This document shows positions 1-64,000 of a DNA stretch of 64,000 nt, piece by piece (within the stretch, counting starts at the first letter, position 1; every line of letters begins with the position of its first letter). This stretch comes from a virus (taxonomy: Duplodnaviria > Heunggongvirae > Uroviricota > Caudoviricetes). The stretch lies in the IMG/VR virus record IMGVR_UViG_3300035696_001272; one strand, 5' to 3'. The notes under the pieces were generated by a model. That model was not told the origin of the DNA and did not search any database. It saw nothing but the letters and a program-made list of their open reading frames with translations. A program made the translations under genes and the position numbers.

Positions 1-1
1 T

Positions 2-289
2 AGCACCAAGTCCATCAACTATTGTGATGTCAAGGGCTCTTATTGGGCACAAGGCAGCAACAAGACCGCTTATTTGTTCTTAGGTGATGTGGCCTTCGGT
101 AATCAGAAGATTGCTGGCGGGTCTCATATGTATACCAAGAACAATATCAAACCAAACCACTCTGTGTGGGCTAAGTCTGGTGGATCTTCTGGATTGTACA
201 ACGATGAGTTGATTACCTACACTGCCACTGGTCCCGAGCAACAACACGCTATCCGCTATATCATTGAATTCGAAACTCAGGTGAAGTGA
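2..289 (+). CDS. PARP-family ADP-ribosyltransferase, C-terminal catalytic fragment (5' end lies upstream of the window)
   Basis: Frame is open from the window edge. STKSINYCDV..LFLGDVAFGN..HSVWAKSGG..LYNDELITYT..YIIEFE parallels the PARP1 C-terminus (SKSANYC..LLGEVALGN..HSVKGLG..LLYNEYIVYD..YLLKLKF), including the catalytic Glu. Confidence 0.6.
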   Translation, partial: STKSINYCDVKGSYWAQGSNKTAYLFLGDVAFGNQKIAGGSHMYTKNNIKPNHSVWAKSGGSSGLYNDELITYTATGPEQQHAIRYIIEFETQVK

Positions 290-660
290 TGCCTCGCTAT
301 ATTGTTAAGTTGACTGAAGACGACAAGTCTTGGTATATGGAATGGTCTACTGTCGTAGATGCTCCTCGCACTTTCGGTATGTCTTTGGAAGAATTCAAAG
401 AATATTATAAGGAGGAGTACGGCCGGTCTTCATTGCAAGAGCTTGAGGACAGACTCAAACGTGTTGAGGAAAGAGGAACTAGCTGTATGCTTGATAAATC
501 GGCTGAGGATACTATTTCCTGGAACCGAGCTGGCAAAGACGAAACCAATCTTTCCATAAAACAAATCATTGATTTCTACTGTAAATTGCCAGAACTCAAA
601 ACTGATGAAGAGTTTAAGGCTTATGAAGAAACCAAACCAAGAGGCAAGAAACATGGTTGA
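286..660 (+). CDS. hypothetical protein
   Basis: ATGA overlap with the upstream stop; 124 aa; coiled-coil-like segment; no recognisable motif. Confidence 0.45.
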   Translation: MMPRYIVKLTEDDKSWYMEWSTVVDAPRTFGMSLEEFKEYYKEEYGRSSLQELEDRLKRVEERGTSCMLDKSAEDTISWNRAGKDETNLSIKQIIDFYCKLPELKTDEEFKAYEETKPRGKKHG

Positions 661-970
661 AATATTGCAGGGAGAATTAGTTTACCTTTTCGAAGGTCGT
701 GGCGACGTTGATCAAACTGAAGGCCGTGGCGGCACTCGATGTGTTGGATGGTATCTTTCTCGTAAAGATGCTGAAAACGCCGTTAAGAATGAAGGTGTAA
801 TGGGTACACCTGGCTATGTCAAATCTCATCAGGCACTTGCTGTACGAATGGATAATGGCGATTTTCAATACTACAAAATTGAAAAGCTGGAAGTTGAAAC
901 TGTGGAAACCGCTCGTCAACGTGCGCTGGCCAAGCTAACTCCAGAAGAGAAGAAATTATTGGGCTTATGA
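653..970 (+). CDS. hypothetical protein
   Basis: ATG at 653 is in frame within the 569..970 ORF and avoids most of the overlap; no motif. Confidence 0.4.
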   Translation: MVEILQGELVYLFEGRGDVDQTEGRGGTRCVGWYLSRKDAENAVKNEGVMGTPGYVKSHQALAVRMDNGDFQYYKIEKLEVETVETARQRALAKLTPEEKKLLGL

Positions 971-1446
971 TTGAAATAGTAACGGGTGATCTTTTCGAAG
1001 CCACTGAAAAATATCTTTGTCATCAATGCAATTGTGTGACTAACAAGGCCGCACACTTAGCAAAAGATATGTTCGAGAAGTTCCCACATTCTGACATCTA
1101 CACTGCACGCACCGAAGCTGACAAGCCCGGTCATATCATCATTCGTGGTGATGGTCAGAATGAAAGATTCGTTGTCGCTTTACTCGGTCAGTATTATCCC
1201 GGTCGACCAAAGTACCCTCTTTCCAATTTAGATGGTTCTGCGGTTCGCGAGAAATACTTCTACCGTTGCTTGCTGCGCCTGGCCAAAGTGCCCGACTTGG
1301 AAAGTATAGCATTCCCCTGGCGCATTGGGTGCGGTGCGGCAGGTGGTGATTGGGAACATTACCTTGGCAATATTACTAACTTTGCTCAATATGTTGGTGA
1401 AAAAGGAGTCAAAGTGCGTATTTACAGGCGTGAGGGAGACGAGTAA
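967..1446 (+). CDS. macro domain protein, TARG1/OARD1-like (ADP-ribose glycohydrolase family)
   Basis: ATGA overlap; MIEIVTGDLFEA..LCHQCNC...FPWRIGCGAAGGDWEHY matches the OARD1 pattern GDLF..HC..C...PRIGCGLD.L.WE. Confidence 0.6.
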   Translation: MIEIVTGDLFEATEKYLCHQCNCVTNKAAHLAKDMFEKFPHSDIYTARTEADKPGHIIIRGDGQNERFVVALLGQYYPGRPKYPLSNLDGSAVREKYFYRCLLRLAKVPDLESIAFPWRIGCGAAGGDWEHYLGNITNFAQYVGEKGVKVRIYRREGDE

Positions 1447-1757
1447 TGTCCAAAGCATACATATCGAACAAGTCAGTGGGTAAACTCATATCAGAAACAC
1501 AAGACAAAGCTCTTGCCCGTTTAACTATAGATCCTACGCTACTCTTCGACTATTATGTGTCCCTCACGGTTTACGATTGTGGTGGAACCTGGCAAGCCTG
1601 GTTGGATTATGGAAAATCAGGCGAGAAACCTACACACGAAGTTGTCGTTGATGGCCGAGAATATGTAGAAGGTAAAACGTTGCGAGGAGCTATTATCAAG
1701 TTGCGAAAACAAGTCCTTGATAAAGATATCTCGATCTCAATAAGGAGACACAAGTAA
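1446..1757 (+). CDS. hypothetical protein
   Basis: TAATG overlap; 103 aa; no motif. Confidence 0.4.
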   Translation: MSKAYISNKSVGKLISETQDKALARLTIDPTLLFDYYVSLTVYDCGGTWQAWLDYGKSGEKPTHEVVVDGREYVEGKTLRGAIIKLRKQVLDKDISISIRRHK

Positions 1758-2189
1758 ATGGCAATCAAATTCTATCGTACCAAAGACCCTTATGGTTTCC
1801 TTGGAAACTATTACCGAGCCCGAATGTTCATTTATGGGCGCTGGTGGAATTGGAATGAACAGCCTTACCAGGCCGCTAAGACTACCGTTCAATCTGAGAT
1901 TGATGCTATCTGGGCGGCTCCGAAGGCCAATGAGTCTCGCCTTTTGGGACAAAAAGTAACCATGCGCCCCGATTGGGATCAAGTCAAACGTCAGGTTATG
2001 AAAGAGTGTTGCATGGCTAAGTTCTTGCAACATCCAGAATTGCGTAAGCAGCTAATGGAAACTGGTGACCAAGAACTTATTGAAGACTCCCCGGTAGATT
2101 GGTATTGGGGAATTGGCGCTGATGGTAAAGGCCAAAATGTGCTCGGCCAAGTTTTAATGGAGATTCGAGAGGAGTTAAAAGGTGAGTGA
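1758..2189 (+). CDS. NADAR (YbiA-like, DUF1768) domain protein
   Basis: TAAGGAGA RBS; FLGNYY..WNWNEQPYQAAK...RPDWDQVKRQVM...DSPVDWYWGIGADGKGQNVLGQVLMEIR matches the NADAR signature (EHAYQAAKF...DW...D..WG.G.DG.G.N.LG). Confidence 0.65.
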   Translation: MAIKFYRTKDPYGFLGNYYRARMFIYGRWWNWNEQPYQAAKTTVQSEIDAIWAAPKANESRLLGQKVTMRPDWDQVKRQVMKECCMAKFLQHPELRKQLMETGDQELIEDSPVDWYWGIGADGKGQNVLGQVLMEIREELKGE

Positions 2190-2388
2190 ATTAGCTCTTA
2201 GATTTTTACAGCTTGTTGAAGATACTAAAAATCTATGTAAAGAAACTGGTTGCAGCATAGGTCTGATCAAAGCTATCCCAGAGTCTATTTATGAGGAAGT
2301 AAGGCCATTTTTAGAATGTGGATGTCTAGATTATGTTGAATTAAATGAAGATGGCAAGAAACTTTTAGAGTCACCTCCCGCCCCTTGA
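2182..2388 (+). CDS. hypothetical protein
   Basis: GTG start after a GAGGAG RBS; 68 aa. Confidence 0.3.
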   Translation: MSELALRFLQLVEDTKNLCKETGCSIGLIKAIPESIYEEVRPFLECGCLDYVELNEDGKKLLESPPAP

Positions 2389-2434
2389 CTTTTATTTTTA
2401 AAGATACAAATTACACAAATTAGGAGAAATTACA

Positions 2435-2917
2435 ATGGCAAATTTAGAAGATACAGTTCGTTCAGTCGTGCAAGATTTTATCAAGAATGAGGTTTTGTTT
2501 ACGGCATTGGACGTAAGCAATGCGGTCAAACAGGCACTTCCACACGCTAAGCATCGTGAAGTGAGAGACGTGGTTCGTGCAATGTTCACCACAGATATCG
2601 AGACCCAAGGTTGGGCTCGTACACCAATCTCCGTTACCTTAGCAGATGGTTCTCAGGCTGATGCCCTATTGTATCATCCATTGGTTGATTCCTGGGATTT
2701 GGATGCCAAGTATGATGACCAGAAGCGCAAGTCTTTTGCTTTCCGTCCAGCCGCTGCTGCCCAAGCAACGCTTGCTCGGGCACAAGCTCAAGCACAAACC
2801 GTTCCTGCCCCAGCACCAGTTCCAACTGTTGTTCCAGCTCCAGCTGCTCCAGCTTCAGCACGCTCAATGTGGGATAATCTTTTCAAGACACAACCGTCTA
2901 TCTTCCCAAAGAAGTAA
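2435..2917 (+). CDS. hypothetical protein with Ala/Pro/Gln-rich low-complexity tail
   Basis: AGGAGA RBS; 160 aa; AQAQAQTVPAPAPVPTVVPAPAAPA tail. Confidence 0.45.
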   Translation: MANLEDTVRSVVQDFIKNEVLFTALDVSNAVKQALPHAKHREVRDVVRAMFTTDIETQGWARTPISVTLADGSQADALLYHPLVDSWDLDAKYDDQKRKSFAFRPAAAAQATLARAQAQAQTVPAPAPVPTVVPAPAAPASARSMWDNLFKTQPSIFPKK

Positions 2918-2919
2918 TC

Positions 2920-3147
2920 ATGCAAGCTAAAATGCAGAGCAGGATTAAGTCTGTCAAAAGACTTCCTGACGATTCGACTGTAGAATTGGAATTCATGGGT
3001 AAAGTGACCAATACTACACTCATCAATGCCAAGGATATCAAAATGACCGCTAGTCTATCACTCAAAACTGCTCTGGCCGACCAGATCAGAGTTGGTTCCG
3101 TGATTACAATCACTCTAAGTGATGAAGAGCCAGAAAAGGTTGACTGA
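2920..3147 (+). CDS. hypothetical protein
   Basis: 75 aa; tight junctions. Confidence 0.35.
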   Translation: MQAKMQSRIKSVKRLPDDSTVELEFMGKVTNTTLINAKDIKMTASLSLKTALADQIRVGSVITITLSDEEPEKVD

Positions 3148-3862
3148 AATGGGAAGCGTTTACGTTGTAGTTGCTACACGCGATGAAGAAATTGAAAATT
3201 GTGAAACCTTTGCCGGTGTGCAGTCAGCATTAGGCAGAGCTTTCCAGTTAGCTACCAACAAGGCTGGTAGTGTCAATAGTGATTGGGTTATTACCTCACC
3301 CAGTGAAGAGACAATGCCTGATGGCTCCATTCGCTGGACTTTCATGGACACATCTAAACAAAAGGTCATGGTTTTCTATCGCAAGATTGAGGAATCTCTT
3401 TTGTCTCAGAAGGACCCCATGAGTTTCTTGGGTGGTCTTAGCAATACCAAAGATGTTCCAAGAGATGTAGTGCCAGCAGGTCATCTTGATCCGATGCAGA
3501 GTTCTTTTTCAAGTAAGTACTTTGTAGTGACACTCGTGCCTCCATATGAATTTATGGATCCTACCTTACCTGTTGGATGGTTTCTTGATAACAAGCCAGC
3601 TGTAATGCAGGATTTACTCAATCGACCCTTTGACGTTAAAGATCCTGCATGGCTCTCTGATGATCAAAAATGGGCACTGGTAACGGCTCGTGTGCGCAAA
3701 TCTCCAGGGTTCCTAACTGATATTGGTGGTGGCCTCAATCAGCAAGAGTCTCTGCTTGAGTTTAAGAACAAAACTCTAGATGGTGAATTGATTAGGGACG
3801 AAGAGATCGATGGCCTTCACGAACTTCGTGAAGCTCTAATAAACGATACTGACCACGCTTGA
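3119..3862 (+). CDS. hypothetical protein (the start may be the ATG at 3149)
   Basis: 247 aa open frame; no motif. Confidence 0.45.
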   Translation: MMKSQKRLTEMGSVYVVVATRDEEIENCETFAGVQSALGRAFQLATNKAGSVNSDWVITSPSEETMPDGSIRWTFMDTSKQKVMVFYRKIEESLLSQKDPMSFLGGLSNTKDVPRDVVPAGHLDPMQSSFSSKYFVVTLVPPYEFMDPTLPVGWFLDNKPAVMQDLLNRPFDVKDPAWLSDDQKWALVTARVRKSPGFLTDIGGGLNQQESLLEFKNKTLDGELIRDEEIDGLHELREALINDTDHA

Positions 3863-4474
3863 TTATCGCTTTTCTGATTTGGTTACTTCTTGTTGACCGG
3901 CTCTAAAATCAGGAATAACTGTCATCGTCTGTTGAAGACGAGGTGGTGGCAATTGTGCTGAGACTGGTGGTTCAATCAAAGGATGTTGGACCATGAATTG
4001 TCTAGTGCGCGTGGCTAAAGCTTTCAATCTATCCAAGCTACGCATTTCAGGATGTTGTAGCATTGGGCCAGCTGTAAAATCTACATTGGTCAGTAGTAAG
4101 TGTTGCTTAGCCAGAAAATCTAGGTTGTCTATGATGGAGCTGCTAGGTTTTTCCAAAACTAGTTGAACCAATTTTTTAGCGCCATCATATGGCTTCTCTC
4201 TGTTGAGTTCCCTAATGATTGCGTGCAGTTCTTGATAAACTTTGATCAGCATCTTCATCATTTTGGCGTCAAGTTGTCGCTCTCTCAACACAACTATTTC
4301 CCCACCCAATTCGCCAGTTATAGCACGAAGAGAGTCATGAAGTTGTTCATAGAATTTGTCCAATAAGGCGCGTTGTGTTTTATATGCTACACTAGGGGCA
4401 GGTAATTGGCCAGTAATTTCATCAGCCAATGACACAAATTGGTCAATCATTTTACAGACTTTTTCATGGGACAT
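3863..4474 (-). CDS. hypothetical protein (lone minus-strand gene)
   Basis: 203 aa ORF exactly fills the gap between plus-strand genes and starts with ATG (MSHEK). Confidence 0.4.
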   Translation of the reverse strand: MSHEKVCKMIDQFVSLADEITGQLPAPSVAYKTQRALLDKFYEQLHDSLRAITGELGGEIVVLRERQLDAKMMKMLIKVYQELHAIIRELNREKPYDGAKKLVQLVLEKPSSSIIDNLDFLAKQHLLLTNVDFTAGPMLQHPEMRSLDRLKALATRTRQFMVQHPLIEPPVSAQLPPPRLQQTMTVIPDFRAGQQEVTKSEKR

Positions 4475-4491
4475 AGGGCACCTAAAGTAAT

Positions 4492-5118
4492 ATGAAATTA
4501 TTCAATAGTATCCAAGAATTGTGGGAATACTGCGAGTTTTGTCCACTCTGCTCTAAAAACTGTCGTCCCGTAGATATATCTGTCGGACCTGATATGGTTT
4601 TTAAGCTTTCTTCTTTTCAAAAGAATAGCGATAGTTTAGATTTGCACTGCTCATTTGGCAATAAATCAAGCGTATATTTATTGGATTATTCCATCAATTG
4701 CATGGATAATACGTTTGATATACAAGTTTCGGACGAGACAATTATTGAACCGGTTCATGTTGCCAAGAGCAAAAGAGTAAAAGAGGCTTATTTTTTCTTT
4801 TATGTCCAAGGAATTTGTCCAGAATGTGAATGTTCGACGGCAAACAGCTTTGATTTAGAGTTTGACATGTTAGAGAGAAGAGTCGTTAACATTGGATTAG
4901 AGCGCGAAACCTTTAGTCTATATGGAAAAGATGAACAGTTCTACGTTACACTTTCTCATGATAGAAATGTAATGTTGGTTAGTAAAATTCACCAGTCTAA
5001 CAAGAAGGATGGCAATTTCATTTTCGGGCCACCTCTAGAACTTCCCTTAGTTAACTTAAGCTTATCTGATCTAGAAAAAGCAATCAACAAAATCAAGACG
5101 CTCATTTTATTTAGTTGA
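4492..5118 (+). CDS. hypothetical Cys-rich protein
   Basis: 208 aa; CEFCPLCSKNC...CPECEC clusters. Confidence 0.45.
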   Translation: MKLFNSIQELWEYCEFCPLCSKNCRPVDISVGPDMVFKLSSFQKNSDSLDLHCSFGNKSSVYLLDYSINCMDNTFDIQVSDETIIEPVHVAKSKRVKEAYFFFYVQGICPECECSTANSFDLEFDMLERRVVNIGLERETFSLYGKDEQFYVTLSHDRNVMLVSKIHQSNKKDGNFIFGPPLELPLVNLSLSDLEKAINKIKTLILFS

Positions 5119-5126
5119 GGTAATCC

Positions 5127-5330
5127 ATGTCTACTTTTAGTGAAGCTAATCAGGTTCGTCTCGCCCTGAAAATGAAATTATCCCAGTACTCGTGGTATAG
5201 TTCCAGCAGGATTTTTCCAGTTGATGATGGTTTTGGTATCATTGTTGGTGTCAGACATCTAGACAACTCAATTCGTAAACTGGTGGCACCAGTTATCGAT
5301 GGTATTACAGTTAAAACAGAGTTAGAATGA
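5127..5330 (+). CDS. hypothetical protein
   Basis: GAGG RBS; 67 aa. Confidence 0.35.
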   Translation: MSTFSEANQVRLALKMKLSQYSWYSSSRIFPVDDGFGIIVGVRHLDNSIRKLVAPVIDGITVKTELE

Positions 5331-6037
5331 AGATTCAACGTATTTCAGATAAGTTTGTTAGGAATTTCAAAATGCGCATTTGCCACATTAGTGACACACA
5401 TGGACAATTTCCAAGACTGTATGGGCGCTACGATGTAGTTGTTCATACTGGAGATCTGTTCCCGAATAGTCACAATGTTGGCCAAAACTTGGCAAAAGAG
5501 CAAGCCTTTCAGCTTCAGTGGCTGCGTGATTCCATGGGTGAGATTAAACAGTGGCTACAAGGGCGCACGCTCTTATATGTCCCAGGTAACCACGACTTTT
5601 TGGATTCCAGTTTGATGGAATTCGAAATGCACAAAGCTGGTCTGGAAGCCTTTGATCTAACAGATAAAATGCTTTCCTACAACGACGTCAACTTTTTTGG
5701 ATTCCCTTATGTTCCCGCCATCAATGGTATGTGGAACTATGAGAGGGAGATTCCTGAAATGGAAAAAGAAGTAGAGAAGTTAGTGGCAGCATGTAACGAT
5801 CAACACATCGATGTGCTGGCTTGCCACGCCCCTCTTTACAAGAGTCTTGATCTTTCTATGGGCAATCAGATTTTGGGTAGCTCCGTAATCTCTAATGCCC
5901 TGGATTACAAGGTTGCAAGGGACATGATGCCCTCCTATTATCTGTGCGGTCATATCCATGAAGCTAATGGAATAACTGTGCGTAATGGTATGGTAATTAG
6001 CAACGCTGCTACTACTAGGCATATAATCGAGGTTTAA
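5327..6037 (+). CDS. calcineurin-like metallophosphoesterase
   Basis: ATGA overlap; ICHISDTHG...VVHTGDL...GNHD...GHIH metallophosphatase motifs. Confidence 0.65.
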   Translation: MKIQRISDKFVRNFKMRICHISDTHGQFPRLYGRYDVVVHTGDLFPNSHNVGQNLAKEQAFQLQWLRDSMGEIKQWLQGRTLLYVPGNHDFLDSSLMEFEMHKAGLEAFDLTDKMLSYNDVNFFGFPYVPAINGMWNYEREIPEMEKEVEKLVAACNDQHIDVLACHAPLYKSLDLSMGNQILGSSVISNALDYKVARDMMPSYYLCGHIHEANGITVRNGMVISNAATTRHIIEV

Positions 6038-6038
6038 T

Positions 6039-6395
6039 ATGAAAGTCAAACCTAAAGAAGTATTGGTTAACGTTCCGGTGGTGCTGCTCTTTGATGACAA
6101 GGACAGCATCCCGGAATTGGCCAGTAATTTCAATACCTTTTTGCATGGAAAGGTGAAACTAAAATACGAAGAGATTGGAATTTTGAATGGTCAATTCGTT
6201 GCGATATTTTATTTGCAAAGAGGAGATGAGTTCCAGCAACTCAGGGATCAATTTTCAAGTTTGATTGAACAAGAAGAAATGATGAAGCATCCTGCCCCCA
6301 AATCTTATGTTCCATCTTGCACACGATGCGGTGTTGATGGCTATGACGATGATGGCACTTATCGCTGTTCAATATGTAATCAAATTTTAGGATAA
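6039..6395 (+). CDS. hypothetical protein with C-terminal zinc ribbon
   Basis: CTRCG...CSICN. Confidence 0.4.
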   Translation: MKVKPKEVLVNVPVVLLFDDKDSIPELASNFNTFLHGKVKLKYEEIGILNGQFVAIFYLQRGDEFQQLRDQFSSLIEQEEMMKHPAPKSYVPSCTRCGVDGYDDDGTYRCSICNQILG

Positions 6396-6400
6396 TGTAA

Positions 6401-6715
6401 ATGAACATTAAGACTAAAGCCAAAGAATGGCTAATTCAACACGAGCATTACGAACATGAACCATCGTTCAACGATGATTTGGAAAGTCTATCAAAGCTAA
6501 TCGAGAGTATTGCGTATTATGAGGGCGTCCTTTCTGATGAGCCCGAATATGATGAAACATTTGGTGATAACAAAACTTGTGAGTGTGGCTGCGCATATTA
6601 TCGCCATTTCGACACTTATTCTAATATGGATGCTGTTGGTTGCAAATATTGTTACCATGGCGATCACTATGGTGACAATTGTTGTGCTGGTTTCAGAGAA
6701 AGAAAAGAAGCGTGA
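6401..6715 (+). CDS. hypothetical Cys/His-rich metal-binding protein
   Basis: CECGC..C.YCYHGDHYGDNCC. Confidence 0.4.
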   Translation: MNIKTKAKEWLIQHEHYEHEPSFNDDLESLSKLIESIAYYEGVLSDEPEYDETFGDNKTCECGCAYYRHFDTYSNMDAVGCKYCYHGDHYGDNCCAGFRERKEA

Positions 6716-7197
6716 TTGTTGCATTCACTGGCCACAGACCAGATAAGTTGGGAGGTTACAAGGTACCCAATCCAATGTACATCAAGGTCTGCAGAGAAAT
6801 TGACAAGGTTCTAAGGGAGCTGAAGCCAGAGAAAGTTATCACTGGAATGGCTTTGGGTGTGGATCAGTGGGCAGCCATGATTGCTCACAAGATGGAGATT
6901 CCATTCCTTGCCGCCATCCCTTTTGAAAAGCAAGAGGCCAAATGGCCTGAGCAAAGCCAAAAGACTTACCGTCTTTTACGCAAGCTAGCCTCGGAAGAAG
7001 TTATCGTAAGTCCTGGCGGTTATTCTGCCGACAAAATGCAGACTAGAAACAAGTGGATGGTGGACCATTGTGATAAACTTATCGCAATATGGGATGGATC
7101 TTCTGGTGGCACCGGCAATTGTATCAATTATGCGAAATCTATTAAAAGGGAAATCATTTATATCGATCCCAAAGCCACTACTACAACTGGAGTGTAA
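6679..7197 (+). CDS. YpsA/DUF1273-family SLOG-superfamily protein
   Basis: VIVAFTGHRP..GVDQWAAMIA..IPFEKQEAKWPEQSQKTYRLL..NKWMVDHCDKLIAIWDGSSGG parallels B. subtilis YpsA (TGYKP..GVELWAAEAA..ITPFYEQEKNWKEPNKEQYEAVL..NQWFIDKSDGLLLLYDPEKEGS). Confidence 0.55.
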   Translation: MLCWFQRKKRSVIVAFTGHRPDKLGGYKVPNPMYIKVCREIDKVLRELKPEKVITGMALGVDQWAAMIAHKMEIPFLAAIPFEKQEAKWPEQSQKTYRLLRKLASEEVIVSPGGYSADKMQTRNKWMVDHCDKLIAIWDGSSGGTGNCINYAKSIKREIIYIDPKATTTTGV

Positions 7198-8430
7198 ATG
7201 AGCACTTATCAGCCTAATAAATTCCGTGTTTATTCAAAGCAAGACGTAGCAAGACTAAAAGGTTCTTTTGATATCGAATATACGCTCGCCAAGATGGGCG
7301 CTAACAGATTATGGCAACTATTCAATACGCAGCCATATGTTAAAGCCTTAGGAGCATTAACTGGAAATCAAGCCGTTCAACAGGTGAAAGCTGGATTGGA
7401 TGCCGTTTATCTTTCTGGTTGGCAAGTGGCAGCTGACGCTAATCTGGCCGGTCAAATGTATCCTGATCAATCCTTGTACCCTGCCAACAGCGTCCCTAAT
7501 GTGGTTAAGAAGGTCAATTCGGCTCTAATGAGGGCTGATCAGATTGAACATTCTGAAGGCGGTACACAAAGATATTGGATGGCTCCTATCATCGCTGACG
7601 CAGAGGCCGGCTTTGGTGGTCCTCTTAATTCATTCGAATTAATGAAGGCAATGATTGAAGCTGGAGCTGCTGGCGTTCACTTTGAAGACCAACTATCCTC
7701 TGAGAAGAAGTGTGGACATATGGGTGGCAAAGTTTTAGTCCCCATGTCTCATTTTATCAAGTCTTTGGTAGCAGCCAGGCTAGCCGCTGACATTTGCGGC
7801 ACTGATACCATTATCGTGGCTAGAACAGATGCCGACTCTGCTAAACTCCTGACTTCCAACATTGACGAAAAGGATTTACCATTTATTCTTTCAGATATTC
7901 GTACAGAAGAAGGATTTTACAAAATCAAAAGTGGTATGGAGTATTGCGTAGCCAGAGGCTTAGCCTTTGCCCCATATGCCGACATGCTTTGGATGGAAAC
8001 TTCCACTCCAGACATTGGACAGGCCAAAGAATTTGCCCAAGAGATTCATAAACAGTTTCCTAACAAACTTTTGATGTATAATTGTTCTCCTTCTTTCAAT
8101 TGGAAGAAAAACTTGACCGAATCTCAAATTGCCTCTTTCCAAGATGAATTAGGTTCATTTGGCTATAAATTCCAGTTCGTTACCCTGGCTGGCTTTCATG
8201 CTCTAAATCATTCCATGTTTTCTTTATCCAAGAATTACAGAGAGCAAGGCATGACTGCTTATGCCGCTTTACAAGAACAAGAGTTCGAGAACGTGGCCGC
8301 TGGATATACTGCCGTAAAACACCAACATGAAGTTGGTGCTAGTTATTTTGACGAAGTTTCCAAACTAGTTTCGGGTGGCTCTAGTGCTACCGTTGCTTTA
8401 GAGGGATCTACTGAAGAAAAACAATTCTAA
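7198..8430 (+). CDS. aceA: isocitrate lyase
   Basis: 410 aa; KKCGHMGGK signature; long colinear identity with E. coli AceA ([58 protein letters not shown]). Confidence 0.9.
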
Positions 8431-9947
8431 TGTATGTGCAAGATATAGACAAATATAGTGTCGTATTGACTGACGAAGCAATCAATTTTGTAGTAGATTT
8501 AGTAGAAAAGTTTTCTCCTAGAGTCAAATCAATATTAGGGCTGCGTCAGCTTATGGCTGGTAAAAGGCCCAGTTTCTTAGCTTATTCCTCTTATATTCGA
8601 GAATCTGATTGGACTGTTGCACCATTACCAGCGGACCTATTAGATAGGCGAGTTGAGATTACTGGACCAACAGATCGCAAGATGATCATCAATGCACTCA
8701 ATTCTGGTGCCAATGTTTTCATGGCCGACTTGGAGGACTCTAATTCTCCAACCTGGGAAAACATGATGCAAGGTCAGATTAATTTGATGGATGCCGTCCG
8801 TCGCACTATTATCTTTACTTCTGAAGCAGGTAAGCTCTATCAACTCAATGAAAAGACTGCTGTTTTAATGGTAAGGCCACGAGGCTGGCATTTAGTAGAA
8901 AAACATTTTCTGGTCAACGATCAGCCTATTCCAGGCGCTTTGTTAGACTTTGGGCTGTACTTTTTCCATAATGCCAAAGAGTTGATGGCTCGTGGTACCG
9001 CTCCATATTTTTATCTTCCCAAGATGGAAAATCATCTGGAGGCCAAATTATGGAACGATATTTTCACATACGCTCAAGCTAAGCTTGGTATTCCAGTTGG
9101 AACCATTAAAGCTACTTGCCTAATCGAAACTATTAGTGCTGCCTTTGAAATGAATGAAATCTTATGGGAATTGAAAGATCATTCGGCTGGCCTCAATTGT
9201 GGTCGTTGGGATTACATTTTTAGCTTCATTAAGAGATTTGCCAAAGATCCAAATTTTATCCTGCCAGATCGTTCTCAGTTGACCATGGACAAGGGCTTTC
9301 TCAATGCTTACGTTCGTCTCTTAATACAGACCTGTCATCGAAGAAATGTGCATGCTATGGGTGGAATGGCGGCGCAAATCCCCATTAAAAACGATGAGAT
9401 GGCAAATAAGAAAGCTCTTGCTAAAGTGGCTTCCGACAAAATGCGTGAGGTTCAGGCCGGTCATGATGGTACTTGGGTCGCTCATCCTGGATTAGTTTCA
9501 TTGGCCCGTGATATTTTTGACCATGATATGCCTGCATCTAATCAAATACAGAAGATACCTAGCTATGTTGTAACAGAAGCGGATCTGTTAACAGTTCAAG
9601 AAGGAACCTACACCGAAGAAGGCTTGCGACACAATATTAGGGTAGGCGTTATTTATTTAGAATCTTGGTTGAATGGAAATGGTTGCGTGCCAATATATAA
9701 TCTAATGGAGGACGCGGCCACAGCAGAACTGTCTCGCGCCCAGGTTTGGCAAGGCATCTATCACCAGGTTATAATAGGTGACAAACCATTAACCAAGGAG
9801 CTTTTCTTACAGATTCTTGATGAAGAAATGAATAACATTCAAAAGGGCAATCGCTTCTTAGAAGCCCGCGAATTATTTATTAAATTATCAACGGCCCCAG
9901 AATTTGAAGAATTTCTTACACTTATAGCTTATAATAACTTGACATAA
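8430..9947 (+). CDS. aceB: malate synthase A
   Basis: TAATG overlap; 505 aa; FMADLEDSNSPTW, YFYLPKMEN, GTIKATCLIET, GLNCGRWDYIFS, GGMAAQIP, GHDGTWVAHPGL, EDAATAELSRAQVWQ colinear with E. coli AceB. Confidence 0.9.
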   Translation: MYVQDIDKYSVVLTDEAINFVVDLVEKFSPRVKSILGLRQLMAGKRPSFLAYSSYIRESDWTVAPLPADLLDRRVEITGPTDRKMIINALNSGANVFMADLEDSNSPTWENMMQGQINLMDAVRRTIIFTSEAGKLYQLNEKTAVLMVRPRGWHLVEKHFLVNDQPIPGALLDFGLYFFHNAKELMARGTAPYFYLPKMENHLEAKLWNDIFTYAQAKLGIPVGTIKATCLIETISAAFEMNEILWELKDHSAGLNCGRWDYIFSFIKRFAKDPNFILPDRSQLTMDKGFLNAYVRLLIQTCHRRNVHAMGGMAAQIPIKNDEMANKKALAKVASDKMREVQAGHDGTWVAHPGLVSLARDIFDHDMPASNQIQKIPSYVVTEADLLTVQEGTYTEEGLRHNIRVGVIYLESWLNGNGCVPIYNLMEDAATAELSRAQVWQGIYHQVIIGDKPLTKELFLQILDEEMNNIQKGNRFLEARELFIKLSTAPEFEEFLTLIAYNNLT

Positions 9948-9954
9948 TAGTATT

Positions 9955-10041
9955 GCCATTGTGGCGGAACAGGCAGACGCGCTGGTCTCAAAAATCAGTG
10001 TCCGCAAGGACGTGTGGGTTCGACTCCCACCAATGGCACCA
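9955..10041 (+). tRNA. tRNA-Leu(CAA), type II, encoded CCA
   Basis: Acceptor GCCATTG/CAATGGC; anticodon stem CTGGT/ATCAG with loop CTCAAAA; long variable arm; T-arm GGGTTCGACTCCC; architecture as E. coli tRNA-Leu. Confidence 0.8.
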
Positions 10042-10072
10042 AGATTCTTGATTTATATTATAGGAAGGTCAT

Positions 10073-11473
10073 ATGGCTGATAAAGACGTTCAGGTCTGGA
10101 GAGAAGGCTCTTCAGGCGAACCCAAGTTTCCAGTTAAGTTTGATGTTCTGAAGAAAGCAATTCTTCAAGTAACTGATATCGGTACCAATCGTAATAAGTA
10201 TTATGCCATCGAGTTACATGAGGCTGGTAACAAATACCGAGTCTATACTCATTATGGACGAACGGACGATTTAGATTCTAATCCTGATGCTGGCATTCGT
10301 GAATGTCGTTATCCAGTAAATCTAATTCATGCTGAGAATTTGTATGAAAAGATTTACAAAGAGAAAACTTCTGCTCGTAAAGGTTACAAGGAATTAAATG
10401 TGGCTTCAGCCAAAATTGGTTCCAAACAAACTCTTGGTAAGAGTAGCGGTGAAGTAGACGACAAGACTCTCAAGAAGATGGCTAAAGTTCAGGCAACTGT
10501 AGTCAAAGATGCAGCTCCACCCGTTGCTATTCCTAAAGAGGTTCAGAAGCTAGTTACTCATTTATATGATGAAGCAACTAAGACACTGACTAAAAAGGTT
10601 AATGCTACAATTACCGCTAACGGTATCGAAACTCCTCTTGGTGTTTTGACAATCGGCCAGATCGAAAAGGGCGAAAAGATTCTAGAAGAAATTGCATCTT
10701 CCCTCAAAAAGAAAAACGATGTTCTCTCTAATTTGAGTGGGCAATTCTACACGGTTATTCCCCATAAATTGGGACGTTCTAAAATTGATGTTTTAGATGC
10801 CATTATCAATACAACATCCAAAGTTAAGGAAAAAGAGGATACCTTGCAACTCATGCGAGATATGCTTAACGTAAGCGGTAAAGGCGCAAACGTTTTAGCC
10901 AATCCCAAAGTTGAAAAGCAGTATCTGGCCCTCGGTTGTGAAATTGGTTACCTGGATAAAAACCATGACGATTTCAAGAAGATCAAATCTTCTGTTAAGG
11001 GTTACAGTAACTCTATCAAAAACATTTTCACCATAAAGAGACCTGACGAGCACAAAGCCTTCACCACCAACATTTCTAACCATAAACTCTTGTTCCATGG
11101 TTCTGGTGCCCACAATTGGGTTGGTATTCTGTCTCGTGGCTTGATGTTACCAAAGATGGTCACTAAATTTGGAGTTCATCGTACTGATGAGGGTTGGTTA
11201 GGTCACGGCATTTATTTCGGAGACGTTATCGACACCGCTCTAAATTATGCTTCCAGCGGTAAATTAGACTCTACTTTCGTAGCCATTGCTAAAGTGGCTT
11301 TAGGCAAGATTAAGAAATACAAAGTAGTTACTTATGGTTTAACTTCTCCTCCAAAGGGATACCATAGTTGTCATGGTGACCCAACTGGATATTCAGAGTT
11401 TGATGATCATGAATTTGTTATCTATGATACGAAACAGCAGCGTTTGGAGTATTTACTAGAACTCGACTGGTGA
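10073..11473 (+). CDS. PARP-like ADP-ribosyltransferase (WGR - helical regulatory - catalytic domain)
   Basis: GGAAGG RBS; WGR-like NKYYAIELHEAGNKYRVYTHYGRTD; helical-domain LSGQFYTVIPHKLG; catalytic HGSGAHNWVGILSRGL, GHGIYFGD, HEFVIYD (H-Y-E triad). Confidence 0.7.
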   Translation: MADKDVQVWREGSSGEPKFPVKFDVLKKAILQVTDIGTNRNKYYAIELHEAGNKYRVYTHYGRTDDLDSNPDAGIRECRYPVNLIHAENLYEKIYKEKTSARKGYKELNVASAKIGSKQTLGKSSGEVDDKTLKKMAKVQATVVKDAAPPVAIPKEVQKLVTHLYDEATKTLTKKVNATITANGIETPLGVLTIGQIEKGEKILEEIASSLKKKNDVLSNLSGQFYTVIPHKLGRSKIDVLDAIINTTSKVKEKEDTLQLMRDMLNVSGKGANVLANPKVEKQYLALGCEIGYLDKNHDDFKKIKSSVKGYSNSIKNIFTIKRPDEHKAFTTNISNHKLLFHGSGAHNWVGILSRGLMLPKMVTKFGVHRTDEGWLGHGIYFGDVIDTALNYASSGKLDSTFVAIAKVALGKIKKYKVVTYGLTSPPKGYHSCHGDPTGYSEFDDHEFVIYDTKQQRLEYLLELDW

Positions 11474-11477
11474 AGAC

Positions 11478-11939
11478 ATGAATTTAAGAAATTTGTTGAC
11501 CTTGACAATTCAAAGATTAAGTTTTAACTTGGTTGCTCAACGTCCCGGCCTCGTGGAAGAACTCCGCAAATTAACTATAGAGCCATTCTCAGGAATGAAT
11601 CATGAGTTAAATTGGATGCTTAGAGAGGCTAAAGAGCGAGAGATTGATTGCGATATATTTTTAGCTTATCGCTCTCAAAGTCTAGTCGGTTGGGCACTCT
11701 TGTCAAAAGAAGACACTGATTTCGTCTTTGCCAACTCTTATGAGCCTTTCAGGTCTGAAAATGGTTGGCTCTTTCAAGTGTTCATTGACCCTGACCATCG
11801 GAGACAAGGAATTGCCTCTGAACTGTTAAAGAGAGCCCAAAATCTAATTGGAGACGGCACCCTTTGTATCTGTCCCTGGGACGAAGTAAGTAGAGGGTTT
11901 TACAGTTCACTCAATCTTAGTAATGCGAGACACTTATGA
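11478..11939 (+). CDS. GNAT-family N-acetyltransferase
   Basis: FQVFIDPDHRRQGIASELLKRA motif A. Confidence 0.55.
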   Translation: MNLRNLLTLTIQRLSFNLVAQRPGLVEELRKLTIEPFSGMNHELNWMLREAKEREIDCDIFLAYRSQSLVGWALLSKEDTDFVFANSYEPFRSENGWLFQVFIDPDHRRQGIASELLKRAQNLIGDGTLCICPWDEVSRGFYSSLNLSNARHL

Positions 11940-12511
11940 TATACAACACCATTGAAGAACTGGCCAAATATCTAGAAAGTTATAATTTGCCTTATAGGCA
12001 TCTTGTAGCAACGTCTGGCGGCTTCGATCCCATTCACATCGGGCACTTACGCTGCATCCAGCAATCCAAGCAAAGTCTTCACGATATTTTGGTAGTGATT
12101 GTTAACGGTGATGGATTCCTCACTCGTAAGAAGGGTAAGCCCTTCATGCCTCTTGCTGAGCGTATGGAGATAATTGATGGCCTTCGTGGTGTTGATTTTG
12201 TCACCACTTGGGATGATGGCTCACAGAATGTTATAGGTGCCCTGGAAATTCTAAAACCACATCTTTTCGCTAAGGGTGGTGATAGGTCTTCGGCTGATAA
12301 GGTTCCCGAAGCTGAAGTTTGCGCCAAAATTGGTTGCACGATTTTGTATGGTGTTGGTGGAACTGATAAGGTTCAATCAAGTAGCAACCTTATCAAAAAC
12401 TCAAAAGAAGATAAAATCAAATATCTTGATCCTAATTGTGAACATAATTGGGTATTGGATGGACATAATGCTGGTGAAGGCATTTGCTCCAAGTGTTTGA
12501 AGAGAGAATAA
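11936..12511 (+). CDS. cytidylyltransferase-superfamily nucleotidyltransferase, HldE/RfaE domain II (heptose-1-P adenylyltransferase)-like
   Basis: ATGA overlap; GGFDPIHIGH (HxGH); VNGDGFLTRKKGKPFMPLAERMEIIDGLRGVDFV and FAKGGD...SSSNLIKN parallel E. coli HldE C-domain ([36 protein letters not shown]...VKGGD...STTNIIKK). Confidence 0.55.
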   Translation: MIYNTIEELAKYLESYNLPYRHLVATSGGFDPIHIGHLRCIQQSKQSLHDILVVIVNGDGFLTRKKGKPFMPLAERMEIIDGLRGVDFVTTWDDGSQNVIGALEILKPHLFAKGGDRSSADKVPEAEVCAKIGCTILYGVGGTDKVQSSSNLIKNSKEDKIKYLDPNCEHNWVLDGHNAGEGICSKCLKRE

Positions 12512-12525
12512 AACATAGCAATAAT

Positions 12526-12535
12526 CTGATATATA
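12526..12535 (+). promoter_or_regulatory. extended -10 element CTGATATATA upstream of the tRNA-Leu cluster
   Basis: TGnTATATA 11 nt before the first tRNA; an identical 10-mer recurs at 15488 before the second tRNA cluster. Confidence 0.4.
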
Positions 12536-12546
12536 CAACACACAAT

Positions 12547-12630
12547 GCTACCGTGGTGGAATGGCAGACACGCTGGTCTTAGAAGCCAGTGCCGCGAGGC
12601 GTGAAGGTTCGAGTCCTTTCGGTAGCACCA
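12547..12630 (+). tRNA. tRNA-Leu(UAG), type II, encoded CCA
   Basis: Acceptor GCTACCG/CGGTAGC; anticodon loop CTTAGAA; long variable arm. Confidence 0.8.
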
Positions 12631-12633
12631 ATT

Positions 12634-12720
12634 GTTCATGTGGTGGAATGGCAGACACACTAGTCTCAGAAGCTAGGGTCCGTAAGGACATTGAGGGTTC
12701 AAGTCCCTCCAGGAACACCA
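12634..12720 (+). tRNA. tRNA-Leu(CAG), type II, encoded CCA (A-G mismatch at acceptor pair 5-68)
   Basis: Acceptor GTTCATG/CAGGAAC; anticodon stem CTAGT/GCTAG with loop CTCAGAA. Confidence 0.7.
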
Positions 12721-12726
12721 AAATAT

Positions 12727-12813
12727 CTCATCGTGGTGGAATGGTATACACACTAGGCTGAGAACCTAGGGCTCGAAAGGGCCGTGAGGGTTCGAGTCCC
12801 TCCGATGAGACCA
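12727..12813 (+). tRNA. tRNA-Leu(GAG), type II, encoded CCA
   Basis: Acceptor CTCATCG/CGATGAG; anticodon stem CTAGG/CCTAG with loop CTGAGAA. Confidence 0.75.
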
Positions 12814-12824
12814 AGGAAGTTATT

Positions 12825-13109
12825 ATGTTATTCGATGAATTCTGTGAATGTCGCTGCCATACAAGCGGCAATATCAAGTATATTGTAGCTTGCTGCCATA
12901 CTTGTTCTTATTGTCATAAGAAAGTTAAGACGCATGCTTATGTTGAACATCAAAAGGAATGTTCTGATAAGCACGATCCAAAAATAAATGGTGTGCGACT
13001 AACAGAGATTCTAAGTGCTCTCAAAACACTTGAAGATGCCGATATTGATATCACTAGCATCAGCGCTCAGGTTAGCAAGTTATTTGCCAGCGCATTGAGC
13101 GAAGAATAA
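12825..13109 (+). CDS. hypothetical Cys-rich zinc-finger protein
   Basis: AAGGAAG RBS; CECRCH...CCHTCSYCH. Confidence 0.4.
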   Translation: MLFDEFCECRCHTSGNIKYIVACCHTCSYCHKKVKTHAYVEHQKECSDKHDPKINGVRLTEILSALKTLEDADIDITSISAQVSKLFASALSEE

Positions 13110-14057
13110 TCAGAATCCAGGTCCAAAGTCACCAGGCTTGCGCTGTTGTTGCCGTTGTTGCTGGGGCTGTTGTGCTTGTTGTTGCTTTTGCTTTTGTCTC
13201 GTATTCATGTAGACATTAGCATTATCATCATAGACCATAGCTTTTCCAGTAGCAAACTCAGGTTCACGCTTCAAATACTCAAAGGCTAATTCGTTGCTTA
13301 TGCCCGGATTATCTACGCTTTTCTTATAGATATCTAATGCGGACTGTGTGATGTGGCCTAATGCTCCATCTGTGTTTACTCCCAACATAGCCTGAAACTT
13401 TTTGTCAATTGGCGGATACTTTGACTTATGTTGTTGGGCCACAGGTGCCTGTTGCACTTTTGGAGGCATTATATTCACGTTACTGAACATTGTAGGAATG
13501 CCGCCACCAAACCATGGAGTTGGAGTTTGTTGCGTCTGAGCTTCTTTTACAGACCCACTTTTAACTTTTTTTTTAGAAAGATCGCATCCGATCTTGTGCT
13601 CTAGGTGCTCTAGATCAAGACCTTTGCCGCCACACTCTGGACACCTTGCTTCAGGCATAAAATTGGCGTACTTAGAAAGCAACAAGTCAATTTCCTCAAA
13701 AGAAGACTTTTTAGACTTCTTATCACTCTTACCAATAGATGGATACTTAGAATGAACTTTACGGCTTACCAAAGCTTGTAATCCCTTTAGAGAGCCCTTG
13801 TACCATTCTGGCACAGAGCTATATTGATGAACACGAGCTAAAGCATTACGTGCTTGATCTTCGTCATTAATTGGAAAATGATCTTTTTTATCCTTAGCTG
13901 ATTCAGCTGGTACACAGACAGTTCCTCTATTACGGACCTTAGCCTTTGGATCTAGCTTCTTCTTTTCCTTTTTCTTAGCTGTGGCAAGCAAGGATTCAGT
14001 AGCTAAATGTTCATAATTTACGGCCATTTTAATTAATTGGTCTGGACTGTAGGACAT
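13110..14057 (-). CDS. hypothetical protein (Lys-rich with Gln-rich C-terminal tail; CPECGGKG knuckle)
   Basis: 315 aa minus-strand ORF starting with ATG (MSYSP) between two plus-strand genes. Confidence 0.45.
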   Translation of the reverse strand: MSYSPDQLIKMAVNYEHLATESLLATAKKKEKKKLDPKAKVRNRGTVCVPAESAKDKKDHFPINDEDQARNALARVHQYSSVPEWYKGSLKGLQALVSRKVHSKYPSIGKSDKKSKKSSFEEIDLLLSKYANFMPEARCPECGGKGLDLEHLEHKIGCDLSKKKVKSGSVKEAQTQQTPTPWFGGGIPTMFSNVNIMPPKVQQAPVAQQHKSKYPPIDKKFQAMLGVNTDGALGHITQSALDIYKKSVDNPGISNELAFEYLKREPEFATGKAMVYDDNANVYMNTRQKQKQQQAQQPQQQRQQQRKPGDFGPGF

Positions 14058-14102
14058 TAAAAACCTCGATATATTCTGTATACTAATAATTAGGCAATAT
14101 TA

Positions 14103-14636
14103 TTGCTACATTTATGGTGTTCATTCGTGGTTGCATTTAATAACGAAGAAAGTTTGTTAGCTTGGGCAGCGGGCCTGTTCGATGGTGAAGGAACCATTTA
14201 TTCTGCTAATGGTAGGGTTAGAGCTTCTGTGCATATGACTGACCTTGATGTATTAGAAACTTTTCATTCTAATTTCGGTGGAGCCATACATAAATGTAAG
14301 AAGCAAAAAGAACATCATAAGGAATCTTGGCGATGGTCATTACAAGCCTCTAGTGAGGCCGTGAATTTTCTGAAAAAGATTTTACCGTTTTTACATAATC
14401 GAAGGACAAAGAGAGCAAAAGAAGCGATAGAATACTATAACATAGTGGAACAGCAACAAAAAGACAAACAAGGTAAAGTATTAGAGTTAAGAAGTAAAAT
14501 TGCAAAAATGAGTAAAAGTGGTATGACGCACAAGGACATATCAATATTATTCAATGTAGATAGAAGTTATGTAACACGTATTTTGAATGGAAAATATGGT
14601 GATGTGAGGGAGCTGGTTGAACCCGGTACTCTGTGA
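14103..14636 (+). CDS. LAGLIDADG-type homing endonuclease with C-terminal HTH (non-ATG start; exact 5' end uncertain)
   Basis: LLAWAAGLFDGEGTIYS LAGLIDADG-like motif; C-terminal GMTHKDISILFNVDRSYVTRIL HTH; the 3' end overlaps tRNA-His. Confidence 0.5.
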   Translation: MLHLWCSFVVAFNNEESLLAWAAGLFDGEGTIYSANGRVRASVHMTDLDVLETFHSNFGGAIHKCKKQKEHHKESWRWSLQASSEAVNFLKKILPFLHNRRTKRAKEAIEYYNIVEQQQKDKQGKVLELRSKIAKMSKSGMTHKDISILFNVDRSYVTRILNGKYGDVRELVEPGTL

Positions 14637-14675
14637 AAGTATCTCTGACGGGATCGTAACCCGTACATCACCCCA
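14598..14675 (+). tRNA. tRNA-His(GUG) with encoded G-1 and CCA
   Basis: G-1 then acceptor GTGATGT/ACATCAC; discriminator C; anticodon stem GTACT/AGTAT with loop CTGTGAA; T-arm ACGGGATCGTAACCCGT. Confidence 0.75.
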
Positions 14676-14678
14676 ACT

Positions 14679-14752
14679 GGTCTGTTCGTCTAATGGTAGG
14701 ACAAAGCGCTTTCAATGCTTGAACAGGAGATCGATACTCCTACAGATCACCA
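14679..14752 (+). tRNA. tRNA-Glu(UUC), encoded CCA
   Basis: Acceptor GGTCTGT/ACAGATC; D-arm GTCTAATGGTAGGAC; anticodon stem AAGCG/TGCTT with loop CTTTCAA. Confidence 0.75.
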
Positions 14753-14974
14753 ATGAAAAAACTTGCTTTCTTAGTAGTACTTGGATTTATCTTTGTTGCT
14801 TGTCATACAAATATTACTGCAGCCAATGCGCCAAAGGGATCTATTTTATGCGGTAATGATTCGGGATGTCCAGATGATTACTACTGTGGATTTGCTGGAG
14901 TAGATCAGCCAGCCACTTGTATTTATTCTCCTGGTTATCAAATAATGGAGTGGGAAAGCCACACAGGTCGTTAA
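14753..14974 (+). CDS. small secreted Cys-rich protein, probable lipoprotein
   Basis: MKKLAFLVVLGFIFVAC signal peptide with lipobox-like VAC; 8 Cys in 73 aa. Confidence 0.45.
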   Translation: MKKLAFLVVLGFIFVACHTNITAANAPKGSILCGNDSGCPDDYYCGFAGVDQPATCIYSPGYQIMEWESHTGR

Positions 14975-14979
14975 TAAAC

Positions 14980-15055
14980 GGCCCCATCATCTAATGGTTT
15001 AGGATGAGAGACCTTCACTCTCTTCATATGGGTTCGAATCCCATTGGGGTCGCCA
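14980..15055 (+). tRNA. tRNA-Glu(UUC)-like with a noncanonical anticodon loop CCTTCAC (C at position 33), encoded CCA
   Basis: Acceptor GGCCCCA/TGGGGTC; Glu-type D-arm ATCTAATGGTTTAGGAT; anticodon stem AGAGA/TCTCT; T-arm ATGGGTTCGAATCCCAT. The alternative register gives loop ACCTTCA (Lys CUU), also with C33. Confidence 0.55.
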
Positions 15056-15463
15056 ATGAAGTATTTTTTATTTTTAAGTCTATTGTTAGCTTTTAGTTGT
15101 ACACAAAATACTCCTGCTGTTCCTTTATTGGAAACTTCACCAGTTCCCGTACAAGTTGCTTTAGGTACCGATGGTAAATTATATTGGCGCTGTCAGTTAC
15201 AAGGATTGAATCAAGACTCAGTGCGAGTCAGTTGTAATTTTCACAACCAATCTATCGATACTCTTAATAGCTGCATTAGAGTTTCCTATTACGATAATGC
15301 AGATGGCCATCTAGTTGCTCAAAGTCACCAAATTTGTTCTGGTTCTTTGACACCTGGCACTTCTAGTGATAAAGTAGCAATATTTATGGAAAATAGCCGC
15401 AGGGCTTTACAAAACTGCGGGGAATCGTTAAATTTGTGTGTGATGTTGGCGGGCGATCATTAA
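15056..15463 (+). CDS. secreted protein or lipoprotein
   Basis: MKYFLFLSLLLAFSCTQ signal peptide; 135 aa; several Cys. Confidence 0.45.
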   Translation: MKYFLFLSLLLAFSCTQNTPAVPLLETSPVPVQVALGTDGKLYWRCQLQGLNQDSVRVSCNFHNQSIDTLNSCIRVSYYDNADGHLVAQSHQICSGSLTPGTSSDKVAIFMENSRRALQNCGESLNLCVMLAGDH

Positions 15464-15487
15464 AGTAATAAATCGCCTACTAATAAG

Positions 15488-15497
15488 CTGATATATA
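15488..15497 (+). promoter_or_regulatory. extended -10 element CTGATATATA upstream of the second tRNA cluster
   Basis: Identical 10-mer to 12526; 9 nt before tRNA-Glu(CUC). Confidence 0.4.
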
Positions 15498-15506
15498 GGA
15501 TACACT

Positions 15507-15581
15507 GGCCCATTCGTCTAACGGTTAGGACGGCAGCCTCTCAAGTTGTTAATACGGGTTCGATTCCCGTATGGGTCGCCA
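15507..15581 (+). tRNA. tRNA-Glu(CUC), encoded CCA
   Basis: Acceptor GGCCCAT/ATGGGTC; D-arm GTCTAACGGTTAGGAC; anticodon stem GCAGC/GTTGT with loop CTCTCAA. Confidence 0.7.
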
Positions 15582-15592
15582 AGTAAGTTTAT

Positions 15593-15668
15593 GCGCCTGT
15601 AGCTCAATGGATAGAGCATTCGGTTTCTACCCGACAGGTTGGGGGTTCAAGTCCCTCCAGGCGTGCCA
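15593..15668 (+). tRNA. tRNA-Arg(UCU), encoded CCA
   Basis: Acceptor GCGCCTG/CAGGCGT; D-arm GCTCAATGGATAGAGC; loop TTTCTAC; 27-43 mismatch. Confidence 0.7.
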
Positions 15669-15679
15669 AGTTAATTTAT

Positions 15680-15755
15680 GTGCCTGTAGCTCAATGGATA
15701 GAGCGTTGGTCTACGAAACCAAAGGTTGTGAGTTCAACCCTCACCAGGCATACCA
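15680..15755 (+). tRNA. tRNA-Arg(ACG), encoded CCA
   Basis: Acceptor GTGCCTG/CAGGCAT; anticodon stem TTGGT/ACCAA with loop CTACGAA. Confidence 0.8.
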
Positions 15756-15757
15756 AA

Positions 15758-16204
15758 ATGAAAATCTGCACGAAGTGCAAATTCGATTATCCTGCACCAT
15801 TAGAAGAATATTTTAGTAAGAAGTCTTGCACTAAAGATGGGTTCCAATACCAATGCAAAAAGTGTTGGACAGATGCTCATAAAGAGCATTACAAAGAAAA
15901 TAAGACCTACTATAAAAAGAAAGCTCGCAAACATAACGCAGAGTATAGATTAAGAAATCTCCAATACATGGTAGATTATCTTAAAGAACATTCTTGTGTG
16001 GATTGCGGAGAAAATAATCCAATCTTACTAGATTTTGATCATGTCAGAGGCACTAAGATTACCAATGTTAGTAGAATGGTGTCATTGAATCCGAATTTGG
16101 AAGTAATCAAAGCAGAAATTGAAAAATGTGAAGTGCGCTGTGTAAAATGTCACAGACTAAAAACAGCCATTCAATTAGGGTGGTATAAAGGCATTAAGTT
16201 GTAA
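15758..16204 (+). CDS. HNH homing endonuclease
   Basis: Start taken at the ATG just after the tRNA CCA. Cys pairs CTKCKF...CKKC; HNH core CVDCGENNPILLDFDHVRGTK...CVKCHRLKT. Confidence 0.6.
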   Translation: MKICTKCKFDYPAPLEEYFSKKSCTKDGFQYQCKKCWTDAHKEHYKENKTYYKKKARKHNAEYRLRNLQYMVDYLKEHSCVDCGENNPILLDFDHVRGTKITNVSRMVSLNPNLEVIKAEIEKCEVRCVKCHRLKTAIQLGWYKGIKL

Positions 16205-16207
16205 TAC

Positions 16208-16283
16208 GTTCCCATAACTCAGCGAACAGAGTGCCACGCTTCGAACGTGGAAGTCGCAGGTTTGAATCCTGCTGGGAATGCCA
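16208..16283 (+). tRNA. tRNA-Arg(UCG), encoded CCA
   Basis: Acceptor GTTCCCA/TGGGAAT; anticodon stem CCACG/CGTGG with loop CTTCGAA. Confidence 0.8.
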
Positions 16284-16354
16284 AGTAGCTCCGTAAGGAG
16301 CTATTTTTATTTGTGCTGGTATATGTACTTCGGAATTTCAATTCAGGAGTCATT

Positions 16355-16828
16355 ATGAGCAAGTCCGAGCAAGCTACCAAAAATATTGCCAAATTAACTA
16401 AATTAGTCAAAGCCCGTCTAAACAGTAGTGGTAAAGCCAAAACTGTGGATGACAAAGGCAACGTCACTTACGTAGATCATGATATCTTTTCGTATGAGAT
16501 GATTGCAGATTTCCTAACGCTATCATTAAGTGATTTTAATCAAACACCTTACTTTACCAATTTTACTTTCGATAATAGTGATTTCGTCGCTACCTTTGCC
16601 GAAGTTTTGGTGATGGGTGCAGCTTTGCAAGCATTAGCATCTCAAGCTTTGATTGAAAGAGGCAGAGAGTTTGTGATCAGTGACAACGGCATTTCATTTA
16701 GTCCACCTACTCTTTCCGAAATGTTGAACACCCAATACTGTACGCTGTTAAACAGTCACGCAGAAAAACTCCGTATTATCAAGTTAGATAAATCCATTAA
16801 TAAATTCGCTCCAAAAAAGAACAAATGA
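16355..16828 (+). CDS. hypothetical protein
   Basis: AGGAG RBS 5 nt before ATG 16355; internal to the 16313 ORF. Confidence 0.45.
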   Translation: MSKSEQATKNIAKLTKLVKARLNSSGKAKTVDDKGNVTYVDHDIFSYEMIADFLTLSLSDFNQTPYFTNFTFDNSDFVATFAEVLVMGAALQALASQALIERGREFVISDNGISFSPPTLSEMLNTQYCTLLNSHAEKLRIIKLDKSINKFAPKKNK

Positions 16829-17166
16829 AAAAAGCCAAAAGAGTAATCGTTGAATCTCCATATGCTGGTGACATTGAAAAGAATATGAGATATGTCAGAG
16901 CTTGTATGAGAGATTGTTTGTTACGTGGTGAGGCTCCATTCGCTTCTCATGCTCTCTACACCCAAGAAGGCGTATTGAGAGATGAGATTCCAGAAGAGCG
17001 TACACATGGAATTACAGCAGGGTTTGCTTGGCGTGAAGCTGCTGACCTAACTGTAGTCTATATGGACCTAGGAGTTTCCAAAGGAATGGAATACGGCATT
17101 GCTCATGCTACTGAATTGGGTCATCCTATTGAACGCCGTTACTTAGGTGAGGGCTGGGATAAATAA
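16825..17166 (+). CDS. DUF4406 / nucleoside 2-deoxyribosyltransferase-like (SLOG-related) protein
   Basis: ATGA overlap; KRVIVESPYAG...VVYMDLGVSKGMEYGIAHATELGHPI resembles the DUF4406 pattern (IYLAGP...DGW..S.GA..E...A...G..V). Confidence 0.35.
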   Translation: MKKAKRVIVESPYAGDIEKNMRYVRACMRDCLLRGEAPFASHALYTQEGVLRDEIPEERTHGITAGFAWREAADLTVVYMDLGVSKGMEYGIAHATELGHPIERRYLGEGWDK

Positions 17167-17464
17167 CATGGATATGGATGATAATGAACCGAATACTAGG
17201 CTCTGGTCGCCTGGTTATTTCGGAAATGTTTCAACATCTACTGTAGACTTATCGAAATTGAACTTGTCAGATGAAGAAAGAAAAATTCTGGCGAGAATGC
17301 AAGAAGACTACAAAATGTACAAGCTGTATCAGCATCACGAGCCAGAGGCCAGAAATAAAGAAAAGCTACACGTCATTCGTGGACTTAAATACGTGTTTGA
17401 TGAAATTCAATCAACAGAAGATGGCTATCGTCAGGGTTTAGATTGGCAAGCCCTTCTGTATTAA
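17147..17464 (+). CDS. hypothetical protein
   Basis: 105 aa; no motif. Confidence 0.4.
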   Translation: MRAGINNMDMDDNEPNTRLWSPGYFGNVSTSTVDLSKLNLSDEERKILARMQEDYKMYKLYQHHEPEARNKEKLHVIRGLKYVFDEIQSTEDGYRQGLDWQALLY

Positions 17465-17550
17465 AGACTTGGGTAATCTCTCTTCAATGTTGTGATTTAG
17501 CAACAAGCTGAATGGTGAGCTAGATTAACAGTTGAAGATGATAGCGTGGT

Positions 17551-17571
17551 AGGGGGAATAGTACCCCTTTT
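17551..17571 (+). terminator. rho-independent terminator
   Basis: GGGGGAATAGTACCCC hairpin followed by TTTT. Confidence 0.5.
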
Positions 17572-17647
17572 GACGAGGTGAATTGACACCGCATTGATCG
17601 TGCTCGAATCAATCATGCCCTGAACCAGACGAACTGTATAGTTCCTT

Positions 17648-17941
17648 TTGCACCATGGGAAACGTGTCACCACTGCCGGGGAGCAAGCCGGTATTACCCA
17701 AACAATGGGAAATAGCATGAATAACGACAATGATAATGATGAGAGTTTACATTTACGAGACAAATTTGCTATGGAGGCTTTGCCCGCTCTCATAGCAAGG
17801 TATACCGCTAAAAATGATTCCATTTGGGTTGACATCAACGGAATAACGGAATCTTTTGAACAGAGTGCCGAAATTATTGCAGTAATGGCTTATAAAATAG
17901 CGGACGAAATGCGTAAAGCAAGATTACAATCTTTTACCTGA
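17648..17941 (+). CDS. hypothetical acidic protein (the start may be the ATG at 17717)
   Basis: 97 aa ORF ending 9 nt before tyrS. Confidence 0.3.
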   Translation: MHHGKRVTTAGEQAGITQTMGNSMNNDNDNDESLHLRDKFAMEALPALIARYTAKNDSIWVDINGITESFEQSAEIIAVMAYKIADEMRKARLQSFT

Positions 17942-17950
17942 GAATGTGAA

Positions 17951-19144
17951 ATGATATTCCAAGAGTTGGTTGATCGAGGTTTGGTAAAGCAAACAACCAA
18001 TGCAGAGAAGATCCGTCAACTTCTAGACAATCAGAAAATCGCTTTTTACATTGGATTCGATCCGACAGCAGACAGTCTGCATGTCGGGCATTTGCTCCAA
18101 TTGGTAACTGCTAGGCGATTGGTGGATGCAGGTCATACGGCAGTTATGCTAATTGGCGGTTCAACTGCATTGATTGGAGACCCCACTGGAAAAACTGAGA
18201 TGCGCAAAATGCTATCTCGCTCCGACATCAATGTCAACAGTGAGGCCATTGAAAAGCAAATCAAACAAATCGTTGGCCCCTCTGTTCATATGGTTAATAA
18301 TCTTCTGTGGCATGATGGTGCAAATTTCTTGCAAGTCTTGCGTGAGCTAGGTCCATTTTTCTCCGTCAATAACATGCTCCGAGCCGAGTGCTTCAAAAGC
18401 CGCATGGAGAACGGTCTATCATTTTTAGAATTCAATTACATGATTCTGCAAGCAGAAGATTTTCGCATACTCAATCTTGAGTTTGGTGAGAATTGTGTAC
18501 TGCAAATCGGTGGAGACGATCAGTGGTCAAACATTTTGGCCGGGATTGAACTTATCCACAAGAAAGAAAAACGAGAAGCGTTTGGACTGACACTTCCGCT
18601 CTTAGTCAATTCAGATGGAACCAAGATGGGGAAAACTGAAAAAGGGGCGGTGTGGCTTGATCCGAACAAAACTACTCCATTCGATTTCTTCCAATTCTGG
18701 AGAAATCTTCCAGACGATCAAGCTAGAAAATGTTTTGACCTTTTTGCAGATTGTTCGCCAAACGGTCTTAACATTAATGAATTGAAGAAAGTTTTAGCCT
18801 TTCATCTTACTACATTAGTTCATAGCCAAGATGCAGCAGATCGAGCGCTCGAACAGGCAGAAGCCTTGTTCGAGAAACGAGACACTTCTACATTGGAAAC
18901 TACTCCAATTGCAGATGGAACTCATATCCTTGACCTGGTAATTAAATGTGGCTTCGCCAAGTCGCGAACTGAAGCCAGAAATTTGATTACCAATAAAGGA
19001 ATCACCATAAACGAAGAAGTGCAAACAAACCCTACTATTAATATTTCCAAATCTATATTTGGGAATGAGCTTATAGTTAAAAAGGGTAAAAAGCACTTCT
19101 GCCGATTGCTCATTGAGGATACATGCCAAGACCATCATTCGTAA
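17951..19144 (+). CDS. tyrS: tyrosyl-tRNA synthetase (bacterial type, with C-terminal S4-like domain)
   Basis: GFDPTADSLHVGHL (HIGH), KMGKTEKGAVWLDPNKTTPFDFFQFW (KMSKS region) parallel E. coli TyrS ([26 protein letters not shown]). Confidence 0.85.
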   Translation: MIFQELVDRGLVKQTTNAEKIRQLLDNQKIAFYIGFDPTADSLHVGHLLQLVTARRLVDAGHTAVMLIGGSTALIGDPTGKTEMRKMLSRSDINVNSEAIEKQIKQIVGPSVHMVNNLLWHDGANFLQVLRELGPFFSVNNMLRAECFKSRMENGLSFLEFNYMILQAEDFRILNLEFGENCVLQIGGDDQWSNILAGIELIHKKEKREAFGLTLPLLVNSDGTKMGKTEKGAVWLDPNKTTPFDFFQFWRNLPDDQARKCFDLFADCSPNGLNINELKKVLAFHLTTLVHSQDAADRALEQAEALFEKRDTSTLETTPIADGTHILDLVIKCGFAKSRTEARNLITNKGITINEEVQTNPTINISKSIFGNELIVKKGKKHFCRLLIEDTCQDHHS

Positions 19145-19431
19145 CAAATGAAGACCTTTTACGCTGGTCAGAAATAATTGATAAAGATCCGCTCATCCCA
19201 TCTAGTATAGCACAAAACGCTATTATTAGGGAAGTATGTTATGCTGGACAATGGTTATCCGAGAAATTAACCGAACTAGATTGCCCTGACCACTTAGTTG
19301 GTCAGATGATGTATACTGCTGGAAGAATATGTTTTGGTCGGAAAGACCCATGGGATATTCATCAAGAGATGTTGCGTCAATTCATAGATGGCACTTTAGA
19401 ATTCGAGATGGATCCAAATGAGATGAATTAA
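19123..19431 (+). CDS. hypothetical protein
   Basis: 102 aa. Confidence 0.35.
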   Translation: MPRPSFVTNEDLLRWSEIIDKDPLIPSSIAQNAIIREVCYAGQWLSEKLTELDCPDHLVGQMMYTAGRICFGRKDPWDIHQEMLRQFIDGTLEFEMDPNEMN

Positions 19432-19793
19432 TGCAATGGTTCTACAGGGATTTTGATGAGGCTGCTGCTAAATGTCTATTCTGCCAAGGCGAATGTGACG
19501 TAGTTTCTTCATCATTGCCTGCCAGGCTTTTCATTCATGAGAATGATTACACTTGTAGAACTTGTAGCGAGTATTACAAAATTTACATCTTCGAAGGGCT
19601 TGATAAAAATGTGAGCCGGATCTATAGCTTCTCCTGTGGCGACTATATAGTTGCTTTAGGTGAAAAGCAAGAAGACTTTTCAATTAGAAAAAAGGACAAA
19701 GAAGTTCTCGTCTATGTTCCTAAATTTGACATAGACCTTACCGACAAAGAAAAACTACTAGAGAAACTGAGAACTTATTTAATATTTTCGTGA
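19431..19793 (+). CDS. hypothetical Cys-containing protein
   Basis: TAATG overlap; CLFCQGECD...CRTC. Confidence 0.4.
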   Translation: MQWFYRDFDEAAAKCLFCQGECDVVSSSLPARLFIHENDYTCRTCSEYYKIYIFEGLDKNVSRIYSFSCGDYIVALGEKQEDFSIRKKDKEVLVYVPKFDIDLTDKEKLLEKLRTYLIFS

Positions 19794-19842
19794 AATTATT
19801 TTTAACATTTGAGAGTTCCATATCTTTTTCTTTTGCGCCAGG

Positions 19843-19870
19843 TTGACACAAATCATGGCGTGAGTATATT
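19843..19870 (+). promoter_or_regulatory. sigma70-like promoter
   Basis: TTGACA, 16 nt spacer, TATATT; 32 nt upstream of the AGGAAGGA RBS of the AAA+ gene. Confidence 0.5.
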
Positions 19871-19902
19871 GTTATGTGAACTTCTATTGAAGGAAGGAAA
19901 AG

Positions 19903-21030
19903 ATGCCAAATCAACAGACTACAATGAGTACTTCGGATTTCAATCTTCAGAAATTGAATACGAAGGAGCTAGCAGACCATGTGGACGCCACCATTCAAAT
20001 AGGCGGTAACATTGCAATATTCGGTCGCCGTGGTACGGGTAAGACAGAAATCTCCAAAGAAGAGATTAGGAGACTAGGATTTAAAGAGGTTTATATTAAC
20101 CTCTCCGTTTTGGAAAGAGTGGACATGGGTGGTTATCCAAACATCATGGCTGCTGCCGCTCAAAAAGAATTCGTTGACTTCATTCTCCCTCAATTCTATC
20201 AACCAATGATTCAAGGTGCAAAGGGCGTCGTGGCCTTGCTAGACGAGGTTGATAAAGCCGATCCAAGTTTGTGGGCTCCATTGCTTGAGTTTACTCAGTT
20301 TAGATCGATCAACCACAAGCCGCTGCCACATTTGCAAGCCATCATCATGACGGGTAACCTAATCTCTGAAGGTGGTTCCCGTCCTAGCTTACCATTGCTA
20401 GACAGAACCGAAAAGTTCTTGGTTGAAGCTGATACGGCCTCTTGGTTGGATTGGGCTGGTAAGTCTGGTCGCATCCACCCATCTATCACTGCTTACATTC
20501 ATGATCATCCAAATGATCTATTTGGTGCGGTTGATCCAGAAGAAAGATATGCCGATCCATCTCCTCGTGGTTGGGACCGAGCTTCTCAAATTCTATTCAG
20601 AGGTGAAGAGAATGGCTGGAGCACATACCTTCTCAATAAGAAAGTATCCGGCTGCGTAGGCAAAGATGCCGGAATCAAGTACTCAAACTACTACGAGCAT
20701 TATATGGAACTGTTGCCAATGGTAGAAGATATCTATAATGGCAAGGACGTATCAGGCAAGTACGGTACACTAGAGCCAGGCAAGAGACTGGTAGCCTGTA
20801 TGATTACTTGTGCACGTCTTGCTGCACAATTGGACAAAGTACAGAACCTCAATGAACTGCCTCCATCCGTTAAACATGTGGGCAAGTTCTTGCACAAGGT
20901 CTCTCACGAAAATGTCTTGGTGGCAGTAAGAAGCCAGGTCCAAATCGAGCGCCTTGTTAAGTTCAACCTTGATGAGCATCCTGATTGGGCTCAAGTCCTC
21001 AGCAGAATTAATAAAGAAGTAGATCAATAA
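19903..21030 (+). CDS. MoxR-like AAA+ ATPase
   Basis: Walker A FGRRGTGKTE; Walker B VALLDEVDKA; sensor MTGN; 375 aa. Confidence 0.65.
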   Translation: MPNQQTTMSTSDFNLQKLNTKELADHVDATIQIGGNIAIFGRRGTGKTEISKEEIRRLGFKEVYINLSVLERVDMGGYPNIMAAAAQKEFVDFILPQFYQPMIQGAKGVVALLDEVDKADPSLWAPLLEFTQFRSINHKPLPHLQAIIMTGNLISEGGSRPSLPLLDRTEKFLVEADTASWLDWAGKSGRIHPSITAYIHDHPNDLFGAVDPEERYADPSPRGWDRASQILFRGEENGWSTYLLNKKVSGCVGKDAGIKYSNYYEHYMELLPMVEDIYNGKDVSGKYGTLEPGKRLVACMITCARLAAQLDKVQNLNELPPSVKHVGKFLHKVSHENVLVAVRSQVQIERLVKFNLDEHPDWAQVLSRINKEVDQ

Positions 21031-21068
21031 TACCTATCTCTTAAGATATATGATCTATAGGAGTTTCC

Positions 21069-22817
<1,749 letters not shown>

Positions 22818-22833
22818 CCCTATAAATAGAGCC

Positions 22834-22861
22834 TTGACACCCTAATTTTTGGTCTTATAAT
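22834..22861 (+). promoter_or_regulatory. sigma70-consensus promoter (TTGACA, 16 nt spacer, TATAAT); TATAAATA at 22821-22828 just upstream
   Basis: Perfect -35 and -10 hexamers 30 nt before ATG 22891. Confidence 0.55.
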
Positions 22862-22890
22862 AGACCGACTACTAGCGCGGCATCTTTGTC

Positions 22891-23355
22891 ATGAGCGCCT
22901 ATAGTTTATCCAAATTAGCTAATAAATTCGAGAGAAAGTACCGTTTGTTGTCTTTAGGTCAACAAGTAGGTCCAGATCCCGAGTCAAAGATAAAATATGC
23001 ATTAAACGCCTTGTATCGTTTGGTTTCATATTTGGAAAATCCAACATACAAGAAGCAGCTAGTAGGTGCAAACGCTGTTGCCGCTCAAAACGTCGTTAGT
23101 CTTTATAGGCAAATACTGGCCCCAAAGATGAACGAAGTTTATGATGAGGCAACTCAAAGATACAGTTTAGATGGTGAAACCATTCTAAATATGAAGAAGT
23201 TCTTTGATTCAGCCATCCAAGACATATCTACTGCAACAGTTGCATTAGAAACTATCCTTCCTGATCAAGCTTCTAGATTAGAGGCGCTTCTAAATTCTCT
23301 CCGAGAAAATATTAGACAGCTTCAACCTTCTCAAGTAGAAGTCTTCAATCCTTAA
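22891..23355 (+). CDS. hypothetical protein
   Basis: 154 aa. Confidence 0.45.
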   Translation: MSAYSLSKLANKFERKYRLLSLGQQVGPDPESKIKYALNALYRLVSYLENPTYKKQLVGANAVAAQNVVSLYRQILAPKMNEVYDEATQRYSLDGETILNMKKFFDSAIQDISTATVALETILPDQASRLEALLNSLRENIRQLQPSQVEVFNP

Positions 23356-23357
23356 TT

Positions 23358-23828
23358 ATGAGTAAGGTAATCTTCTTAGAGTTTTACGATAAGGAGAATT
23401 TTCCACCAGGTAAGTGGTTGAGAGAGCCTGATTTCTGTTATTGGGAAAAGAAGTTACCTTGCATAGCCGTCCGAGACATGGGTATGGGTATTTGGAAAGG
23501 GTTTGTTGGTGTTGATGACAAACATCCTTTCTATGGCAAGGGTGTTGATGAGTTGCTCAAAATATCTGAGGCTGTAGAAGTTTTCTTCTCTGTTTATGGA
23601 GGATTGAGTGGTGCAGGTCGCCTCCCAGCCAAGTTTAAAGAGTATGCCAAGAATTATTGGTGGATTGGAATTGAGACTTCTCATGGTGGAGACTTGATGC
23701 CATTGTTTAAACTGGAAGCCAACGATCCAGATATGGCTAGGATGTTATCTAATCAGACCTACAAGGACTTCAAGTTTATTCGAAAAGAAATCAATAAATT
23801 GGCCTCCTGTCTATCAAAAATAAAATGA
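23358..23828 (+). CDS. hypothetical protein
   Basis: 156 aa. Confidence 0.45.
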   Translation: MSKVIFLEFYDKENFPPGKWLREPDFCYWEKKLPCIAVRDMGMGIWKGFVGVDDKHPFYGKGVDELLKISEAVEVFFSVYGGLSGAGRLPAKFKEYAKNYWWIGIETSHGGDLMPLFKLEANDPDMARMLSNQTYKDFKFIRKEINKLASCLSKIK

Positions 23829-23918
23829 CTTTCGTTATGTTCATTATAATTAGCGTTCTTTTGTCTGTTAGTTTGTTTTACAATCTAAGCAAAAAAGATT
23901 AAGTATTGGAGTAAGTAA

Positions 23919-24434
23919 ATGTTACTGATTCTTGAAATCGCTCTATTGGGCGGTTTGATGATGGTTTTAGCAACCATCCACTTCTTTGTGGATTGGATTT
24001 TCCAGAGTCATGCTGAAGCTATGGTTAAACACAACAATCCCAAGATTAGAGCTAAACACTGCCTTATCTATACAGCTGGTTTCATTCCGCTCTTGGCAGT
24101 TTGTCATTTATCATTGGTTGAGTGGTTGATTGCTACCAATATCCTATTCTGGTCTCACTTTTGTGAAGACACTTACATTCCAGTTTTCCTATGGGCTAAA
24201 TACATTCGCAAGCCGCCTGAGATGACTGAGCCTCGTAAGAAAACAGAATTGGACGGTTATGTGACCATCATGCCGCCTGATGCTAAGGCTGGATTTGCAG
24301 AGTGGGTTCAAGGTACAATGGGCAAGATTCTAATGATTGCCATCGATCAGATTATTCATATTGTGTTCTTGCTACCAGTAGCTTGGATAATCTTATCTCA
24401 TATCATTCCAGTTCTACAACATTTGGTGAAATAA
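23919..24434 (+). CDS. membrane protein (multiple TM helices)
   Basis: GGAG RBS; hydrophobic segments LLGGLMMVLATIHFF, LIYTAGFIPLLAV, LMIAIDQIIHIVFLLPVAWIIL. Confidence 0.5.
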   Translation: MLLILEIALLGGLMMVLATIHFFVDWIFQSHAEAMVKHNNPKIRAKHCLIYTAGFIPLLAVCHLSLVEWLIATNILFWSHFCEDTYIPVFLWAKYIRKPPEMTEPRKKTELDGYVTIMPPDAKAGFAEWVQGTMGKILMIAIDQIIHIVFLLPVAWIILSHIIPVLQHLVK

Positions 24435-24838
24435 TGGATTGGTCAGACTTTAGGGGATTGATTCTCGATAATCTATCCGATGATTTATTAACTTCAAAAT
24501 ATCGACGACTGAAGAAGAAGTTTGATGTTCCCGACTCTTTCGGACACTGCTATGTTGCAAGCGAAGCCTCTTATCACTTACTAGGTGGTAAGGAAGAAGG
24601 CTGGACTCCACAATTCATCAGACATCTAGGAGAGCCACACTGGTTTCTCAAACACAAATCTGGCTTCATTTTGGATTTGACATACAACCAATTCAAATCG
24701 TCGGTTGACTATTCCAAATCTCGTGGAATTGGTTTCTTGACCAAGGAGCCGAGTAAGAGAACCAAGAAACTCATCAAGAAAATCGCTGAGTCAGAGGGCT
24801 GGGCGAAACTTAAAAAATCACACCGCTTGACGCGGTAA
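24434..24838 (+). CDS. hypothetical protein
   Basis: TAATG overlap; ATG 24434 in frame within the 24302 ORF. Confidence 0.4.
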   Translation: MDWSDFRGLILDNLSDDLLTSKYRRLKKKFDVPDSFGHCYVASEASYHLLGGKEEGWTPQFIRHLGEPHWFLKHKSGFILDLTYNQFKSSVDYSKSRGIGFLTKEPSKRTKKLIKKIAESEGWAKLKKSHRLTR

Positions 24839-24839
24839 T

Positions 24840-25088
24840 TTGTGGGAATATGTTGCCGTGATGTGGAACGAATTAAGTTACGAGCTTCAGCTCAAGGTAA
24901 TCAGTCTAATACAAGACGATCTACTATTAAAACAAACGGATATAGATCTACAAGATGGGCTAGTTGCTGCCTTGGCAGAATTGGAAACTTGGAGCAATTC
25001 TCCATGTCCTATCTCTGAGGATTACGATGAGTATCCTTATGTTGCACAGGCAGTTGATCAAGAGGATCTGAATGATAACGATAACTGA
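24840..25088 (+). CDS. hypothetical acidic protein
   Basis: 82 aa. Confidence 0.35.
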   Translation: MWEYVAVMWNELSYELQLKVISLIQDDLLLKQTDIDLQDGLVAALAELETWSNSPCPISEDYDEYPYVAQAVDQEDLNDNDN

Positions 25089-25395
25089 AAAGGCCATTAA
25101 GGCTGTCAAGAGCATTTCAGATGATGAAGGCATTGGCTATTACATAGTTAGACTCAAAGTGAAGGGTGGGGGTTGTGCTGGCTTCACTTACGATATGTAT
25201 TTTGACGATCTAATCAATGAAGCCGATGAAGTCATTGAAACCGATGGCATCAAAGTGGTTGTGGATCCATTATCCGTCCAATATCTGGAAGGCGTAACCG
25301 TTGATTTCGTTGATGACACATACGGTAGGGGATTCAAATTCATCAACCCTAATGCTACTGGCAGTTGTGGTTGTGGTTCAAGTTTTAGTGTGTAA
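25072..25395 (+). CDS. HesB/IscA-family Fe-S cluster insertion (A-type carrier) protein
   Basis: GGGCAGFTY...GSCGCGSSFSV: the three conserved Cys of A-type carriers. Confidence 0.65.
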   Translation: MITITEKAIKAVKSISDDEGIGYYIVRLKVKGGGCAGFTYDMYFDDLINEADEVIETDGIKVVVDPLSVQYLEGVTVDFVDDTYGRGFKFINPNATGSCGCGSSFSV

Positions 25396-25397
25396 TC

Positions 25398-25667
25398 ATG
25401 ATTTGTGAAGTCTTCCAAGTTAACGATAATCCTGATCATCTACTATTGGTAACACTGGACGGTGAAGTTATCAATGGATTCTGGCATATCAATAATGCTG
25501 ATAAGTATGGTCTTAAGATAACCATGTTGGGCTACATTGAGTGGCCTTGGAAAAATGAATCTGATAATGAGGATTACAATATCACTCTTGCTAGGTTCAG
25601 AGATGGCGAAAGAGCGGCAGTGGAAACGTGTCCTACCTGTGGTCATAAAGAATGGAAAAGTAAATGA
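25398..25667 (+). CDS. hypothetical protein with C-terminal CPTCGH knuckle
   Basis: 89 aa. Confidence 0.35.
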   Translation: MICEVFQVNDNPDHLLLVTLDGEVINGFWHINNADKYGLKITMLGYIEWPWKNESDNEDYNITLARFRDGERAAVETCPTCGHKEWKSK

Positions 25668-26812
25668 GCAAGCATCCTGTATTAGATTTGATTGAGAAGA
25701 GAAGCCCACATCTTGGGTGGATACAGGAAGGAACTGTCTTGTTGGTTCGACATGGTTCTCATGCTTATGGTACCAACACAGCCACCTCAGATGAAGACTT
25801 CAAAGGCATTGCTATTCCTCCTAGAAAGTATTTCCTAGGAACCATGCATCGTTTTGAGCAAGCTGAATTGAAAGCTCCAGATCCAGATGCTGTTATCTAT
25901 GACATTCGTAAATTCTTCAATCTGGCTGCCGATTGCAACCCGAACATCATCGAAGTGTTGCATACTGATCCTTCGGACCACTTCATTGTGGACCCAATCG
26001 GTGAAGTCATCTTGGAACACAAGAACGAATTCTTGTCTAAGAAAATCAAGCATACCTTCTTGGGTTACTCCGTGGCTCAATTGAAGAGAATCAAGACTCA
26101 CAAGCGCTGGATTATGAATCCACCTAGCGCCCCTCCTACAAGAGCTAGCTTGGGATTGCCAGAACAGACTTTGATTCCAAACGATCAGCTGATGGCTGCC
26201 ACAGCTGAAGTGCAAAAGGAATTGGATCGATTCCAGTTCGATTTCATGGAAGGTTTGGAAGAGTCTCAAAAGATTGGGATTCGTACTACTGTTTCTGAAA
26301 TGCTGGCGGAACTCAAAATCACTGCCGATCAGCATTGGGAAGCTGCGGCTCGCAAGATTGGCCTGACTGATAACTTTATTGAAATCATGCAGCGCGAGCG
26401 CCAGTACACCAGCGCTAAACGTGAGTGGGATCAGTATCAGAACTGGAAAAAGACTCGTAACCCAACTCGTTCCGCCTTGGAAGAGAAGTTTGGTTACGAT
26501 ACTAAACATGCCTATCACTTGGTCCGACTCATTCGTATGTGTCGAGAGATCTTGACCACAGGTGTTGTTCAAGTGAAAAGACCTGACCGAGAAGAACTGT
26601 TGGCTATTCGTAACGGAGCTTGGACTTATGATCAGTTGATTGAATTCGCTGATCGTGAGGACAAAGCCCTTGCCGAGTTGTATAACACTTCTACAGCTTT
26701 GCCTAAGACGCCCGACAAAGAAAAGCTGGATCAACTTTGTATTCGATTGGTGCAAATGGCCTTGTCGAAATACTCGTGGTACAACGTCCGTAAACTATTT
26801 GGAGGCTCTTGA
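25664..26812 (+). CDS. Pol-beta-superfamily nucleotidyltransferase (PF10127 'predicted nucleotidyltransferase'-like; RNA-repair associated)
   Basis: ATGA overlap; LVRHGSHAYGTNTATSDEDFKGIAI = hG[GS]-x10-DxD NTase core; 382 aa. Confidence 0.5.
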   Translation: MSKHPVLDLIEKRSPHLGWIQEGTVLLVRHGSHAYGTNTATSDEDFKGIAIPPRKYFLGTMHRFEQAELKAPDPDAVIYDIRKFFNLAADCNPNIIEVLHTDPSDHFIVDPIGEVILEHKNEFLSKKIKHTFLGYSVAQLKRIKTHKRWIMNPPSAPPTRASLGLPEQTLIPNDQLMAATAEVQKELDRFQFDFMEGLEESQKIGIRTTVSEMLAELKITADQHWEAAARKIGLTDNFIEIMQRERQYTSAKREWDQYQNWKKTRNPTRSALEEKFGYDTKHAYHLVRLIRMCREILTTGVVQVKRPDREELLAIRNGAWTYDQLIEFADREDKALAELYNTSTALPKTPDKEKLDQLCIRLVQMALSKYSWYNVRKLFGGS

Positions 26813-27219
26813 TGTTTGCCTATTTGTTTGCATCTTTATTTGAATTTGCATTGATTGTGGTTGCCGTAGTGGTGGTGTATCAGGTCTTCTTGTCAGACCT
26901 GATTGCCGCCAAACGCTCTCAATGGAAAGAGAGTAAAGAGAAGTACAGTAGCATGGATAAGATTGCTCAAGTCAAATTAGTATCGGATGATGCCAAGGAG
27001 ATTGAGAAATTCGTGACAGACAATGCCCAATTCATATCCAACAATATGGTTAACAAATTGGTCGAGCGTATTGAGTATTTACATGCTGACAAATACATTG
27101 CCAGCAATGAAGATACGTTGAAGAAGCGCATTGCCGATTTACCTCAGCAACCTGAGGCAGAAGAGATTGGCGTGCTGGATGAGTCAGCTGATAAAAAGAC
27201 TAAAACTAAAAGGAAGTAA
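26809..27219 (+). CDS. membrane-anchored coiled-coil protein
   Basis: N-terminal TM segment FEFALIVVAVVVVYQVFL. Confidence 0.4.
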   Translation: MMFAYLFASLFEFALIVVAVVVVYQVFLSDLIAAKRSQWKESKEKYSSMDKIAQVKLVSDDAKEIEKFVTDNAQFISNNMVNKLVERIEYLHADKYIASNEDTLKKRIADLPQQPEAEEIGVLDESADKKTKTKRK

Positions 27220-27220
27220 T

Positions 27221-27790
27221 ATGCCAAGACCATTAAACCCCAATGTACTTGTAATTGATGTAGAAAGCACCTGTTGGGAGCTACCCGAAATACAAGGTAA
27301 AGATGAAATCTCTGAGATTATCGAAATTGGTATTGCCGTTGTTAATATCAACGATCTCAAGATTATCAAAAATGATTCGATTATGGTTCGCCCCCAAAGA
27401 TCAAAAGTTAGCAAGTTTTGCACCAAATTGACTACCTTAACCCAAGAAATGGTTAATAAGGGAGTTTTATTCAGTGAAGCTATGAGAATTCTGAAGAAGG
27501 ATTATCAATCAGATGATAGCACTTTCGTTAGTTGGGGAGACTACGATCGCAAGATGTTTGAGAGGAACTGTCGTGACTATGAGGTCAAGTACCCCTTTGG
27601 ACCGCGCCATATGAATCTTAAAAATTCTTTCACCATGCTCCATGGGCTGGACAGAGAACCGGGCCTTGATACCGCCCTGGATTATCTTGGAATGAAACTA
27701 GAAGGCACTCATCACCGAGGGGTTGATGATGCGAAAAACATTGCTAATGTCTTTATTCATACCTTAAAGCAATTTAGGGGTATCGAGTAA
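27221..27790 (+). CDS. DEDDh 3'-5' exonuclease (DnaQ/oligoribonuclease-like)
   Basis: LVIDVESTC (Exo I DxE), FVSWGDYD (Exo II), HRGVDDAKNIANVF (Exo III H..D). Confidence 0.6.
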   Translation: MPRPLNPNVLVIDVESTCWELPEIQGKDEISEIIEIGIAVVNINDLKIIKNDSIMVRPQRSKVSKFCTKLTTLTQEMVNKGVLFSEAMRILKKDYQSDDSTFVSWGDYDRKMFERNCRDYEVKYPFGPRHMNLKNSFTMLHGLDREPGLDTALDYLGMKLEGTHHRGVDDAKNIANVFIHTLKQFRGIE

Positions 27791-27808
27791 TTTTCAGGCA
27801 TTAACTTA

Positions 27809-28156
27809 ATGGAAGCAAACAAGAATTACCAGATTACTGTTTCGCCGGAAGCGGCCAAACAGGTTAAGCTTCAGCTGGAAAAGCGAGGGACTCCAAATGC
27901 CCATCTTAGATTGGGTGTTAAGGGTGCCGGCTGTTCTGGCTATTCTTACGTTATTCAATTTGAAGATTCTGCTCCAAGAGAGAAAGACAAACTCTTTCAA
28001 ATGCATGACATCAGTGTCGTAGTAGATATTAAGAGCTTGGTTTACCTTAATGGTTGTACTTTAGATTGGGAAAAGACCTTAATACATCAGGGCTTCAAGT
28101 TCATTAATCCGAATGAGAAGTCAAAATGTGGATGCGGTCATTCTTTCTCAGTTTGA
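27809..28156 (+). CDS. HesB/IscA-family Fe-S cluster insertion protein (second copy)
   Basis: GAGCSGYSY...KCGCGHSFSV. Confidence 0.65.
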   Translation: MEANKNYQITVSPEAAKQVKLQLEKRGTPNAHLRLGVKGAGCSGYSYVIQFEDSAPREKDKLFQMHDISVVVDIKSLVYLNGCTLDWEKTLIHQGFKFINPNEKSKCGCGHSFSV

Positions 28157-28169
28157 TAAAGGAATTAAC

Positions 28170-28394
28170 ATGATTCATGGAATCTACCTACGAAGCAGGC
28201 CCAAAAACAAGTGGCACCTAGTGTCATTAGCAATGTCTCCAGAAGCAGCAAATCTTGAGATAGCAACTTTCAAAAAGCAAGCTGAACAAGAGGGTAACGA
28301 ACAAGCGGAAGTGGCTGTCCAAATTTTCGATACAGTCTTCTGGATTCCTGAGTATGTAGACGAGATTAAAGAACAAAAACCAATGTTCAATTAA
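28170..28394 (+). CDS. hypothetical protein
   Basis: AAGGAA RBS before ATG 28170. Confidence 0.35.
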   Translation: MIHGIYLRSRPKNKWHLVSLAMSPEAANLEIATFKKQAEQEGNEQAEVAVQIFDTVFWIPEYVDEIKEQKPMFN

Positions 28395-28397
28395 GCT

Positions 28398-29348
28398 ATG
28401 TTATCACAAGATTTTTACGATTACTTATTGCACTTCGAGATAAATGAAGCGTCTCCCGAAAGCCTGGCAAATTTTACCAAGCTTGTGGAGTTAAATAAAG
28501 TATTTGAATATATGTTTGAAACATATATTAATCAACGTCTGAAAGAAAATTTCCACTCTCAGTATCTGTTGAATTTGATTCGTAATCTAGAAAAATCAGA
28601 GAAGACTAGTCATCTTAGTAAGTTGGTCAATGAGCGGTTAGTGGTCTTCATGACCATAAATAGAGAGTGCTTTGATCATTTCTATTATTTATACCGTAAT
28701 GAATTCCGTAAAGAAAGAAATGTTCTTGACGCCCTGATTGAGAATTTGGGCAGAACGCCTCAATCTCGGTTTGAAGAGATGATGCAAATTATCGACTTGA
28801 TTTCTCCCAATATTGGTATCGACAAGTATTCTCTAATACTTCTAATAATGGAATCGAAGGGCCCTGGCGGTAAAGCTCGCAGGTTACTTAACAGTGTAGT
28901 TATGGGTAAGCTAGAAGTGCCCGATCGCTACATGGTTCTAGTTAGGGCTGTGGAAAAACATAGTTCCCAAGTTTATGATTTACAAAACGCCCTGGTTGCA
29001 GAGTTTAAAGTCTTTGTCTCCAATCAATTCAAAACGAACAAAGATCAGGACGTTTTAGCATTGGCTTTACAAAGATGCATGCTTCCAATTACTCAATTGT
29101 ACAATTGTACATTCTTGAATGAGGTCTTATATCATAATGCAGAAAACATTCCACATACTCTAGACTATTTATACCATAGGGCTGAGTCTGAGAATTTATG
29201 GGAATATCTTCTTCTATTAGGCGTTAATAAGAACAAAAAAGAGTTGTTACAGAGTATTGTTAAATCCAAGAGTCATCGTCTAATTGATAAATTTTTCTTA
29301 CTATACAAGAATTACCCAGAGGTAAAGCATCTTGCTCCTTTCCTATGA
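28398..29348 (+). CDS. hypothetical protein
   Basis: 316 aa; helical. Confidence 0.45.
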   Translation: MLSQDFYDYLLHFEINEASPESLANFTKLVELNKVFEYMFETYINQRLKENFHSQYLLNLIRNLEKSEKTSHLSKLVNERLVVFMTINRECFDHFYYLYRNEFRKERNVLDALIENLGRTPQSRFEEMMQIIDLISPNIGIDKYSLILLIMESKGPGGKARRLLNSVVMGKLEVPDRYMVLVRAVEKHSSQVYDLQNALVAEFKVFVSNQFKTNKDQDVLALALQRCMLPITQLYNCTFLNEVLYHNAENIPHTLDYLYHRAESENLWEYLLLLGVNKNKKELLQSIVKSKSHRLIDKFFLLYKNYPEVKHLAPFL

Positions 29349-29388
29349 GATGGCATGTTATATAGTTACATGATATCTCAAGGGAAAC

Positions 29389-30495
29389 ATGTCGAATGCT
29401 CTGAATCTCACAGAAATAGATCAAGAACAAGCTCTTAATCTTACCAAGTTTTTTATCCAATCACAACAGAATGTTTTTTTGTTTGGAAGACGAGGTGTAG
29501 GTAAGACAGACATTGCTATTCAAGCGGCCAAAGAATGTGGATATAAAATCAATTATATTAATCTAAGTGTAATTGAAAGGCCTGATTTGGCTGGCTATCC
29601 AGATATGAATACGGAAAGCGATATCATTAATTATAAATCGCCCCACTTCTTACCAAAGCTTCTACCTGATTCTAAACCAGACAGTATTATTCTGTTTGAT
29701 GAAGTGGATAAAGTTCAAGCAGAAGTAACCGCTCCCCTATTAGAGATTCTATTGTTCAAGAAGATCAATGGTATACCCATCAATGCTGCTGCCTGTATTT
29801 TAACCGGCAACTTGATGAATGAAGGCGCTTACTCCAATGAGCTTAGTTCAGCCTTGTTAGATCGAGGCGCTAAGTACATTTTGACATTCAATTTTGAAAA
29901 GTGGGTGGATTGGGCCAAGGCACATAACGTGCATGATCTTATTCTCGGTTTTTTGCGCAGCGATCCAGATTTTGCTTGTGGAAAAGTAGAAGAATCTGTT
30001 TACGCTTCGCCATCACCTAGAAGTTGGACATGGGCATCACAAGCTTTGTTGAAGGCCAAGGAACTCAAAATAGGCGATATAGATTCGGTCACCCAAATCA
30101 TCTCCGGTTATGTCGGATTTGAAGCGGCCCTAAGGTTCAAAATTTGGTATGAGTATTTTCGTAAGTTTGAGCCTTTCGTTCATTCACTAATTGAACGTGG
30201 CGAAATGTCTCTCGATTTCAGTAGCTTAGCACCTACTGAGAAAGTTGTCTTCGTAGTATCTGCTTGTTATTATGCAAAACAGAAAGTCTTTTCTGTGAAA
30301 TCTAAGAATAGATTTGTATATCTAGAGCACTTATGTAACTTTTTCAACCAATACAAAGTAGAAGCTGAAGTTCAGGTCATGGGGTTACATAACTCTTTTG
30401 ATTTTGACATGATCAGGGCGCACAAGCTATACACTTGTCAGCCATTTTTTGATCACTTTACTAAGTTGAGTGAGAACGTTACATTCAAGAAGTGA
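29389..30495 (+). CDS. MoxR-like AAA+ ATPase (paralog of 19903..21030, no adjacent VWA partner)
   Basis: FGRRGVGKTD, ILFDEVDKV, LTGN; same domain order as the first copy. Confidence 0.6.
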   Translation: MSNALNLTEIDQEQALNLTKFFIQSQQNVFLFGRRGVGKTDIAIQAAKECGYKINYINLSVIERPDLAGYPDMNTESDIINYKSPHFLPKLLPDSKPDSIILFDEVDKVQAEVTAPLLEILLFKKINGIPINAAACILTGNLMNEGAYSNELSSALLDRGAKYILTFNFEKWVDWAKAHNVHDLILGFLRSDPDFACGKVEESVYASPSPRSWTWASQALLKAKELKIGDIDSVTQIISGYVGFEAALRFKIWYEYFRKFEPFVHSLIERGEMSLDFSSLAPTEKVVFVVSACYYAKQKVFSVKSKNRFVYLEHLCNFFNQYKVEAEVQVMGLHNSFDFDMIRAHKLYTCQPFFDHFTKLSENVTFKK

Positions 30496-30502
30496 TGACG
30501 CA

Positions 30503-30531
30503 CCCTTGACATCCTATTTATAGGATTTAAG
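30503..30531 (+). promoter_or_regulatory. conserved promoter-like motif CCCTTGACATCCTATTTATAGGATTTAAG (copy 1)
   Basis: 26 of 29 nt identical to 36806-36834; contains TTGACA, a 16 nt spacer and TAAGCT; 14 nt before the trx ATG. Confidence 0.45.
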
Positions 30532-30545
30532 CTCTAAAGCGAGGC

Positions 30546-30878
30546 ATGATGAGTGAAGTAGTACATGTAGATGATAATAATTTTGAAGCCGAAGTTCTCA
30601 ATTCCAAAGTACCAGTTTTGGTAGATTTTAGCGCAACTTGGTGTGGACCTTGTCAAAGACAAATGCCACTATTAGAAAAGTTCGCCATTGAAAATGGTGA
30701 ACGTGTGAAAGTCGTTAAAGTGGATATTGATGATGCTCCAGTGATTACCGCCAAATTAGGCGTAAGAGGAGTACCAACACTAATGTTGTTCAATGGAGGA
30801 AGTTCATTGGGCTCCAAGGTTGGCTTAACAAGCTTAGCTGAGATGAATAACTTCTTCTTGACTAAGATTACTGGCTAA
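30546..30878 (+). CDS. trxA: thioredoxin
   Basis: WCGPCQ active site; 110 aa. Confidence 0.85.
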   Translation: MMSEVVHVDDNNFEAEVLNSKVPVLVDFSATWCGPCQRQMPLLEKFAIENGERVKVVKVDIDDAPVITAKLGVRGVPTLMLFNGGSSLGSKVGLTSLAEMNNFFLTKITG

Positions 30879-30904
30879 GTTACGTTTTAACAATTTAATA
30901 TTGA

Positions 30905-30937
30905 AAAAGGGCCGGCGTTTGCTGGCCTTTAGCTTTT
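30905..30937 (+). terminator. rho-independent terminator
   Basis: AAAGGGCCGGC-GTTT-GCTGGCCTTT hairpin, then a T-rich run. Confidence 0.55.
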
Positions 30938-30944
30938 TGATCAA

Positions 30945-31136
30945 ATGAATATTTATATCGCATCCCTCTATCTAAAAGAGGGTATTAAAGTTCGTCGCCA
31001 AGGCTGGAACCAAATCAAAGGTTGGGAACAAATCAAATATCTCAGCTTGGATAACATCCAGTTTATCAAATTATCACTAGATGATTTGATAGCAACCGAT
31101 TGGGAACTTGTTACAGAGGACAATCATGTGGTTTGA
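30945..31136 (+). CDS. hypothetical protein
   Basis: 63 aa. Confidence 0.3.
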   Translation: MNIYIASLYLKEGIKVRRQGWNQIKGWEQIKYLSLDNIQFIKLSLDDLIATDWELVTEDNHVV

Positions 31137-31383
31137 AGATTTAATGCTATTGGTATTGTTGGCTAGCGGAATTTTCCTTATTGGAATTCCAGCTTTCAAG
31201 TTCGCAAAACTAGTTATACCTCGCAAGAGAGACGCTTTAGCGGAAGCTAAGGAAAGACTTGAGCGGGCTCGTATAGATTTGGAAGCCGCTAAGGTAAACA
31301 AAGAAGCCGATAAGCTTTACGAAGATTTGTATGAAGAGGCTCTCCAAGATGAAGAGCAAATCCAACAGGAGAAACATAAATGA
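31108..31383 (+). CDS. small membrane protein with coiled-coil tail
   Basis: LMLLVLLASGIFLIGIPAF TM segment. Confidence 0.35.
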   Translation: MLQRTIMWFEDLMLLVLLASGIFLIGIPAFKFAKLVIPRKRDALAEAKERLERARIDLEAAKVNKEADKLYEDLYEEALQDEEQIQQEKHK

Positions 31384-32624
31384 GTAAGACAGAAGAAAAT
31401 TCCCTGACCGCCTTGATTATCAAGATTGGTCTTGGATTGGTTGTGTTAATAGTTGGCGTTATCCTTATTGCCAACATGGTTACTACAGTCGGTGCCGATG
31501 AAATTGTCATTAAGCAGGACTTAGTGGGTGGCCAGCTGCATGTGTGGGACACATCTGGTGTTCACTGGCAGAACTTTGGTACCGTCACTCGTTACAAGAG
31601 AAGTGCTCAGCTTTGGTTTAGTGCCAAGGAAGACGAGGGCAAGAAGACCGATGACTCCATCAAGGTGAGGTTTAACGATGGTGGTCACGGTAACATCAGC
31701 GGTTCGTTGCGTTACACCCTTCCAGTTGATCCTAACAAGATGATTGCTCTGCATCAAACTTATCATTCCATGGAAGCTATCGACCATGAATTGGTTCGCC
31801 AAGTGGTCAACAAGAGCGTCTTTATGAGCGGTCCTCTGATGAGTTCTCGTGAGTCTTATGCTGAGAAGCGAGCCGATCTCATCAATTACATCACTGACCA
31901 AATCGTTTATGGTGTCTATCGCACAGAGCATGATCAAGCCAAGACTATTGATCCTATTACTGGACAAGAGAAGGTGATTGAGACCGTCAAGCCCAAGCAG
32001 AAGGTTGGAGCACCCAACGGTATCGAGCGTGAAGAGGAAAGCCCAATTCAACGTTTTGGTATGAATGCATCGAACATTACCATCAATGGTATTGAGTACG
32101 ATCCTGAAGTAGAGAAACAGATTCAGCAACAGCAACAGGCTACCATGGCAGTCCAACAGGCTATCGTGAACGCCAAGAAGGCTGAACAAGACACTCTGAC
32201 TGTGGAACAACAAGGTAAGGCTGCTGCGGCTAAGGCCAAGTGGGACCAGGAAGTTCAAAAGGCTACAGCTGTGACCGCTGCTGAGCAAGAGAAGGCAGTT
32301 GCTGTGACTAAGGCTGAGAAGGACAAAGAAGTTGCTCAACTCAGTTTGGATACAGCCAAGCTAGCTGCTCAACAGACCATTACGGAAGCCAAGGCTGAAG
32401 CAGATGCTAAGAAACTACAAGTTCAGGCTAACAACAACTTGCAAGATAGATTGGCAGCATATGTGGACGTTCAGAAGGCATGGGCAGCAGCTTATGGCAG
32501 CCAGCGTCAAACTCCTGATATCCTCATGAGCGGTGGTAATAGCAGTGGTGGCGTTAATCAGTCACTAGTTGATTTGATGACTGTCAAGACAGCTCGTGAC
32601 CTCAACGTTAGCCCCAAGCCATGA
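31380..32624 (+). CDS. SPFH/band-7 (prohibitin/flotillin-like) membrane protein with Ala/Gln-rich coiled coil
   Basis: ATGA overlap; N-terminal TM LIIKIGLGLVVLIVGVILIA; band-7-like core; long QQQQATMAVQQAIV...AKAEADAKK coiled coil. Confidence 0.5.
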   Translation: MSKTEENSLTALIIKIGLGLVVLIVGVILIANMVTTVGADEIVIKQDLVGGQLHVWDTSGVHWQNFGTVTRYKRSAQLWFSAKEDEGKKTDDSIKVRFNDGGHGNISGSLRYTLPVDPNKMIALHQTYHSMEAIDHELVRQVVNKSVFMSGPLMSSRESYAEKRADLINYITDQIVYGVYRTEHDQAKTIDPITGQEKVIETVKPKQKVGAPNGIEREEESPIQRFGMNASNITINGIEYDPEVEKQIQQQQQATMAVQQAIVNAKKAEQDTLTVEQQGKAAAAKAKWDQEVQKATAVTAAEQEKAVAVTKAEKDKEVAQLSLDTAKLAAQQTITEAKAEADAKKLQVQANNNLQDRLAAYVDVQKAWAAAYGSQRQTPDILMSGGNSSGGVNQSLVDLMTVKTARDLNVSPKP

Positions 32625-32992
32625 TTATCTTCCTGACCATATTGTTTAGCATTATCGTCTATATAGTAGGGGCAGGAGCAACCCATGGTTATGGGAAACA
32701 TCGATGGCCCAAACAAATGGGACATGATGGCTGGGGAAATCCAATAGATGAGAATGAATTTACTAGAGTTGCAGCCTCTTTCCTTTGGCTCTTCTATTGG
32801 ACATTTGTTTGGCCATTCACCAAAACAAATGAAGTAACATTCTCTCATATCGAAAAGCATGCTGCTTTACAGATTGCTAAAAACAAAGCTCGTGTTGCTG
32901 ACCTTCAAGCAACACGAGTCCAATTGGAGGCATCCAATGCGGAACTGGAAGCAGCTGAGGTTGAAGTAGAAAAAGAAATGTCCAAACTATGA
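32621..32992 (+). CDS. membrane protein
   Basis: Two hydrophobic segments; coiled C-terminus. Confidence 0.4.
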   Translation: MIIFLTILFSIIVYIVGAGATHGYGKHRWPKQMGHDGWGNPIDENEFTRVAASFLWLFYWTFVWPFTKTNEVTFSHIEKHAALQIAKNKARVADLQATRVQLEASNAELEAAEVEVEKEMSKL

Positions 32993-33294
32993 TGATTCTA
33001 GCTAAGCCGGAAAAACCACAAAAGAAGATAACTCAAAGACAAACTGCGACTTACAACTTTGATTGGGTTAGTAAGAAAGTTTCTTGGGATGGTTTTCTAG
33101 ATTGGGCTAAGGAAACTATTCCGGCTGGCGCTAAAGACGTTACGCTGGAACTAATAGAAGATTGGCAATATGATGATTGCATTACATATCTAGAATTATC
33201 TTGGGATGAGATAGTTACTAATCCTAATTATGATAAAGAGATGAAGAAGTACGAAAGGAAACTTGCAAAGTGGAAAAAAGAATGCCAAGAGTAA
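32989..33294 (+). CDS. hypothetical protein
   Basis: 101 aa. Confidence 0.35.
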   Translation: MMILAKPEKPQKKITQRQTATYNFDWVSKKVSWDGFLDWAKETIPAGAKDVTLELIEDWQYDDCITYLELSWDEIVTNPNYDKEMKKYERKLAKWKKECQE

Positions 33295-34217
33295 CCATGG
33301 TGATGGGCTATCCTGCTAGTGGGAAAAGCACTTTAACCAAAACGATAGTTAAGCACGGGGCCATCTCGCTTAATCGTGATACAGAAGGTGGCACTATTGC
33401 CGACCTTTTGCCAAAGATGGAAGCACTGCTCCAAGATCGCAAAGATGTAGTTCTAGACAATCTGTTTCCTACCGTTGAAGTTCGTAAACCATTTATCGAG
33501 ATGGCAGCCAAACACAAAGCTGAGATTGCTTGTATTCTTATGGATACCAGTATCGAAGACGCTCAGTTCAATGTTGTTCAGCGAGCTATTGGCTTAATTG
33601 GTAAGTTTCCAACTCCTGAAGAGATTAAAAAGGCCAAACACACCAATATTTTCCCGCCATTGGTTCTATTCAAGTATAAGAAGGATTTTCAAAAGCCAAC
33701 AACGGAAGAGGGATTCAAGTTCGTAACGACTGAAAAGTTTGTTCGTCAGGACAATCCTAACTTCACTAATAAGGCTCTCATTGTAGATTATGACGGCACT
33801 CTCAGAGAATGTATCAATGGTAACGATAAGTATCCTGTCAATAAGGATCAGATTGAGATTAAACCGAATCGTACAGAAGTTCTCAAGTCGTATAAAGACA
33901 AAGGATATATCTTGTTGGGCGCCTCCAATCAAAGCGGCATTGCCAAAGGCGAGGTTAGTGAGCAAGTTGTTACTGAATTGTTTGAGTACACCAATAAACA
34001 ATTAGGCATTGATATAGAGTACCGCTTCTGCTCTCATCAATCAGCGCCCATCAGTTGCTATTGTCGCAAACCGATGAATGGAATTGGCGTTGAATTCATA
34101 CTGAAACACAAACTAGATCGCAAACAGTGTATTATGGTTGGCGACATGACAACTGACAAGACGTTTGCTACTCGCTGCGGCTTCCAGTATGTTGATCAAG
34201 CGGAGTTCTTTAAATGA
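33282..34217 (+). CDS. polynucleotide 5'-kinase / 3'-phosphatase (T4 Pnk-like), copy 1
   Basis: P-loop MGYPASGKSTL; C-terminal HAD phosphatase LIVDYDGTL...GDMTTDK. The start is ambiguous (GTG 33270, ATG 33282 or 33297). Confidence 0.7.
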   Translation: MPRVTMVMGYPASGKSTLTKTIVKHGAISLNRDTEGGTIADLLPKMEALLQDRKDVVLDNLFPTVEVRKPFIEMAAKHKAEIACILMDTSIEDAQFNVVQRAIGLIGKFPTPEEIKKAKHTNIFPPLVLFKYKKDFQKPTTEEGFKFVTTEKFVRQDNPNFTNKALIVDYDGTLRECINGNDKYPVNKDQIEIKPNRTEVLKSYKDKGYILLGASNQSGIAKGEVSEQVVTELFEYTNKQLGIDIEYRFCSHQSAPISCYCRKPMNGIGVEFILKHKLDRKQCIMVGDMTTDKTFATRCGFQYVDQAEFFK

Positions 34218-34483
34218 AAGAATCAATTAAGACAGAGTGTGGCTCTTGTGGTGGCACCGGTATTTATTGTGGCTTTGCGGAGCCAGAGGGTACTGGTGTA
34301 ATTTGTTTTAACTGTGACGGCAGTGGTTGTCGAATCATTGAGTACGTTCCCTTTACTAGCCGAAAGGAACGTAGGAATGTCAGCAAAGTGATGCGCTCTC
34401 GTGGCACATTTATTGGAACGGGTGTGGGGCCGGTGGGCGACTACATAACTTATGAAGATTTTCTAAAGGGTAAGAAGCCATGA
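34214..34483 (+). CDS. zinc-ribbon protein
   Basis: CGSCGGTG...CFNCDGSGC. Confidence 0.35.
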   Translation: MKESIKTECGSCGGTGIYCGFAEPEGTGVICFNCDGSGCRIIEYVPFTSRKERRNVSKVMRSRGTFIGTGVGPVGDYITYEDFLKGKKP

Positions 34484-34782
34484 AGGAATATGAATTACTT
34501 ATGAAGTTCGATGAGCATGAGGGCGAAGATATAGCTGATGCGGTATATGCCATTCATCAAGTTGTCTCAAATAGGCAGGGAGAGATTTTAGACGTTGCAG
34601 TTTGTCGAGCCAAGATGAGCATGATCTTTGACTACATTGAAGTAAAGAAAAGATTCGACAAATTGCGCATTGAAATTAACGACGACCTATCGTTTGACAA
34701 AAAAGGATTCAAAGTTGTTAATACCAAATTCCAAACTTTAGATGAAGTGGAAAAGGCAATTAGAAACAAGGCGTTTTTATAA
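34480..34782 (+). CDS. hypothetical protein
   Basis: 100 aa. Confidence 0.35.
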   Translation: MKEYELLMKFDEHEGEDIADAVYAIHQVVSNRQGEILDVAVCRAKMSMIFDYIEVKKRFDKLRIEINDDLSFDKKGFKVVNTKFQTLDEVEKAIRNKAFL

Positions 34783-34803
34783 AAGTTTTAATGAGGTAAT
34801 GTT

Positions 34804-35799
34804 ATGATTAAGGTAGAGATGTTAGTCGGTATTCCCGGTTCAGGTAAATCCACGTATGCCAAGCAGGTGGTTGCCAAGGATCCATCCAACTATGTTCGAA
34901 TCAACAACGATGATTTACGAGCAATGATGAACGGCTCCGTTTGGTCTGCCGATTATGAGAAGATGATTACGGATGCCCGCAACTACCTAATCCGAGACGC
35001 CCTTAAGCGAGGCAAGAACGTCATCATTGACAACTTGAACCTCAACCGTCGTCACTTCGATGATGTGTGTAAGATTGCCAAGTCTGTCAACACAGACGTT
35101 CAAGTCTTTGAGAAGGCTTTCTATATCGAATTGGAAGATGCTCTAGAGCGTAACTCCAAGCGTGAAGGTGCGGCTCGTGTACCTGATGACGTTGTCAAGA
35201 AGTGGTGGAAGGATTCTGGTGGTAAGCAGTTTAGGCATTATCATCCACGTGTTGAAATCTTCCAAGAGCACAAAGGCAACCTACAATCGTTGGCAGAGGC
35301 TCCTGCTAACGTTCCAGGTGCACCAGAAGCAGTTTTGTGCGACTTGGACGGTACATTAGCCCTGATTCATGGCAGAAGCCCCTACGATGCTTCCGACTGT
35401 GATATCAAGGACTTCCCAAACGTTCCTGTTATCGAAACCATTCTTGCCCACTACGCAGCTGGTCGCAAGATCATCTTCTGTTCGGGCAGGGAAGACAAAT
35501 ACCGACCAGAAACTGTTAGATTCATTGAGAAGTGGGTGACACACCCCAAATACGTTGTGAAAACTGACACTACTTTTGGGCCAGAAGGAGATATGGTTAA
35601 TAGACCTATTCCATATCAGCTTCATATGCGTAAGACTGATGACTTCCGTAAGGATGCCATCATCAAAGAAGAAATCTATAAGGAACACATTGAAGGTAAG
35701 TATAATGTGTTGCTTGTCTTAGATGACCGCGATCAAGTGGTCGAGTTTTGGAGGGGCAAGGGCTTAACTTGCTTCCAAGTCGCTTATGGCAATTTCTGA
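34804..35799 (+). CDS. polynucleotide 5'-kinase / 3'-phosphatase (T4 Pnk-like), copy 2
   Basis: P-loop VGIPGSGKST; HAD motifs LCDLDGTLA and LVLDDRD. Confidence 0.7.
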   Translation: MIKVEMLVGIPGSGKSTYAKQVVAKDPSNYVRINNDDLRAMMNGSVWSADYEKMITDARNYLIRDALKRGKNVIIDNLNLNRRHFDDVCKIAKSVNTDVQVFEKAFYIELEDALERNSKREGAARVPDDVVKKWWKDSGGKQFRHYHPRVEIFQEHKGNLQSLAEAPANVPGAPEAVLCDLDGTLALIHGRSPYDASDCDIKDFPNVPVIETILAHYAAGRKIIFCSGREDKYRPETVRFIEKWVTHPKYVVKTDTTFGPEGDMVNRPIPYQLHMRKTDDFRKDAIIKEEIYKEHIEGKYNVLLVLDDRDQVVEFWRGKGLTCFQVAYGNF

Positions 35800-36052
35800 G
35801 ATGAGTTTTTACGTAGTAGTCAGAAAGATTACCGTAGACAATACTTATCTTCCGACCTATGAGATTGCATATGAGAAACCAGCACCAGGCGTTAAGAATG
35901 CGCATCTTACGCCTGGTGACTATGTTTATGTTTCCAAATGTAGCTGGAGGCGTGAATACAACGAAGTGGTCTACGAAGTTTGGAAAGTTTCTAATGAAGA
36001 TGGTAAGCTCATCGAAGAGTTAACTGAAACTTTTACTGCGGAGAGGCAATGA
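35786..36052 (+). CDS. hypothetical protein
   Basis: 88 aa. Confidence 0.3.
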   Translation: MAISEMSFYVVVRKITVDNTYLPTYEIAYEKPAPGVKNAHLTPGDYVYVSKCSWRREYNEVVYEVWKVSNEDGKLIEELTETFTAERQ

Positions 36053-36285
36053 GGCGTCTCATCTATCTTAAAGTAACATACGGGGAAAAATCCGATGCTG
36101 CCTTCAAACAGTTCAAAGAGGATTTGAAAGGGCTAAGCTACATCAAGTTGATCAAGGAATACGCGCCTAAACCAGAAGCTTTGGTGGAGTTTCCTGACAG
36201 TAGGCTTGATGATGCATACGAGGCTCTCAGAAAATTGGATATAGTAGCCATCATCGATTCCATGCTACCAAAGGGCGAACAATGA
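36049..36285 (+). CDS. hypothetical protein
   Basis: 78 aa. Confidence 0.3.
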   Translation: MRRLIYLKVTYGEKSDAAFKQFKEDLKGLSYIKLIKEYAPKPEALVEFPDSRLDDAYEALRKLDIVAIIDSMLPKGEQ

Positions 36286-36791
36286 AAAGACCTTATATGA
36301 ATAGATTTCCAGTCCATGAGTGGGATTACGAAGAAAAAGATATTTCTGCGGTAATCTATTCATACTACGAAAAGACTCCTCGTGATGATGAATTCGAGTA
36401 CGAGGATGAGGATGAAGAATTAGACGAAAATGATGAAGAAGACACTTGGATACACAATAAAGATACCGAGGAGAAGAATTCTATTAGGAAGTTAAAACTT
36501 GAGGACATCAATCTTCAAATGTTGATAGATAATCTTCCAGAAGGTGTTCAGCCATCTGATGTTAAGATATCTATGTACATAGACTGTAGTGATATGGCTG
36601 TTGAGGGTACTAAACTATCTTTCCACTATCACAAACATCTCCCCGCCCGTCCTGAGCTTTACAAACGAGATAAAGAAGCTTTCGATAAAGAATATGCTGA
36701 GTTTCAAGAGAAATTAGCTGCTTATGAAAAGTGGGAGAAAGAGCAGCAGATAAAAGAGTTAGAAGATAAGCTGTCTAATCTGAAAAAATAA
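36282..36791 (+). CDS. hypothetical acidic (Asp/Glu-rich) protein
   Basis: EFEYEDEDEELDENDEED tract. Confidence 0.4.
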   Translation: MKRPYMNRFPVHEWDYEEKDISAVIYSYYEKTPRDDEFEYEDEDEELDENDEEDTWIHNKDTEEKNSIRKLKLEDINLQMLIDNLPEGVQPSDVKISMYIDCSDMAVEGTKLSFHYHKHLPARPELYKRDKEAFDKEYAEFQEKLAAYEKWEKEQQIKELEDKLSNLKK

Positions 36792-36805
36792 TTTTAGAAA
36801 ATAAG

Positions 36806-36834
36806 CCCTTGACCTCCTATTTATCGGAATTAAG
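36806..36834 (+). promoter_or_regulatory. conserved promoter-like motif CCCTTGACCTCCTATTTATCGGAATTAAG (copy 2)
   Basis: 26 of 29 nt identical to 30503-30531; 8 nt before ATG 36843. Confidence 0.45.
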
Positions 36835-36842
36835 ATAGGTGT

Positions 36843-37604
36843 ATGATCAAGCTACCACGAACGCTACACATTGAGGGCTCCAGGCTTCCCAAGGGGAAGA
36901 CCGATCCCGAGGCGGTAGAATTTAATAAATTAGCTGGTCAATTTCTAGTGGTAGAAGAAAAGGTAGATGGCACTGGTGTCAGCCTGTTTTTTGACAAAGA
37001 CTGGAATCTACAGATTTGGCATAGAGGTAGCCCTGCCAATTCAAAAGAGTTCTACCAACTGCATCGATGGGCCGCAAATTACACCAATCAATTGTTTGAT
37101 ACTCTAGAAACTAGATACGCTCTATTTGGCGAATGGATGCATCAAAAACATACTATCTTTTACGATAGCCTTCCACATTATTTTTTGGAATCGGACATCT
37201 ACGATAGTAAAGAAAATGTATGGCTTTCTACTAAGGCAAGAAATCAATTGCTGACTAAATGTCGTCCATTTATGTTTTCAGTGCCTATCGAAAAAGCTTT
37301 CAAACCAACTCGCCTAGTTGATGTAACAAGATTAGTTACTCGTCCCATGTATCAATCGTTGCATTGGCGAGAGCGTCTTTGGAAATCTTGCGAGAGATTC
37401 AACTTAAATCTAGAGGAAGTTCTTAAACAAACTGATCAATCGGATTTAATGGAAGGGTTGTATATCAAGCATGAAGATGATCAAAAGGTCATCGGACGAT
37501 ACAAATATGTTCGTTATGAGTTCGTAGAGAACATTATTAATTCTGGCTCTCATCTTAGAGACAGACAACCTATACCAAATTTACTTTCTTCGGAGATATT
37601 CTAA
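36843..37604 (+). CDS. ATP-dependent RNA/DNA ligase-family nucleotidyltransferase (small Rnl-like, copy A)
   Basis: Motif I VVEEKVDGTGVSL (KxDG); FGEWMHQKH (motif IV-like); paralog of 42227..42892. Confidence 0.5.
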   Translation: MIKLPRTLHIEGSRLPKGKTDPEAVEFNKLAGQFLVVEEKVDGTGVSLFFDKDWNLQIWHRGSPANSKEFYQLHRWAANYTNQLFDTLETRYALFGEWMHQKHTIFYDSLPHYFLESDIYDSKENVWLSTKARNQLLTKCRPFMFSVPIEKAFKPTRLVDVTRLVTRPMYQSLHWRERLWKSCERFNLNLEEVLKQTDQSDLMEGLYIKHEDDQKVIGRYKYVRYEFVENIINSGSHLRDRQPIPNLLSSEIF

Positions 37605-37867
37605 TGTATATCATTTTCGGAATAGTGCTATTGGCTTTCATTTATCTTTTGTGGAAGCTGTTCATTGATGGATGGCTTTTCAAGATCATTCTGTTTTTTG
37701 GCGGCTGGTTTGGGATTTATGTGTTCTGTCGAATGCATCTCGAAGGGGCCACTAAAGTTGGAATTACTATCGGTGTCGATAACCCCATCTCTTTTACGTG
37801 GGCAGCAGTAGTCCCAACTGTTATATGTTTTCTAGTTCTTTTATTTACAAAGGTTCACAATGACTAA
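37604..37867 (+). CDS. membrane protein
   Basis: Three hydrophobic helices. Confidence 0.4.
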   Translation: MYIIFGIVLLAFIYLLWKLFIDGWLFKIILFFGGWFGIYVFCRMHLEGATKVGITIGVDNPISFTWAAVVPTVICFLVLLFTKVHND

Positions 37868-38288
37868 TTGGTTCAAAGGAAATGGCTTTCTTAGTGAAGA
37901 GGGTCAAAAAGTTGTGCAAGAGTTTAAAAACGCATTGAGTAATGTCTTGGCTTCCAAAGAAGTTGAAGACATGAATCATGGTGACGTTCTAACGTTACAA
38001 GCTAACATGGCTAAAATGGTGGGCGATCATTTCTCCAATTTTCTTTTAGCCAGAGAAGATGCCAAGAAAGCATTTAGTCATTTGACTGATAAACAGTTCT
38101 ATGCCTACTTGCAAGAGAAGTATGGTGACAAGTGGCAGCTGGTGGCCTTGACCAAGGAAGAGTTAGCTCGATGCCCAACACCGACACAGGAAGAGATACA
38201 GGCGGCTTTTGATCAAGGACAGGCTAATGCTGAGGCTGCCAGGAAAAATCACATTGTAATGCCTTCTTCTAATATGAGATTTAAGTGA
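37860..38288 (+). CDS. hypothetical protein
   Basis: 142 aa. Confidence 0.4.
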   Translation: MTNWFKGNGFLSEEGQKVVQEFKNALSNVLASKEVEDMNHGDVLTLQANMAKMVGDHFSNFLLAREDAKKAFSHLTDKQFYAYLQEKYGDKWQLVALTKEELARCPTPTQEEIQAAFDQGQANAEAARKNHIVMPSSNMRFK

Positions 38289-38292
38289 AATT

Positions 38293-39540
38293 ATGTTACT
38301 AGTTCAACAGTATTTGGAAACTCATAACTTCAATGAATTGATTAGGGATCATGGTGTTTATCCATCTTTCTCTAAATCAGATCGTAAGTTCTCTTTGAAT
38401 TATGATCAAATTGAAGCAAAGGAAAGTGATCCTTTGGCCCAAGAATGCCGTGGGCTAGTCTTGTCTCGTGAAGATGGTCGTTCAATATTCGAAGACCAAA
38501 ATGCTAAATTTCCTGGTGTGGAATATGATCGTTATAGCATTTCGCCTGGTAAGACCAAGGTTCTAGCATATCCTATGAAGCGATTCTTCAACTATGGCCA
38601 AGGATCTGCGGCCGAAATTAATTGGAGCGATCCATATCTGGCGGTATTAGAAAAGTTGGACGGAACTCTATGCATCGTATATTGGGATCCATTCACCGAT
38701 CAATGGTGTGTGGCAACTCGCTCAGTTCCCGAAGCAGACTTGCTGATGGACAACGGTATCTATACTTTTCGAACTTTGTTCGAGAAGGCTGTAGAAGACA
38801 CGACTGAATTGACCTTCAATGCACTAACGGGATGCCTTGATAAAGGCTATACTTATTGTTTCGAATTGACCACCCCATACAATCGTATTGTGGTGCACTA
38901 TCCAAACAATGGTGTAACTTTGCTTGCGGCTCGTGATTTAGCTACTTGTAAGGAAGTAGATTTTTATCACGAGGTAGTTCAATATCTAAACTGTGTAGTT
39001 CCATTTGTGCAAGCACACACGTACACGTCTGTGCAAGAACTTGTGGATTGGGTATCTTCATTAAACCCAATGGAACACGAAGGTGTTGTAGTTAGAGACT
39101 CTAAGTTCAACCGTATCAAGGTCAAGAATGCGGCATACGTAGCTTACAACAAGGTACGTGACGCTTTAGGAACTTCTGAACGTAATTGCGTCGAATTGAT
39201 TCTGTCAGAAAAAGATGACGATGTCATCCCAATGCTGCCAGAAGAGATTGTCAAGAACCTTCAGAAGCTCAAGGTCGGTGTTCAGGCAACTATCAAAGAG
39301 CATGATGAGGCTTATAAAATGGCCAAGGCTAAGGCTGATTTGATGGCGCCAGGTGATAAGAAGACTTTTGCTATTTTGGTTACCCAAAACAAGAGTTTAT
39401 GGTCAGCCCCATTCTTTCAAATGTTCGAGGGTAAAGTCTCGAATATGAAGGACTTTATTGCTAAGAACCGCAAAGACGGTACTTGGGGCAATAGTTTTCT
39501 TGATAAGATGCTGGAATTGGCAAAAATTCATTCGCCCTGA
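38293..39540 (+). CDS. RNA ligase, T4 Rnl1-like
   Basis: Motif I LEKLDGTLCIVYWD (KxDG[ST]L); 415 aa. Confidence 0.5.
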   Translation: MLLVQQYLETHNFNELIRDHGVYPSFSKSDRKFSLNYDQIEAKESDPLAQECRGLVLSREDGRSIFEDQNAKFPGVEYDRYSISPGKTKVLAYPMKRFFNYGQGSAAEINWSDPYLAVLEKLDGTLCIVYWDPFTDQWCVATRSVPEADLLMDNGIYTFRTLFEKAVEDTTELTFNALTGCLDKGYTYCFELTTPYNRIVVHYPNNGVTLLAARDLATCKEVDFYHEVVQYLNCVVPFVQAHTYTSVQELVDWVSSLNPMEHEGVVVRDSKFNRIKVKNAAYVAYNKVRDALGTSERNCVELILSEKDDDVIPMLPEEIVKNLQKLKVGVQATIKEHDEAYKMAKAKADLMAPGDKKTFAILVTQNKSLWSAPFFQMFEGKVSNMKDFIAKNRKDGTWGNSFLDKMLELAKIHSP

Positions 39541-39642
39541 TATATAGGGAATTTGGAGGGGTTGACGCCACCTAAAACTGGCGTTACCCTTCCAGTGACC
39601 TTCCACGGTCCTAACCTTTTTATTTTCTTTATGGAGGTAATC

Positions 39643-40092
39643 ATGTTATCACTTTGGAATCCATTAGTTCCTGTTAGGGAACGTTCGGATAGTAGAATGT
39701 CAGTAAAGAATTATTTCGACCGTTTGTTCGAGGATTCTTTTACTGCTATGACTCATGACCTATTCACTGCCCCTTGGGCTGGCCTAGGAATTGAGAACAA
39801 AAAGAATGAAGACGGCACTTTAGCTGTTTCCATTGACATTCCTGGTATCAAGGAAGAAGACATCACTATTGAAGTCAAAGAGGACGTAGTGCATGTCAAA
39901 GGTAAGCGTACTACCGCCACTTCCTCTTATGAAGTGAGCAAAGCATTCAACATCCCTGAAGGTTACACTTCAGATGATGTGAGGGCCGAGCTAACCAACG
40001 GTGTACTAACCCTGACACTTGCTGCCAAGCAGCTCCCTCAAAAAGAGGTAAAGAAGATACCAATAACTTCTCCTGTTAAACAGTTGAAGTAA
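39643..40092 (+). CDS. Hsp20/alpha-crystallin small heat-shock protein
   Basis: GGAGGT RBS before ATG 39643; alpha-crystallin core AVSIDIPGIKEEDITIEV...ELTNGVLTLTL. Confidence 0.65.
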   Translation: MLSLWNPLVPVRERSDSRMSVKNYFDRLFEDSFTAMTHDLFTAPWAGLGIENKKNEDGTLAVSIDIPGIKEEDITIEVKEDVVHVKGKRTTATSSYEVSKAFNIPEGYTSDDVRAELTNGVLTLTLAAKQLPQKEVKKIPITSPVKQLK

Positions 40093-40096
40093 GTTG

Positions 40097-40139
40097 AAAA
40101 AGGGCCGGTTGATTAAATCAACCGGCCCTTTTGTTTTTG
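40097..40139 (+). terminator. strong rho-independent terminator
   Basis: AAAAAGGGCCGGTTGAT-TAA-ATCAACCGGCCCTTTT perfect hairpin plus GTTTTTG. Confidence 0.8.
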
Positions 40140-40164
40140 CTATTAATTACGATATATACTATGT

Positions 40165-40878
40165 ATGAACAAATACATGTATGAGAGTGATTATAGTGGA
40201 GACTCTCTTAGATGGCTTACTAAGATTACCGAATTAAATCCTAAGTTCGGTAACGATGAAGAGCTTGAGAAACTTCAGGATGAAATAATTGCAGCCAAAG
40301 ATGCTGCTATGGCTTACTTCTTTGCAAGCGAATTTTCATATAAACATTACCGAATGCAAAAGGTAGTACTAGATAAAAAAGATCCTAAGTACGCTTTCGC
40401 ATTTGCTCAACATATTCCCAACGCCGATATCAAAGCATTACAAAACGTAGTCGTTGATTCAAAGAAGATTAAATACATTACCAAATTTGCCTGCTTCGTT
40501 AAACAAGCCGACCGCAAACTTTTAGAATCAGTCATTCTCAAATCTAAAAAAGTCAAGTATGCCCACATGTTACTCAAGCATGTAAAGGGCGTTGACGTTA
40601 ATAAATTCAAACAGATTATCCTTGAATCAAATAAACCACGATATCTATTCGAATTAGCTAAGCATACTCATTCGCCATCCGATATCGAGATGATAGAGGA
40701 TTTAATTATCAAATCTAACTCCTTTACTTACATGCGTCTTTTTGCTGAAAAGATAAAGAAGGCCAACGTAGATAAGATTGAACAAGCTGTTTTAGCAACT
40801 GATAATGGAGTTGAAATCAAGAAATTCGCTAAATATGTGCGAAAATCAAAGATGAAACAGTTCTTATTAGTTATGTAA
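40165..40878 (+). CDS. tandem-repeat protein (about six 29-aa Lys-rich helical repeats)
   Basis: Repeating [KN]K.[KR]Y...FA..[IV]...D.......[VI]L.S units. Confidence 0.45.
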   Translation: MNKYMYESDYSGDSLRWLTKITELNPKFGNDEELEKLQDEIIAAKDAAMAYFFASEFSYKHYRMQKVVLDKKDPKYAFAFAQHIPNADIKALQNVVVDSKKIKYITKFACFVKQADRKLLESVILKSKKVKYAHMLLKHVKGVDVNKFKQIILESNKPRYLFELAKHTHSPSDIEMIEDLIIKSNSFTYMRLFAEKIKKANVDKIEQAVLATDNGVEIKKFAKYVRKSKMKQFLLVM

Positions 40879-40879
40879 G

Positions 40880-41290
40880 TTGGTGTTATTATTGCATTGT
40901 CTTATGATTAAGACAATCAAGCATGGTGTCAATCTGATAAGACACGCTCTAAGAGATGTAGGAGTTAGCGAAAAGCGCTCTTCCAAATGGCCAACTCTAG
41001 AGAAACATTTCCTGGCCGAACATCCAACATGTGAAGCTTGTGGCAGTAAGAAGCGCTTAAATGTGCATCATTGCAAGCCTTTTCATTTAGACCCAGCCCT
41101 AGAGTTAGATCCAAACAATCTAATTACGCTATGTATGGATACCAAAGAGTGCCATCTGCATCTTGGTCATGGCGGCTCTTTCAAACAGTATTGTCCAGAC
41201 GTTAGAAAGTATGCTGCAGAAGCTTTGGCACATCCTGACAAATTTGATAATCTTGTTAAGGAAGCTTTAGCTAATAGAAAAGTTAACTGA
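40880..41290 (+). CDS. HNH nuclease
   Basis: CEACGS...NVHHCKPF...NNLITLC...CHLHLGH. Confidence 0.55.
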   Translation: MVLLLHCLMIKTIKHGVNLIRHALRDVGVSEKRSSKWPTLEKHFLAEHPTCEACGSKKRLNVHHCKPFHLDPALELDPNNLITLCMDTKECHLHLGHGGSFKQYCPDVRKYAAEALAHPDKFDNLVKEALANRKVN

Positions 41291-41303
41291 TATAGGAATC
41301 AAG

Positions 41304-41900
41304 ATGCGCCTATTCCTTTGGTCTCTCATTTTCACCGTCATATTGCTGGTCGGATTTGCACAAGTTGTTACGCCCTTTATTAAACATAAAAGTGTTGAAC
41401 ATAAATTACCAATTCACAAAACTTTATATGTAGAGCGCTACATCGAAGATGATGAATTGTTTTATATTTTTAGGGCAACGATGGAGTGGAATAAAGTTAC
41501 CAACGGCCAAGTAACCTTTGACATCAAAAGATTGCCTCAAAGAGAAATAATGGTTACGGATGCTATTGTAGTAGTTAACGTTAGCCCAGATTATCCAGAA
41601 GTCATTATGTTGGATGCATCTAAGAATCAAAAAACACTAGGCTACTGTAATATGAGTGGCTTACCTTTCATAGCCTTGATTCCAGAGAGATTAGATGATA
41701 AGATTTATACTCAGGTCATGTTACATGAACTTGGACATTCATTGGGGCTAGAACATGTTGAAGGTGATGCCGGAATAGGTATGTTGATGTATCCGACAGT
41801 CGAGCACGGTTCTTTGCATATTACTGATGGTGATTTATTTCAACTCTGTATGTTGTATCATTGTGATCCAAGGAAGTTCCATGGAGTGGACGAAAATTGA
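41304..41900 (+). CDS. secreted or membrane-anchored zinc metalloprotease (metzincin)
   Basis: N-terminal hydrophobic leader LWSLIFTVILLVGFA; HELGHSLGLEH zinc-binding motif; Met-turn candidate. Confidence 0.6.
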   Translation: MRLFLWSLIFTVILLVGFAQVVTPFIKHKSVEHKLPIHKTLYVERYIEDDELFYIFRATMEWNKVTNGQVTFDIKRLPQREIMVTDAIVVVNVSPDYPEVIMLDASKNQKTLGYCNMSGLPFIALIPERLDDKIYTQVMLHELGHSLGLEHVEGDAGIGMLMYPTVEHGSLHITDGDLFQLCMLYHCDPRKFHGVDEN

Positions 41901-42216
41901 TGTAACTCGATGTCCTACTTGCGGTTCAAGGTGGATGCGAAAGGCAAGAAAGAATTCATACACTGATTGTTCTAATAGAAGTGAATGTGGGACATGGAAG
42001 GTTCAATTTGAAAACATCAATCCCTTGCCAATTATCTGCAAACAATTTGATGATGGTAAAGGTTGGTATTACGTAATTGAATGGGATCTAACAAATAAAA
42101 AGTGTAAGGTTTCAAGCGTCAATATGTCAAAAGGTGCTCCAGTAATAAGATTTGATTTTGCATTACCATTTACAATAACTTTAGAAAAGCTAGAAATATA
42201 TTTGTTATTCTCATAA
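41881..42216 (+). CDS. hypothetical protein with N-terminal zinc ribbon
   Basis: AAGGAAG RBS; CPTCGS...C..C. Confidence 0.35.
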   Translation: MEWTKIDVTRCPTCGSRWMRKARKNSYTDCSNRSECGTWKVQFENINPLPIICKQFDDGKGWYYVIEWDLTNKKCKVSSVNMSKGAPVIRFDFALPFTITLEKLEIYLLFS

Positions 42217-42226
42217 CGGTGCTATC

Positions 42227-42892
42227 ATGGATTCCCCCAAATATAATAGAACATTCCATTTGCCCTGGAGTCCTGGTGGGACCTCGGATGACAAGATAGC
42301 TACGTCCGTTGATAATCTAATTGGTAAGCCTATCATCATTACTGAAAAGATAGATGGTTCAAATACTTCTTTAGAGACTAAAGGATGTTTTGCGCGTACT
42401 CATTCTGGCGCACCATCTCATCCATCTTTTGATGGCCTTAAAGCTTTGCACGCAACACTCAAGCATAAGATTCCTGCCAACTACCAAATGTTTGGTGAAT
42501 GGTGTTATGCACTTCATTCGATTGCCTATAATGAGCTGCCGGGATATTTTCTTCTTTTCAACATTAGAGAACTAAACGAAGTTCTTCCAACCATTTGGCT
42601 TTCTTGGGCAGAAGTTAAAATGTGGGCAGAAGATATTGGAGTTCCAACAGTTCCAGTCTTATTCGAAGGAATTGTAAAGTCAGAATCTGAATTGAAGATT
42701 TTAACAGAATCTTTTATGAAAGAAGCTTCTTGTTGCGGTGGTATAAGGGAGGGCGTGGTTGTCCGTTTAGCCAATCAATTTCAAGATAATGACTTCTCCA
42801 ATTGTGTGATGAAGTGTGTTCGTGCAAACCATGTACAAACTTCGGATCATTGGAAAGATCAGGAAATCATTAAGAATAAATTAAAGTCCTAA
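42227..42892 (+). CDS. ATP-dependent RNA/DNA ligase-family nucleotidyltransferase (small Rnl-like, copy B)
   Basis: Motif I ITEKIDGSNTSL; FGEWCYALHS; LPGYFLLFNI parallels copy A (LPHYFLESDI). Confidence 0.5.
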   Translation: MDSPKYNRTFHLPWSPGGTSDDKIATSVDNLIGKPIIITEKIDGSNTSLETKGCFARTHSGAPSHPSFDGLKALHATLKHKIPANYQMFGEWCYALHSIAYNELPGYFLLFNIRELNEVLPTIWLSWAEVKMWAEDIGVPTVPVLFEGIVKSESELKILTESFMKEASCCGGIREGVVVRLANQFQDNDFSNCVMKCVRANHVQTSDHWKDQEIIKNKLKS

Positions 42893-42901
42893 TTTGGGTG
42901 C

Positions 42902-42929
42902 TTGACTCCCCCGGCATCTGCGTTATATT
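42902..42929 (+). promoter_or_regulatory. sigma70-like promoter
   Basis: TTGACT, 16 nt spacer, TATATT; downstream TTATGTGAA also occurs after the promoter at 19865. Confidence 0.45.
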
Positions 42930-42980
42930 ATGTGAATAACTAGACATCAGATACAGGGGAATTTAACGAAGGATAGAACT

Positions 42981-43247
42981 ATGGGTTTACGTAGATTTCA
43001 TTTCGAAAGATTGGAAGATGCGTCTGGAGTAAGTGGTTGTGGAAGAGTAGCTGAAGGCTGCTTATTTACTGATACTGGAGAGGCCGTTGTCCACTGGTTG
43101 GGCGGTCACGGAAGTATTAACGTATACCACTCCATTGATGATGTGATCTATGTTCATGGTCATGAGGGTAGGACTAAGCTTATCTTCGATGATCCACAAC
43201 CTGTTGAAAGCGGAAAGAAAGAAGAATTAAAGAAGGATGGAAACTAA
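42981..43247 (+). CDS. hypothetical protein
   Basis: 88 aa. Confidence 0.35.
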   Translation: MGLRRFHFERLEDASGVSGCGRVAEGCLFTDTGEAVVHWLGGHGSINVYHSIDDVIYVHGHEGRTKLIFDDPQPVESGKKEELKKDGN

Positions 43248-43959
43248 GTTACGCACAATATTCATTGGCGACATTCATGGTTGTATTGATGAGTTCAATG
43301 AGCTACTTGAAAAACTCAAGTATGATCCACAAGGAGATGAACTCATCCTATTAGGAGATTTGGTAGATCGCGGCCCCGATTCTGTGGCGGTCGTTCAGAA
43401 AGCTAGAGAGATGAATGTAAAGTGCCTTATGGGCAACCATGAACACAAGTTCGTCAAATGGTTCAGATCACAAGGAACCAAAGTAGATGTTTATGATCGT
43501 AGAGACTACTACGGAAAGTTATCCGATCAAGATATTGTTTATATTCACGACATGCCACTCTATGTTGAGTTTGCAGATGTCATTGCAGTTCACGCCGGGT
43601 TAAAACCCGGCATTCGTTTATCTGAGCAGTCAAAAGATGATCTCATGTACTTGAGATACACTGATTCAGATAGGAAATTCATTAGTCTCAAAAAAATCAA
43701 CAAGCTAGGCAAGGAACAACTTGGCGCTAGGTTCTGGACAGAGTTCTGGTCAGGGCCAAAGAGTGTAGTGTATGGGCACAACGTTCACTCTTACACAGAT
43801 CCTCTTATTGAGGAGACGGCTCCAGGTGTAACTTGTTATGGCATAGATACCGGCTGTTGCTTTGGTGGACGACTAACCGCCCTCATTTGGGAGACCAAGG
43901 AAATCGTCCAGGTCCAAGCGAAAAAGGCATATTACAAATCAGACTTCGAAATAAGATAA
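43237..43959 (+). CDS. PPP-family Ser/Thr or diadenosine-tetraphosphatase-like metallophosphatase
   Basis: GDIHGC, GDLVDRGP, GNHE motifs (lambda-PPase/ApaH-like). Confidence 0.65.
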   Translation: METKLRTIFIGDIHGCIDEFNELLEKLKYDPQGDELILLGDLVDRGPDSVAVVQKAREMNVKCLMGNHEHKFVKWFRSQGTKVDVYDRRDYYGKLSDQDIVYIHDMPLYVEFADVIAVHAGLKPGIRLSEQSKDDLMYLRYTDSDRKFISLKKINKLGKEQLGARFWTEFWSGPKSVVYGHNVHSYTDPLIEETAPGVTCYGIDTGCCFGGRLTALIWETKEIVQVQAKKAYYKSDFEIR

Positions 43960-43990
43960 ATCACTCCAACCAACCTGAGGTACTACCAAC

Positions 43991-44506
43991 ATGAAAGAGA
44001 AAAAAGCCGACCTGTTCGAAACCATTTTTGAGGACAAAGTTGATGCGATATGCATCACAACAAACGGACAATATACTCTAGATGGTAAGGCGGCTATGGG
44101 TGGTGGATGTGCAGGAGTTTGTGCCAAGCGCTGGCCCACTACAGCGATTAGATTGGGCAAGTGTTTGAAGAACTTCGGCACCAATGTTCCATTCGTAATT
44201 GGAGCGCTCGATGTCAAAGGAAACTATATTGACATCACTCTCAAGATGATCAAGGAACGTAAGTTCAAGTGCTTGATACTCAGCTTCCCAACTATCAACA
44301 ACTTGATTGATGGGGCCAGCTTAGATCTGATCAAGCGGTCAGCTCTTGAGTTAAGGGTAATGGCTGACAAGTATGATTTAAGAAACATAATTGTCCCTCG
44401 ACCAGGTGTTGGTATAGGCGGCTTGACATGGGGTGATGTCAAATCAGTCTTAGAACCAATTCTCGACGACAAATTCACAATCGTTTCTTTTGAACACGAG
44501 GAATAA
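43991..44506 (+). CDS. macro-domain-like protein
   Basis: VDAICITTNG...AMGGGCAGV resembles the macro N-terminal DAIVNAAN...GGGGVDGAI. Confidence 0.4.
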   Translation: MKEKKADLFETIFEDKVDAICITTNGQYTLDGKAAMGGGCAGVCAKRWPTTAIRLGKCLKNFGTNVPFVIGALDVKGNYIDITLKMIKERKFKCLILSFPTINNLIDGASLDLIKRSALELRVMADKYDLRNIIVPRPGVGIGGLTWGDVKSVLEPILDDKFTIVSFEHEE

Positions 44507-44508
44507 TT

Positions 44509-44682
44509 ATGAACAAGGGAAAGTTGATCTGGTGGGGCAGTAATGCCGTCCTTTTTCTAATGTATTGGGCAATGTTCACGGCAATTTGGAACTGGTGGAT
44601 TGCTCTAAACTTAGCTGCAACTATAACTGGAATACAGATATATATTCAGTACGAATTGGATAAAGGCAAAATAATAAAATGA
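44509..44682 (+). CDS. small membrane protein (57 aa; not in the ORF track)
   Basis: ATG 4 nt after the stop; Trp-rich hydrophobic LIWWGSNAVLFLMYWAMFTAIWNWWIAL. Confidence 0.3.
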   Translation: MNKGKLIWWGSNAVLFLMYWAMFTAIWNWWIALNLAATITGIQIYIQYELDKGKIIK

Positions 44683-44840
44683 AACTACTGAAGTGCAAGC
44701 TATGTTTGGGTGAAATTGATATCGTCGGAAACGAACGCTCTGTCAACAGAAAAGTAAAATGTCAGAAGTGCGGATTCACAAATGAATTCGAGAACAAAGG
44801 TCCGGAAGTTGTTGTGATTAAGAAGCGTCCTGTCCAATGA
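44679..44840 (+). CDS. small zinc-ribbon protein (53 aa; not in the ORF track)
   Basis: ATGA overlap; CKLC...CQKC. Confidence 0.3.
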   Translation: MKLLKCKLCLGEIDIVGNERSVNRKVKCQKCGFTNEFENKGPEVVVIKKRPVQ

Positions 44841-45762
44841 TCTGAGCTTGATTTTCTCTGAACCATTGAATAGTTTTACGCAAGCCAGTTACCAAATCAG
44901 TCTTAGCGGTCCAGCCCAACAATTCGCGGGCTCGGGTAATGTCTAACATTCTCTTTGGCTGACCATCGGAGACTTCTCCAGTAAATACAATTTCGCCTTG
45001 ATACTCTGTTAAATCTTTAACAAGATAGGCTAGATCTCTGATAGAAATATCTTCGCCAATGCCTAAGTTGATTGGCAGGTTGGTGTCAAGACCACTATTT
45101 ATTGCCTTGGCGATGGCTTCTGCCGTATCTCCAGCATAGAGGAACTCTCTAGTGGCTTCACCAGTTCCCCAGCATTTTACAGTTTTGCTATTGGTCTGAA
45201 TTGCCTCTTCAAATTTACGGACAAGAGCAGGAATAACGTGGCTGTAAGTGAGATCAAAAGAATCATATTCGCCATACATATTTACTGGTATAAGGTGAGC
45301 GCCTGCAAGATTGTATTGCTGACGATATGTTTGTCCCAGCATCATTAAGGTTCTTTTAGCCTGTCCATATGGGAAGTTTGTCTCTTCAGCGGCCCCGTTC
45401 CAAATGTCATCTTCTTTAAAAGGGGCAGGGCAAAACTTGGGATATGCGCACACTGAACCTAGTGAGTAAACTTTTGGCACACCATAAATACGAGCTGCTT
45501 CATAAACGTTGAGGGCCATCTGAGTGTTGTCTCTCAGAAAATCAGCAGGATTGATACGATTTCCAAGAATACCCGCGCACTTGGCAGCCATGTGCAAAAT
45601 GACATCTGGCCGATAGCGCCCTACATTATCTTCGAAATTAGAAAAATCTAGCACGTTTAATTCCTTACTTGATGGTGCCCAGACTTCGTGTTGATCGCCT
45701 TTTAATTTAGGAACTACATGTTTTCCAAGAAATCCAGTTCCTCCAGTTACTAATATCCTCAT
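44818..45762 (-). CDS. fcl: GDP-L-fucose synthase (GDP-4-keto-6-deoxymannose 3,5-epimerase/4-reductase)
   Basis: ILVTGGTGFLG; PYGQAK (YxxxK); SHVIPALVRKF, WGTGEATREFL, DGQPKRMLD colinear with E. coli Fcl. Confidence 0.8.
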   Translation of the reverse strand: MRILVTGGTGFLGKHVVPKLKGDQHEVWAPSSKELNVLDFSNFEDNVGRYRPDVILHMAAKCAGILGNRINPADFLRDNTQMALNVYEAARIYGVPKVYSLGSVCAYPKFCPAPFKEDDIWNGAAEETNFPYGQAKRTLMMLGQTYRQQYNLAGAHLIPVNMYGEYDSFDLTYSHVIPALVRKFEEAIQTNSKTVKCWGTGEATREFLYAGDTAEAIAKAINSGLDTNLPINLGIGEDISIRDLAYLVKDLTEYQGEIVFTGEVSDGQPKRMLDITRARELLGWTAKTDLVTGLRKTIQWFRENQAQIIGQDAS

Positions 45763-46763
45763 TTATGATGATCCTTTATTGTCTTTTCCTTACGAGCCAA
45801 TTCTAAATCAAATTTAATCATTTCATCAACCAAGTCTTCAAAACTATAAACTGGTTCCCAACCTAGTTTAGTTATTAGTTTAGTTGGGTCTCCACATAGG
45901 GCATCTACTTCTGATGGTCTTAAATAACGGGGATCAAATTCAACATATTGAGAATAATCCAAGCCAAGCTTAGAGAAGACCAACTGAGCAAACTCTTTGA
46001 CTGAATGCATCTCACCGCTGGCCACCACAAAATCATCTGCCTGTGGCGCTGTAATAATTTTATACATTGCTTCAGCCACATCTGCGGCATGTGACCAGTC
46101 TCGCTTAGCATCTAAATTACCAAGATAAAGTTTGTCCTGCAATCCGAGTTTGATTCTGGTAGCAGCCATTGTGATCTTACGAGTCACGAAGGTTTCGCCT
46201 CTACGTGGAGATTCGTGATTGAAAGAAATAGCATTACAGGCATGTAATCCGTAAGCTTCTCGATAGTTTACAGTGGCGAAGAAGCCTGCCACCTTAGCGA
46301 CTCCATAAGGAGAGCGAGGATGGAATGGCGTGTTTTCGCTCTGAGGTGGTGGTATAGAGCCAAACATTTCCGAGCTAGAGGCTGTCAAGAATTTTGTTTG
46401 TGGACTATTTTTACGAATAGCCTCCAACACTCTTATGACACCAGTACCAGTTACATCCATTGTGTACTCTGGAATATCAAAGCTAACACGCACGTGGCTT
46501 TGAGCGCCCATATTGAAAAACAAATCCGGCTTTATATCGCCTACCCAGCTTGCCAGCGATGAGTAGTCAGATAGATCACCATAGATCATTTCCAGCATAG
46601 TACTATCAACATGAGGATCAGAGTACACGTGATCAATACGGTCAGTATTAATTGAACTACTACGGCGCTTCAAGCCATAAACTTTGTAACCCTTGGCTAT
46701 TAAAGAGTCACATAGGTAAGAACCGGTTTGTCCTGTTATTCCTGTAATACATGCTGTGGGCAT
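45759..46763 (-). CDS. gmd: GDP-mannose 4,6-dehydratase
   Basis: CITGITGQTGSYL, YGVAKVAGF..NYREAYGL, NHESPRRGETFVTRKIT. Confidence 0.8.
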   Translation of the reverse strand: MPTACITGITGQTGSYLCDSLIAKGYKVYGLKRRSSSINTDRIDHVYSDPHVDSTMLEMIYGDLSDYSSLASWVGDIKPDLFFNMGAQSHVRVSFDIPEYTMDVTGTGVIRVLEAIRKNSPQTKFLTASSSEMFGSIPPPQSENTPFHPRSPYGVAKVAGFFATVNYREAYGLHACNAISFNHESPRRGETFVTRKITMAATRIKLGLQDKLYLGNLDAKRDWSHAADVAEAMYKIITAPQADDFVVASGEMHSVKEFAQLVFSKLGLDYSQYVEFDPRYLRPSEVDALCGDPTKLITKLGWEPVYSFEDLVDEMIKFDLELARKEKTIKDHHK

Positions 46764-47770
46764 ATTTCTTCTCCTGTAGATTCTTCTGCCATAGGCATTT
46801 CTTCTACAATAGGCAACATCTTTTCTTCTACAGGCATTTCTTCCTTCGGAGAAAAGGTTTCTATTATTTTATTGTAAACCCTTTTGACATCAGCAATGTA
46901 ATGAAGCCCGTAGGGGTCTCTCAAATTTGCTTCGACCTTGTTCAAAAAATCTTCATACTTTGCATCATCATATTCTTCCATAGCTTTTACTAAGCCTGGA
47001 CAGTCGATATTGTAATATCTTCCTTCTTTTTGTACGAATCTTCTCAAATCAAGATATGGAGGAATATTAAAACTATCAATGTTGTAGCAACCCATGTAAA
47101 GAGGAATAGTTCCAGCTAGCAAGACATCTGGCATCTTCTCACTGAAAAAATTGTAGCTGAATATTGGGTCGTATGAATTTTCGCAACATATTGAAAACCT
47201 TGCACTTTTCAAAGTCTCTATCTTGTTATTCGTGTCAAGCTTTCCACGATAGTATGGCTTTGGTACAAATGAATTGCCGTACCAAGAAACTTTGAACTTA
47301 GTATAGTTACTCAAATAATCTGCTAACCCCATTCTCAACGAATATAATTCTGAAGGATGTTTTGATGTTTTGTTATTAGCAACAAATACTACTTCGTTTG
47401 ATTTTAGTTTCCAAGGCAACCAGTTCTTGCGTAAATAGTCTGGATCAGTATAGCTAACACTGTAATAGTTAACTTCTACAACTTTGTCGTGAAGTGACAT
47501 ATGTTCAAATGCTTTGACAGCCCAAGTGAAGATCTTATTATATCTAGATACATAATCAAAGTTATAGTCTTTTTCATTAACACATCGTGGTTCTATAATT
47601 AGGATACTATCATCTGGATCTGGATTAGGAATTGAATACCAATTAACTCCGACATTATGAGTCCCAAAAATCTTTTTATCGGAATAAGTAATTCTAGCGC
47701 GTTCATCTTCGAATGCAACATATGAATTAGGTAAGTTGGAATATACAATTGTTATTTCTAATTTAGACAT
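46736..47770 (-). CDS. alpha-1,3-fucosyltransferase (GT10 family)
   Basis: FSICCENSYDPIFSYNFFSEK matches the GT10 motif (F.FENS...GY.TEK). Start taken at the MSKLEI Met abutting the upstream stop (track ORF extends to 47836). Confidence 0.55.
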   Translation of the reverse strand: MSKLEITIVYSNLPNSYVAFEDERARITYSDKKIFGTHNVGVNWYSIPNPDPDDSILIIEPRCVNEKDYNFDYVSRYNKIFTWAVKAFEHMSLHDKVVEVNYYSVSYTDPDYLRKNWLPWKLKSNEVVFVANNKTSKHPSELYSLRMGLADYLSNYTKFKVSWYGNSFVPKPYYRGKLDTNNKIETLKSARFSICCENSYDPIFSYNFFSEKMPDVLLAGTIPLYMGCYNIDSFNIPPYLDLRRFVQKEGRYYNIDCPGLVKAMEEYDDAKYEDFLNKVEANLRDPYGLHYIADVKRVYNKIIETFSPKEEMPVEEKMLPIVEEMPMAEESTGEEICPQHVLQE

Positions 47771-48678
47771 TATGCTCTCTTGAAAAAGTTGAGGGTAGAT
47801 TGTATACCGGCATCGATTGTCCAACCAGAATTCCATCCCTTTGAAATTAATTTGTCTGCACTTAACATAGTATATAGCATTTCGCCAGGCACAGCGTCAG
47901 CATGGATTACTTGTGATGTACTATTAAGCATGTTTAGTATCTTATCAGCGACTTGGTTTACGCTCGTTTGTGTATTGGAACTGACATTGAAGATGCCATC
48001 TAATTCAGACTCCATCGCCAACATATTAGCGGAGACTACATCATCTATATATACAAAGTCTCTGGTTTGTTCTCCATCACCAAAAATAGTCAGATTTTTA
48101 TTCTCCAAAGCATTGTTTATGAAGATAGAAATTACTCCAGCCTCTCCTTTAGCATTTTGGCGCGGCCCATAGACATTGCTGTACCTCAATACAGTGTATT
48201 GCAATCCATGTATCTTGCGAAACATCTCTAGGTACTTTTCTATTGTTAATTTGGCCAATCCATATGGAGACTCTGGTTTTGCTTCAGATGATTCCGTAAA
48301 AGGCAGAGCGGCATCAACCGAATAGATAGCTCCACCTGTAGAAGAAAAGATTACTCTTTTGACTTTATGCCTGACACAGTTTTCTAAGACATTAAGACTA
48401 CCTACGATATTAGTCAGAGCATCTTGCTGAGGTTCCCTAATGGAATGTCGTAAATTAATTTGAGCTGCTAAGTGGAAGACGTAATCAAAGTTATACTTAG
48501 CAAATAAATCATCGAGAGAATCAGTGATACTTCTCTTTATGAAAATACCGCCATGTATGTTATCAAAATTGCCCGTTGACAGATTGTCTATTATAATTAC
48601 TTCATGACCGAGTTTAACTAGTGCATCAACTACATGGCTTCCAATAAATCCAGCACCACCGGTAACTAAAATGTTCAT
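47770..48678 (-). CDS. NAD-dependent sugar epimerase/dehydratase (GalE-like extended SDR)
   Basis: ILVTGGAGFIGSH; YGLAK. Confidence 0.65.
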   Translation of the reverse strand: MNILVTGGAGFIGSHVVDALVKLGHEVIIIDNLSTGNFDNIHGGIFIKRSITDSLDDLFAKYNFDYVFHLAAQINLRHSIREPQQDALTNIVGSLNVLENCVRHKVKRVIFSSTGGAIYSVDAALPFTESSEAKPESPYGLAKLTIEKYLEMFRKIHGLQYTVLRYSNVYGPRQNAKGEAGVISIFINNALENKNLTIFGDGEQTRDFVYIDDVVSANMLAMESELDGIFNVSSNTQTSVNQVADKILNMLNSTSQVIHADAVPGEMLYTMLSADKLISKGWNSGWTIDAGIQSTLNFFKRA

Positions 48679-48679
48679 G

Positions 48680-49786
48680 TTATTTGCTTTTTATATAGTG
48701 ATTGAGGGTGTCCAATATATGATTCTGTTCCGCACCGCTCAACTCTGGATAGCTAGGTAAAATGAAACACTCTCTATTAAGAGTTTCAGCATTGGTGCAA
48801 TCACCATACGATACAACACAGTTATTGACCAAATGTGTGTGAGCGCTGATAGGGTAAAACATTGGTCGTATCTCTATATCATTGGCTTTGAAATATGCTT
48901 CTGCTTTATCGTAGCTACCATTGCTAGGAACTCTGACACCAAACATCCAGTTCGAGTGCTCAGTATTAGGAGCTTGCTTTTGGATGAACACATCTTCCCT
49001 ATTATTTAGAGCATTACAATAATTACCAAAAACAACTTTTTTCATATCAATAATATCTGGTAATATTTCTAATTGACCAAATAGAATAGCTGCCTGTATA
49101 TTAGTCATTCTATAATTATAACCAAGCTCTTTATGAACGAATCGTTTGTCAGATTGCCCTTGCCCATATAAACATTTCGCAAAAAAATAAGCATCCTCAT
49201 CGTTGGTAACGAAAGCTCCACCTTCTCCACTGGTTATGTTCTTGTTTCCAAAGAAGGAAATAGCGGAGGCGTAGCTGGCAGTGCCGGAGTATTGATCTTC
49301 ATAGGTTCCTAAAAAACCTTCACAGTTATCCTCTACAAATAAAGTGTTAGGATATTTTCTTTTTAATTCTGGAACATTGATAATGTTTCCGATGTTGTGA
49401 ACTACTAACACAGCAGCACTGGGACACATTTTGATAGTTTGATCCAGCTTTTCTAAATCATAATTCCAAGTATCAAGTTCGCACTCTACAGCAAATAATT
49501 CATAGCTAGAGTCAAATAAAAAGGCATTCCAGGCAGCCACATATACATTGTTTGGGACGATGATGGCATTTTTACCGTGTTTAGTCGAGAGGCACTTTGC
49601 TAATAAATGACAGGCGCTTGTGCCATTGTTTAATGGTAAAACGTATTTGACTCCTAATAATTCTTGTAGCTTTTCTTGTACCATCACTAAATACTTACCG
49701 TGCGAAGAAAGCCAAGTTGAATCTATAGCATCGTGTACATGCTTAAGAGAGCTGGAAGGTAAGTATGGTTTGTAAACGGGGATCAT
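48680..49786 (-). CDS. DegT/DnrJ/EryC1/StrS-family PLP sugar aminotransferase (GDP-perosamine synthase-like)
   Basis: LPLNNGTSACH; SFFGNKNITSGEGGAF (PLP-Lys region). Confidence 0.65.
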   Translation of the reverse strand: MIPVYKPYLPSSSLKHVHDAIDSTWLSSHGKYLVMVQEKLQELLGVKYVLPLNNGTSACHLLAKCLSTKHGKNAIIVPNNVYVAAWNAFLFDSSYELFAVECELDTWNYDLEKLDQTIKMCPSAAVLVVHNIGNIINVPELKRKYPNTLFVEDNCEGFLGTYEDQYSGTASYASAISFFGNKNITSGEGGAFVTNDEDAYFFAKCLYGQGQSDKRFVHKELGYNYRMTNIQAAILFGQLEILPDIIDMKKVVFGNYCNALNNREDVFIQKQAPNTEHSNWMFGVRVPSNGSYDKAEAYFKANDIEIRPMFYPISAHTHLVNNCVVSYGDCTNAETLNRECFILPSYPELSGAEQNHILDTLNHYIKSK

Positions 49787-50436
49787 TTAGATTTGATAGC
49801 TATTCCAACACCAGGCATATTTTTTTCATAGTTATGATATTCTAAATCTGGGAAAATGCTCCTCATACCATCGAAAACTTCTTTTAATCCTGCTAGGACG
49901 ATATCATCAAATAATAGAATGCCACCAGGACTTAGATGCGGTATAACATTTACAAGATCATCAATAGCGCCTTCTCTGGAGTGATCTCCATCTACCAATA
50001 TTAAATCAAATTGCATCGTCGGGTTCTTTTGGAAGAATTCTGGTATTGTCTTATGACTATCTCCACTAATGAAATGAATCTCTTTTTGATAACCTAATTT
50101 CCTCATTTCATTACCTACAAAATCTGGTCCTGGATTAGCAATACCGGCATAGTCGTATTGCCACATATCAAAACTGTAAATCTCACACTCTGGTACCGTA
50201 GCGCAGACCATGCCCAATGACCACCCTCTTCTAGTGCCTATCTCTAGATAGTTTTTAGGATGAATTTTTTTGGCAGCCCAATACACAAAGCTTCTAGTTT
50301 CAGCTTGCCCATTATTTAGTAAATTCATTAGTTCAGGACCAATTACCAAATCAGGAGTCATTGTGTTAATTATTTTCTGGACAGCTTGAAAATTTTCGGG
50401 TCTTAAAACTTCTTGGAATAATTCTTCAGATTGCAT
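49783..50436 (-). CDS. class I SAM-dependent (O-)methyltransferase
   Basis: LEIGTRRGWS; LILVDGDHS. Confidence 0.55.
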   Translation of the reverse strand: MQSEELFQEVLRPENFQAVQKIINTMTPDLVIGPELMNLLNNGQAETRSFVYWAAKKIHPKNYLEIGTRRGWSLGMVCATVPECEIYSFDMWQYDYAGIANPGPDFVGNEMRKLGYQKEIHFISGDSHKTIPEFFQKNPTMQFDLILVDGDHSREGAIDDLVNVIPHLSPGGILLFDDIVLAGLKEVFDGMRSIFPDLEYHNYEKNMPGVGIAIKSK

Positions 50437-50446
50437 TTCGCCGCCT

Positions 50447-50773
50447 TTAATATGTTTTATGTTTTCTTTGCAAAAATTTACCGTTATCTAACTCTTCGCC
50501 TGACTGTGCGGCTTCCACGATCTCTATAATTTTTTCGTCAACTTCATCAATTAGCTGATTGCGCTGCACATTCAAATCACAAGCTTTTTTGAGGCTATCC
50601 CATAAAATTTGGGCACCTTCTTCAGAAAAGTATTTTGCTTTATACTCTTCGAAAGTCATTCGACGAATCTCGTAAAGCAATTCTTGATTGTTCCACATTT
50701 TCAAGTCGATTGTAATTAACTTATCAATCAACCCTCCAAGAGTATCAGCCATGGTTTTTCTCCCTGTATTCAT
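50447..50773 (-). CDS. hypothetical protein
   Basis: 108 aa. Confidence 0.35.
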   Translation of the reverse strand: MNTGRKTMADTLGGLIDKLITIDLKMWNNQELLYEIRRMTFEEYKAKYFSEEGAQILWDSLKKACDLNVQRNQLIDEVDEKIIEIVEAAQSGEELDNGKFLQRKHKTY

Positions 50774-51311
50774 GTTCCAATTTTTCTAATCGCTCTCTAT
50801 TTCTGTAACCCAATACTCGTATTGGGCACCCCGCCACAATTGTGTATTCTGAAACGTCTTTACTAATTAAGCTTAACGCTCCTACCGAAGATCCAACTTT
50901 TAGGGTAATATTCGGTAAAATGACACTGCCACAACCGACTATGACGTGTCTCTCTAAAGTAACTGGTCCGGCTTCTACCTTCTTATACTCATCTGGTACG
51001 GTAGGACCAGTTAAATATCCTTCTTTATAATCATCTGTAGCTGTAAAAATATTGCATCGCGCCGCCATTCCTACAAAATCTTCTAGGGTAATAAGCCCAC
51101 CATTACCAGCGAGTTGTACATTGAATGCAATATGTACATTGTTGCCTATGATGATTCCCTTACCGGCAGATAAAAAAGATAGAGCATCAATTCTAACATT
51201 GGAACCAATATGAATATTTTCTGGGTGAATGAACTGAACTGAGGAGTCAATCTGGACGTTTTCTCCACAACTGCCAAAGCGCTTCAAATCTTCTTTCGAT
51301 AATGTTTTCAT
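50745..51311 (-). CDS. hexapeptide-repeat (LbH) sugar N/O-acetyltransferase
   Basis: Repeated [LIV]G..[ST]x..V hexapeptides (IGSNVRIDALSFLSAGKGIIIGNNVHIAFN). Confidence 0.55.
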   Translation of the reverse strand: MKTLSKEDLKRFGSCGENVQIDSSVQFIHPENIHIGSNVRIDALSFLSAGKGIIIGNNVHIAFNVQLAGNGGLITLEDFVGMAARCNIFTATDDYKEGYLTGPTVPDEYKKVEAGPVTLERHVIVGCGSVILPNITLKVGSSVGALSLISKDVSEYTIVAGCPIRVLGYRNRERLEKLEHEYREKNHG

Positions 51312-51386
51312 TTGTTTTTCTAACCGTCAACGTGGTTATATCAATATTATTTTATCCCTATAGTGCTCGTCATGCGGATGCGGTAA

Positions 51387-52625
51387 ATGATGCTAAAAAC
51401 AACGTATCAAATTTTTGATTCTTCAGCCGGAAAAACAATAGTTTTCCGTAATCTTTATTTTATAGATGGGAAATTTATTTTTAATGGCACAGCATCTGGC
51501 TCTGAAATTGCTACTTATCCTAATGTTCATTATCGCCATACTAAACGTGAAACTTGGGCGCCCGCAATAATGGAATTGCCAGACCAAAATGATGTTCCAG
51601 TTGTTACAACTCCTCATTTTTATTTAAAAGAATCTGTCAACAATTACATAACTCACGCTTTAGCAGATGATGTGTTTTCTGTTTTTTATAGTCTCTATCG
51701 ATGTAGAATTAATTACAACCCATGCGTTTGTATCGTAGAAACATCTGGTGGCGAAACGTTTCATGATTGTAAAGGAATATTTAGATGTCTTTTTGGACAA
51801 GAAGCTATTGGACTTAATTGTCTTAAAGAAACATACTCACAAGTTTGTTTCGAAACTTTTGTTGTAGGAAATGGAGATTCTGGTTCCATTTCTTTCGATT
51901 CTAATTATGCAAGTCCATTTCAAGATAATATTTGGAGACAATTTAGGGATGCATATTACAAGGAATCTGAGATCGATTTAGAAGTAGGTAAGAAAATACT
52001 TTATGGGGATGCAGGCAAGTTTCCCATTCAAAGTGACCTTAAAGACATATTATTAACAAATAATGTTGAAATTATCCGCTGGGACTATGTAGGTGATATC
52101 AAAGAACAGTTAAGAATACTTAAAGGTGTCAAAATTTACATTACAACCGACGGTGCCCCGGCAATAAATACTATCTTTCTTCCAGATAATGCTATAGTAA
52201 TAAATTTGGGAAGAGTATATGCAAATGGAAATTATAGAGTTCTTGGCTATTGTTCATGCCCTCTTTTCCCAGCCCTATCTCACATAGATGTTTTTTATTT
52301 TGAAGATTATTATTTGAATTATCATAAAGCACAAGATCCTTATCCAAATCCGGGCGATTTAATGGATATGATTGAGTCTCTTAATGACAAACAAAAAAAA
52401 ACGCATCTATTACAAAGGCGTGCAGAAATTTATGATAATTTTGCCTTAAAGGTTATGAACAAAATCGACTGTGCCCTCAAGCTAAATAACTTTTCTCCGA
52501 ATGCCCGCTTGCTACTTGAAAATTATTCGAATCTTGAGGAAAGAGACAAAGTAATAGAAGAGCTTAAGCGAGGAAATACAACATTTGAGTGTAATGAAAA
52601 AGTTCGTCCATTTAGAGTACCTTGA
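51387..52625 (+). CDS. putative glycosyltransferase (GT61/DUF563-like)
   Basis: ITTDGAPAINTIFLPDNAIVINLG resembles the GT61 G.HGAGL.N..F.P.GA.VIE motif. Confidence 0.35.
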   Translation: MMLKTTYQIFDSSAGKTIVFRNLYFIDGKFIFNGTASGSEIATYPNVHYRHTKRETWAPAIMELPDQNDVPVVTTPHFYLKESVNNYITHALADDVFSVFYSLYRCRINYNPCVCIVETSGGETFHDCKGIFRCLFGQEAIGLNCLKETYSQVCFETFVVGNGDSGSISFDSNYASPFQDNIWRQFRDAYYKESEIDLEVGKKILYGDAGKFPIQSDLKDILLTNNVEIIRWDYVGDIKEQLRILKGVKIYITTDGAPAINTIFLPDNAIVINLGRVYANGNYRVLGYCSCPLFPALSHIDVFYFEDYYLNYHKAQDPYPNPGDLMDMIESLNDKQKKTHLLQRRAEIYDNFALKVMNKIDCALKLNNFSPNARLLLENYSNLEERDKVIEELKRGNTTFECNEKVRPFRVP

Positions 52626-52655
52626 GTGATGCAATGATATACATTTTGGAAGGAA

Positions 52656-53459
52656 ATGATGAAAAAGATAGTTAGCTATAGCCTTTACAACAACAGACCA
52701 AAAGACGTAATAAACGCCATTATCAACTGCCTCCTACTCCCTAAGATTTATCCCGATTGGACTGGTAGGTTTTATGTTGATGACACCATTCCTACCTGCA
52801 TAGATAAACTCCTCAGATCATTTGATTATATTGAAGTTATAAACATGCCGCGCCACAAAGGTAGCGAAGCTATGTTATGGAGATTTTTACCAGCCGCAGA
52901 ATATGATACCGTCATGATTTCCAGAGATGCTGACTCTTGGTTGTCAGTTAGAGAAAAGGTTTGTGTTGATCAGTGGCTTGCGAGCAACAAGAATTTTCAC
53001 ATCATTAGGGACCATTGCTATCATAGTCAGAAGATTATGGGCGGTATGTGGGGCGTAAGAAACTATATTTTACCTAAAATGGCTGAGGAAGTAGACGCTT
53101 TCTGCAAGACTGGCACATATGATCAGGGTTTCTTAGCTGATAGAATCTATCCTAACATTACCCATGACCTGATGGTACATTACGGTAATCCACAATACAA
53201 TAATCAAGGACAACTTGTCAATGGTTATTTTAATGATGGCGGCATTCCAATTCCTGCCTATCAAGAATGGGATGAACCAGTTCCAGGACTTTCATTCCGT
53301 GAAGCCAACACTATAAATACTTTTTTCTGTGCTCACTGCAAAAAACATCATGATGTTCTCATCGGTGGAATTACAGAGCACGTTCCACCTCGTGCTATGC
53401 AAGTGGTGAGGGACTACGCTGCAAACAAAGGAATCACTCTAGACTCTCCGCCATTCTGA
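52656..53459 (+). CDS. putative GT-A glycosyltransferase (DxD)
   Basis: MISRDADSW DxD-like motif; 267 aa. Confidence 0.3.
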   Translation: MMKKIVSYSLYNNRPKDVINAIINCLLLPKIYPDWTGRFYVDDTIPTCIDKLLRSFDYIEVINMPRHKGSEAMLWRFLPAAEYDTVMISRDADSWLSVREKVCVDQWLASNKNFHIIRDHCYHSQKIMGGMWGVRNYILPKMAEEVDAFCKTGTYDQGFLADRIYPNITHDLMVHYGNPQYNNQGQLVNGYFNDGGIPIPAYQEWDEPVPGLSFREANTINTFFCAHCKKHHDVLIGGITEHVPPRAMQVVRDYAANKGITLDSPPF

Positions 53460-54233
53460 TTAGTAGAAATACTTCAGAAACAGATCCATTCTTAGTTTGT
53501 GTCCAGCTGCAAAGACTGGGTTCTCAGCGTTCCATTGGGATCCCGCCATGTAGTGGTAGAATCCTTCAGCTACCCAACCAGCACTCAAACCGTGGGCTCT
53601 AGCGATTTCCAAATCAGCCTTATAATATTCTCCAAGCGGCTCACCTTCAAGCGTGCGTACAAAGTAAGAAATTTGATGGTTAGCCAAGAACTTAACTGCA
53701 TTGGGAAACTTTTGAATAAATTCTCTAGTTCTTCCGCCTGTATCTAGTCCTGGCTCTAAACCAAAATCCAAATCTTGAACATTACTCAAACGCTTCATAT
53801 TGACCATCGTAAGAGCGGGATAAAGGTAAGTAACGCCCACACCATTCCTAATCCTGAATTCTGTTGTAGCTGCGACGGTATGTTCTCCCAGAATTTCGGA
53901 AACATTGACATCACAAATAGGAAATACATCTGTATGTATGAGAACAATAATTTCGCAATTATTCTGGGGAGCATAGACATGCATTGCCCAGTTTAGTGTA
54001 GCGGCATAACCCTCGGAAGGGTTTTGAATTACGTGAATCTGCTGTGGGACTCTTACGCACTTGATATTGTTACACGCAGCTATCGTATTAATGTTGTGTT
54101 CCATCTGAACATCCATGGCATCATTAAATAAAATGAATTCAAAATCTTCTTTCATATACTTCTTGTATTGTCTGTGCATGACATCGATTGGAAACTTGTC
54201 ATTTACAGCAAAAGCAAAAATAGTTACTTTCAT
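53460..54233 (-). CDS. hypothetical protein (possible glycosyltransferase)
   Basis: 257 aa; convergent stops TGA/TTA at 53457-53462. Confidence 0.35.
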   Translation of the reverse strand: MKVTIFAFAVNDKFPIDVMHRQYKKYMKEDFEFILFNDAMDVQMEHNINTIAACNNIKCVRVPQQIHVIQNPSEGYAATLNWAMHVYAPQNNCEIIVLIHTDVFPICDVNVSEILGEHTVAATTEFRIRNGVGVTYLYPALTMVNMKRLSNVQDLDFGLEPGLDTGGRTREFIQKFPNAVKFLANHQISYFVRTLEGEPLGEYYKADLEIARAHGLSAGWVAEGFYHYMAGSQWNAENPVFAAGHKLRMDLFLKYFY

Positions 54234-55126
54234 ACAGACTCCATAGAGCTAACGGTTTTTTCCAGTCCGGCCTTTAATGATGTGAAAGAAATATCTGGCA
54301 TTATTGTTTTCAGATAAGAGTTGCTAACAGTTTTTATTAGGTTTCCATCTGATTTGCTAGTATCAAATTGTATTTGATTTTTGAAATTCAGCACCTCTGC
54401 TATTTGATTTGCCAACTCGGCAATAGTAATTTCAGTATCTGCACAACAAATGATTGGCTTGGTATCTGAGTAATTTACAACTAAATGTTTGATTATTCTA
54501 GCTAAATCAAGAGAGTAAATGAATTGTCGTAATGGTTTTCCTGTTCCATTGATTACTACATCTGTATTATCTTTAGATGCCTTTTTAAATTTAGTGATGA
54601 GATTAGGGATTAATCGACCTGAGCTTAGATTATCGTTTGGCCCATAGATATTGCAGGGAATAATTCCAAAATATTTTTTCTCATATTGAGTATTATAATT
54701 TTGACATTGTAATTCTAGCATTCTCTTGGAATAAGAATAGCCGGCAAAAGCGCCAGTTAAATGACCATCAAAAATCATTGATTCATCCATTGGGAAAGCT
54801 TTTGGCTTTTCAGGGAACATATTCACAGAAAGACAGAACATGCCCCTCTCCACTCCCGCCAAGCTAGAAGCCTCTAGCACATTTTCATTTATTCTTACGT
54901 TGCTGGAAAAGGAGGCAACCCTGTCAATGTTGTAAAAACCCGGAACGTAGGATGCCAGATGAACCACATAGTCTGGATCAATTCTTTTGAACATCTCAAT
55001 AGTGTGCTCTTTATTCGTAAGATCACAATCTCGCCTATCGGCAAAGAACCAGTTGTCTTCGCCTTCACACACGGATTTCAAAGCGCTTCCTACACAGCCA
55101 TTGCTGCCTGTCACAAGAATTTTCAT
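54230..55126 (-). CDS. Fcl-like NAD(P)-dependent sugar epimerase/reductase
   Basis: ILVTGSNGCVGS; YSYSK; NIYGPNDN...IPNLITKF parallels Fcl (LYGPHDN..IPALLRRF). Confidence 0.55.
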   Translation of the reverse strand: MKILVTGSNGCVGSALKSVCEGEDNWFFADRRDCDLTNKEHTIEMFKRIDPDYVVHLASYVPGFYNIDRVASFSSNVRINENVLEASSLAGVERGMFCLSVNMFPEKPKAFPMDESMIFDGHLTGAFAGYSYSKRMLELQCQNYNTQYEKKYFGIIPCNIYGPNDNLSSGRLIPNLITKFKKASKDNTDVVINGTGKPLRQFIYSLDLARIIKHLVVNYSDTKPIICCADTEITIAELANQIAEVLNFKNQIQFDTSKSDGNLIKTVSNSYLKTIMPDISFTSLKAGLEKTVSSMESV

Positions 55127-56307
55127 GATGGGTAACTCAATAGTATATCAACCAACTCTTCAACTAAAGAGTCGGGCATCAGGTTGCACGATAAGCCGAT
55201 AAATAATCCACTAAAATGGCACTCCTCGGCCCCCGGAAAATCAAGAGCGTTTAAATCAGAATACAGATCTTTGATGACCGGTTGTCTAATTATGTTACCA
55301 GTAATAATTGGCCTATTCTCAACGCCATGGGTAGTTAGGTAATCTAAATAATCCGATAACTTAATATCTTTTCTTAAAAACAAAGTTACACCAAACCAAG
55401 CTATGTCGGCGTTGTCACTTTCCTTAGCGAAAGAAAGAAAGGTACTTCTTGGATCGCTTTCTATTTTTCTTTTGATATTGTAATAGTTTATCTTTCTATT
55501 ATCATTCTTGACTTTCAACTTTTGAAGTTGGCCAATACCCATTGAAGCCTGTATTTCCATCGGCCTTACATTGTAACCTAAATTGACAAACGTAAACCTT
55601 GGGTCCAAATCTGGATATTGTGCTTGGATTTGTTCTTCGTCTTTTAGATTCCTAGACCATCCATGAGCACGAAGACACTTCATTAGTTCATAGTGTTCAT
55701 TGTCATTACAAATTATCATTCCACCTTCCATTGTTGTTATGTGGTGGGAGTAATAAAATGAATATGTTCCAATAGAGCCAAAAGTTCCCAAGTATTTGTC
55801 ATTGTATTTAGAGCCTAATGACTCACATGTATCTTCTATCAAAATTAAATTGTAGCGGGTAACGATGTCTATTAGTTTCTTCATATCGGTACAGTTTCCA
55901 AGGACATGAACAAGCATAATGGCTTTTGTCTTATTAGTTATCTTTTTTTCAAGATCATACAAGTCTATATTCAAAGTTTGTGGATTTACATCAACAAATA
56001 TTGGAGTAAGATTACATTGAATAATGGGGAAAATGCTGGTAGACCAACACAGTGCCGGAACCAAAACTTCATCTCCCGGAACTAATCTATTATTACATTT
56101 GTAATTTGTAAGGACAGATAAAGCAATCAGGTTGGCCGACGAACCAGAATTTACCATCATTGCATGTTTGATCCCAATATATTCAGCAAACATTTTTTCG
56201 AAACTACTAACCTGTTCACCCATGGTAAATTTTCCAGTAATTAAAGTTTCGATCATGTTGAGAATATCTTCAGAATCATGAACATTTTGTCCCAATGGAA
56301 ATTTCAT
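55123..56307 (-). CDS. DegT-family PLP aminotransferase/dehydratase (second copy)
   Basis: MVNSGSSANLIAL; TYSFYYSHHITTMEGGMI. Confidence 0.6.
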   Translation of the reverse strand: MKFPLGQNVHDSEDILNMIETLITGKFTMGEQVSSFEKMFAEYIGIKHAMMVNSGSSANLIALSVLTNYKCNNRLVPGDEVLVPALCWSTSIFPIIQCNLTPIFVDVNPQTLNIDLYDLEKKITNKTKAIMLVHVLGNCTDMKKLIDIVTRYNLILIEDTCESLGSKYNDKYLGTFGSIGTYSFYYSHHITTMEGGMIICNDNEHYELMKCLRAHGWSRNLKDEEQIQAQYPDLDPRFTFVNLGYNVRPMEIQASMGIGQLQKLKVKNDNRKINYYNIKRKIESDPRSTFLSFAKESDNADIAWFGVTLFLRKDIKLSDYLDYLTTHGVENRPIITGNIIRQPVIKDLYSDLNALDFPGAEECHFSGLFIGLSCNLMPDSLVEELVDILLSYPS

Positions 56308-57371
56308 TTTGTGCTCGCGATACTGGTAAGTATTTCTTGCCAGCTATTATAAATGGATGCCCTTCTCATCTCATTATGGGTGGCCATACTGTTACTGATT
56401 TCATGCGTATTTACTATTCGTAGTAAATGTTCTAGGTGAGCTGGCGAATCAAAGTATTGAATGTGTTTCATATTCCCCTCATCATAAAAATCACAAGTAT
56501 CTAGCCATTTATTCAAAACTGCCGGATTACGAAGACTATTAGGATTATTAATATCATCTGGCTCTTGCGCCCTATTTATTCTGTAAAAAGTCAAATCAGA
56601 CAAAGCTCTATTTTGATGAAACAATTCTTTCATGTATGTTTTAGATGGGAAAAACATAGGAACATTTGCAGTATAGTGTTCGAATATTGACATGGATCCA
56701 TTATGATAGGGCACATGAATTGTCCCCTTATAACTATAAAGATCCTGCCAACTATATCTCCAGGAGGAATTTCTAACTGCCCCAAGACTGATGCATATAT
56801 TACCAGGAACCGTTATTTCTGATCGATCATGGATAACATATTGGTTTTTAGTTCCAGTATATTTTGCATTTGTATATTCACATAAACTTGGAATATGCAT
56901 GCCTTGAATTCCAGTCATATATTGTGTGTACCACTGATCGCCCTTATTATTACAAACGTAATATAATTTTCCTTCTGTATGTCGGCGCTTTAAAAATTCG
57001 TTCAATCTATCTCTGAGGGTTGGATTAAAAGTATTGGGATGATCGTATCTAATACAGTTTACTATTATAATCGGCTTATTGAATTTTTCATAAAGAAGCG
57101 CAAATTCTACCGGATAACAGGCAATAAAGGCATCATATTTTTGTAATTCATCTTTATTTTGCTGATAAAATTTATCGCAAACTTCTTCGGTACAGACTCC
57201 TGAACAAGTTAATTGTGTACCATCACTAAGCATAATTTTGGGTTTTGGTTTATTCATCACCCAATGATGGCCAGATAAAGACCAATCAACTACTTCATGT
57301 CCCAGATTTTTAAAGATATATGCTATGTCAGCGATTACTGAAACGTGCTGGTCTATATTGAAAAATTTCAT
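56304..57371 (-). CDS. hypothetical protein in the glycan cluster
   Basis: 355 aa; no motif. Confidence 0.35.
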   Translation of the reverse strand: MKFFNIDQHVSVIADIAYIFKNLGHEVVDWSLSGHHWVMNKPKPKIMLSDGTQLTCSGVCTEEVCDKFYQQNKDELQKYDAFIACYPVEFALLYEKFNKPIIIVNCIRYDHPNTFNPTLRDRLNEFLKRRHTEGKLYYVCNNKGDQWYTQYMTGIQGMHIPSLCEYTNAKYTGTKNQYVIHDRSEITVPGNICISLGAVRNSSWRYSWQDLYSYKGTIHVPYHNGSMSIFEHYTANVPMFFPSKTYMKELFHQNRALSDLTFYRINRAQEPDDINNPNSLRNPAVLNKWLDTCDFYDEGNMKHIQYFDSPAHLEHLLRIVNTHEISNSMATHNEMRRASIYNSWQEILTSIASTK

Positions 57372-57979
57372 TTGCCTTTACCTTTCGCTTTCTTTTGTAC
57401 CTTTTTAGATAAGCGAATACAAACTTGGGACTTATGTTCGAGATAATACATTTCAACATCATGATCCATCATGTATGGAGTCATGATATTATATAGCGTG
57501 TATGGAGAAAACCAGTACTTATGATCTGGGTGAACGGACTCTACACAATATTCATCATGCATAAATAATTGTCCGGTTCCCATATTAGGAACGGTTATTA
57601 TTATCTCTTTGTGCTCGATAGCAAATAAACTGTCTAAAAACTCTTTAGCATTCCAAACGTGTTCTAATACTTCAGGAACAATAATCACATCATATTTAGA
57701 ATCGCATTCTTTAAAATTTGTGAAATAAGTTCCTGGGCACGCTTCATTTAACTTGTCTAAATACATTTTGTTTGTATCTACACCATGCAATCTCTTAACT
57801 TTTTTAGCTAGATAGATATGAAGGTTGCTATCAGGATCGAAAACCATTGCATCAGCACAACCCACATGTAGAGTTTTCTTTTTAGCACAAATCTTTTCGA
57901 AGAATTTAAACCTATGTGTACCAATATTTTTAATAGTGATATACTGGACAAAAAAATCGTTTGTCCTATTGTAAGTCAT
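57368..57979 (-). CDS. class I SAM-dependent methyltransferase
   Basis: LHVGCADA (motif I); VLEHV. Confidence 0.5.
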   Translation of the reverse strand: MTYNRTNDFFVQYITIKNIGTHRFKFFEKICAKKKTLHVGCADAMVFDPDSNLHIYLAKKVKRLHGVDTNKMYLDKLNEACPGTYFTNFKECDSKYDVIIVPEVLEHVWNAKEFLDSLFAIEHKEIIITVPNMGTGQLFMHDEYCVESVHPDHKYWFSPYTLYNIMTPYMMDHDVEMYYLEHKSQVCIRLSKKVQKKAKGKGK

Positions 57980-58689
57980 ATTCTAATCCATTCTTTGGGT
58001 AACAAGTCTTTTGTATCATGTGGTAAAGCTGGACCAAACCAACCCTGTGGAGCAATAACGATTTTGGAAGGGCTTTTGTTCAGATAAGCTCCCCACCACG
58101 AAAAGCTACTATTAGCAATGATAGTGTGCTCACAATTTGCCATCATCGCTAAATCTCGTGCAGGAGATCCGCCTTCATAAAATATGATGTTGTCACCATG
58201 GAAATTCGCCCTGCACCAGGCCATGTCATCTGAAAATATAACATAGTGTTTTGATGATATCATTTGCATGGCTGTAGCATAATAATTCATATCTAACTGA
58301 ACATATTCTCGTCTGAGATTGAGATAATCTCCTCTGCGAACATGTACTGCCGTATGATTATAATGGATACCAAACCCCATTTTAGGTGTGAAAAGGCTTT
58401 GTATAACATCTTTAGAATCAGCGAAATACTTTTCTGATTGAAAATATCCTTCGAGATTCAAATTTGGTCGATAAGGAATTTTGGTGTATGTAAATCCTGG
58501 CTCTCTGAATGTATCAAAATTTGGAATGTTATTGGCAAAACATTCAATCAAATTAAAATTGGGCGCATCTGGCCATGGTGGAAATACATAGTCATCATTA
58601 TTTTCTACAGCCAATGCCACGGTGGCAGCCATTTGAAATAACTGATTACCCAATCTTCCTAAGTTTCCCAAGTTTTTAAAAGAAATCAT
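57976..58689 (-). CDS. alpha-1,2-fucosyltransferase (GT11 family)
   Basis: GRLGNQLFQMA (GT11 motif I); AVHVRRGDY (HxRRGD). Confidence 0.65.
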   Translation of the reverse strand: MISFKNLGNLGRLGNQLFQMAATVALAVENNDDYVFPPWPDAPNFNLIECFANNIPNFDTFREPGFTYTKIPYRPNLNLEGYFQSEKYFADSKDVIQSLFTPKMGFGIHYNHTAVHVRRGDYLNLRREYVQLDMNYYATAMQMISSKHYVIFSDDMAWCRANFHGDNIIFYEGGSPARDLAMMANCEHTIIANSSFSWWGAYLNKSPSKIVIAPQGWFGPALPHDTKDLLPKEWIRI

Positions 58690-61094
58690 TGGCGTATATT
58701 ATGATGGTCCTTGTCCAGTAGCATAATTCTTGGATGGAAAACATTGCCACCCCACATCTTTTTGTATCTTTCGATATTAGACTGTGGATAATGATAACTT
58801 GGTGTTAGGCTCAATGGCGGATGATCTAAGAAATATCTGTTAATAGCAGTTTCATCATGCCAAACTGGAATGATACCATTAGATACATCTTTATCAATCA
58901 TATCGCTACACCAGCTGGACAGTGCCAAATAATTGGCCTTTTTACCTCCACTAAATCCACCACCATAGTATTGCTTATACTTACTGCGATCTTGAACATA
59001 AAATACTGAGTTTGGATTTTCTTCGTAAGGTCCAACCCTTTGGACAAATCCACAGTGTTGTACGCCAACTAAATCGCCTAAGATTTCGCTATTTACGCGA
59101 TCAACAAATAAGCAATCTATATCTACATAGAATAGATAATCTTGTCTATTCAGCTTGTCAGCATTTTTGGTAAAGTGTTTGAATCTATCCATACTAGCAT
59201 ATGGGAAGGGTCTGTGCTCGATGTTTATCTGAACTATATTGCGCTTACTACTAATTGTATGATTGGCGTCACTAAATAGAAAATAAGTGACATCATAGTT
59301 ATCATCCATAAAGTAATTGTCTGCCGATGAAATAAGTCCTTGAATAAATCTATGATATTTACCGGTTGCTATAAGTAGCAATCCTATGGCAGTTTTTGGT
59401 ACTGGTGGCCTTTGAGTTCTTGCATATCTCGGTTTGCTTCTAATGAAACCGTCCAAACTTGCTTGCAATTGACGACTGACTTTGTGATCATTAATTGGAT
59501 TATCAAGATTGTACACATATAGTATGTCAGATAAAAATTGAGAATGTGAGCCGGACATTTCCAACATTGGGAACATCATGGCAAAATCCCAAGTCATCTG
59601 GAAAAAGACACCGTCCTTCATCAAATCTTCTTTTTTGATTCTCTTAAATAACCAGGTATAAAAGGTTCTCAAGTGAGAAGCGCCCCATCTAAATGATCTG
59701 AATGAATTTGAATCTACCACTTCCTGTGGATAAGGAGAGGATACGCCGCCCTGACCATCTGTACTGTTTTTATATTGACCATAAGTCAACCAGATATCTC
59801 GACTGGTGTAAACTTCTCTTAGGCGACCAAGTACATTATCATGTGGAAACCAATCATCACCATCTAATGTAAGGATGATCTCATCATCATCACAGCTCAT
59901 GATCATGTTGTATAGGTTGGCGAGAGCGCCCATACGAGTAGTATTTTTTATCAAAGTAACTCTGTAAGCATTGGGTGAAGCATTAACTGCTTCACTTACC
60001 TTAGCAAAGGTATCATCACTAGAACAATCATCGGTGAAGATTATTCTGAACTTGTCGTAATTTTGAGTTAGGGCAGAATTAATATTTTGAACACACCATC
60101 TGCTATTATTGTAGCTTGGAATAACGATGACAAATCTTTTGTTAGGATCTTCAAAGCTAGGCACCCCGTTTGGCGCTGTGCTTAATTGTGGGGGTGGCGG
60201 TGGGGTTGGAGCTGGTGTATTATTGCCAGTATCCCAAACCAATTTATCTCCAGATACTTTCCAGGTCCCTGTTGTTGCCTGAGTTGTCGGCTGTGGCTGC
60301 TCTTGTGTTTGAACATGATGTGAGGTTGGTGGTTTTGGACTGGCCGTTAAAACAAGTGGCGGTATATTCGGTTGCGTAACTTCAGCAAAACCCATATTTG
60401 AATTAACTGGCTGTAAAGTTATTGCTTGTTGTGGCGGCAACACATCCTGAACTGTATTGGCAACAGTATTTTTAACGGCAAACCAAATTCGTCGTTTATT
60501 TAGAGAAGTACTATTATCATTCTGGGACTGCCAGTCGTATACATAATCACCCGCATTAAATTTGGCATTGTCCATACGTTTAAAAGTCATTCCACAAGCT
60601 GTCAAAACTCTTTCGATGGCTGCTGCGGTTGGTCGACATCCCATACCACTATAGGCCAAATCATAAACGTCCTTTCCCTCTGGAACTTGAACGCACATGT
60701 TTGGATCACTAGAATCACAAACGGCAGTCTCTAGTACTAAATAAGTAGTAGAAGCACAAACTGCCTTCAAATGATCTTCGAAGGAAGCTAAATGGCAGAT
60801 TAGAGCCAAATCTAAAATCAAATCAAATTTCTGACCAAAAAAAGGCCACGGACCATCCAGGTTGGCCTTGACCACCTTGACACCAGCAAATTTCTTGCTT
60901 ACTATCTTTAAGTGCTCTTGGCGGGCATCGATGGCGGTTATTTCTGAGCCTAAACGATATAAAGAGCCACTTAGATCAGCGTGCCCACATCCCAAATCAG
61001 CTATTTTCTTGCCATAAAATTCTTTGTAGCCATAGTATTCTATGATGGCCTTGATACGCTTTTGATTCCATTCAAAGTACTTACCGTCAAACAT
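58686..61094 (-). CDS. tri-domain protein: SAM methyltransferase - Pro/Thr/Gln-rich linker - GT2 glycosyltransferase - GT6 (ABO/alpha-1,3-Gal(NAc)-transferase-like) domain
   Basis: IADLGCGHADLSG (MTase motif I); FVIVIPSYNN...FTDDCSSDDT (GT2); C-terminal YYGGGFSGG...NGIIPVWHDETAINRYFL parallels the human ABO/a3GalT segment YLGGFFGGSV...NGIEAVWHDESHLNKYLL. Confidence 0.6.
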   Translation of the reverse strand: MFDGKYFEWNQKRIKAIIEYYGYKEFYGKKIADLGCGHADLSGSLYRLGSEITAIDARQEHLKIVSKKFAGVKVVKANLDGPWPFFGQKFDLILDLALICHLASFEDHLKAVCASTTYLVLETAVCDSSDPNMCVQVPEGKDVYDLAYSGMGCRPTAAAIERVLTACGMTFKRMDNAKFNAGDYVYDWQSQNDNSTSLNKRRIWFAVKNTVANTVQDVLPPQQAITLQPVNSNMGFAEVTQPNIPPLVLTASPKPPTSHHVQTQEQPQPTTQATTGTWKVSGDKLVWDTGNNTPAPTPPPPPQLSTAPNGVPSFEDPNKRFVIVIPSYNNSRWCVQNINSALTQNYDKFRIIFTDDCSSDDTFAKVSEAVNASPNAYRVTLIKNTTRMGALANLYNMIMSCDDDEIILTLDGDDWFPHDNVLGRLREVYTSRDIWLTYGQYKNSTDGQGGVSSPYPQEVVDSNSFRSFRWGASHLRTFYTWLFKRIKKEDLMKDGVFFQMTWDFAMMFPMLEMSGSHSQFLSDILYVYNLDNPINDHKVSRQLQASLDGFIRSKPRYARTQRPPVPKTAIGLLLIATGKYHRFIQGLISSADNYFMDDNYDVTYFLFSDANHTISSKRNIVQINIEHRPFPYASMDRFKHFTKNADKLNRQDYLFYVDIDCLFVDRVNSEILGDLVGVQHCGFVQRVGPYEENPNSVFYVQDRSKYKQYYGGGFSGGKKANYLALSSWCSDMIDKDVSNGIIPVWHDETAINRYFLDHPPLSLTPSYHYPQSNIERYKKMWGGNVFHPRIMLLDKDHHNIRQ

Positions 61095-61122
61095 ATTTAA
61101 CCTTATTAGTATTAGGTTTTAT

Positions 61123-61869
61123 TCACATCGCAGGACCATGATATGGAATAAAAACTGGTTTGGTATGACCCATATAAGCATAACAATTTTGATGAAATTT
61201 AGCTAGATTATCTTTGTGGCACTTGGTTTTGAACTCTCGATATTCACCAACATCTAAAGCTCCCTCTCCAAAATGGACGCCCTTATTTTTAAGATAACCC
61301 ATTTCCCAACCCTTCATACGAGCACGGAAGTAGAAGTCGGCGTCTTCTTCGCCATAAAGCCCGTAATCAGTAGTAAAGAAACCAATTGCCTCATGAAGCT
61401 CTTTATGGAATACTGAACAAGCAGTTCCTAAATTACCAATTGGTTTTAGCTGAAATGTTTTACCATTTCTAGTTACCATAGGAAAACTTGTGGTTTCAAA
61501 ATTAATACCAACTGCTATTTTATGATTATCACTGATAATATCAGTACATTCTGTTAACCAATTGTCTGATAATTCAATGTCATTATCAATTGTACATAAG
61601 AATTCAGAATCTGGTGTGAGTTTGTCGGCTAAGAGCAAGCCCTGATTTCTACCAGCAGCAATACCTTCATTAGCTGCATTGAGATGAAGGTGGCAAGTTA
61701 TCGGAGATTTTTCTTTAAATGCTGTCAACCAATCTTGAGTTCCATCAGTGGATCCGTTATCCACAACTATCAATGTATAGGGACTTTTGGTATTAGCGAG
61801 CAAGCTATCTAACATTCGTTTGGTCAATTCGAGTCGGTTGTAAGTTACCATCATTATTGAAGTCGTCAT
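61123..61869 (-). CDS. GT2-family glycosyltransferase
   Basis: IMMVTYNRLELT...LIVVDNGSTDGT; internal DNDIE. Confidence 0.65.
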   Translation of the reverse strand: MTTSIMMVTYNRLELTKRMLDSLLANTKSPYTLIVVDNGSTDGTQDWLTAFKEKSPITCHLHLNAANEGIAAGRNQGLLLADKLTPDSEFLCTIDNDIELSDNWLTECTDIISDNHKIAVGINFETTSFPMVTRNGKTFQLKPIGNLGTACSVFHKELHEAIGFFTTDYGLYGEEDADFYFRARMKGWEMGYLKNKGVHFGEGALDVGEYREFKTKCHKDNLAKFHQNCYAYMGHTKPVFIPYHGPAM

Positions 61870-61934
61870 GATAATCTCTCATATATCTTGATGATGAGGG
61901 TACATATTTTTTGGTATATAGAAAAGGAAATTAA

Positions 61935-62375
61935 ATGCCGTACAGCGATAAAGTTCTAGAACATGCAGAGAATCCCAAAAATGTTGGCACTCTGGATAAA
62001 TCTGATCCCAATGTGGGAACTGGTTTGGTTGGCGCTCCTGCTTGTGGTGATGTTATGCGCCTGCAAATCAAAGTTGATCCTGAGACGAATGTTATTTTAG
62101 ATGCCAAGTTCAAGACTTTCGGTTGTGGTTCGGCAATTGCCGCTTCATCTTTGGCAACAGAATGGATCAAAGGCAAGACGGTTGATGAAGCAGAGGCTTT
62201 GAAGAATTCTGATTTGGTAGAAGAGTTAAATTTGCCACCTGTTAAGATTCATTGCAGCGTTTTAGCTGAAGATGCTATCAAATCAGCTATTGCAGATTTT
62301 CGTGCCAAACAAAAGAAACAGGAGGAAGACCATGGCGCTAATATTGTCAGGCAAGTCAGTTTGCCCATTGTGTGA
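61935..62375 (+). CDS. iscU: Fe-S cluster assembly scaffold IscU
   Basis: HAENPKNVG, GAPACGDVM, FKTFGCGSAIASSS, conserved His in KIHCSVLAEDAI. Confidence 0.8.
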   Translation: MPYSDKVLEHAENPKNVGTLDKSDPNVGTGLVGAPACGDVMRLQIKVDPETNVILDAKFKTFGCGSAIAASSLATEWIKGKTVDEAEALKNSDLVEELNLPPVKIHCSVLAEDAIKSAIADFRAKQKKQEEDHGANIVRQVSLPIV

Positions 62376-62817
62376 AAAAGTAATGGAGTCTGATGATAAG
62401 ATAACTGGTTTCCCGGCCATTATTCCTCGCGATCATCCATTGGGTAAATATTCTGATGCTGCCTTTCATGCCGCATGTTGGGATAAATGCCCAGACAAAG
62501 AGTGGATGGAAGAGATTCACTATTTATGGAACTTAATTTACAATTCTCGCCCCAAAAATCTCAAAACTATTGAAGAAATTGATGCTTGGACGAAAGAAGC
62601 ATTTCAGGACTGGCCACCAAAGGGGCGCGTGGTTATATTCGAGCAGCTCTATCCAGGTGAAAACGATGACGAGCCCAATTTCTTTTATTCCGATAAAGAA
62701 GCGTGGGATGAGTTTGAAAAAGCCGAAAAAGAGGCCGAAGACCGTATGCAGGAACTTAGGCGTTATCATGACGAGCTAGAGCGCCGGAAATTACGGTTTG
62801 TTAGAGACGACGACTAA
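62332..62817 (+). CDS. hypothetical protein (CPLCEK knuckle)
   Basis: ATG 62332 in frame within the 62272 ORF; overlaps the iscU end. Confidence 0.4.
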   Translation: MALILSGKSVCPLCEKVMESDDKITGFPAIIPRDHPLGKYSDAAFHAACWDKCPDKEWMEEIHYLWNLIYNSRPKNLKTIEEIDAWTKEAFQDWPPKGRVVIFEQLYPGENDDEPNFFYSDKEAWDEFEKAEKEAEDRMQELRRYHDELERRKLRFVRDDD

Positions 62818-62832
62818 TTTGGTATTATGTAG

Positions 62833-63420
62833 ATGTTTTCGTTAAAGAGCCGTCTTAAAATCCTAACTAAAATTGCGCAACAAACAGGGGCAGCCGCCGT
62901 TAGTCAGCCATCTACCAGCACCACGTCTACTACAACTGCTACTGTGCCGACCCCACCTGCCTTTAATGCTGCATCTGGACCATGGGCTTGGATTGTTAGG
63001 GCTTACAACCCTCCTACTGTTCAATATTTATCTTTCCTATTGCGTATGATTCATGTCGCTCTACATTATGCTAGCAATGGTCAGCATAATTTAGTTAAGG
63101 ATCAAAATGATATTGGTAGCGTGGACCCAAGTGGCATGGCATCAGTTGATGCTAAAAATTTGGTTTTGTTAGCTCAATTATTTTATAGAACTTTTCTTAA
63201 TAATGGTAATGCTCTTCCCCAAGCCCCAAGTCCTGCTCACATAGGAAATTGGGCTAGTACAATTGCCAATTCACAACCACTCCTCAATTTATCTCAATTA
63301 AATCCAACGGGACCAACTGCCCAACAACTTGGACTAGATGGTAGTTTCAGACAAAATATGGTTAATTATCTAACTTACATAAGACAGTATAATCCAGCCC
63401 AACAACAGCAACAACGATAA
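62833..63420 (+). CDS. hypothetical protein (Ser/Thr-rich N-terminus, Gln-rich C-terminus)
   Basis: 195 aa. Confidence 0.4.
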   Translation: MFSLKSRLKILTKIAQQTGAAAVSQPSTSTTSTTTATVPTPPAFNAASGPWAWIVRAYNPPTVQYLSFLLRMIHVALHYASNGQHNLVKDQNDIGSVDPSGMASVDAKNLVLLAQLFYRTFLNNGNALPQAPSPAHIGNWASTIANSQPLLNLSQLNPTGPTAQQLGLDGSFRQNMVNYLTYIRQYNPAQQQQQR

Positions 63421-63435
63421 GTTATATTTCTAATT

Positions 63436-64000
63436 ATGTCAAACAAGTTGAAAGATAGAATCGAAGGCTATCAAGCGGCCACCGATTACAAACTACTCAA
63501 CCGCGTTCCAATTATAATTTGTATCAATGGACGCGGATTCAGTAAGCTCACGCAGCTTTTGGACAAACCCTATTGTCCTAAGTTCTCTGAATGCATTCTT
63601 TCGACTATGTTACGCCTATCCACCGATGTTGAGGGGGCACTGTTTAGCTATCAACACAATGATGAAATAGTAATCGTGGCGCGTAATGATCAAACGGGTG
63701 AAACCAATCCCTGGTATGATAATAAGTTGCAAAAAATTTGTTCAGTTACTTCGGCAATAGCTACCATGCATTTTAACGAGTGTGCTACAACTATCAATCT
63801 CAATATGGTCGGTGATCCAATCTTTGTTTCACAAGTATTTGTGGTACCAAGTATTGGAGAAGCTGTTAATACCATTATTTACAAGCAACAACATAATTTT
63901 GAAGTCTCTATTAGAAATGCTTGTCTATATGAATTGATTAAAAAATATGATAAGAATACTATTAAGGAAATGTTGGCAGGCTTGAGTGTCGATGAGAAAG
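63436..64000 (+). CDS. Thg1-like protein (tRNA-His guanylyltransferase family, 3'-5' polymerase); 3' end beyond the window
   Basis: Open to the window end; IIICINGRGFSKL, SYQHNDEIVIVA, NKLQKICSVTSAIATMHF parallel human THG1L VVVRLDGRNFHRF, AYGQSDEYSFVF, RRASKFMTHVASQFAS. Confidence 0.55.
   Translation, partial: MSNKLKDRIEGYQAATDYKLLNRVPIIICINGRGFSKLTQLLDKPYCPKFSECILSTMLRLSTDVEGALFSYQHNDEIVIVARNDQTGETNPWYDNKLQKICSVTSAIATMHFNECATTINLNMVGDPIFVSQVFVVPSIGEAVNTIIYKQQHNFEVSIRNACLYELIKKYDKNTIKEMLAGLSVDEK

Follow-up and report, generated by a model that had tools for sequence, protein, structure and literature searches.

A 17-kb glycan gene island in a phage-like genome of at least 477 kb: predicted H- and A/B-type glycosyltransferases with a probable GDP-colitose branch

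Which glycan would a phage build with a long run of its own sugar genes, and onto what would it be placed? The question is raised by positions 44818-61869 of the window, the 64,000-nucleotide stretch of DNA analysed here. This 17-kb island holds 18 ORFs, 16 on the minus strand and two on the plus strand, as the first-pass annotation had reported, and the motifs quoted there, including the ABO-like GT6 block and the GT11 and GT10 motifs, were all located in island ORFs. Judged by family profiles, the set is real: its enzymes come from the same families as those assembling Lewis, H and A/B blood-group sugars, and a probable pathway to the rare sugar colitose accompanies them. The CAZy-type assignments (GT11, GT6, GT10, GT2, Gmd/Fcl) held in our searches.

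The island is an integral part of a phage-like genome at least 477 kb long. We detected 11 tRNAs, TyrRS and PHROG matches, and the top phage-database matches were uncultured phages of 462-642 kb. A mis-join of host DNA onto a phage contig, the artefact that had been named as a concern, would fit the modest compositional difference between the island and the rest of the window (GC 37.6 vs 41.7%; RSCU r 0.72-0.77 vs 0.92; GC3 also modestly different) and the switch of gene orientation at both borders. It is nevertheless extremely improbable: the exact 802-aa g17 protein is present on five contigs, two of them of 0.2-1 Mb, while three sources record a 476,653-bp contig that holds its neighbours; an ENA contig is 100% identical across the right border over 15.3 kb; diverged relatives (65-76% nucleotide identity) carry the same genes at the same Thg1-side flank; and a core of GT2, GT2-GT6 and GT11 is kept in eight IMG/VR viral loci and one 467-kb genome, the sugar-nucleotide genes being variable.

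The sugar-nucleotide genes of the island are the following.

g1, 44818-45762, minus strand: GDP-L-fucose synthase, Fcl (NF047922 9e-77, PF01370 4e-50)
g2, 45759-46763, minus strand: GDP-mannose 4,6-dehydratase, Gmd (TIGR01472 1.9e-129, PF16363 1e-120)
g4, 47770-48678, minus strand: GalE-like UDP-hexose 4-epimerase (PDB 4zrm, UDP-glucose 4-epimerase, 1e-82; TIGR01179 1e-53)
g5, 48680-49786, minus strand: PLP sugar aminotransferase (PF01041 4e-64; PDB 3bn1/3dr4, perosamine synthetase, 1e-44)
g12, 54230-55126, minus strand: second Fcl-family reductase/epimerase, assigned as GDP-L-colitose synthase, ColC (NF047922 1e-46, and context)
g13, 55123-56307, minus strand: ColD-type GDP-4-keto-6-deoxymannose 3-dehydratase of the DegT fold (PDB 2gms/3gr9, ColD, 1e-79)

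The Gmd, Fcl and GalE-like calls of the first-pass annotation were confirmed. The match of g2 lies above the TIGR01472 cut-off (431.7 vs 415 bits), and its product is the shared intermediate GDP-4-keto-6-deoxymannose; g1 overlaps the Gmd stop codon and is 81% identical to the Gmd-adjacent orthologue in the relative L011. Two DegT aminotransferases had been proposed, and both proteins do belong to DegT, but the 394-aa g13 (2e-83) is a ColD-type dehydratase. Its PDB matches rank ColD (1e-79) above CDP-sugar E1 dehydrase (2e-65) and perosamine synthase (1e-44), and the PLP lysine is replaced by histidine (SFYYSHHITTMEGG aligned to ColD SFYSHHIATMEGG). The other DegT protein, g5, keeps the catalytic Lys in SFFGNKNITSGEGG, and its nearest solved relative is GDP-perosamine synthase. 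We read it as a perosamine synthase because of this best PDB match and because Gmd is the sole 4,6-dehydratase in the island.

The second Fcl-like reductase, g12, already noticed in the first pass, is merely 28% identical to g1, and its start overlaps the g13 stop codon. Its orthologues form a group of 73-78% identity and always adjoin ColD in L011 and L012. We assigned it as ColC from this context, the sequence itself not separating ColC from Fcl; the single SDRs of cyanophages are slightly nearer to g1 than to g12. Since g13 is of ColD type and coupled to g12, GDP-colitose is probably made besides GDP-fucose, and GDP-perosamine probably too. The Gmd product would thus be divided three ways, to GDP-L-fucose by Fcl, to GDP-L-colitose by ColD and ColC, and to GDP-perosamine by g5, with UDP-Gal and/or UDP-GalNAc supply as the predicted role of g4.

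The conserved core lies at the right end of the island.

g16, 57976-58689, minus strand: GT11 alpha-1,2-fucosyl/colitosyl-transferase (PF01531 4e-33; phrog_2644 6.5e-56, full length)
g17 C-terminal domain (aa 566-802), 58686-59399, minus strand: GT6 retaining alpha-1,3-Gal/GalNAc-transferase, DxD type (PF03414 1e-30, NF041524 2e-53)
g17 middle domain (aa ~320-560), 59415-60137, minus strand: GT2 inverting glycosyltransferase (PF00535 2e-16)
g17 N-terminal domain (aa 1-168), 60591-61094, minus strand: SAM methyltransferase (PF13649 6e-8, PF08241 2e-7)
g18, 61123-61869, minus strand: GT2 glycosyltransferase, opening the long minus-strand unit (PF00535 5e-22)

The g17 protein (58686-61094) is an 802-aa methyltransferase-GT2-GT6 fusion in which a Pro/Thr/Gln-rich linker (aa ~205-315) precedes the GT2 domain and GT6 is C-terminal; it carries the motifs DID, YYGGGFSGG and VWHDETAINRY. 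GRLGNQLFQMA, HVRRGDY and NSSFSWWGAYL were found in g16. The GT2-GT6 fusion is kept in L003-L010 and L011; the methyltransferase domain is found in L003, L006 and L011, and the shorter matches in L005 and L007-L010 may lack it. All eight IMG/VR relatives have a counterpart of g18, 43-58% identical. Wherever the DNA of a diverged relative extends far enough (seven IMG/VR loci and L011), GT11 directly adjoins the GT2-GT6 gene, and the two genes therefore look like a functional pair.

The GT6 domain matches phrog_3317 (7e-40) and aligns over 203 residues with solved structures (BoGT6a 2e-36 to 2e-35; human ABO, GTA/GTB, 1e-24 to 3e-24). Reading the alignment against PMC3516806, we detected that five of the six residues by which BoGT6a and human GTA/GTB contact 2'-fucosyl-galactose are kept. 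The DxD, the catalytic Glu and the acceptor residues His, Gly, Tyr and Trp of BoGT6a/GTA are retained, and Thr134 of BoGT6a is changed to Pro. His and Gly distinguish H-type acceptors from alpha3GT-type ones (PMC3516806). The donor cannot be called, because the pocket triplet G-G-G is unlike both L-G-G of GTA and M-G-A of GTB (PMC3516806). The earlier proposal of H and A/B enzymology is supported by the families and by the retained acceptor contacts, but the "H-like" sugar may be colitose instead of fucose because the GDP-colitose branch (ColD/ColC) adjoins GT11/GT6. Two enzymes described elsewhere touch on these specificities: PaGT6, a member of this DxD clade, accepts only 2'-fucosylated substrates for its GalNAc transfer, and WbgN is an alpha-1,2-fucosyltransferase-type enzyme able to use GDP-colitose and GDP-fucose.

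The remaining genes encode further transferases and modifying enzymes.

g3, 46736-47770, minus strand: distant GT10-family (alpha-1,3/4-fucosyltransferase-type) GT-B enzyme (family profile to PDB)
g6, 49783-50436, minus strand: class I SAM methyltransferase, O-methyltransferase-like (PF13578, Methyltransf_24, 7e-20; PF01596 8e-10)
g7, 50447-50752, minus strand: small protein, weakly DUF4254-like (PF14063 E=0.016 only)
g8, 50745-51311, minus strand: left-handed beta-helix acetyltransferase, LacA/WbbJ type (PF00132, Hexapep, 4e-8; NF007076 2e-14; WbbJ 1e-10)
g9, 51387-52625, plus strand: candidate glycosyltransferase, weakly GT61/DUF563-like (PF04577 E=9.6e-4)
g10, 52656-53459, plus strand: conserved protein, candidate glycosyltransferase (invariant RDxDS motif and Cys/His cluster)
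g11, 53460-54233, minus strand: probable GT-A (GT2-like) glycosyltransferase (profile and invariant Asp102)
g14, 56304-57371, minus strand: GT-B fold (GT4-like) glycosyltransferase, 355 aa (family without a Pfam model)
g15, 57368-57979, minus strand: weak class I methyltransferase-like protein (PF13489 4e-4)

The GT10 call was recovered through the family profile, the direct Pfam search with g3 giving no match. The profile (A1) matches GT10 chains alone in the PDB (9s6a 4e-12, 2nzw 5e-12, FUT9 2e-6), homologues at 40-50% identity carry PF00852, and the AF2 model (pLDDT 88.7) has a GT-B fold. We used the g3 start codon called in public assemblies (344 aa); the motif FSICCENSYDPIFSYNFFSEK is present, and CCENSYDP...FFSEK lies in the earlier ORF, 46736-47836.

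The calls of GT11, GT6, two GT2 domains and the LbH acetyltransferase stand; others made in the first pass are weaker. Three SAM methyltransferases had been counted, and two are solid (g6, and Methyltransf_25 in g17 at 6e-8); the third, g15, scores 20.6 bits against a cut-off of 27, and is kept at 49-54% identity in L003-L006. The GT61-like g9 likewise scores 19.9 bits, under the 27-bit cut-off, gave no PHROG or NCBIfam match, and is missing from L011 and L012. The "DxD GT-A" g10 does have an invariant RDxDS motif, but none of its 343 homologues has a relevant Pfam domain and its family profile gave no PDB or Pfam match. A glycosyltransferase role for g10 is possible. In P0372, P0280 and P0330 its homologues are joined with g11-like domains in one protein, and bacterial homologues adjoin g14-like genes. 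Among the 415 homologues of g11, PF00535 was matched by 2 of 32; the top PDB match of its profile is the glycosyltransferase 6p61 (E=0.024), and Asp102 occupies the H-T-D / D-S-D position. The g14 and g11 enzymes had been missed in the first pass. The place equivalent to g7 in L011 and L012 is taken by an 86-aa DUF4254 gene. The island has at least six well-supported glycosyltransferase domains (two GT2, GT6, GT10, GT11 and one GT-B enzyme), and three further candidates bring the number to as many as nine; two solid methyltransferase domains, one weak one and one acetyltransferase would modify the glycan.

We expect an A/B-like trisaccharide, or the colitose analogue of one, as the probable product, with linkages predicted from family membership. 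The core may be likened to WbnJ, WbnK and WbnI of E. coli O86: a GT2 domain would first lay down a beta-galactoside, GT11 would add alpha-1,2 fucose or colitose to it, and the fused DxD-type GT6 domain would place alpha-1,3 Gal or GalNAc on the same galactose, giving the A/B-like trisaccharide or the 3-deoxy (colitose) form. Extension or branching of the glycan may fall to GT10, the GT-B enzyme and the remaining candidates, the glycan would also be methylated and acetylated, and the variable middle of the island may produce glycan diversity between related phages.

Our best explanation, to which we give not quite an even chance, is a self-contained, wholly soluble glycan assembly line in the cytoplasm of the infected cell. 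By analogy with giant viruses and mycobacteriophages, its most likely acceptor, at a similar level of belief, would be a phage protein, so that a glycan coat is made on virion proteins. No hydrophobic segment passes the threshold in any of the 18 island proteins, and the whole 64-kb window encodes no polytopic protein; the missing TM segments do not discriminate strongly, because the characterised bacterial enzymes, too, are soluble or peripheral. A peptide acceptor is suggested by Chitinophaga hostae, where homologues of g14, g10 and GT10 lie inside a cluster with thioredoxin and a C39-peptidase ABC exporter; this association was seen in one of 26 bacterial loci. Counting against a protein acceptor, the characterised homologues (WbnH/J/K/I, BoGT6a, H. 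pylori FucT, WbgN) use lipid-linked LPS precursors or free oligosaccharides. No virion genes were detected close to the island within the window.

Remodelling of the host envelope is a real possibility that we rate clearly below even. Here the soluble transferases would edit a host undecaprenyl-PP-linked O-unit, capsule or O-glycan precursor at the cytoplasmic membrane face, and a host flippase, ligase or oligosaccharyltransferase would carry the altered glycan outward; the surface would change during a long infection, resulting in superinfection exclusion or in progeny not sticking to debris. The characterised homologues all act in LPS O-antigen synthesis (O86 WbnH/J/K/I, BoGT6a, E. coli O55 ColD, WbgN), and g14, GT10, Gmd and g10 occur together in the glycan loci of many bacteria. 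The lower GC and deviant codon usage recall bacterial O-antigen loci, and the same hypothesis has been published for P-SSM2, whose cluster has Gmd, Fcl-like, GT2, GT11 and GT6 genes in common with the island. However, Wzx, Wzy, Wzm/Wzt, an ABC transporter, WaaL and a priming transferase are all absent from the island and the window, host Wzx/Wzy are usually specific to their own unit, and up to nine transferase domains suffice for an entire new glycan rather than mere editing. Bacterial GT6 has a C-terminal domain for membrane binding that the phage-type GT6 lacks (PMC3516806), and the core is kept in phages, with no lysogeny genes seen in the window.

The Chitinophaga hostae arrangement, with g14/g10/GT10 homologues flanked by thioredoxin/VKOR genes on one side and by a C39-peptidase ABC exporter plus HlyD on the other, is typical for glycocin or RiPP loci, and would suit a secreted product, a glycocin-like peptide or free oligosaccharide acting against competitors or as a decoy, with virion and envelope undecorated. 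We consider this improbable: neither a precursor peptide, a C39 exporter nor a thioredoxin is encoded in or near the island, and the association comes from a single bacterial locus. Still less probable is sugar hypermodification of phage DNA, in which glycans on hydroxymethylated bases would protect against restriction. Phage glycosyltransferases adding diverse glycans to DNA are known (cited in PMC12619734), and T4 alpha-glucosyltransferase is among the generic GT-B structural matches, but dozens of other GT-B enzymes match at least as well. GT6, GT10, GT11, GDP-deoxyhexose pathways and sugar methyl-/acetyltransferases are surface-glycan families, and neither a base hydroxymethylase nor a related gene turned up in the window.

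For the preferred virion-protein coat, the comparison with other viruses serves as a working analogy, the sequence relationship being limited to generic folds. In giant viruses and mycobacteriophages, soluble viral sugar enzymes put rare methylated deoxy or amino sugars on virion proteins in the cytoplasm; chlorovirus PBCV-1 A064R is a multi-domain GT-GT-methyltransferase, and Mimivirus has fibril clusters. Freeman 2023, as cited in PMC12619734, bears on this kind of autonomous virion glycosylation.

In E. coli O86, WbnH (GT4), WbnJ (GT2), WbnK (GT11), WbnI (GT6) and gmd/fcl produce a blood-group-B-like unit. Those enzymes are separate proteins acting on Und-PP-GalNAc, whereas GT2 and GT6 are fused here, and methyltransferases, GT10 and a probable colitose branch are present in the island and absent from O86. 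The O86 locus carries wzx and wzy, neither of which is in the island. In E. coli O55/O111 and Vibrio cholerae O139, the GDP-colitose pathway consists of Gmd, ColD, ColC and the colitosyltransferase WbgN; the island resembles it in the ColD top PDB match with the diagnostic His, the coupled Fcl-family partner and the nearby GT11-type transferase, and differs in being phage-encoded, with ColC assigned from context. No report of a phage colitose pathway was found in the searchable literature.

The gene combination is already known from smaller clusters annotated in marine cyanophages and is not unprecedented, because Gmd, Fcl-like, GT11 and GT6 genes occur together in both P-SSM2 and ACG-2014f. 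These cyanomyovirus "LPS" clusters (P-SSM2, ACG-2014f, S-8S53) are phage-encoded, in lytic-type phages. In Prochlorococcus phage P-SSM2 a single cluster holds Gmd, two GT2, GT11, a DxD-type GT6, Fcl-like epimerases and a GT1/4-type enzyme; Synechococcus phage ACG-2014f combines Gmd, GT11 and GT6 with an SDR and a His-type ColD-like gene that is annotated as "hypothetical". Neither wzx nor wzy is annotated there either (PMC1079782). The island proteins share just 26-36% identity with those of cyanophages, and the genome is at least 477 kb against 170-250 kb. Further differences are the fusion of GT6 to GT2 and methyltransferase, the separate Fcl and ColC paralogues with an extra aminotransferase branch, the lack of GT25, and the g3 (GT10) and g14 families, for which no match was found among 50,697 phage records.

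The GT6 domain shares with BoGT6a, PaGT6 and human GTA/GTB the catalytic Glu, Trp, and the His and Gly selecting 2'-fucosylated acceptors. BoGT6a has NxN and a membrane-binding tail, whereas g17 keeps DxD, as PaGT6, P-SSM2 and the vertebrate enzymes do (PMC3516806), and its GT6 domain is fused. The first-pass suggestion of a eukaryote-mimicking epitope found no support: DxD-type GT6 is widespread in cyanophages and environmental metagenomes and is held to be the ancestral type (PMC3516806).

The island at 44818-61869 comprises 18 ORFs (g1-g18) lying back to back, with overlapping stop and start codons at many junctions. The gene orientation suggests three putative transcription units:

61869 to 53460, minus strand, unit from g18 to g11
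51387-53459, plus strand, unit of g9 and g10
51311 to 44818, minus strand, unit from g8 to g1

Consensus scans gave no excess over shuffled sequence for promoters (69 matches versus 64.9) or terminators (11 versus 11.5), so the units are drawn from gene orientation alone. Every sequence motif cited in the first-pass annotation was found in the island ORFs. The gene at 61935-62375, divergent from g18 and 65 bp apart from it, encodes an IscU/NifU_N iron-sulfur scaffold protein (2e-52).

The nucleotide-sugar enzymes proposed earlier, Gmd, Fcl and a GalE-like epimerase, are confirmed: Gmd (g2) exceeds the curated cut-off of TIGR01472 (2e-129), Fcl (g1) matches at 9e-77 and the epimerase (g4) matches PDB 4zrm at 1e-82. 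Further solid family assignments are a Methyltransf_24 protein, a LacA/WbbJ-type hexapeptide acetyltransferase and a stand-alone GT2. Three methyltransferases had been counted; the Methyltransf_24 protein and the N-terminal domain of g17 stand, but g15 falls below the Pfam cut-off.

Two DegT aminotransferases had also been reported. The g5 protein is a Lys-type DegT aminotransferase, with GDP-perosamine synthase as the closest solved relative (1e-44), whereas g13 (394 aa) is predicted to be a ColD-type dehydratase of DegT fold. In PDB, g13 matches E. coli O55 ColD best (2gms/3gr9, 1e-79), the CDP-sugar E1 dehydrase less well and the aminotransferases far less well, and it has His in the PLP-binding Lys column (SFYYSHHITTMEGG), where g5 has Lys (SFFGNKNITSGEGG). 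The second Fcl paralogue is g12, whose start overlaps the stop codon of colD; g12 shares only 28% identity with the Fcl beside Gmd, belongs to a separate orthologue group and adjoins ColD in two other huge-phage genomes. From this context g12 is probably ColC; no sequence signature tells ColC and Fcl apart, and comparison with the single SDRs of cyanophages gave no discrimination. The ColD-type g13 together with the ColC-like g12 suggests that the island probably makes GDP-colitose besides GDP-fucose. WbgN of E. coli O55 accepts both donors. Open-access text yielded no paper on a colitose pathway in phages.

The GT11 assignment of g16 is well supported by PF01531 (4e-33, 115 bits, cut-off 23.9), by phrog_2644 over the full length (6.5e-56) and by all three family motifs, GRLGNQLFQ, HVRRGDY and SSFSWWGAYL (family GxLGNQxFQ at the N-terminus, HxRRGDY and SxFSWWxAxL). 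The neighbouring g17 protein (802 aa) fuses methyltransferase, GT2 and GT6 domains. The proposed GT6 identity was likewise borne out over the catalytic domain: PF03414 matches at 1e-30 (107 bits, cut-off 25), and 203 residues can be aligned with crystallised BoGT6a from Bacteroides ovatus (2e-36) and human GTA/GTB (1e-24), while the NF041524 match (2e-53, 181 bits) is under the curated cut-off of 250. Between the methyltransferase and GT2-GT6 parts of g17 (gene at 58686-61094), residues ~205-315 form a low-complexity linker, about 110 residues long, that is rich in Pro/Thr/Gln and contains a PPPPPP run; it may serve as a flexible tether or be a target of glycosylation itself.

The active site of the GT6 domain was read from its alignment with the BoGT6a residues listed in PMC3516806. 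The catalytic Glu (GTA Glu303, BoGT6a Glu192) and the preceding Trp are kept (VWHDE, compared with IWHDE in BoGT6a and VWHDE in GTA), as is the metal-binding DxD, with VDIDC aligned to VDVDM in GTA and FNANL in BoGT6a. GT6 enzymes divide into a metal-dependent DxD clade and a bacterial NxN clade (PMC3516806), and the retained DID places the domain, by sequence, in the former, with P-SSM2, marine metagenome sequences and Parachlamydia PaGT6. PaGT6 requires metal and transfers GalNAc only to 2'-fucosylated acceptors. The residues of the 2'-fucosyl-Gal acceptor site in BoGT6a are His122, Gly124, Thr134, Tyr153, Trp189 and Glu192 (PMC3516806); five of these six are kept in g17, with Pro in place of Thr134, and the HMMER alignment does not cover the C-terminal determinant Ile228/Lys231. 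The alpha-Gal-epitope enzyme, which uses non-fucosylated acceptors, has Gln and Trp where BoGT6a has His122 and Gly124 (PMC3516806). The donor-pocket triplet is G-G-G (L-G-G in GTA, M-G-A in GTB). UDP-GalNAc should fit into such an open pocket, though the sequence does not name the donor. By family, alpha-1,3 transfer of Gal or GalNAc to beta-Gal is predicted.

The GT10 call for g3 (366 aa; annotated at 344 aa in public assemblies) is upheld by homology, donor motif and fold, but a direct PF00852 match is absent, even at E<=10, and at that level g3 matches nothing in Pfam. As a single sequence its best PDB hit is a plant GT10 structure at E=0.013. Homologues 40-50% identical to it carry PF00852 (13/25 among those listed), and NCBI names one of them GT10. 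The family profile matches only GT10 chains in PDB (Arabidopsis FucTA 4e-12, H. pylori FucT 5e-12, FUT9 2e-6), with alignments centred on the FENS...YxTEK donor motif (family FxxxFENSxxxxYxTEK), in which E197, N198, E211 and K212 are invariant. AlphaFold predicts a GT-B fold (pLDDT 88.7), and the model matches 2nzx and FUT9 among others. Because of the homologues' PF00852, the GT10-only profile matches and this model, we accept g3 as a putative divergent GT10 relative. No match to g3 was found in 50,697 reference phage genomes.

Direct Pfam, NCBIfam and PHROG scans gave nothing significant for g3, g7, g9, g10, g11 and g14. The g14 protein (355 aa), located between colD and the GT11 gene, is a glycosyltransferase; its family has at least 584 proteins and is without a Pfam model, and against the viral structure library it gave generic GT-B matches only. 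A GT61-like match is present in g9, as first described, but it is sub-threshold, below the Pfam cut-off. The g11 protein is a probable GT-A enzyme. The label "DxD GT-A" previously given to g10 is unproven: the protein is marked by an invariant RDxDS motif and a cluster of Cys and His, and its family profile has zero matches in PDB and Pfam. In three metagenomic proteins of 545-568 aa (P0372, P0280 and P0330), a g11-like domain at the N-terminus is naturally fused to a g10-like domain at the C-terminus. The window genes g10 and g11 converge and abut without a spacer, and these observations suggest that the two products act together.

In bacteria, g10 homologues adjoin g14-like genes. The g14 GT-B family is common in Chlamydiota MAGs (at least 7/26 bacterial loci), and its genes often lie beside Gmd, GT10 and g10-like genes; Parachlamydia, source of the sole DxD-type GT6 described from bacteria, also belongs to Chlamydiota. 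Mis-binned phage may account for some "MAG" contigs, for example L017 (a 204-kb Bacteroidetes contig, also with GT6).

The first-pass annotation had considered that a host-derived segment might be mis-joined to the phage. This was ruled out by an ENA contig identical across the right border and by relatives (65-76% nucleotide identity) that carry the same genes next to the same Thg1-side flank. The island differs from the rest of the window in GC content (37.6 versus 41.7%), lower GC3 and codon usage, a composition compatible with horizontal origin or with a different selective regime. Since no capsid, portal or terminase gene was found in the 64-kb window, phage identity rests on indirect evidence and the IMG/VR membership of relatives. 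The indirect evidence consists of contigs up to 476,653 bp, 11 tRNAs, a tyrosyl-tRNA synthetase, PHROG matches and phage-database hits: JGI, ENA and Logan records place identical island proteins on as many as five contigs, the longest of which, at 476,653 bp, passes the 200-kb mark used for huge phage genomes, and in the phage database the window proteins have their best matches in uncultured phages of 462-642 kb.

Megablast of 40000-64000 against 50,697 phage records gave no match, so relatives were sought at the protein level, and the comparison covered eight IMG/VR loci (contigs of 9-327 kb) and a 467-kb NCBI assembly (GCA_975254265.1). Flank conservation is shown on the right side; on the left, 0 upstream genes were matched in the related loci. 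The GT2, (methyltransferase)-GT2-GT6 and GT11 genes are present in every relative whose DNA reaches there, with GT11 directly after the GT6 gene in all that extend that far. The two closest genomes (L011 and L012) retain ColD, ColC, g11 and g10, and have C-methyltransferase-type genes in place of the g5-g9 segment and the GT10. A constant core beside a varying remainder thus forms a conserved capping core and a variable cassette, an arrangement typical of glycans under diversifying selection.

The core has the same family set as the E. coli O86 pathway (WbnH/J/K/I), and comparable clusters exist in known cyanophages. P-SSM2 holds Gmd, two Fcl-like, two GT2, GT1/4, GT11, GT6 and GT25 genes in one cluster, GT11 immediately adjoins GT6 in S-8S53, and ACG-2014f has Gmd, SDR, GT11, GT6 and a His-type ColD-like gene annotated "hypothetical". 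The latter (Syn7803C19_211, 8974-10167 in locus L015) encodes a His-type, ColD-like sugar 3-dehydratase between Gmd/SDR and GT11/GT6, and LR756502 has two His-type ColD-like genes. From the ACG-2014f arrangement, known cyanophages seem to hold an unannotated colitose-type branch. The GT6 domain was matched in 72 phage records, and the phage clade is already treated in the GT6 literature (PMC3516806). Annotations of phage "LPS" clusters with GT6 and GT11 go back to 2005. The island is therefore not the first phage example of this enzymology; it is an expanded variant of functionally untested phage glycan clusters and the richest version met here, with three predicted GDP-sugar branches from one intermediate. 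New are the huge-phage setting, the three-domain fusion, which physically couples two or three consecutive steps, the GT10 relative, the unmodelled GT-B family, separate Fcl and ColC paralogues, the aminotransferase branch and the recognition of a colitose branch alongside phage GT11/GT6 pairs. At least one glycosyltransferase family of the island lacks a Pfam model yet has hundreds of metagenomic members.

From this enzyme inventory a pathway can be proposed, in which the Gmd product, GDP-4-keto-6-deoxymannose, would enter three branches, to GDP-fucose by Fcl, to GDP-colitose by ColD/ColC and to GDP-perosamine by g5, while the GalE-like enzyme would supply UDP-Gal or UDP-GalNAc. The GT2 domain would form a beta-galactoside, GT11 would add alpha-1,2 fucose or colitose, and the fused GT6 would add alpha-1,3 Gal or GalNAc. 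The GT10, GT-B and candidate GT-A enzymes would extend or branch the glycan, which would then be methylated and acetylated. The earlier ABO/H/Lewis-type reading holds for the enzyme families, with corrections for ColD, ColC and g14. What is demonstrated is the enzyme families; the ABO/H/Lewis products would be Fuc-alpha1,2-Gal, GalNAc/Gal-alpha1,3-(Fuc-alpha1,2)Gal and Fuc-alpha1,3/4-GlcNAc. With ColD/ColC present, a colitose analogue is as possible as the fucose product. The suggested eukaryote mimicry is unsupported, though not disproved; the DxD-type GT6 is environmental and regarded as ancestral to the vertebrate family. The island thereby bears on the proposed descent of the vertebrate ABO family from DxD-type prokaryotic or phage GT6.

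None of the 18 island proteins has a transmembrane segment (hydrophobic 19-mer threshold 1.6). In the 64-kb window we detected no flippase, polymerase, ABC transporter or priming transferase, and the only polytopic ORF encodes a 171-aa protein with 4 segments; within the window, the island is not a Wzx/Wzy- or ABC-dependent O-antigen or capsule locus. The acceptor may be a virion or other protein glycosylated in the cytoplasm, a reading we hold at somewhat short of even confidence. It is favoured by the absence of export genes from the window, by a GT6 without the membrane-binding tail of bacterial GT6, by the multi-domain transferase-methyltransferase design and by one bacterial glycocin-like cluster that holds g14-, g10- and GT10-like genes. 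In that cluster (L035, Chitinophaga hostae 2R12, NZ_JAGTXB010000014.1, 390-15454) they lie between thioredoxin/VKOR and a C39-peptidase ABC exporter with HlyD, a layout like that of glycocin/RiPP loci and a hint that peptides can be substrates of these transferase families; the exporter link was absent from the other 25 bacterial loci examined.

Remodelling of the host envelope is a possible, still more tentative alternative: every characterised homologue acts on lipid-linked LPS precursors, and this hypothesis was published for P-SSM2. A small glycoconjugate, DNA modification and artefact share the remaining probability. Going further with the protein acceptor, it is conceivable, though on balance unlikely, that phages of >400 kb coat virion proteins, by all-soluble phage enzymes in the bacterial cytoplasm, with a methylated colitose/fucose- and perosamine-containing, A/B-capped glycan, the swappable middle being a serotype-switching cassette. 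If so, bacterial viruses would have a parallel to the autonomous glycosylation machinery that giant eukaryotic viruses possess. The soluble island proteins are expressible, which makes A/B-like epitopes versus colitose analogues, and virion versus host envelope, testable.

Several other genes accompany the island. The window encodes a complete glyoxylate-shunt pair at 7198-9947, isocitrate lyase (PF00463, 4e-106) followed by malate synthase (PF01274, 9e-111). The eleven tRNA genes (4 Leu, 3 Glu, 3 Arg and 1 His) lie among small ORFs at 9955-16283 and are followed by the tyrosyl-tRNA synthetase gene (17951-19144, phrog_9270, 2e-115); IF3, a PTH2-like gene and Thg1 are located on the same contig outside the window. 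Just upstream of the island, a large RNA-repair module (33270-43959) contains two Pnkp-like kinase/phosphatases, a metallophosphatase and three RNA ligases (PF09414 x2, PF09511 x1), and an RlaP-type nucleotidyltransferase is encoded at 25664-26812. The segments 19903-22817 and 29389-30495 encode two MoxR/CobS-like AAA ATPases and a DUF2201 protein with metallopeptidase-like N-terminal and VWA-like domains, a pairing that resembles CobS/CobT. A PARP-like protein of eukaryote-style architecture (10073-11473) combines WGR, PARP regulatory and PARP catalytic domains and has a weak PHROG "polymerase" match.

Follow-up and report, generated by a model that had tools for sequence, protein, structure and literature searches.

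The question raised by this locus is whether one long viral reading frame encodes a methyltransferase and two glycosyltransferases in a single polypeptide and, if so, which glycan such an enzyme would build and on what acceptor. The window, by which we mean the whole stretch of 64,000 nucleotides analyzed, carries the gene on its minus strand, with the following domains and motifs.

58686..61094, (-): MTase-linker-GT2-GT6 fusion, 802 aa, an ATG-to-stop ORF with its TGA stop at 58686-58688
60462..61094, (-): domain 1, aa 1-211, class I SAM-dependent methyltransferase (PF13649, PF08241)
60984-60998, (-): MTase motif I DLGCG, aa 33-37
60144..60461, (-): Pro/Thr/Gln-rich linker, aa 212-317, disordered, with a weak beta-hairpin at aa 277-288
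59415..60143, (-): domain 2, aa 318-560, GT2 (GT-A fold, inverting family; PF00535)
aa 354-356, (-): GT2 UDP-binding TDD
59853-59864, (-): GT2 DXD motif DGDD, aa 411-414
58689..59414, (-): domain 3, aa 561-802, GT6 (retaining alpha-1,3-Gal/GalNAc-transferase family; PF03414)
59115-59123, (-): GT6 DXD, D658-I-D660
59049-59057, (-): GT6 H680/G682
58956-58964, (-): GT6 G711-G712-G713
58851-58862, (-): GT6 W745-H-D-E748
58692-58721, (-): GT6 C-terminal L792..K795..R801

The 802-aa ORF contains three Pfam domains, each above its curated cut-off, and the AlphaFold2 model (mean pLDDT 87.6) has three globular domains with a disordered stretch at residues 212-311. This bears out the composition and order given in a preliminary description of this DNA (methyltransferase, low-complexity linker, GT2, GT6), and the strings quoted there are located in the protein: IADLGCGHADLSG at aa 31, PPTSHHVQTQEQPQPTTQATTG at aa 255, PAPTPPPPPQ at aa 294 and FTDDCSSDDT at aa 353. 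The fusion is genuine and no assembly artefact, because the same 802-aa protein is found on 5 contigs without a single difference and more than 100 homologue clusters, 42-69% identical and on contigs of up to 478 kb, keep the three domains in frame. It likewise holds against a frameshift or stop in the linker, with all catalytic motifs conserved in 85 aligned full-length homologues, and across the fusion family the conserved set comprises DLGCG, TDD/DGDD, D-V/I-D, GGGFSGG and WHDE. The domain composition and the conserved fusion are far beyond chance.

The N-terminal domain is modeled with pLDDT above 90 as a confident Rossmann-like fold of alternating beta and alpha elements, with a glycine-rich motif I and an acidic residue after beta2, as in class I SAM-dependent methyltransferases. 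Methyltransf_25 (PF13649) matches at aa 31-104 with 33.8 bits against a cut-off of 27, PF08241 matches with 31.9 bits against 21.2, and residues D33, L34, G35, G37 and D56 are each conserved in at least 90% of sequences. The best PDB match is weak (8k76, an uncharacterized MTase, E 4.9e-5). A stand-alone homologue of the domain lies within a GT2/GT6 cluster of a MAG (locus L027); a role as sugar O-methyltransferase is predicted only from context, namely this homologue and the two fused glycosyltransferases. In the linker that follows, pLDDT is below 50 at residues 212-241, 243-275 and 291-311, and Pro, Thr, Gln and Ser make up 50% of the residues versus 19% in the remaining protein. Alignment occupancy drops there to 0.11, linker length runs from 42 to 403 aa in 119 homologues, in frame throughout, and in other family members this site has taken up a whole domain, a second MTase in P0012 and a GT1-like one in P0078.

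The second domain matches Glycos_transf_2 (PF00535) at aa 323-433 with 60.8 bits against 23.3 (E 2e-16), is modeled with pLDDT above 90, and has D355, D356 and D411-G412-D413-D414 invariant in 85 sequences. Its PDB relatives are all GT2 enzymes, for example TarS-type 5tze, heparosan synthase and SpsA. The best named relatives cover its N-terminal half only (E about 1e-10), and the best NCBIfam matches, WcaA and TuaG, score about 40 bits where the cut-offs are near 400, leaving no specific equivalog. In a 642-kb phage (L002, LR756502) and in many MAGs, this module is encoded by a gene of its own.

The third domain, also modeled with pLDDT above 90, matches Glyco_transf_6 (PF03414) at aa 567-771 with 107 bits against 25 (E 1.1e-30) and NCBIfam Gltr_6 (NF041524) with 181 bits (E 2.4e-53), the latter below the subfamily cut-off of 250. 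By sequence it matches BoGT6a (4ayj) at E 2.5e-36 and human GTA/GTB at about 1e-24, with 30-34% identity to characterized GT6 enzymes; by Foldseek it superposes on BoGT6a with a TM score of 0.88 and an rmsd of 1.8 Å, and on human GTA/GTB with a TM score of about 0.71. The donor and acceptor residues of BoGT6a map to H680, G682, F683, Y709, W745, H746, D747 and E748, and these mapped contacts are conserved in 98-100% of sequences. The catalytic Glu (E303 in GTA, E192 in BoGT6a) is E748 of W745-H746-D747-E748, whose D and E are kept in 119 of 121 sequences. D658-I659-D660 aligns with N95-A96-N97 of BoGT6a, and D..D is likewise present in 119 of the 121 family sequences. These residues place the domain in the DXD (metal-dependent) phage/Parachlamydia clade, and as a DXD-type enzyme it is predicted to need metal.

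The acceptor side of this domain suggests a fucosylated substrate, since it retains residues with which BoGT6a and human GTA hold Fuc-alpha1,2-Gal. In GT6 enzymes of the A/B-synthase type, A1 is His, A2 is Gly or Ser and A7 is small and not Trp, which leaves room for the 2'-fucose. Positions A1 and A2 are H680 and G682, both invariant, and His/Gly at these positions is the pattern of enzymes with fucosyl acceptors, while alpha3GalT has Gln/Trp. The fucose-pocket residue A7 did not align by sequence, and L792 is proposed for it solely from its spacing to a conserved Lys (K-3, as I228/K231 in BoGT6a and W356/K359 in alpha3GT). Thr134 of BoGT6a, which contacts the acceptor O6, aligns with Pro689, and GTA position 266 is Gly, where the cited characterized wild-type enzymes have Leu, Met or Ala. 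The domain stops just after the catalytic tail, without the basic-hydrophobic-basic (BHB) membrane-association domain.

The genes around the fusion extend this picture.

57976..58689, (-): GT11 alpha-1,2-fucosyltransferase-family protein, 237 aa, downstream (PF01531, E 4e-33)
61123..61869, (-): stand-alone GT2, 248 aa, upstream (PF00535, E 5.3e-22)
57368-57979, (-): p203, weakly MTase-like, conserved operon partner with an ATGA overlap
56304-57371, (-): p355, of no family, conserved operon partner with an ATGA overlap
45759-46763, (-): gmd (TIGR01472, 431.7 bits against a cut-off of 415)
44818-45762, (-): GDP-L-fucose-synthase-like gene (NF047922 Fcl is the best match, 258.5 bits, below the cut-off of 500)
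44818..61869, (-): 17-kb glycan cluster of 18 genes, two of them on the plus strand

The GT11 ATG overlaps the TGA of the fusion by 4 bp (ATGA), one of six consecutive ATGA junctions in the operon. Besides glycosyltransferases and MTases, the cluster encodes nucleotide-sugar enzymes, aminotransferases and an acyltransferase. None of its 18 proteins has a predicted transmembrane segment (no 19-residue window exceeded a Kyte-Doolittle hydropathy of 1.6), and no initiating transferase, flippase (Wzx) or polymerase (Wzy) is found among them. The upstream stand-alone GT2, which is conserved 5′ of the fusion in viral loci, has a weak galactosyltransferase-type C-terminal match (PF02709 Glyco_transf_7C, E 0.022); from this match, it may itself be the enzyme that adds Gal, in which case the fused GT2 would act at another step.

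Across relatives, the GT2 module adjoins GT11 in all 19 viral loci where both were seen; GT2 and GT11 are fused in one of these loci, and GT6 is absent from five, which together suggest that GT2, GT11 and GT6 catalyze successive steps, of which the GT6 step is terminal and dispensable. GT6 is optional in related phages, some of which have only GT2 and GT11 while others have these two fused; Dependentiae/Chlamydiae-type MAGs encode each module separately. JGI names for family members include 'glycosyltransferase.../SAM-dependent methyltransferase' and 'histo-blood group ABO system transferase'. Phage origin is indicated by Shine-Dalgarno-like motifs at 32% of starts versus 8% in the background, by strong PHROG matches, by IMG/VR viral contigs and by an adjacent ICL/malate synthase pair of a kind reported in huge phages. 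We read the gene as genuine and its product as a soluble enzyme with three functions in glycan synthesis, belonging to a bacteriophage of very large genome (about 0.4-0.5 Mb).

Since the fusion lies in an operon with a fucosyltransferase and with GDP-fucose genes, its product is probably a methylated sugar cap resembling blood group A or B. In the reading we prefer, to which we give a probability of roughly 55%, the phage makes this cap by soluble GT2, GT11, GT6 and MTase steps, with virion proteins as the slightly favored acceptor. In the infected cell, the inverting, DXD/metal-dependent GT2 domain would add a beta-linked sugar, most likely the acceptor beta-Gal, to which GT11 would add alpha-1,2-fucose from phage-made GDP-fucose (gmd and the fcl-like gene). 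The retaining, metal-dependent GT6 domain would then extend the fucosylated Gal with GalNAc or Gal in alpha-1,3 linkage; small Gly residues at GTA positions 266/268 would favor GalNAc and hence a blood-group-A-like trisaccharide. Finally, the MTase on its flexible tether would O-methylate a sugar of the terminal epitope as a cap. The order 'transfer, then transfer, then methylate' proposed in the preliminary description is therefore incomplete, since the GT6 domain keeps the residues for Fuc-alpha1,2-Gal and a separately encoded fucosylation, by the GT11 gene at 57976-58689, must come before it. All cluster proteins are soluble, the GT6 domain lacks a membrane-binding tail and Wzx, Wzy and an initiating transferase are missing from the cluster; a soluble acceptor, namely phage structural proteins, is therefore slightly favored over host O-antigen or capsule, and virion glycosylation has precedent in phages.

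The same chemistry could instead be directed at the host envelope (O-antigen, capsule or S-layer glycan): an infected or pseudolysogenic cell with a remodeled surface would be closed to superinfecting phages, and the lipid-carrier, flippase and polymerase machinery would be the host's. We regard this as a real possibility, if not a probable one. Published work has proposed it for the homologous 'LPS' clusters of cyanophage P-SSM2, where GT11, MTase and GT6 occur together, and of other jumbo phages (PMC1079782, PMC7824862); the bacterial GT6 enzymes WbnI and BoGT6a work in O-antigen synthesis, and soluble glycosyltransferases can still use Und-PP-linked acceptors at the inner membrane face. Against it stand the solubility of all 18 cluster proteins, the missing initiating phosphoglycosyltransferase, flippase and polymerase, and a GT6 domain without the BHB domain that bacterial O-antigen GT6 enzymes have (PMC3516806).

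It is unlikely, in our estimate, that the GT6 domain is not of blood-group type at all, using another sugar or a non-fucosylated acceptor, with GT11 adjacency reflecting a shared pathway only. Identity to characterized enzymes of 30-34%, the Pro at the Thr134 equivalent and the Gly at position 266 would fit such an enzyme, and the cluster also makes amino- and possibly dideoxy-sugars, so the glycan may be more exotic than a plain A/B antigen. However, the A1 His, A2 Gly, stacking Trp and the His-Asp-Glu triad that contacts O4/O6 of donor Gal/GalNAc are invariant, and the one prokaryotic DXD-clade enzyme to have been characterized, PaGT6, is an A-synthase dependent on a fucosylated acceptor; moreover, GT11 is coupled to the fusion by the ATGA overlap and adjoins the GT2 module in related viral loci.

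Glycosylation of DNA is a common anti-restriction measure in large phages, as with the T4 DNA glucosyltransferases, and the cluster might on that ground modify the phage's own DNA (glycosylated hypermodified bases) and not a protein- or lipid-linked glycan. This is very improbable: known DNA glycosyltransferases, to our knowledge, fall outside GT2, GT6 and GT11, the GDP-fucose, aminotransferase and acetyltransferase genes are typical of oligosaccharide synthesis, and the acceptor-site residues of the GT6 domain are suited to a disaccharide. Last, the idea that the domains are really separate genes, joined by an assembly or sequencing frameshift in the linker or by a mis-called ORF, could draw on the low-complexity linker DNA and on the separate modules of P-SSM2, LR756502 and the Dependentiae/Chlamydiae-type MAGs, but is effectively refuted already by the identical protein on 5 contigs, by the in-frame linkers of all 119 homologues, by the same single ORF in seven independent viral or NCBI loci and by a GT2-GT6 junction that is short, constant in length, conserved and fully occupied in the alignment.

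In a broader and more doubtful extension of the preferred virion-protein reading, huge phages would use the fused enzyme and GT11 in the cytoplasm of the host to assemble a methylated epitope of histo-blood-group-A/B-like type and show it on their own virions. If so, the presence or absence of the terminal GT6 in otherwise syntenic phages would be a phage 'ABO-like' polymorphism, with the architectures MT-GT2-GT6, X-GT2-GT6, GT2 and GT11 only, and GT2-GT11 fusion; lectins, grazers, host receptors or competing phages would exert the selection that maintains it. On this view, phages and giant viruses share a circulating pool of such DXD-type modules with protist-associated bacteria (Dependentiae, Chlamydiae), and that pool has been proposed as the source of vertebrate GT6.

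Among known systems, one close to the third domain is GT6 'clade 1', the minimal DXD-type prokaryotic and phage enzymes that include cyanophage P-SSM2 gp268 and Parachlamydia acanthamoebae PaGT6, a metal-dependent A-type GalNAc-transferase that acts on H-antigen and needs a fucosylated acceptor (PMC3516806). The phage domain shares with this clade the DXD in place of NXN, the missing C-terminal BHB domain, a core of about 235 aa and an occurrence in phages and protist-associated bacteria, and it is 36% identical to the P-SSM2 GT6. Unlike the clade's minimal stand-alone catalytic domains (P-SSM2 and PaGT6, about 230 aa), however, this core is aa 561-802 of a three-domain protein, placed after MTase and GT2, and the MTase gene beside the P-SSM2 GT6 is unrelated in sequence to the fused MTase. 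With BoGT6a and human GTA/GTB, the domain shares the fold, catalytic Glu, His-Asp-Glu donor triad, stacking Trp and A1/A2 His/Gly. In contrast, BoGT6a has NXN and is metal-independent, vertebrate GT6 enzymes have a stem region and a type II membrane topology, and position 266 is Leu in GTA, Met in GTB and Ala in BoGT6a. None of these enzymes is fused to further catalytic domains. The earlier statement that known GT6 enzymes are single-domain holds only for those characterized biochemically; multi-domain viral GT6 entries exist in BFVD/UniProt. One of them, A0A5J6VM96 (958 aa; 540 aligned columns, E 6e-26), is named 'Glycosyltransferase family 6' and stems from a Megaviridae environmental sample; like a Catovirus entry named 'glycosyltransferase and methyltransferase domain protein', it combines GT6 and/or GT2 with MTase modules, though such multi-domain viral GT-A entries are only 19% identical and differ in length and architecture.

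The pathway resembles that of E. coli O86, in which WbnJ, WbnK and WbnI build the B antigen in sequence, WbnI being a GT6 that uses a Fuc-alpha2-Gal-beta acceptor (PMC4506291; PMC4202792). Both loci hold the trio GT2, GT11 and GT6 with a GDP-fucose supply, and the logic of beta-Gal, then alpha1,2-Fuc, then alpha1,3-Gal/GalNAc is the same. In O86, however, the enzymes are separate, the acceptor is Und-PP-linked and Wzx/Wzy are present, whereas the phage cluster has one polypeptide for MTase, GT2 and GT6, encodes soluble proteins throughout and has no genes for lipid-carrier machinery.

An architectural parallel is chlorovirus PBCV-1 A064R, a 638-aa protein with two rhamnosyltransferase domains and a methyltransferase that finishes and methylates the terminus of the viral glycan; one more methyl group comes from A061L, an MTase encoded on its own (PMC9614988). 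A064R and the phage fusion are both soluble viral proteins that combine two GT domains with a single SAM-MTase domain, and A061L has its parallels in p203 and in the tandem-MTase variant P0012. In contrast to the phage order MT-GT-GT, its families GT2 and GT6 and its predicted Gal/GalNAc, A064R has the order GT-GT-MT, a GT-A/GT34-like and a novel family, and rhamnose, and its source is a eukaryotic virus. The best 50 BFVD structural matches of the fusion do not include A064R; compared in this way, it is probably an analogue and not a homologue, with a resemblance in function and architecture only. The preliminary description had called the assembly line undescribed for GT6 enzymes: no MTase-GT2-GT6 enzyme was found in the literature searched, but the concept of a viral GT-GT-MTase is known from A064R (PMC9614988). 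The MTase-GT2-GT6 fusion is a new architecture made from known kinds of enzyme, functionally analogous to chlorovirus A064R.

An ATG-initiated open reading frame of 802 aa lies at 58686..61094 (-), exactly where the preliminary description had placed it, and the peptide strings quoted there were found at aa 31, 353, 255 and 294. The three-domain content claimed for it was borne out by non-overlapping sets of Pfam matches, all above curated thresholds:

Pfam matches in the 802-aa fusion protein
aa 6-168, class I SAM-dependent methyltransferase (MTase): PF13649, 33.8 bits versus 27; PF08241, 31.9 bits versus 21.2
aa 321-433, GT2: PF00535, E 2e-16
aa 567-771, GT6: PF03414, E 1.1e-30

By the membership criteria tested for each family, the protein is a GT6, a GT2 and a class I MTase. 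An AlphaFold2 model built from 85 homologues (mean pLDDT 87.6) agreed on the domain boundaries, with three globular domains at ~1-211, 318-555 and 565-800, and left aa 212-311 disordered apart from a weak hairpin at 277-288. The low-complexity character of this linker was likewise confirmed, with P, T, Q and S together making up 50% of it versus 19% of the rest of the protein.

The fusion is genuine: a frameshift or stop within the linker, proposed as the result that would split the domains into separate genes, is contradicted by four observations. Five separate contigs, two of them of 0.2-1 Mb, yielded the identical 802-aa protein, and a search of 5.8 billion proteins (E <= 1e-10) returned 893 matches, of which the top ~107 are nearly all full-length (732-805 aa, 42-69% identity), share the MTase, GT2 and GT6 Pfam content and lie on contigs of up to 478 kb. 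When 121 sequences were aligned, the three domains were well conserved, occupancy across aa ~210-318 fell as low as 0.11, and the linker ranged from 42 to 403 residues (median 70), in frame every time; the short GT2-GT6 junction (aa ~541-566) was found in all sequences aligned. An assembly artefact is thus ruled out by the repeat contigs, the in-frame linkers and the independent loci carrying the same ORF. Catalytic signatures are all conserved, including MTase motif I (x-DLGCG), the GT2 TDD and invariant D411-G-D-D414, and the GT6 D658-x-D660 (119/121 sequences), G711-G-G713-F-S-G-G and W-H-D747-E748. Because every one of them is conserved, purifying selection acts on all three domains, each of which is presumably active.

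The fusion gene sits within a 17-kb glycan cluster encoded mostly on the minus strand:

Main features of the glycan cluster
44818-61869, mostly (-): whole cluster, 18 genes
45759-46763 (-): gmd, TIGR01472, 431.7 bits versus a cut-off of 415
57976-58689 (-): GT11 alpha-1,2-fucosyltransferase-family gene immediately downstream of the fusion, E 4e-33
58686-61094 (-): MTase-GT2-GT6 fusion
61123-61869 (-): stand-alone GT2 (upGT2), directly upstream of the fusion

The other nucleotide-sugar genes are a GDP-L-fucose-synthase-like gene, a GalE-like epimerase and a second Fcl-like reductase, and the cluster also holds two DegT-family PLP enzymes (one LegC/PseC-like, one RfbH-like), a hexapeptide acyltransferase, two more methyltransferase-like genes and several ORFs without a family. 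The GT11 ATG overlaps the TGA of the fusion gene, and five further junctions downstream are likewise ATGA. Because these overlaps fall at consecutive junctions, the fusion, GT11, p203 (the gene after GT11), p355 (the gene after that), the RfbH-like and Fcl-like genes and a 257-aa ORF form one translationally coupled operon. Scans of 44-63 kb for sigma-70 promoters (72 versus 65.9 expected) and intrinsic terminators (11 versus 12) were at chance level, so operon boundaries could not be defined in that way. No transmembrane segment was predicted in any of the 18 cluster proteins.

Several further observations concern this region. The RfbH/ColD-like PLP enzyme and the second Fcl/ColC-like reductase (54230-56307, -) share the ATGA-coupled operon, with gmd near, and these family matches suggest a GDP-3,6-dideoxyhexose (colitose-like) branch beside GDP-fucose. 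The 355-aa product of p355 (56304-57371, -) matches no family in Pfam or NCBIfam; related phage loci conserve it downstream of GT11 (63-80% identity). It is weakly similar (20-24%) to GT6-adjacent ORFs in three Dependentiae-type clusters from metagenome-assembled genomes (MAGs; L006, L013 and L014 among the fetched comparison loci), and is a candidate novel transferase in the same pathway. Just past the cluster, a 195-aa ORF without a family match (62833-63420, +) has a Ser/Thr/Pro-rich stretch ...SQPSTSTTSTTTATVPTPP... and a poly-Gln C-terminus; speculatively, mucin-like tracts, the fusion's own linker included, could be O-glycosylation acceptors. An 81-aa TTG-start ORF (61931-62176, -), antisense inside a NifU-like gene (61935-62375, +; PHROG and Pfam NifU), is almost certainly spurious.

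Among solved structures, the GT6 domain is matched best by Bacteroides ovatus BoGT6a (E 2.5e-36, 34% identity) and the human ABO transferases GTA and GTB (about 1e-24), and its model superposed on BoGT6a with a TM score of 0.88 and an rmsd of 1.8 Å. Contacts taken from the BoGT6a work (PMC3516806) and transferred through a HMMER alignment mapped His122 to H680, Gly124 to G682, Phe125 to F683, Tyr153 to Y709, Trp189 to W745, His190 to H746, Asp191 to D747 and Glu192 to E748, all eight invariant or nearly so across the family; one mismatch is Pro689 at the equivalent of Thr134. At the level of sequence, His at acceptor-site position A1 with Gly at A2 is the pattern of Fuc-alpha1,2-Gal-accepting enzymes; alpha3GalT has Gln at A1 and Trp at A2 (PMC3516806). 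Where the metal-independent BoGT6a has N95-A-N97, the fusion has D658-I-D660 instead, a motif that assigns it to the DXD clade, of which cyanophage P-SSM2 and Parachlamydia PaGT6 are typical. PaGT6 was shown to require metal and to use only fucosylated acceptors when it transfers GalNAc (PMC3516806). The equivalents of GTA Leu266 and Gly268 are both Gly (G711 and G713). The choice between A and B activity depends mainly on residue 266 (PMC4202792), and we predict UDP-GalNAc as the donor, or dual specificity, because a smaller residue at this position should leave room for the N-acetyl group. A search with the C-terminal 62 residues left the last 30 unaligned to any solved GT6. The A7 fucose-pocket residue would be the invariant L792, three before the invariant K795, since BoGT6a (I228/K231) and alpha3GT (W356/K359) have the same K-3 spacing, and Leu at this proposed position is compatible with fucose. 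The catalytic tail K795...R801 is the end of the polypeptide, which may be why GT6 is C-terminal in nearly all fusions seen.

The GT2 domain has canonical DD and DXD motifs and structural relatives that are exclusively GT2 enzymes, with no equivalog among NCBIfam models that fixes its sugar, and the MTase, of typical class I fold, has relatives too weak to be informative; the roles of both were therefore assigned from genomic context. From the observed anatomy, namely conserved motifs, fold, gene coupling and synteny, we infer a pathway of four steps. The GT2 domain, or possibly upGT2, would install a beta-linked Gal, to which GT11 would add alpha1,2-Fuc from phage-made GDP-Fuc; the GT6 domain would then add alpha1,3-GalNAc or Gal in a Mn2+/Mg2+-dependent reaction, and the tethered MTase would O-methylate the terminal epitope. 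As to the target, the literature on cyanophage 'LPS' clusters favours host-surface remodelling (PMC1079782, PMC7824862). Glycosylation of virion proteins, which has precedent in mycobacteriophages, is at least as likely here, because the machinery is entirely soluble, the GT6 is without a membrane-binding tail and there are no lipid-carrier genes. DNA glycosylation was considered and rejected.

Comparison of synteny across 99 fetched loci showed which modules travel together. Seven viral or NCBI loci have the order upGT2, MTase-GT2-GT6, GT11 and p203, with p355 too in the fetched DNA of five, and six have upGT2, X-GT2-GT6 and GT11, where X is an N-terminal region of ~400 aa in the place of the MTase. 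At L093 (IMGVR_UViG_3300033074_001876, 4887-7512) there is an 875-aa X-GT2-GT11 fusion with no GT6 within ~6 kb, and at five further loci (L094-L097, L099) a stand-alone GT2 adjoins GT11, again with no GT6 within ~6 kb. These architectures show that the GT2 module and GT11 are inseparable and that GT6 is a terminal, dispensable addition, resembling A/B synthesis relative to H-antigen synthesis.

The N-terminal part is modular: among homologous proteins of the family, P0012 has two tandem MTases, P0078 an extra GT1-like domain and P0108 the X region. In this sister architecture (P0108-P0120, ~890-900 aa; viral loci L085-L092), X looks beta-rich and has no Pfam match; it may serve in carbohydrate binding or as a novel catalytic module. 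The GTDB MAG loci (L005-L081; labelled Dependentiae/TM6, Chlamydiae, Verrucomicrobia and others) carry the GT2 and GT6 modules as separate genes, with up to six tandem GT2-module paralogues, often beside GT11 and Fcl-like genes (e.g. L034, L035, L051). These paralogues and the separate DXD-type GT6 have hydrophobic N-termini, whereas the phage versions are soluble. A GT2-GT6 fusion occurs at one MAG locus only (L035), and an MTase homologue stands alone in one MAG cluster (L027). Viruses binned in error may account for some of the 'bacterial' contigs of 0.44-0.74 Mb. In the 642-kb phage LR756502, a 241-aa GT2-module gene lies directly upstream of the gene for a 530-aa GT6-domain protein. P-SSM2 is not a plain 'split' version of the fusion, since its GT6-adjacent methyltransferase has no similarity to the fused MTase (E 83) or p203 (E 1.2).

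That the source is a huge bacteriophage of roughly 0.43-0.48 Mb is well supported, falling short of proof because the 64-kb window holds no structural gene. Contigs of >400 kb, a PARP and a Megaviridae match in BFVD suggested a giant eukaryotic virus; this was rejected on the enrichment of SD-like motifs (before 32% of starts versus 8% background), the ATGA-coupled operons, strong PHROG matches for many ORFs (TyrRS 2e-115, nucleotidyltransferase 1.4e-68, HNH endonuclease 1.9e-57), the bacterial-type IF3 and M23 peptidase encoded with PTH2 and Thg1 in the source contig flanks, and the adjacent isocitrate lyase and malate synthase genes, a pair reported by a 2025 preprint in 20 'huge phage' genomes. 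IMG/VR viral contigs of 130-428 kb carry full-length homologues of the fusion. When the gene and window positions 1-25000 were compared with 50,697 phage records by Megablast, neither gave a match, so that collection includes no close sequenced relative, and tblastn of the isocitrate lyase against phage records gave mostly bacterial-type or contaminant records, uninformative on lineage. The window also carries:

Other gene sets in the window
7198-8430 (+) and 8430-9947 (+): isocitrate lyase followed directly by malate synthase, a complete glyoxylate shunt
10073-11473 (+): 466-aa protein with WGR, PARP-regulatory and PARP-catalytic domains, a eukaryote-style architecture
9955-16283 (+): 11 tRNA genes (4 Leu, 1 His, 3 Glu, 3 Arg), then TyrRS at 17951-19144
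25664-39540 (+): RNA-repair set, with an RlaP-like nucleotidyltransferase (25664-26812), a Pnkp-like kinase/phosphatase (34804-35799) and two RNA ligases (36843-37604 and 38293-39540)
CobS/CobT-like proteins are also encoded.

The human A and B antigens and the alpha-Gal epitope are products of GT6 enzymes, whose scattered occurrence in vertebrates, a few bacteria and some phages has long been a puzzle of horizontal transfer. Judged from its sequences, a whole huge-phage lineage appears to carry a DXD-type GT6 as the end module of a fused three-activity enzyme, its gene coupled translationally to the fucosyltransferase predicted to supply its acceptor, with GDP-fucose phage-encoded. As a 'Rosetta stone', the fusion ties its GT2 and MTase modules to one pathway with GT6, along with the homologues that stand alone in Dependentiae and Chlamydiae, and the presence or absence of GT6 among related phages is a natural series through which the value of blood-group-like caps to a virus could be examined. 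It is also a compact soluble enzyme, probably easily expressed, for chemo-enzymatic synthesis of (methylated) A/B-type glycans.

The statement that known GT6 enzymes are single-domain is true of characterised enzymes and of the literature searched, where we found no described multi-domain GT6, but not of databases: BFVD entries include a 'GT6' protein of 958 aa with multiple domains, from a Megaviridae environmental sample, as well as several viral GT-MTase fusions, and members of the fusion family are already auto-named at JGI. Multi-domain viral GT/MTase enzymes and phage GT6 genes were both known already, and the fusion is a new architecture built of known kinds, widespread in huge phages, rather than categorically new. 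Within GT6 it falls in the DXD prokaryotic and phage clade, though not as a minimal stand-alone domain. The GT2/GT11/GT6 logic has a bacterial precedent in the successive action of WbnJ, WbnK and WbnI in E. coli O86 (PMC4506291, PMC4202792). A viral precedent for one polypeptide with two GT domains and an MTase is PBCV-1 A064R, which completes a glycan and methylates it, and is followed by a second MTase, A061L (PMC9614988).
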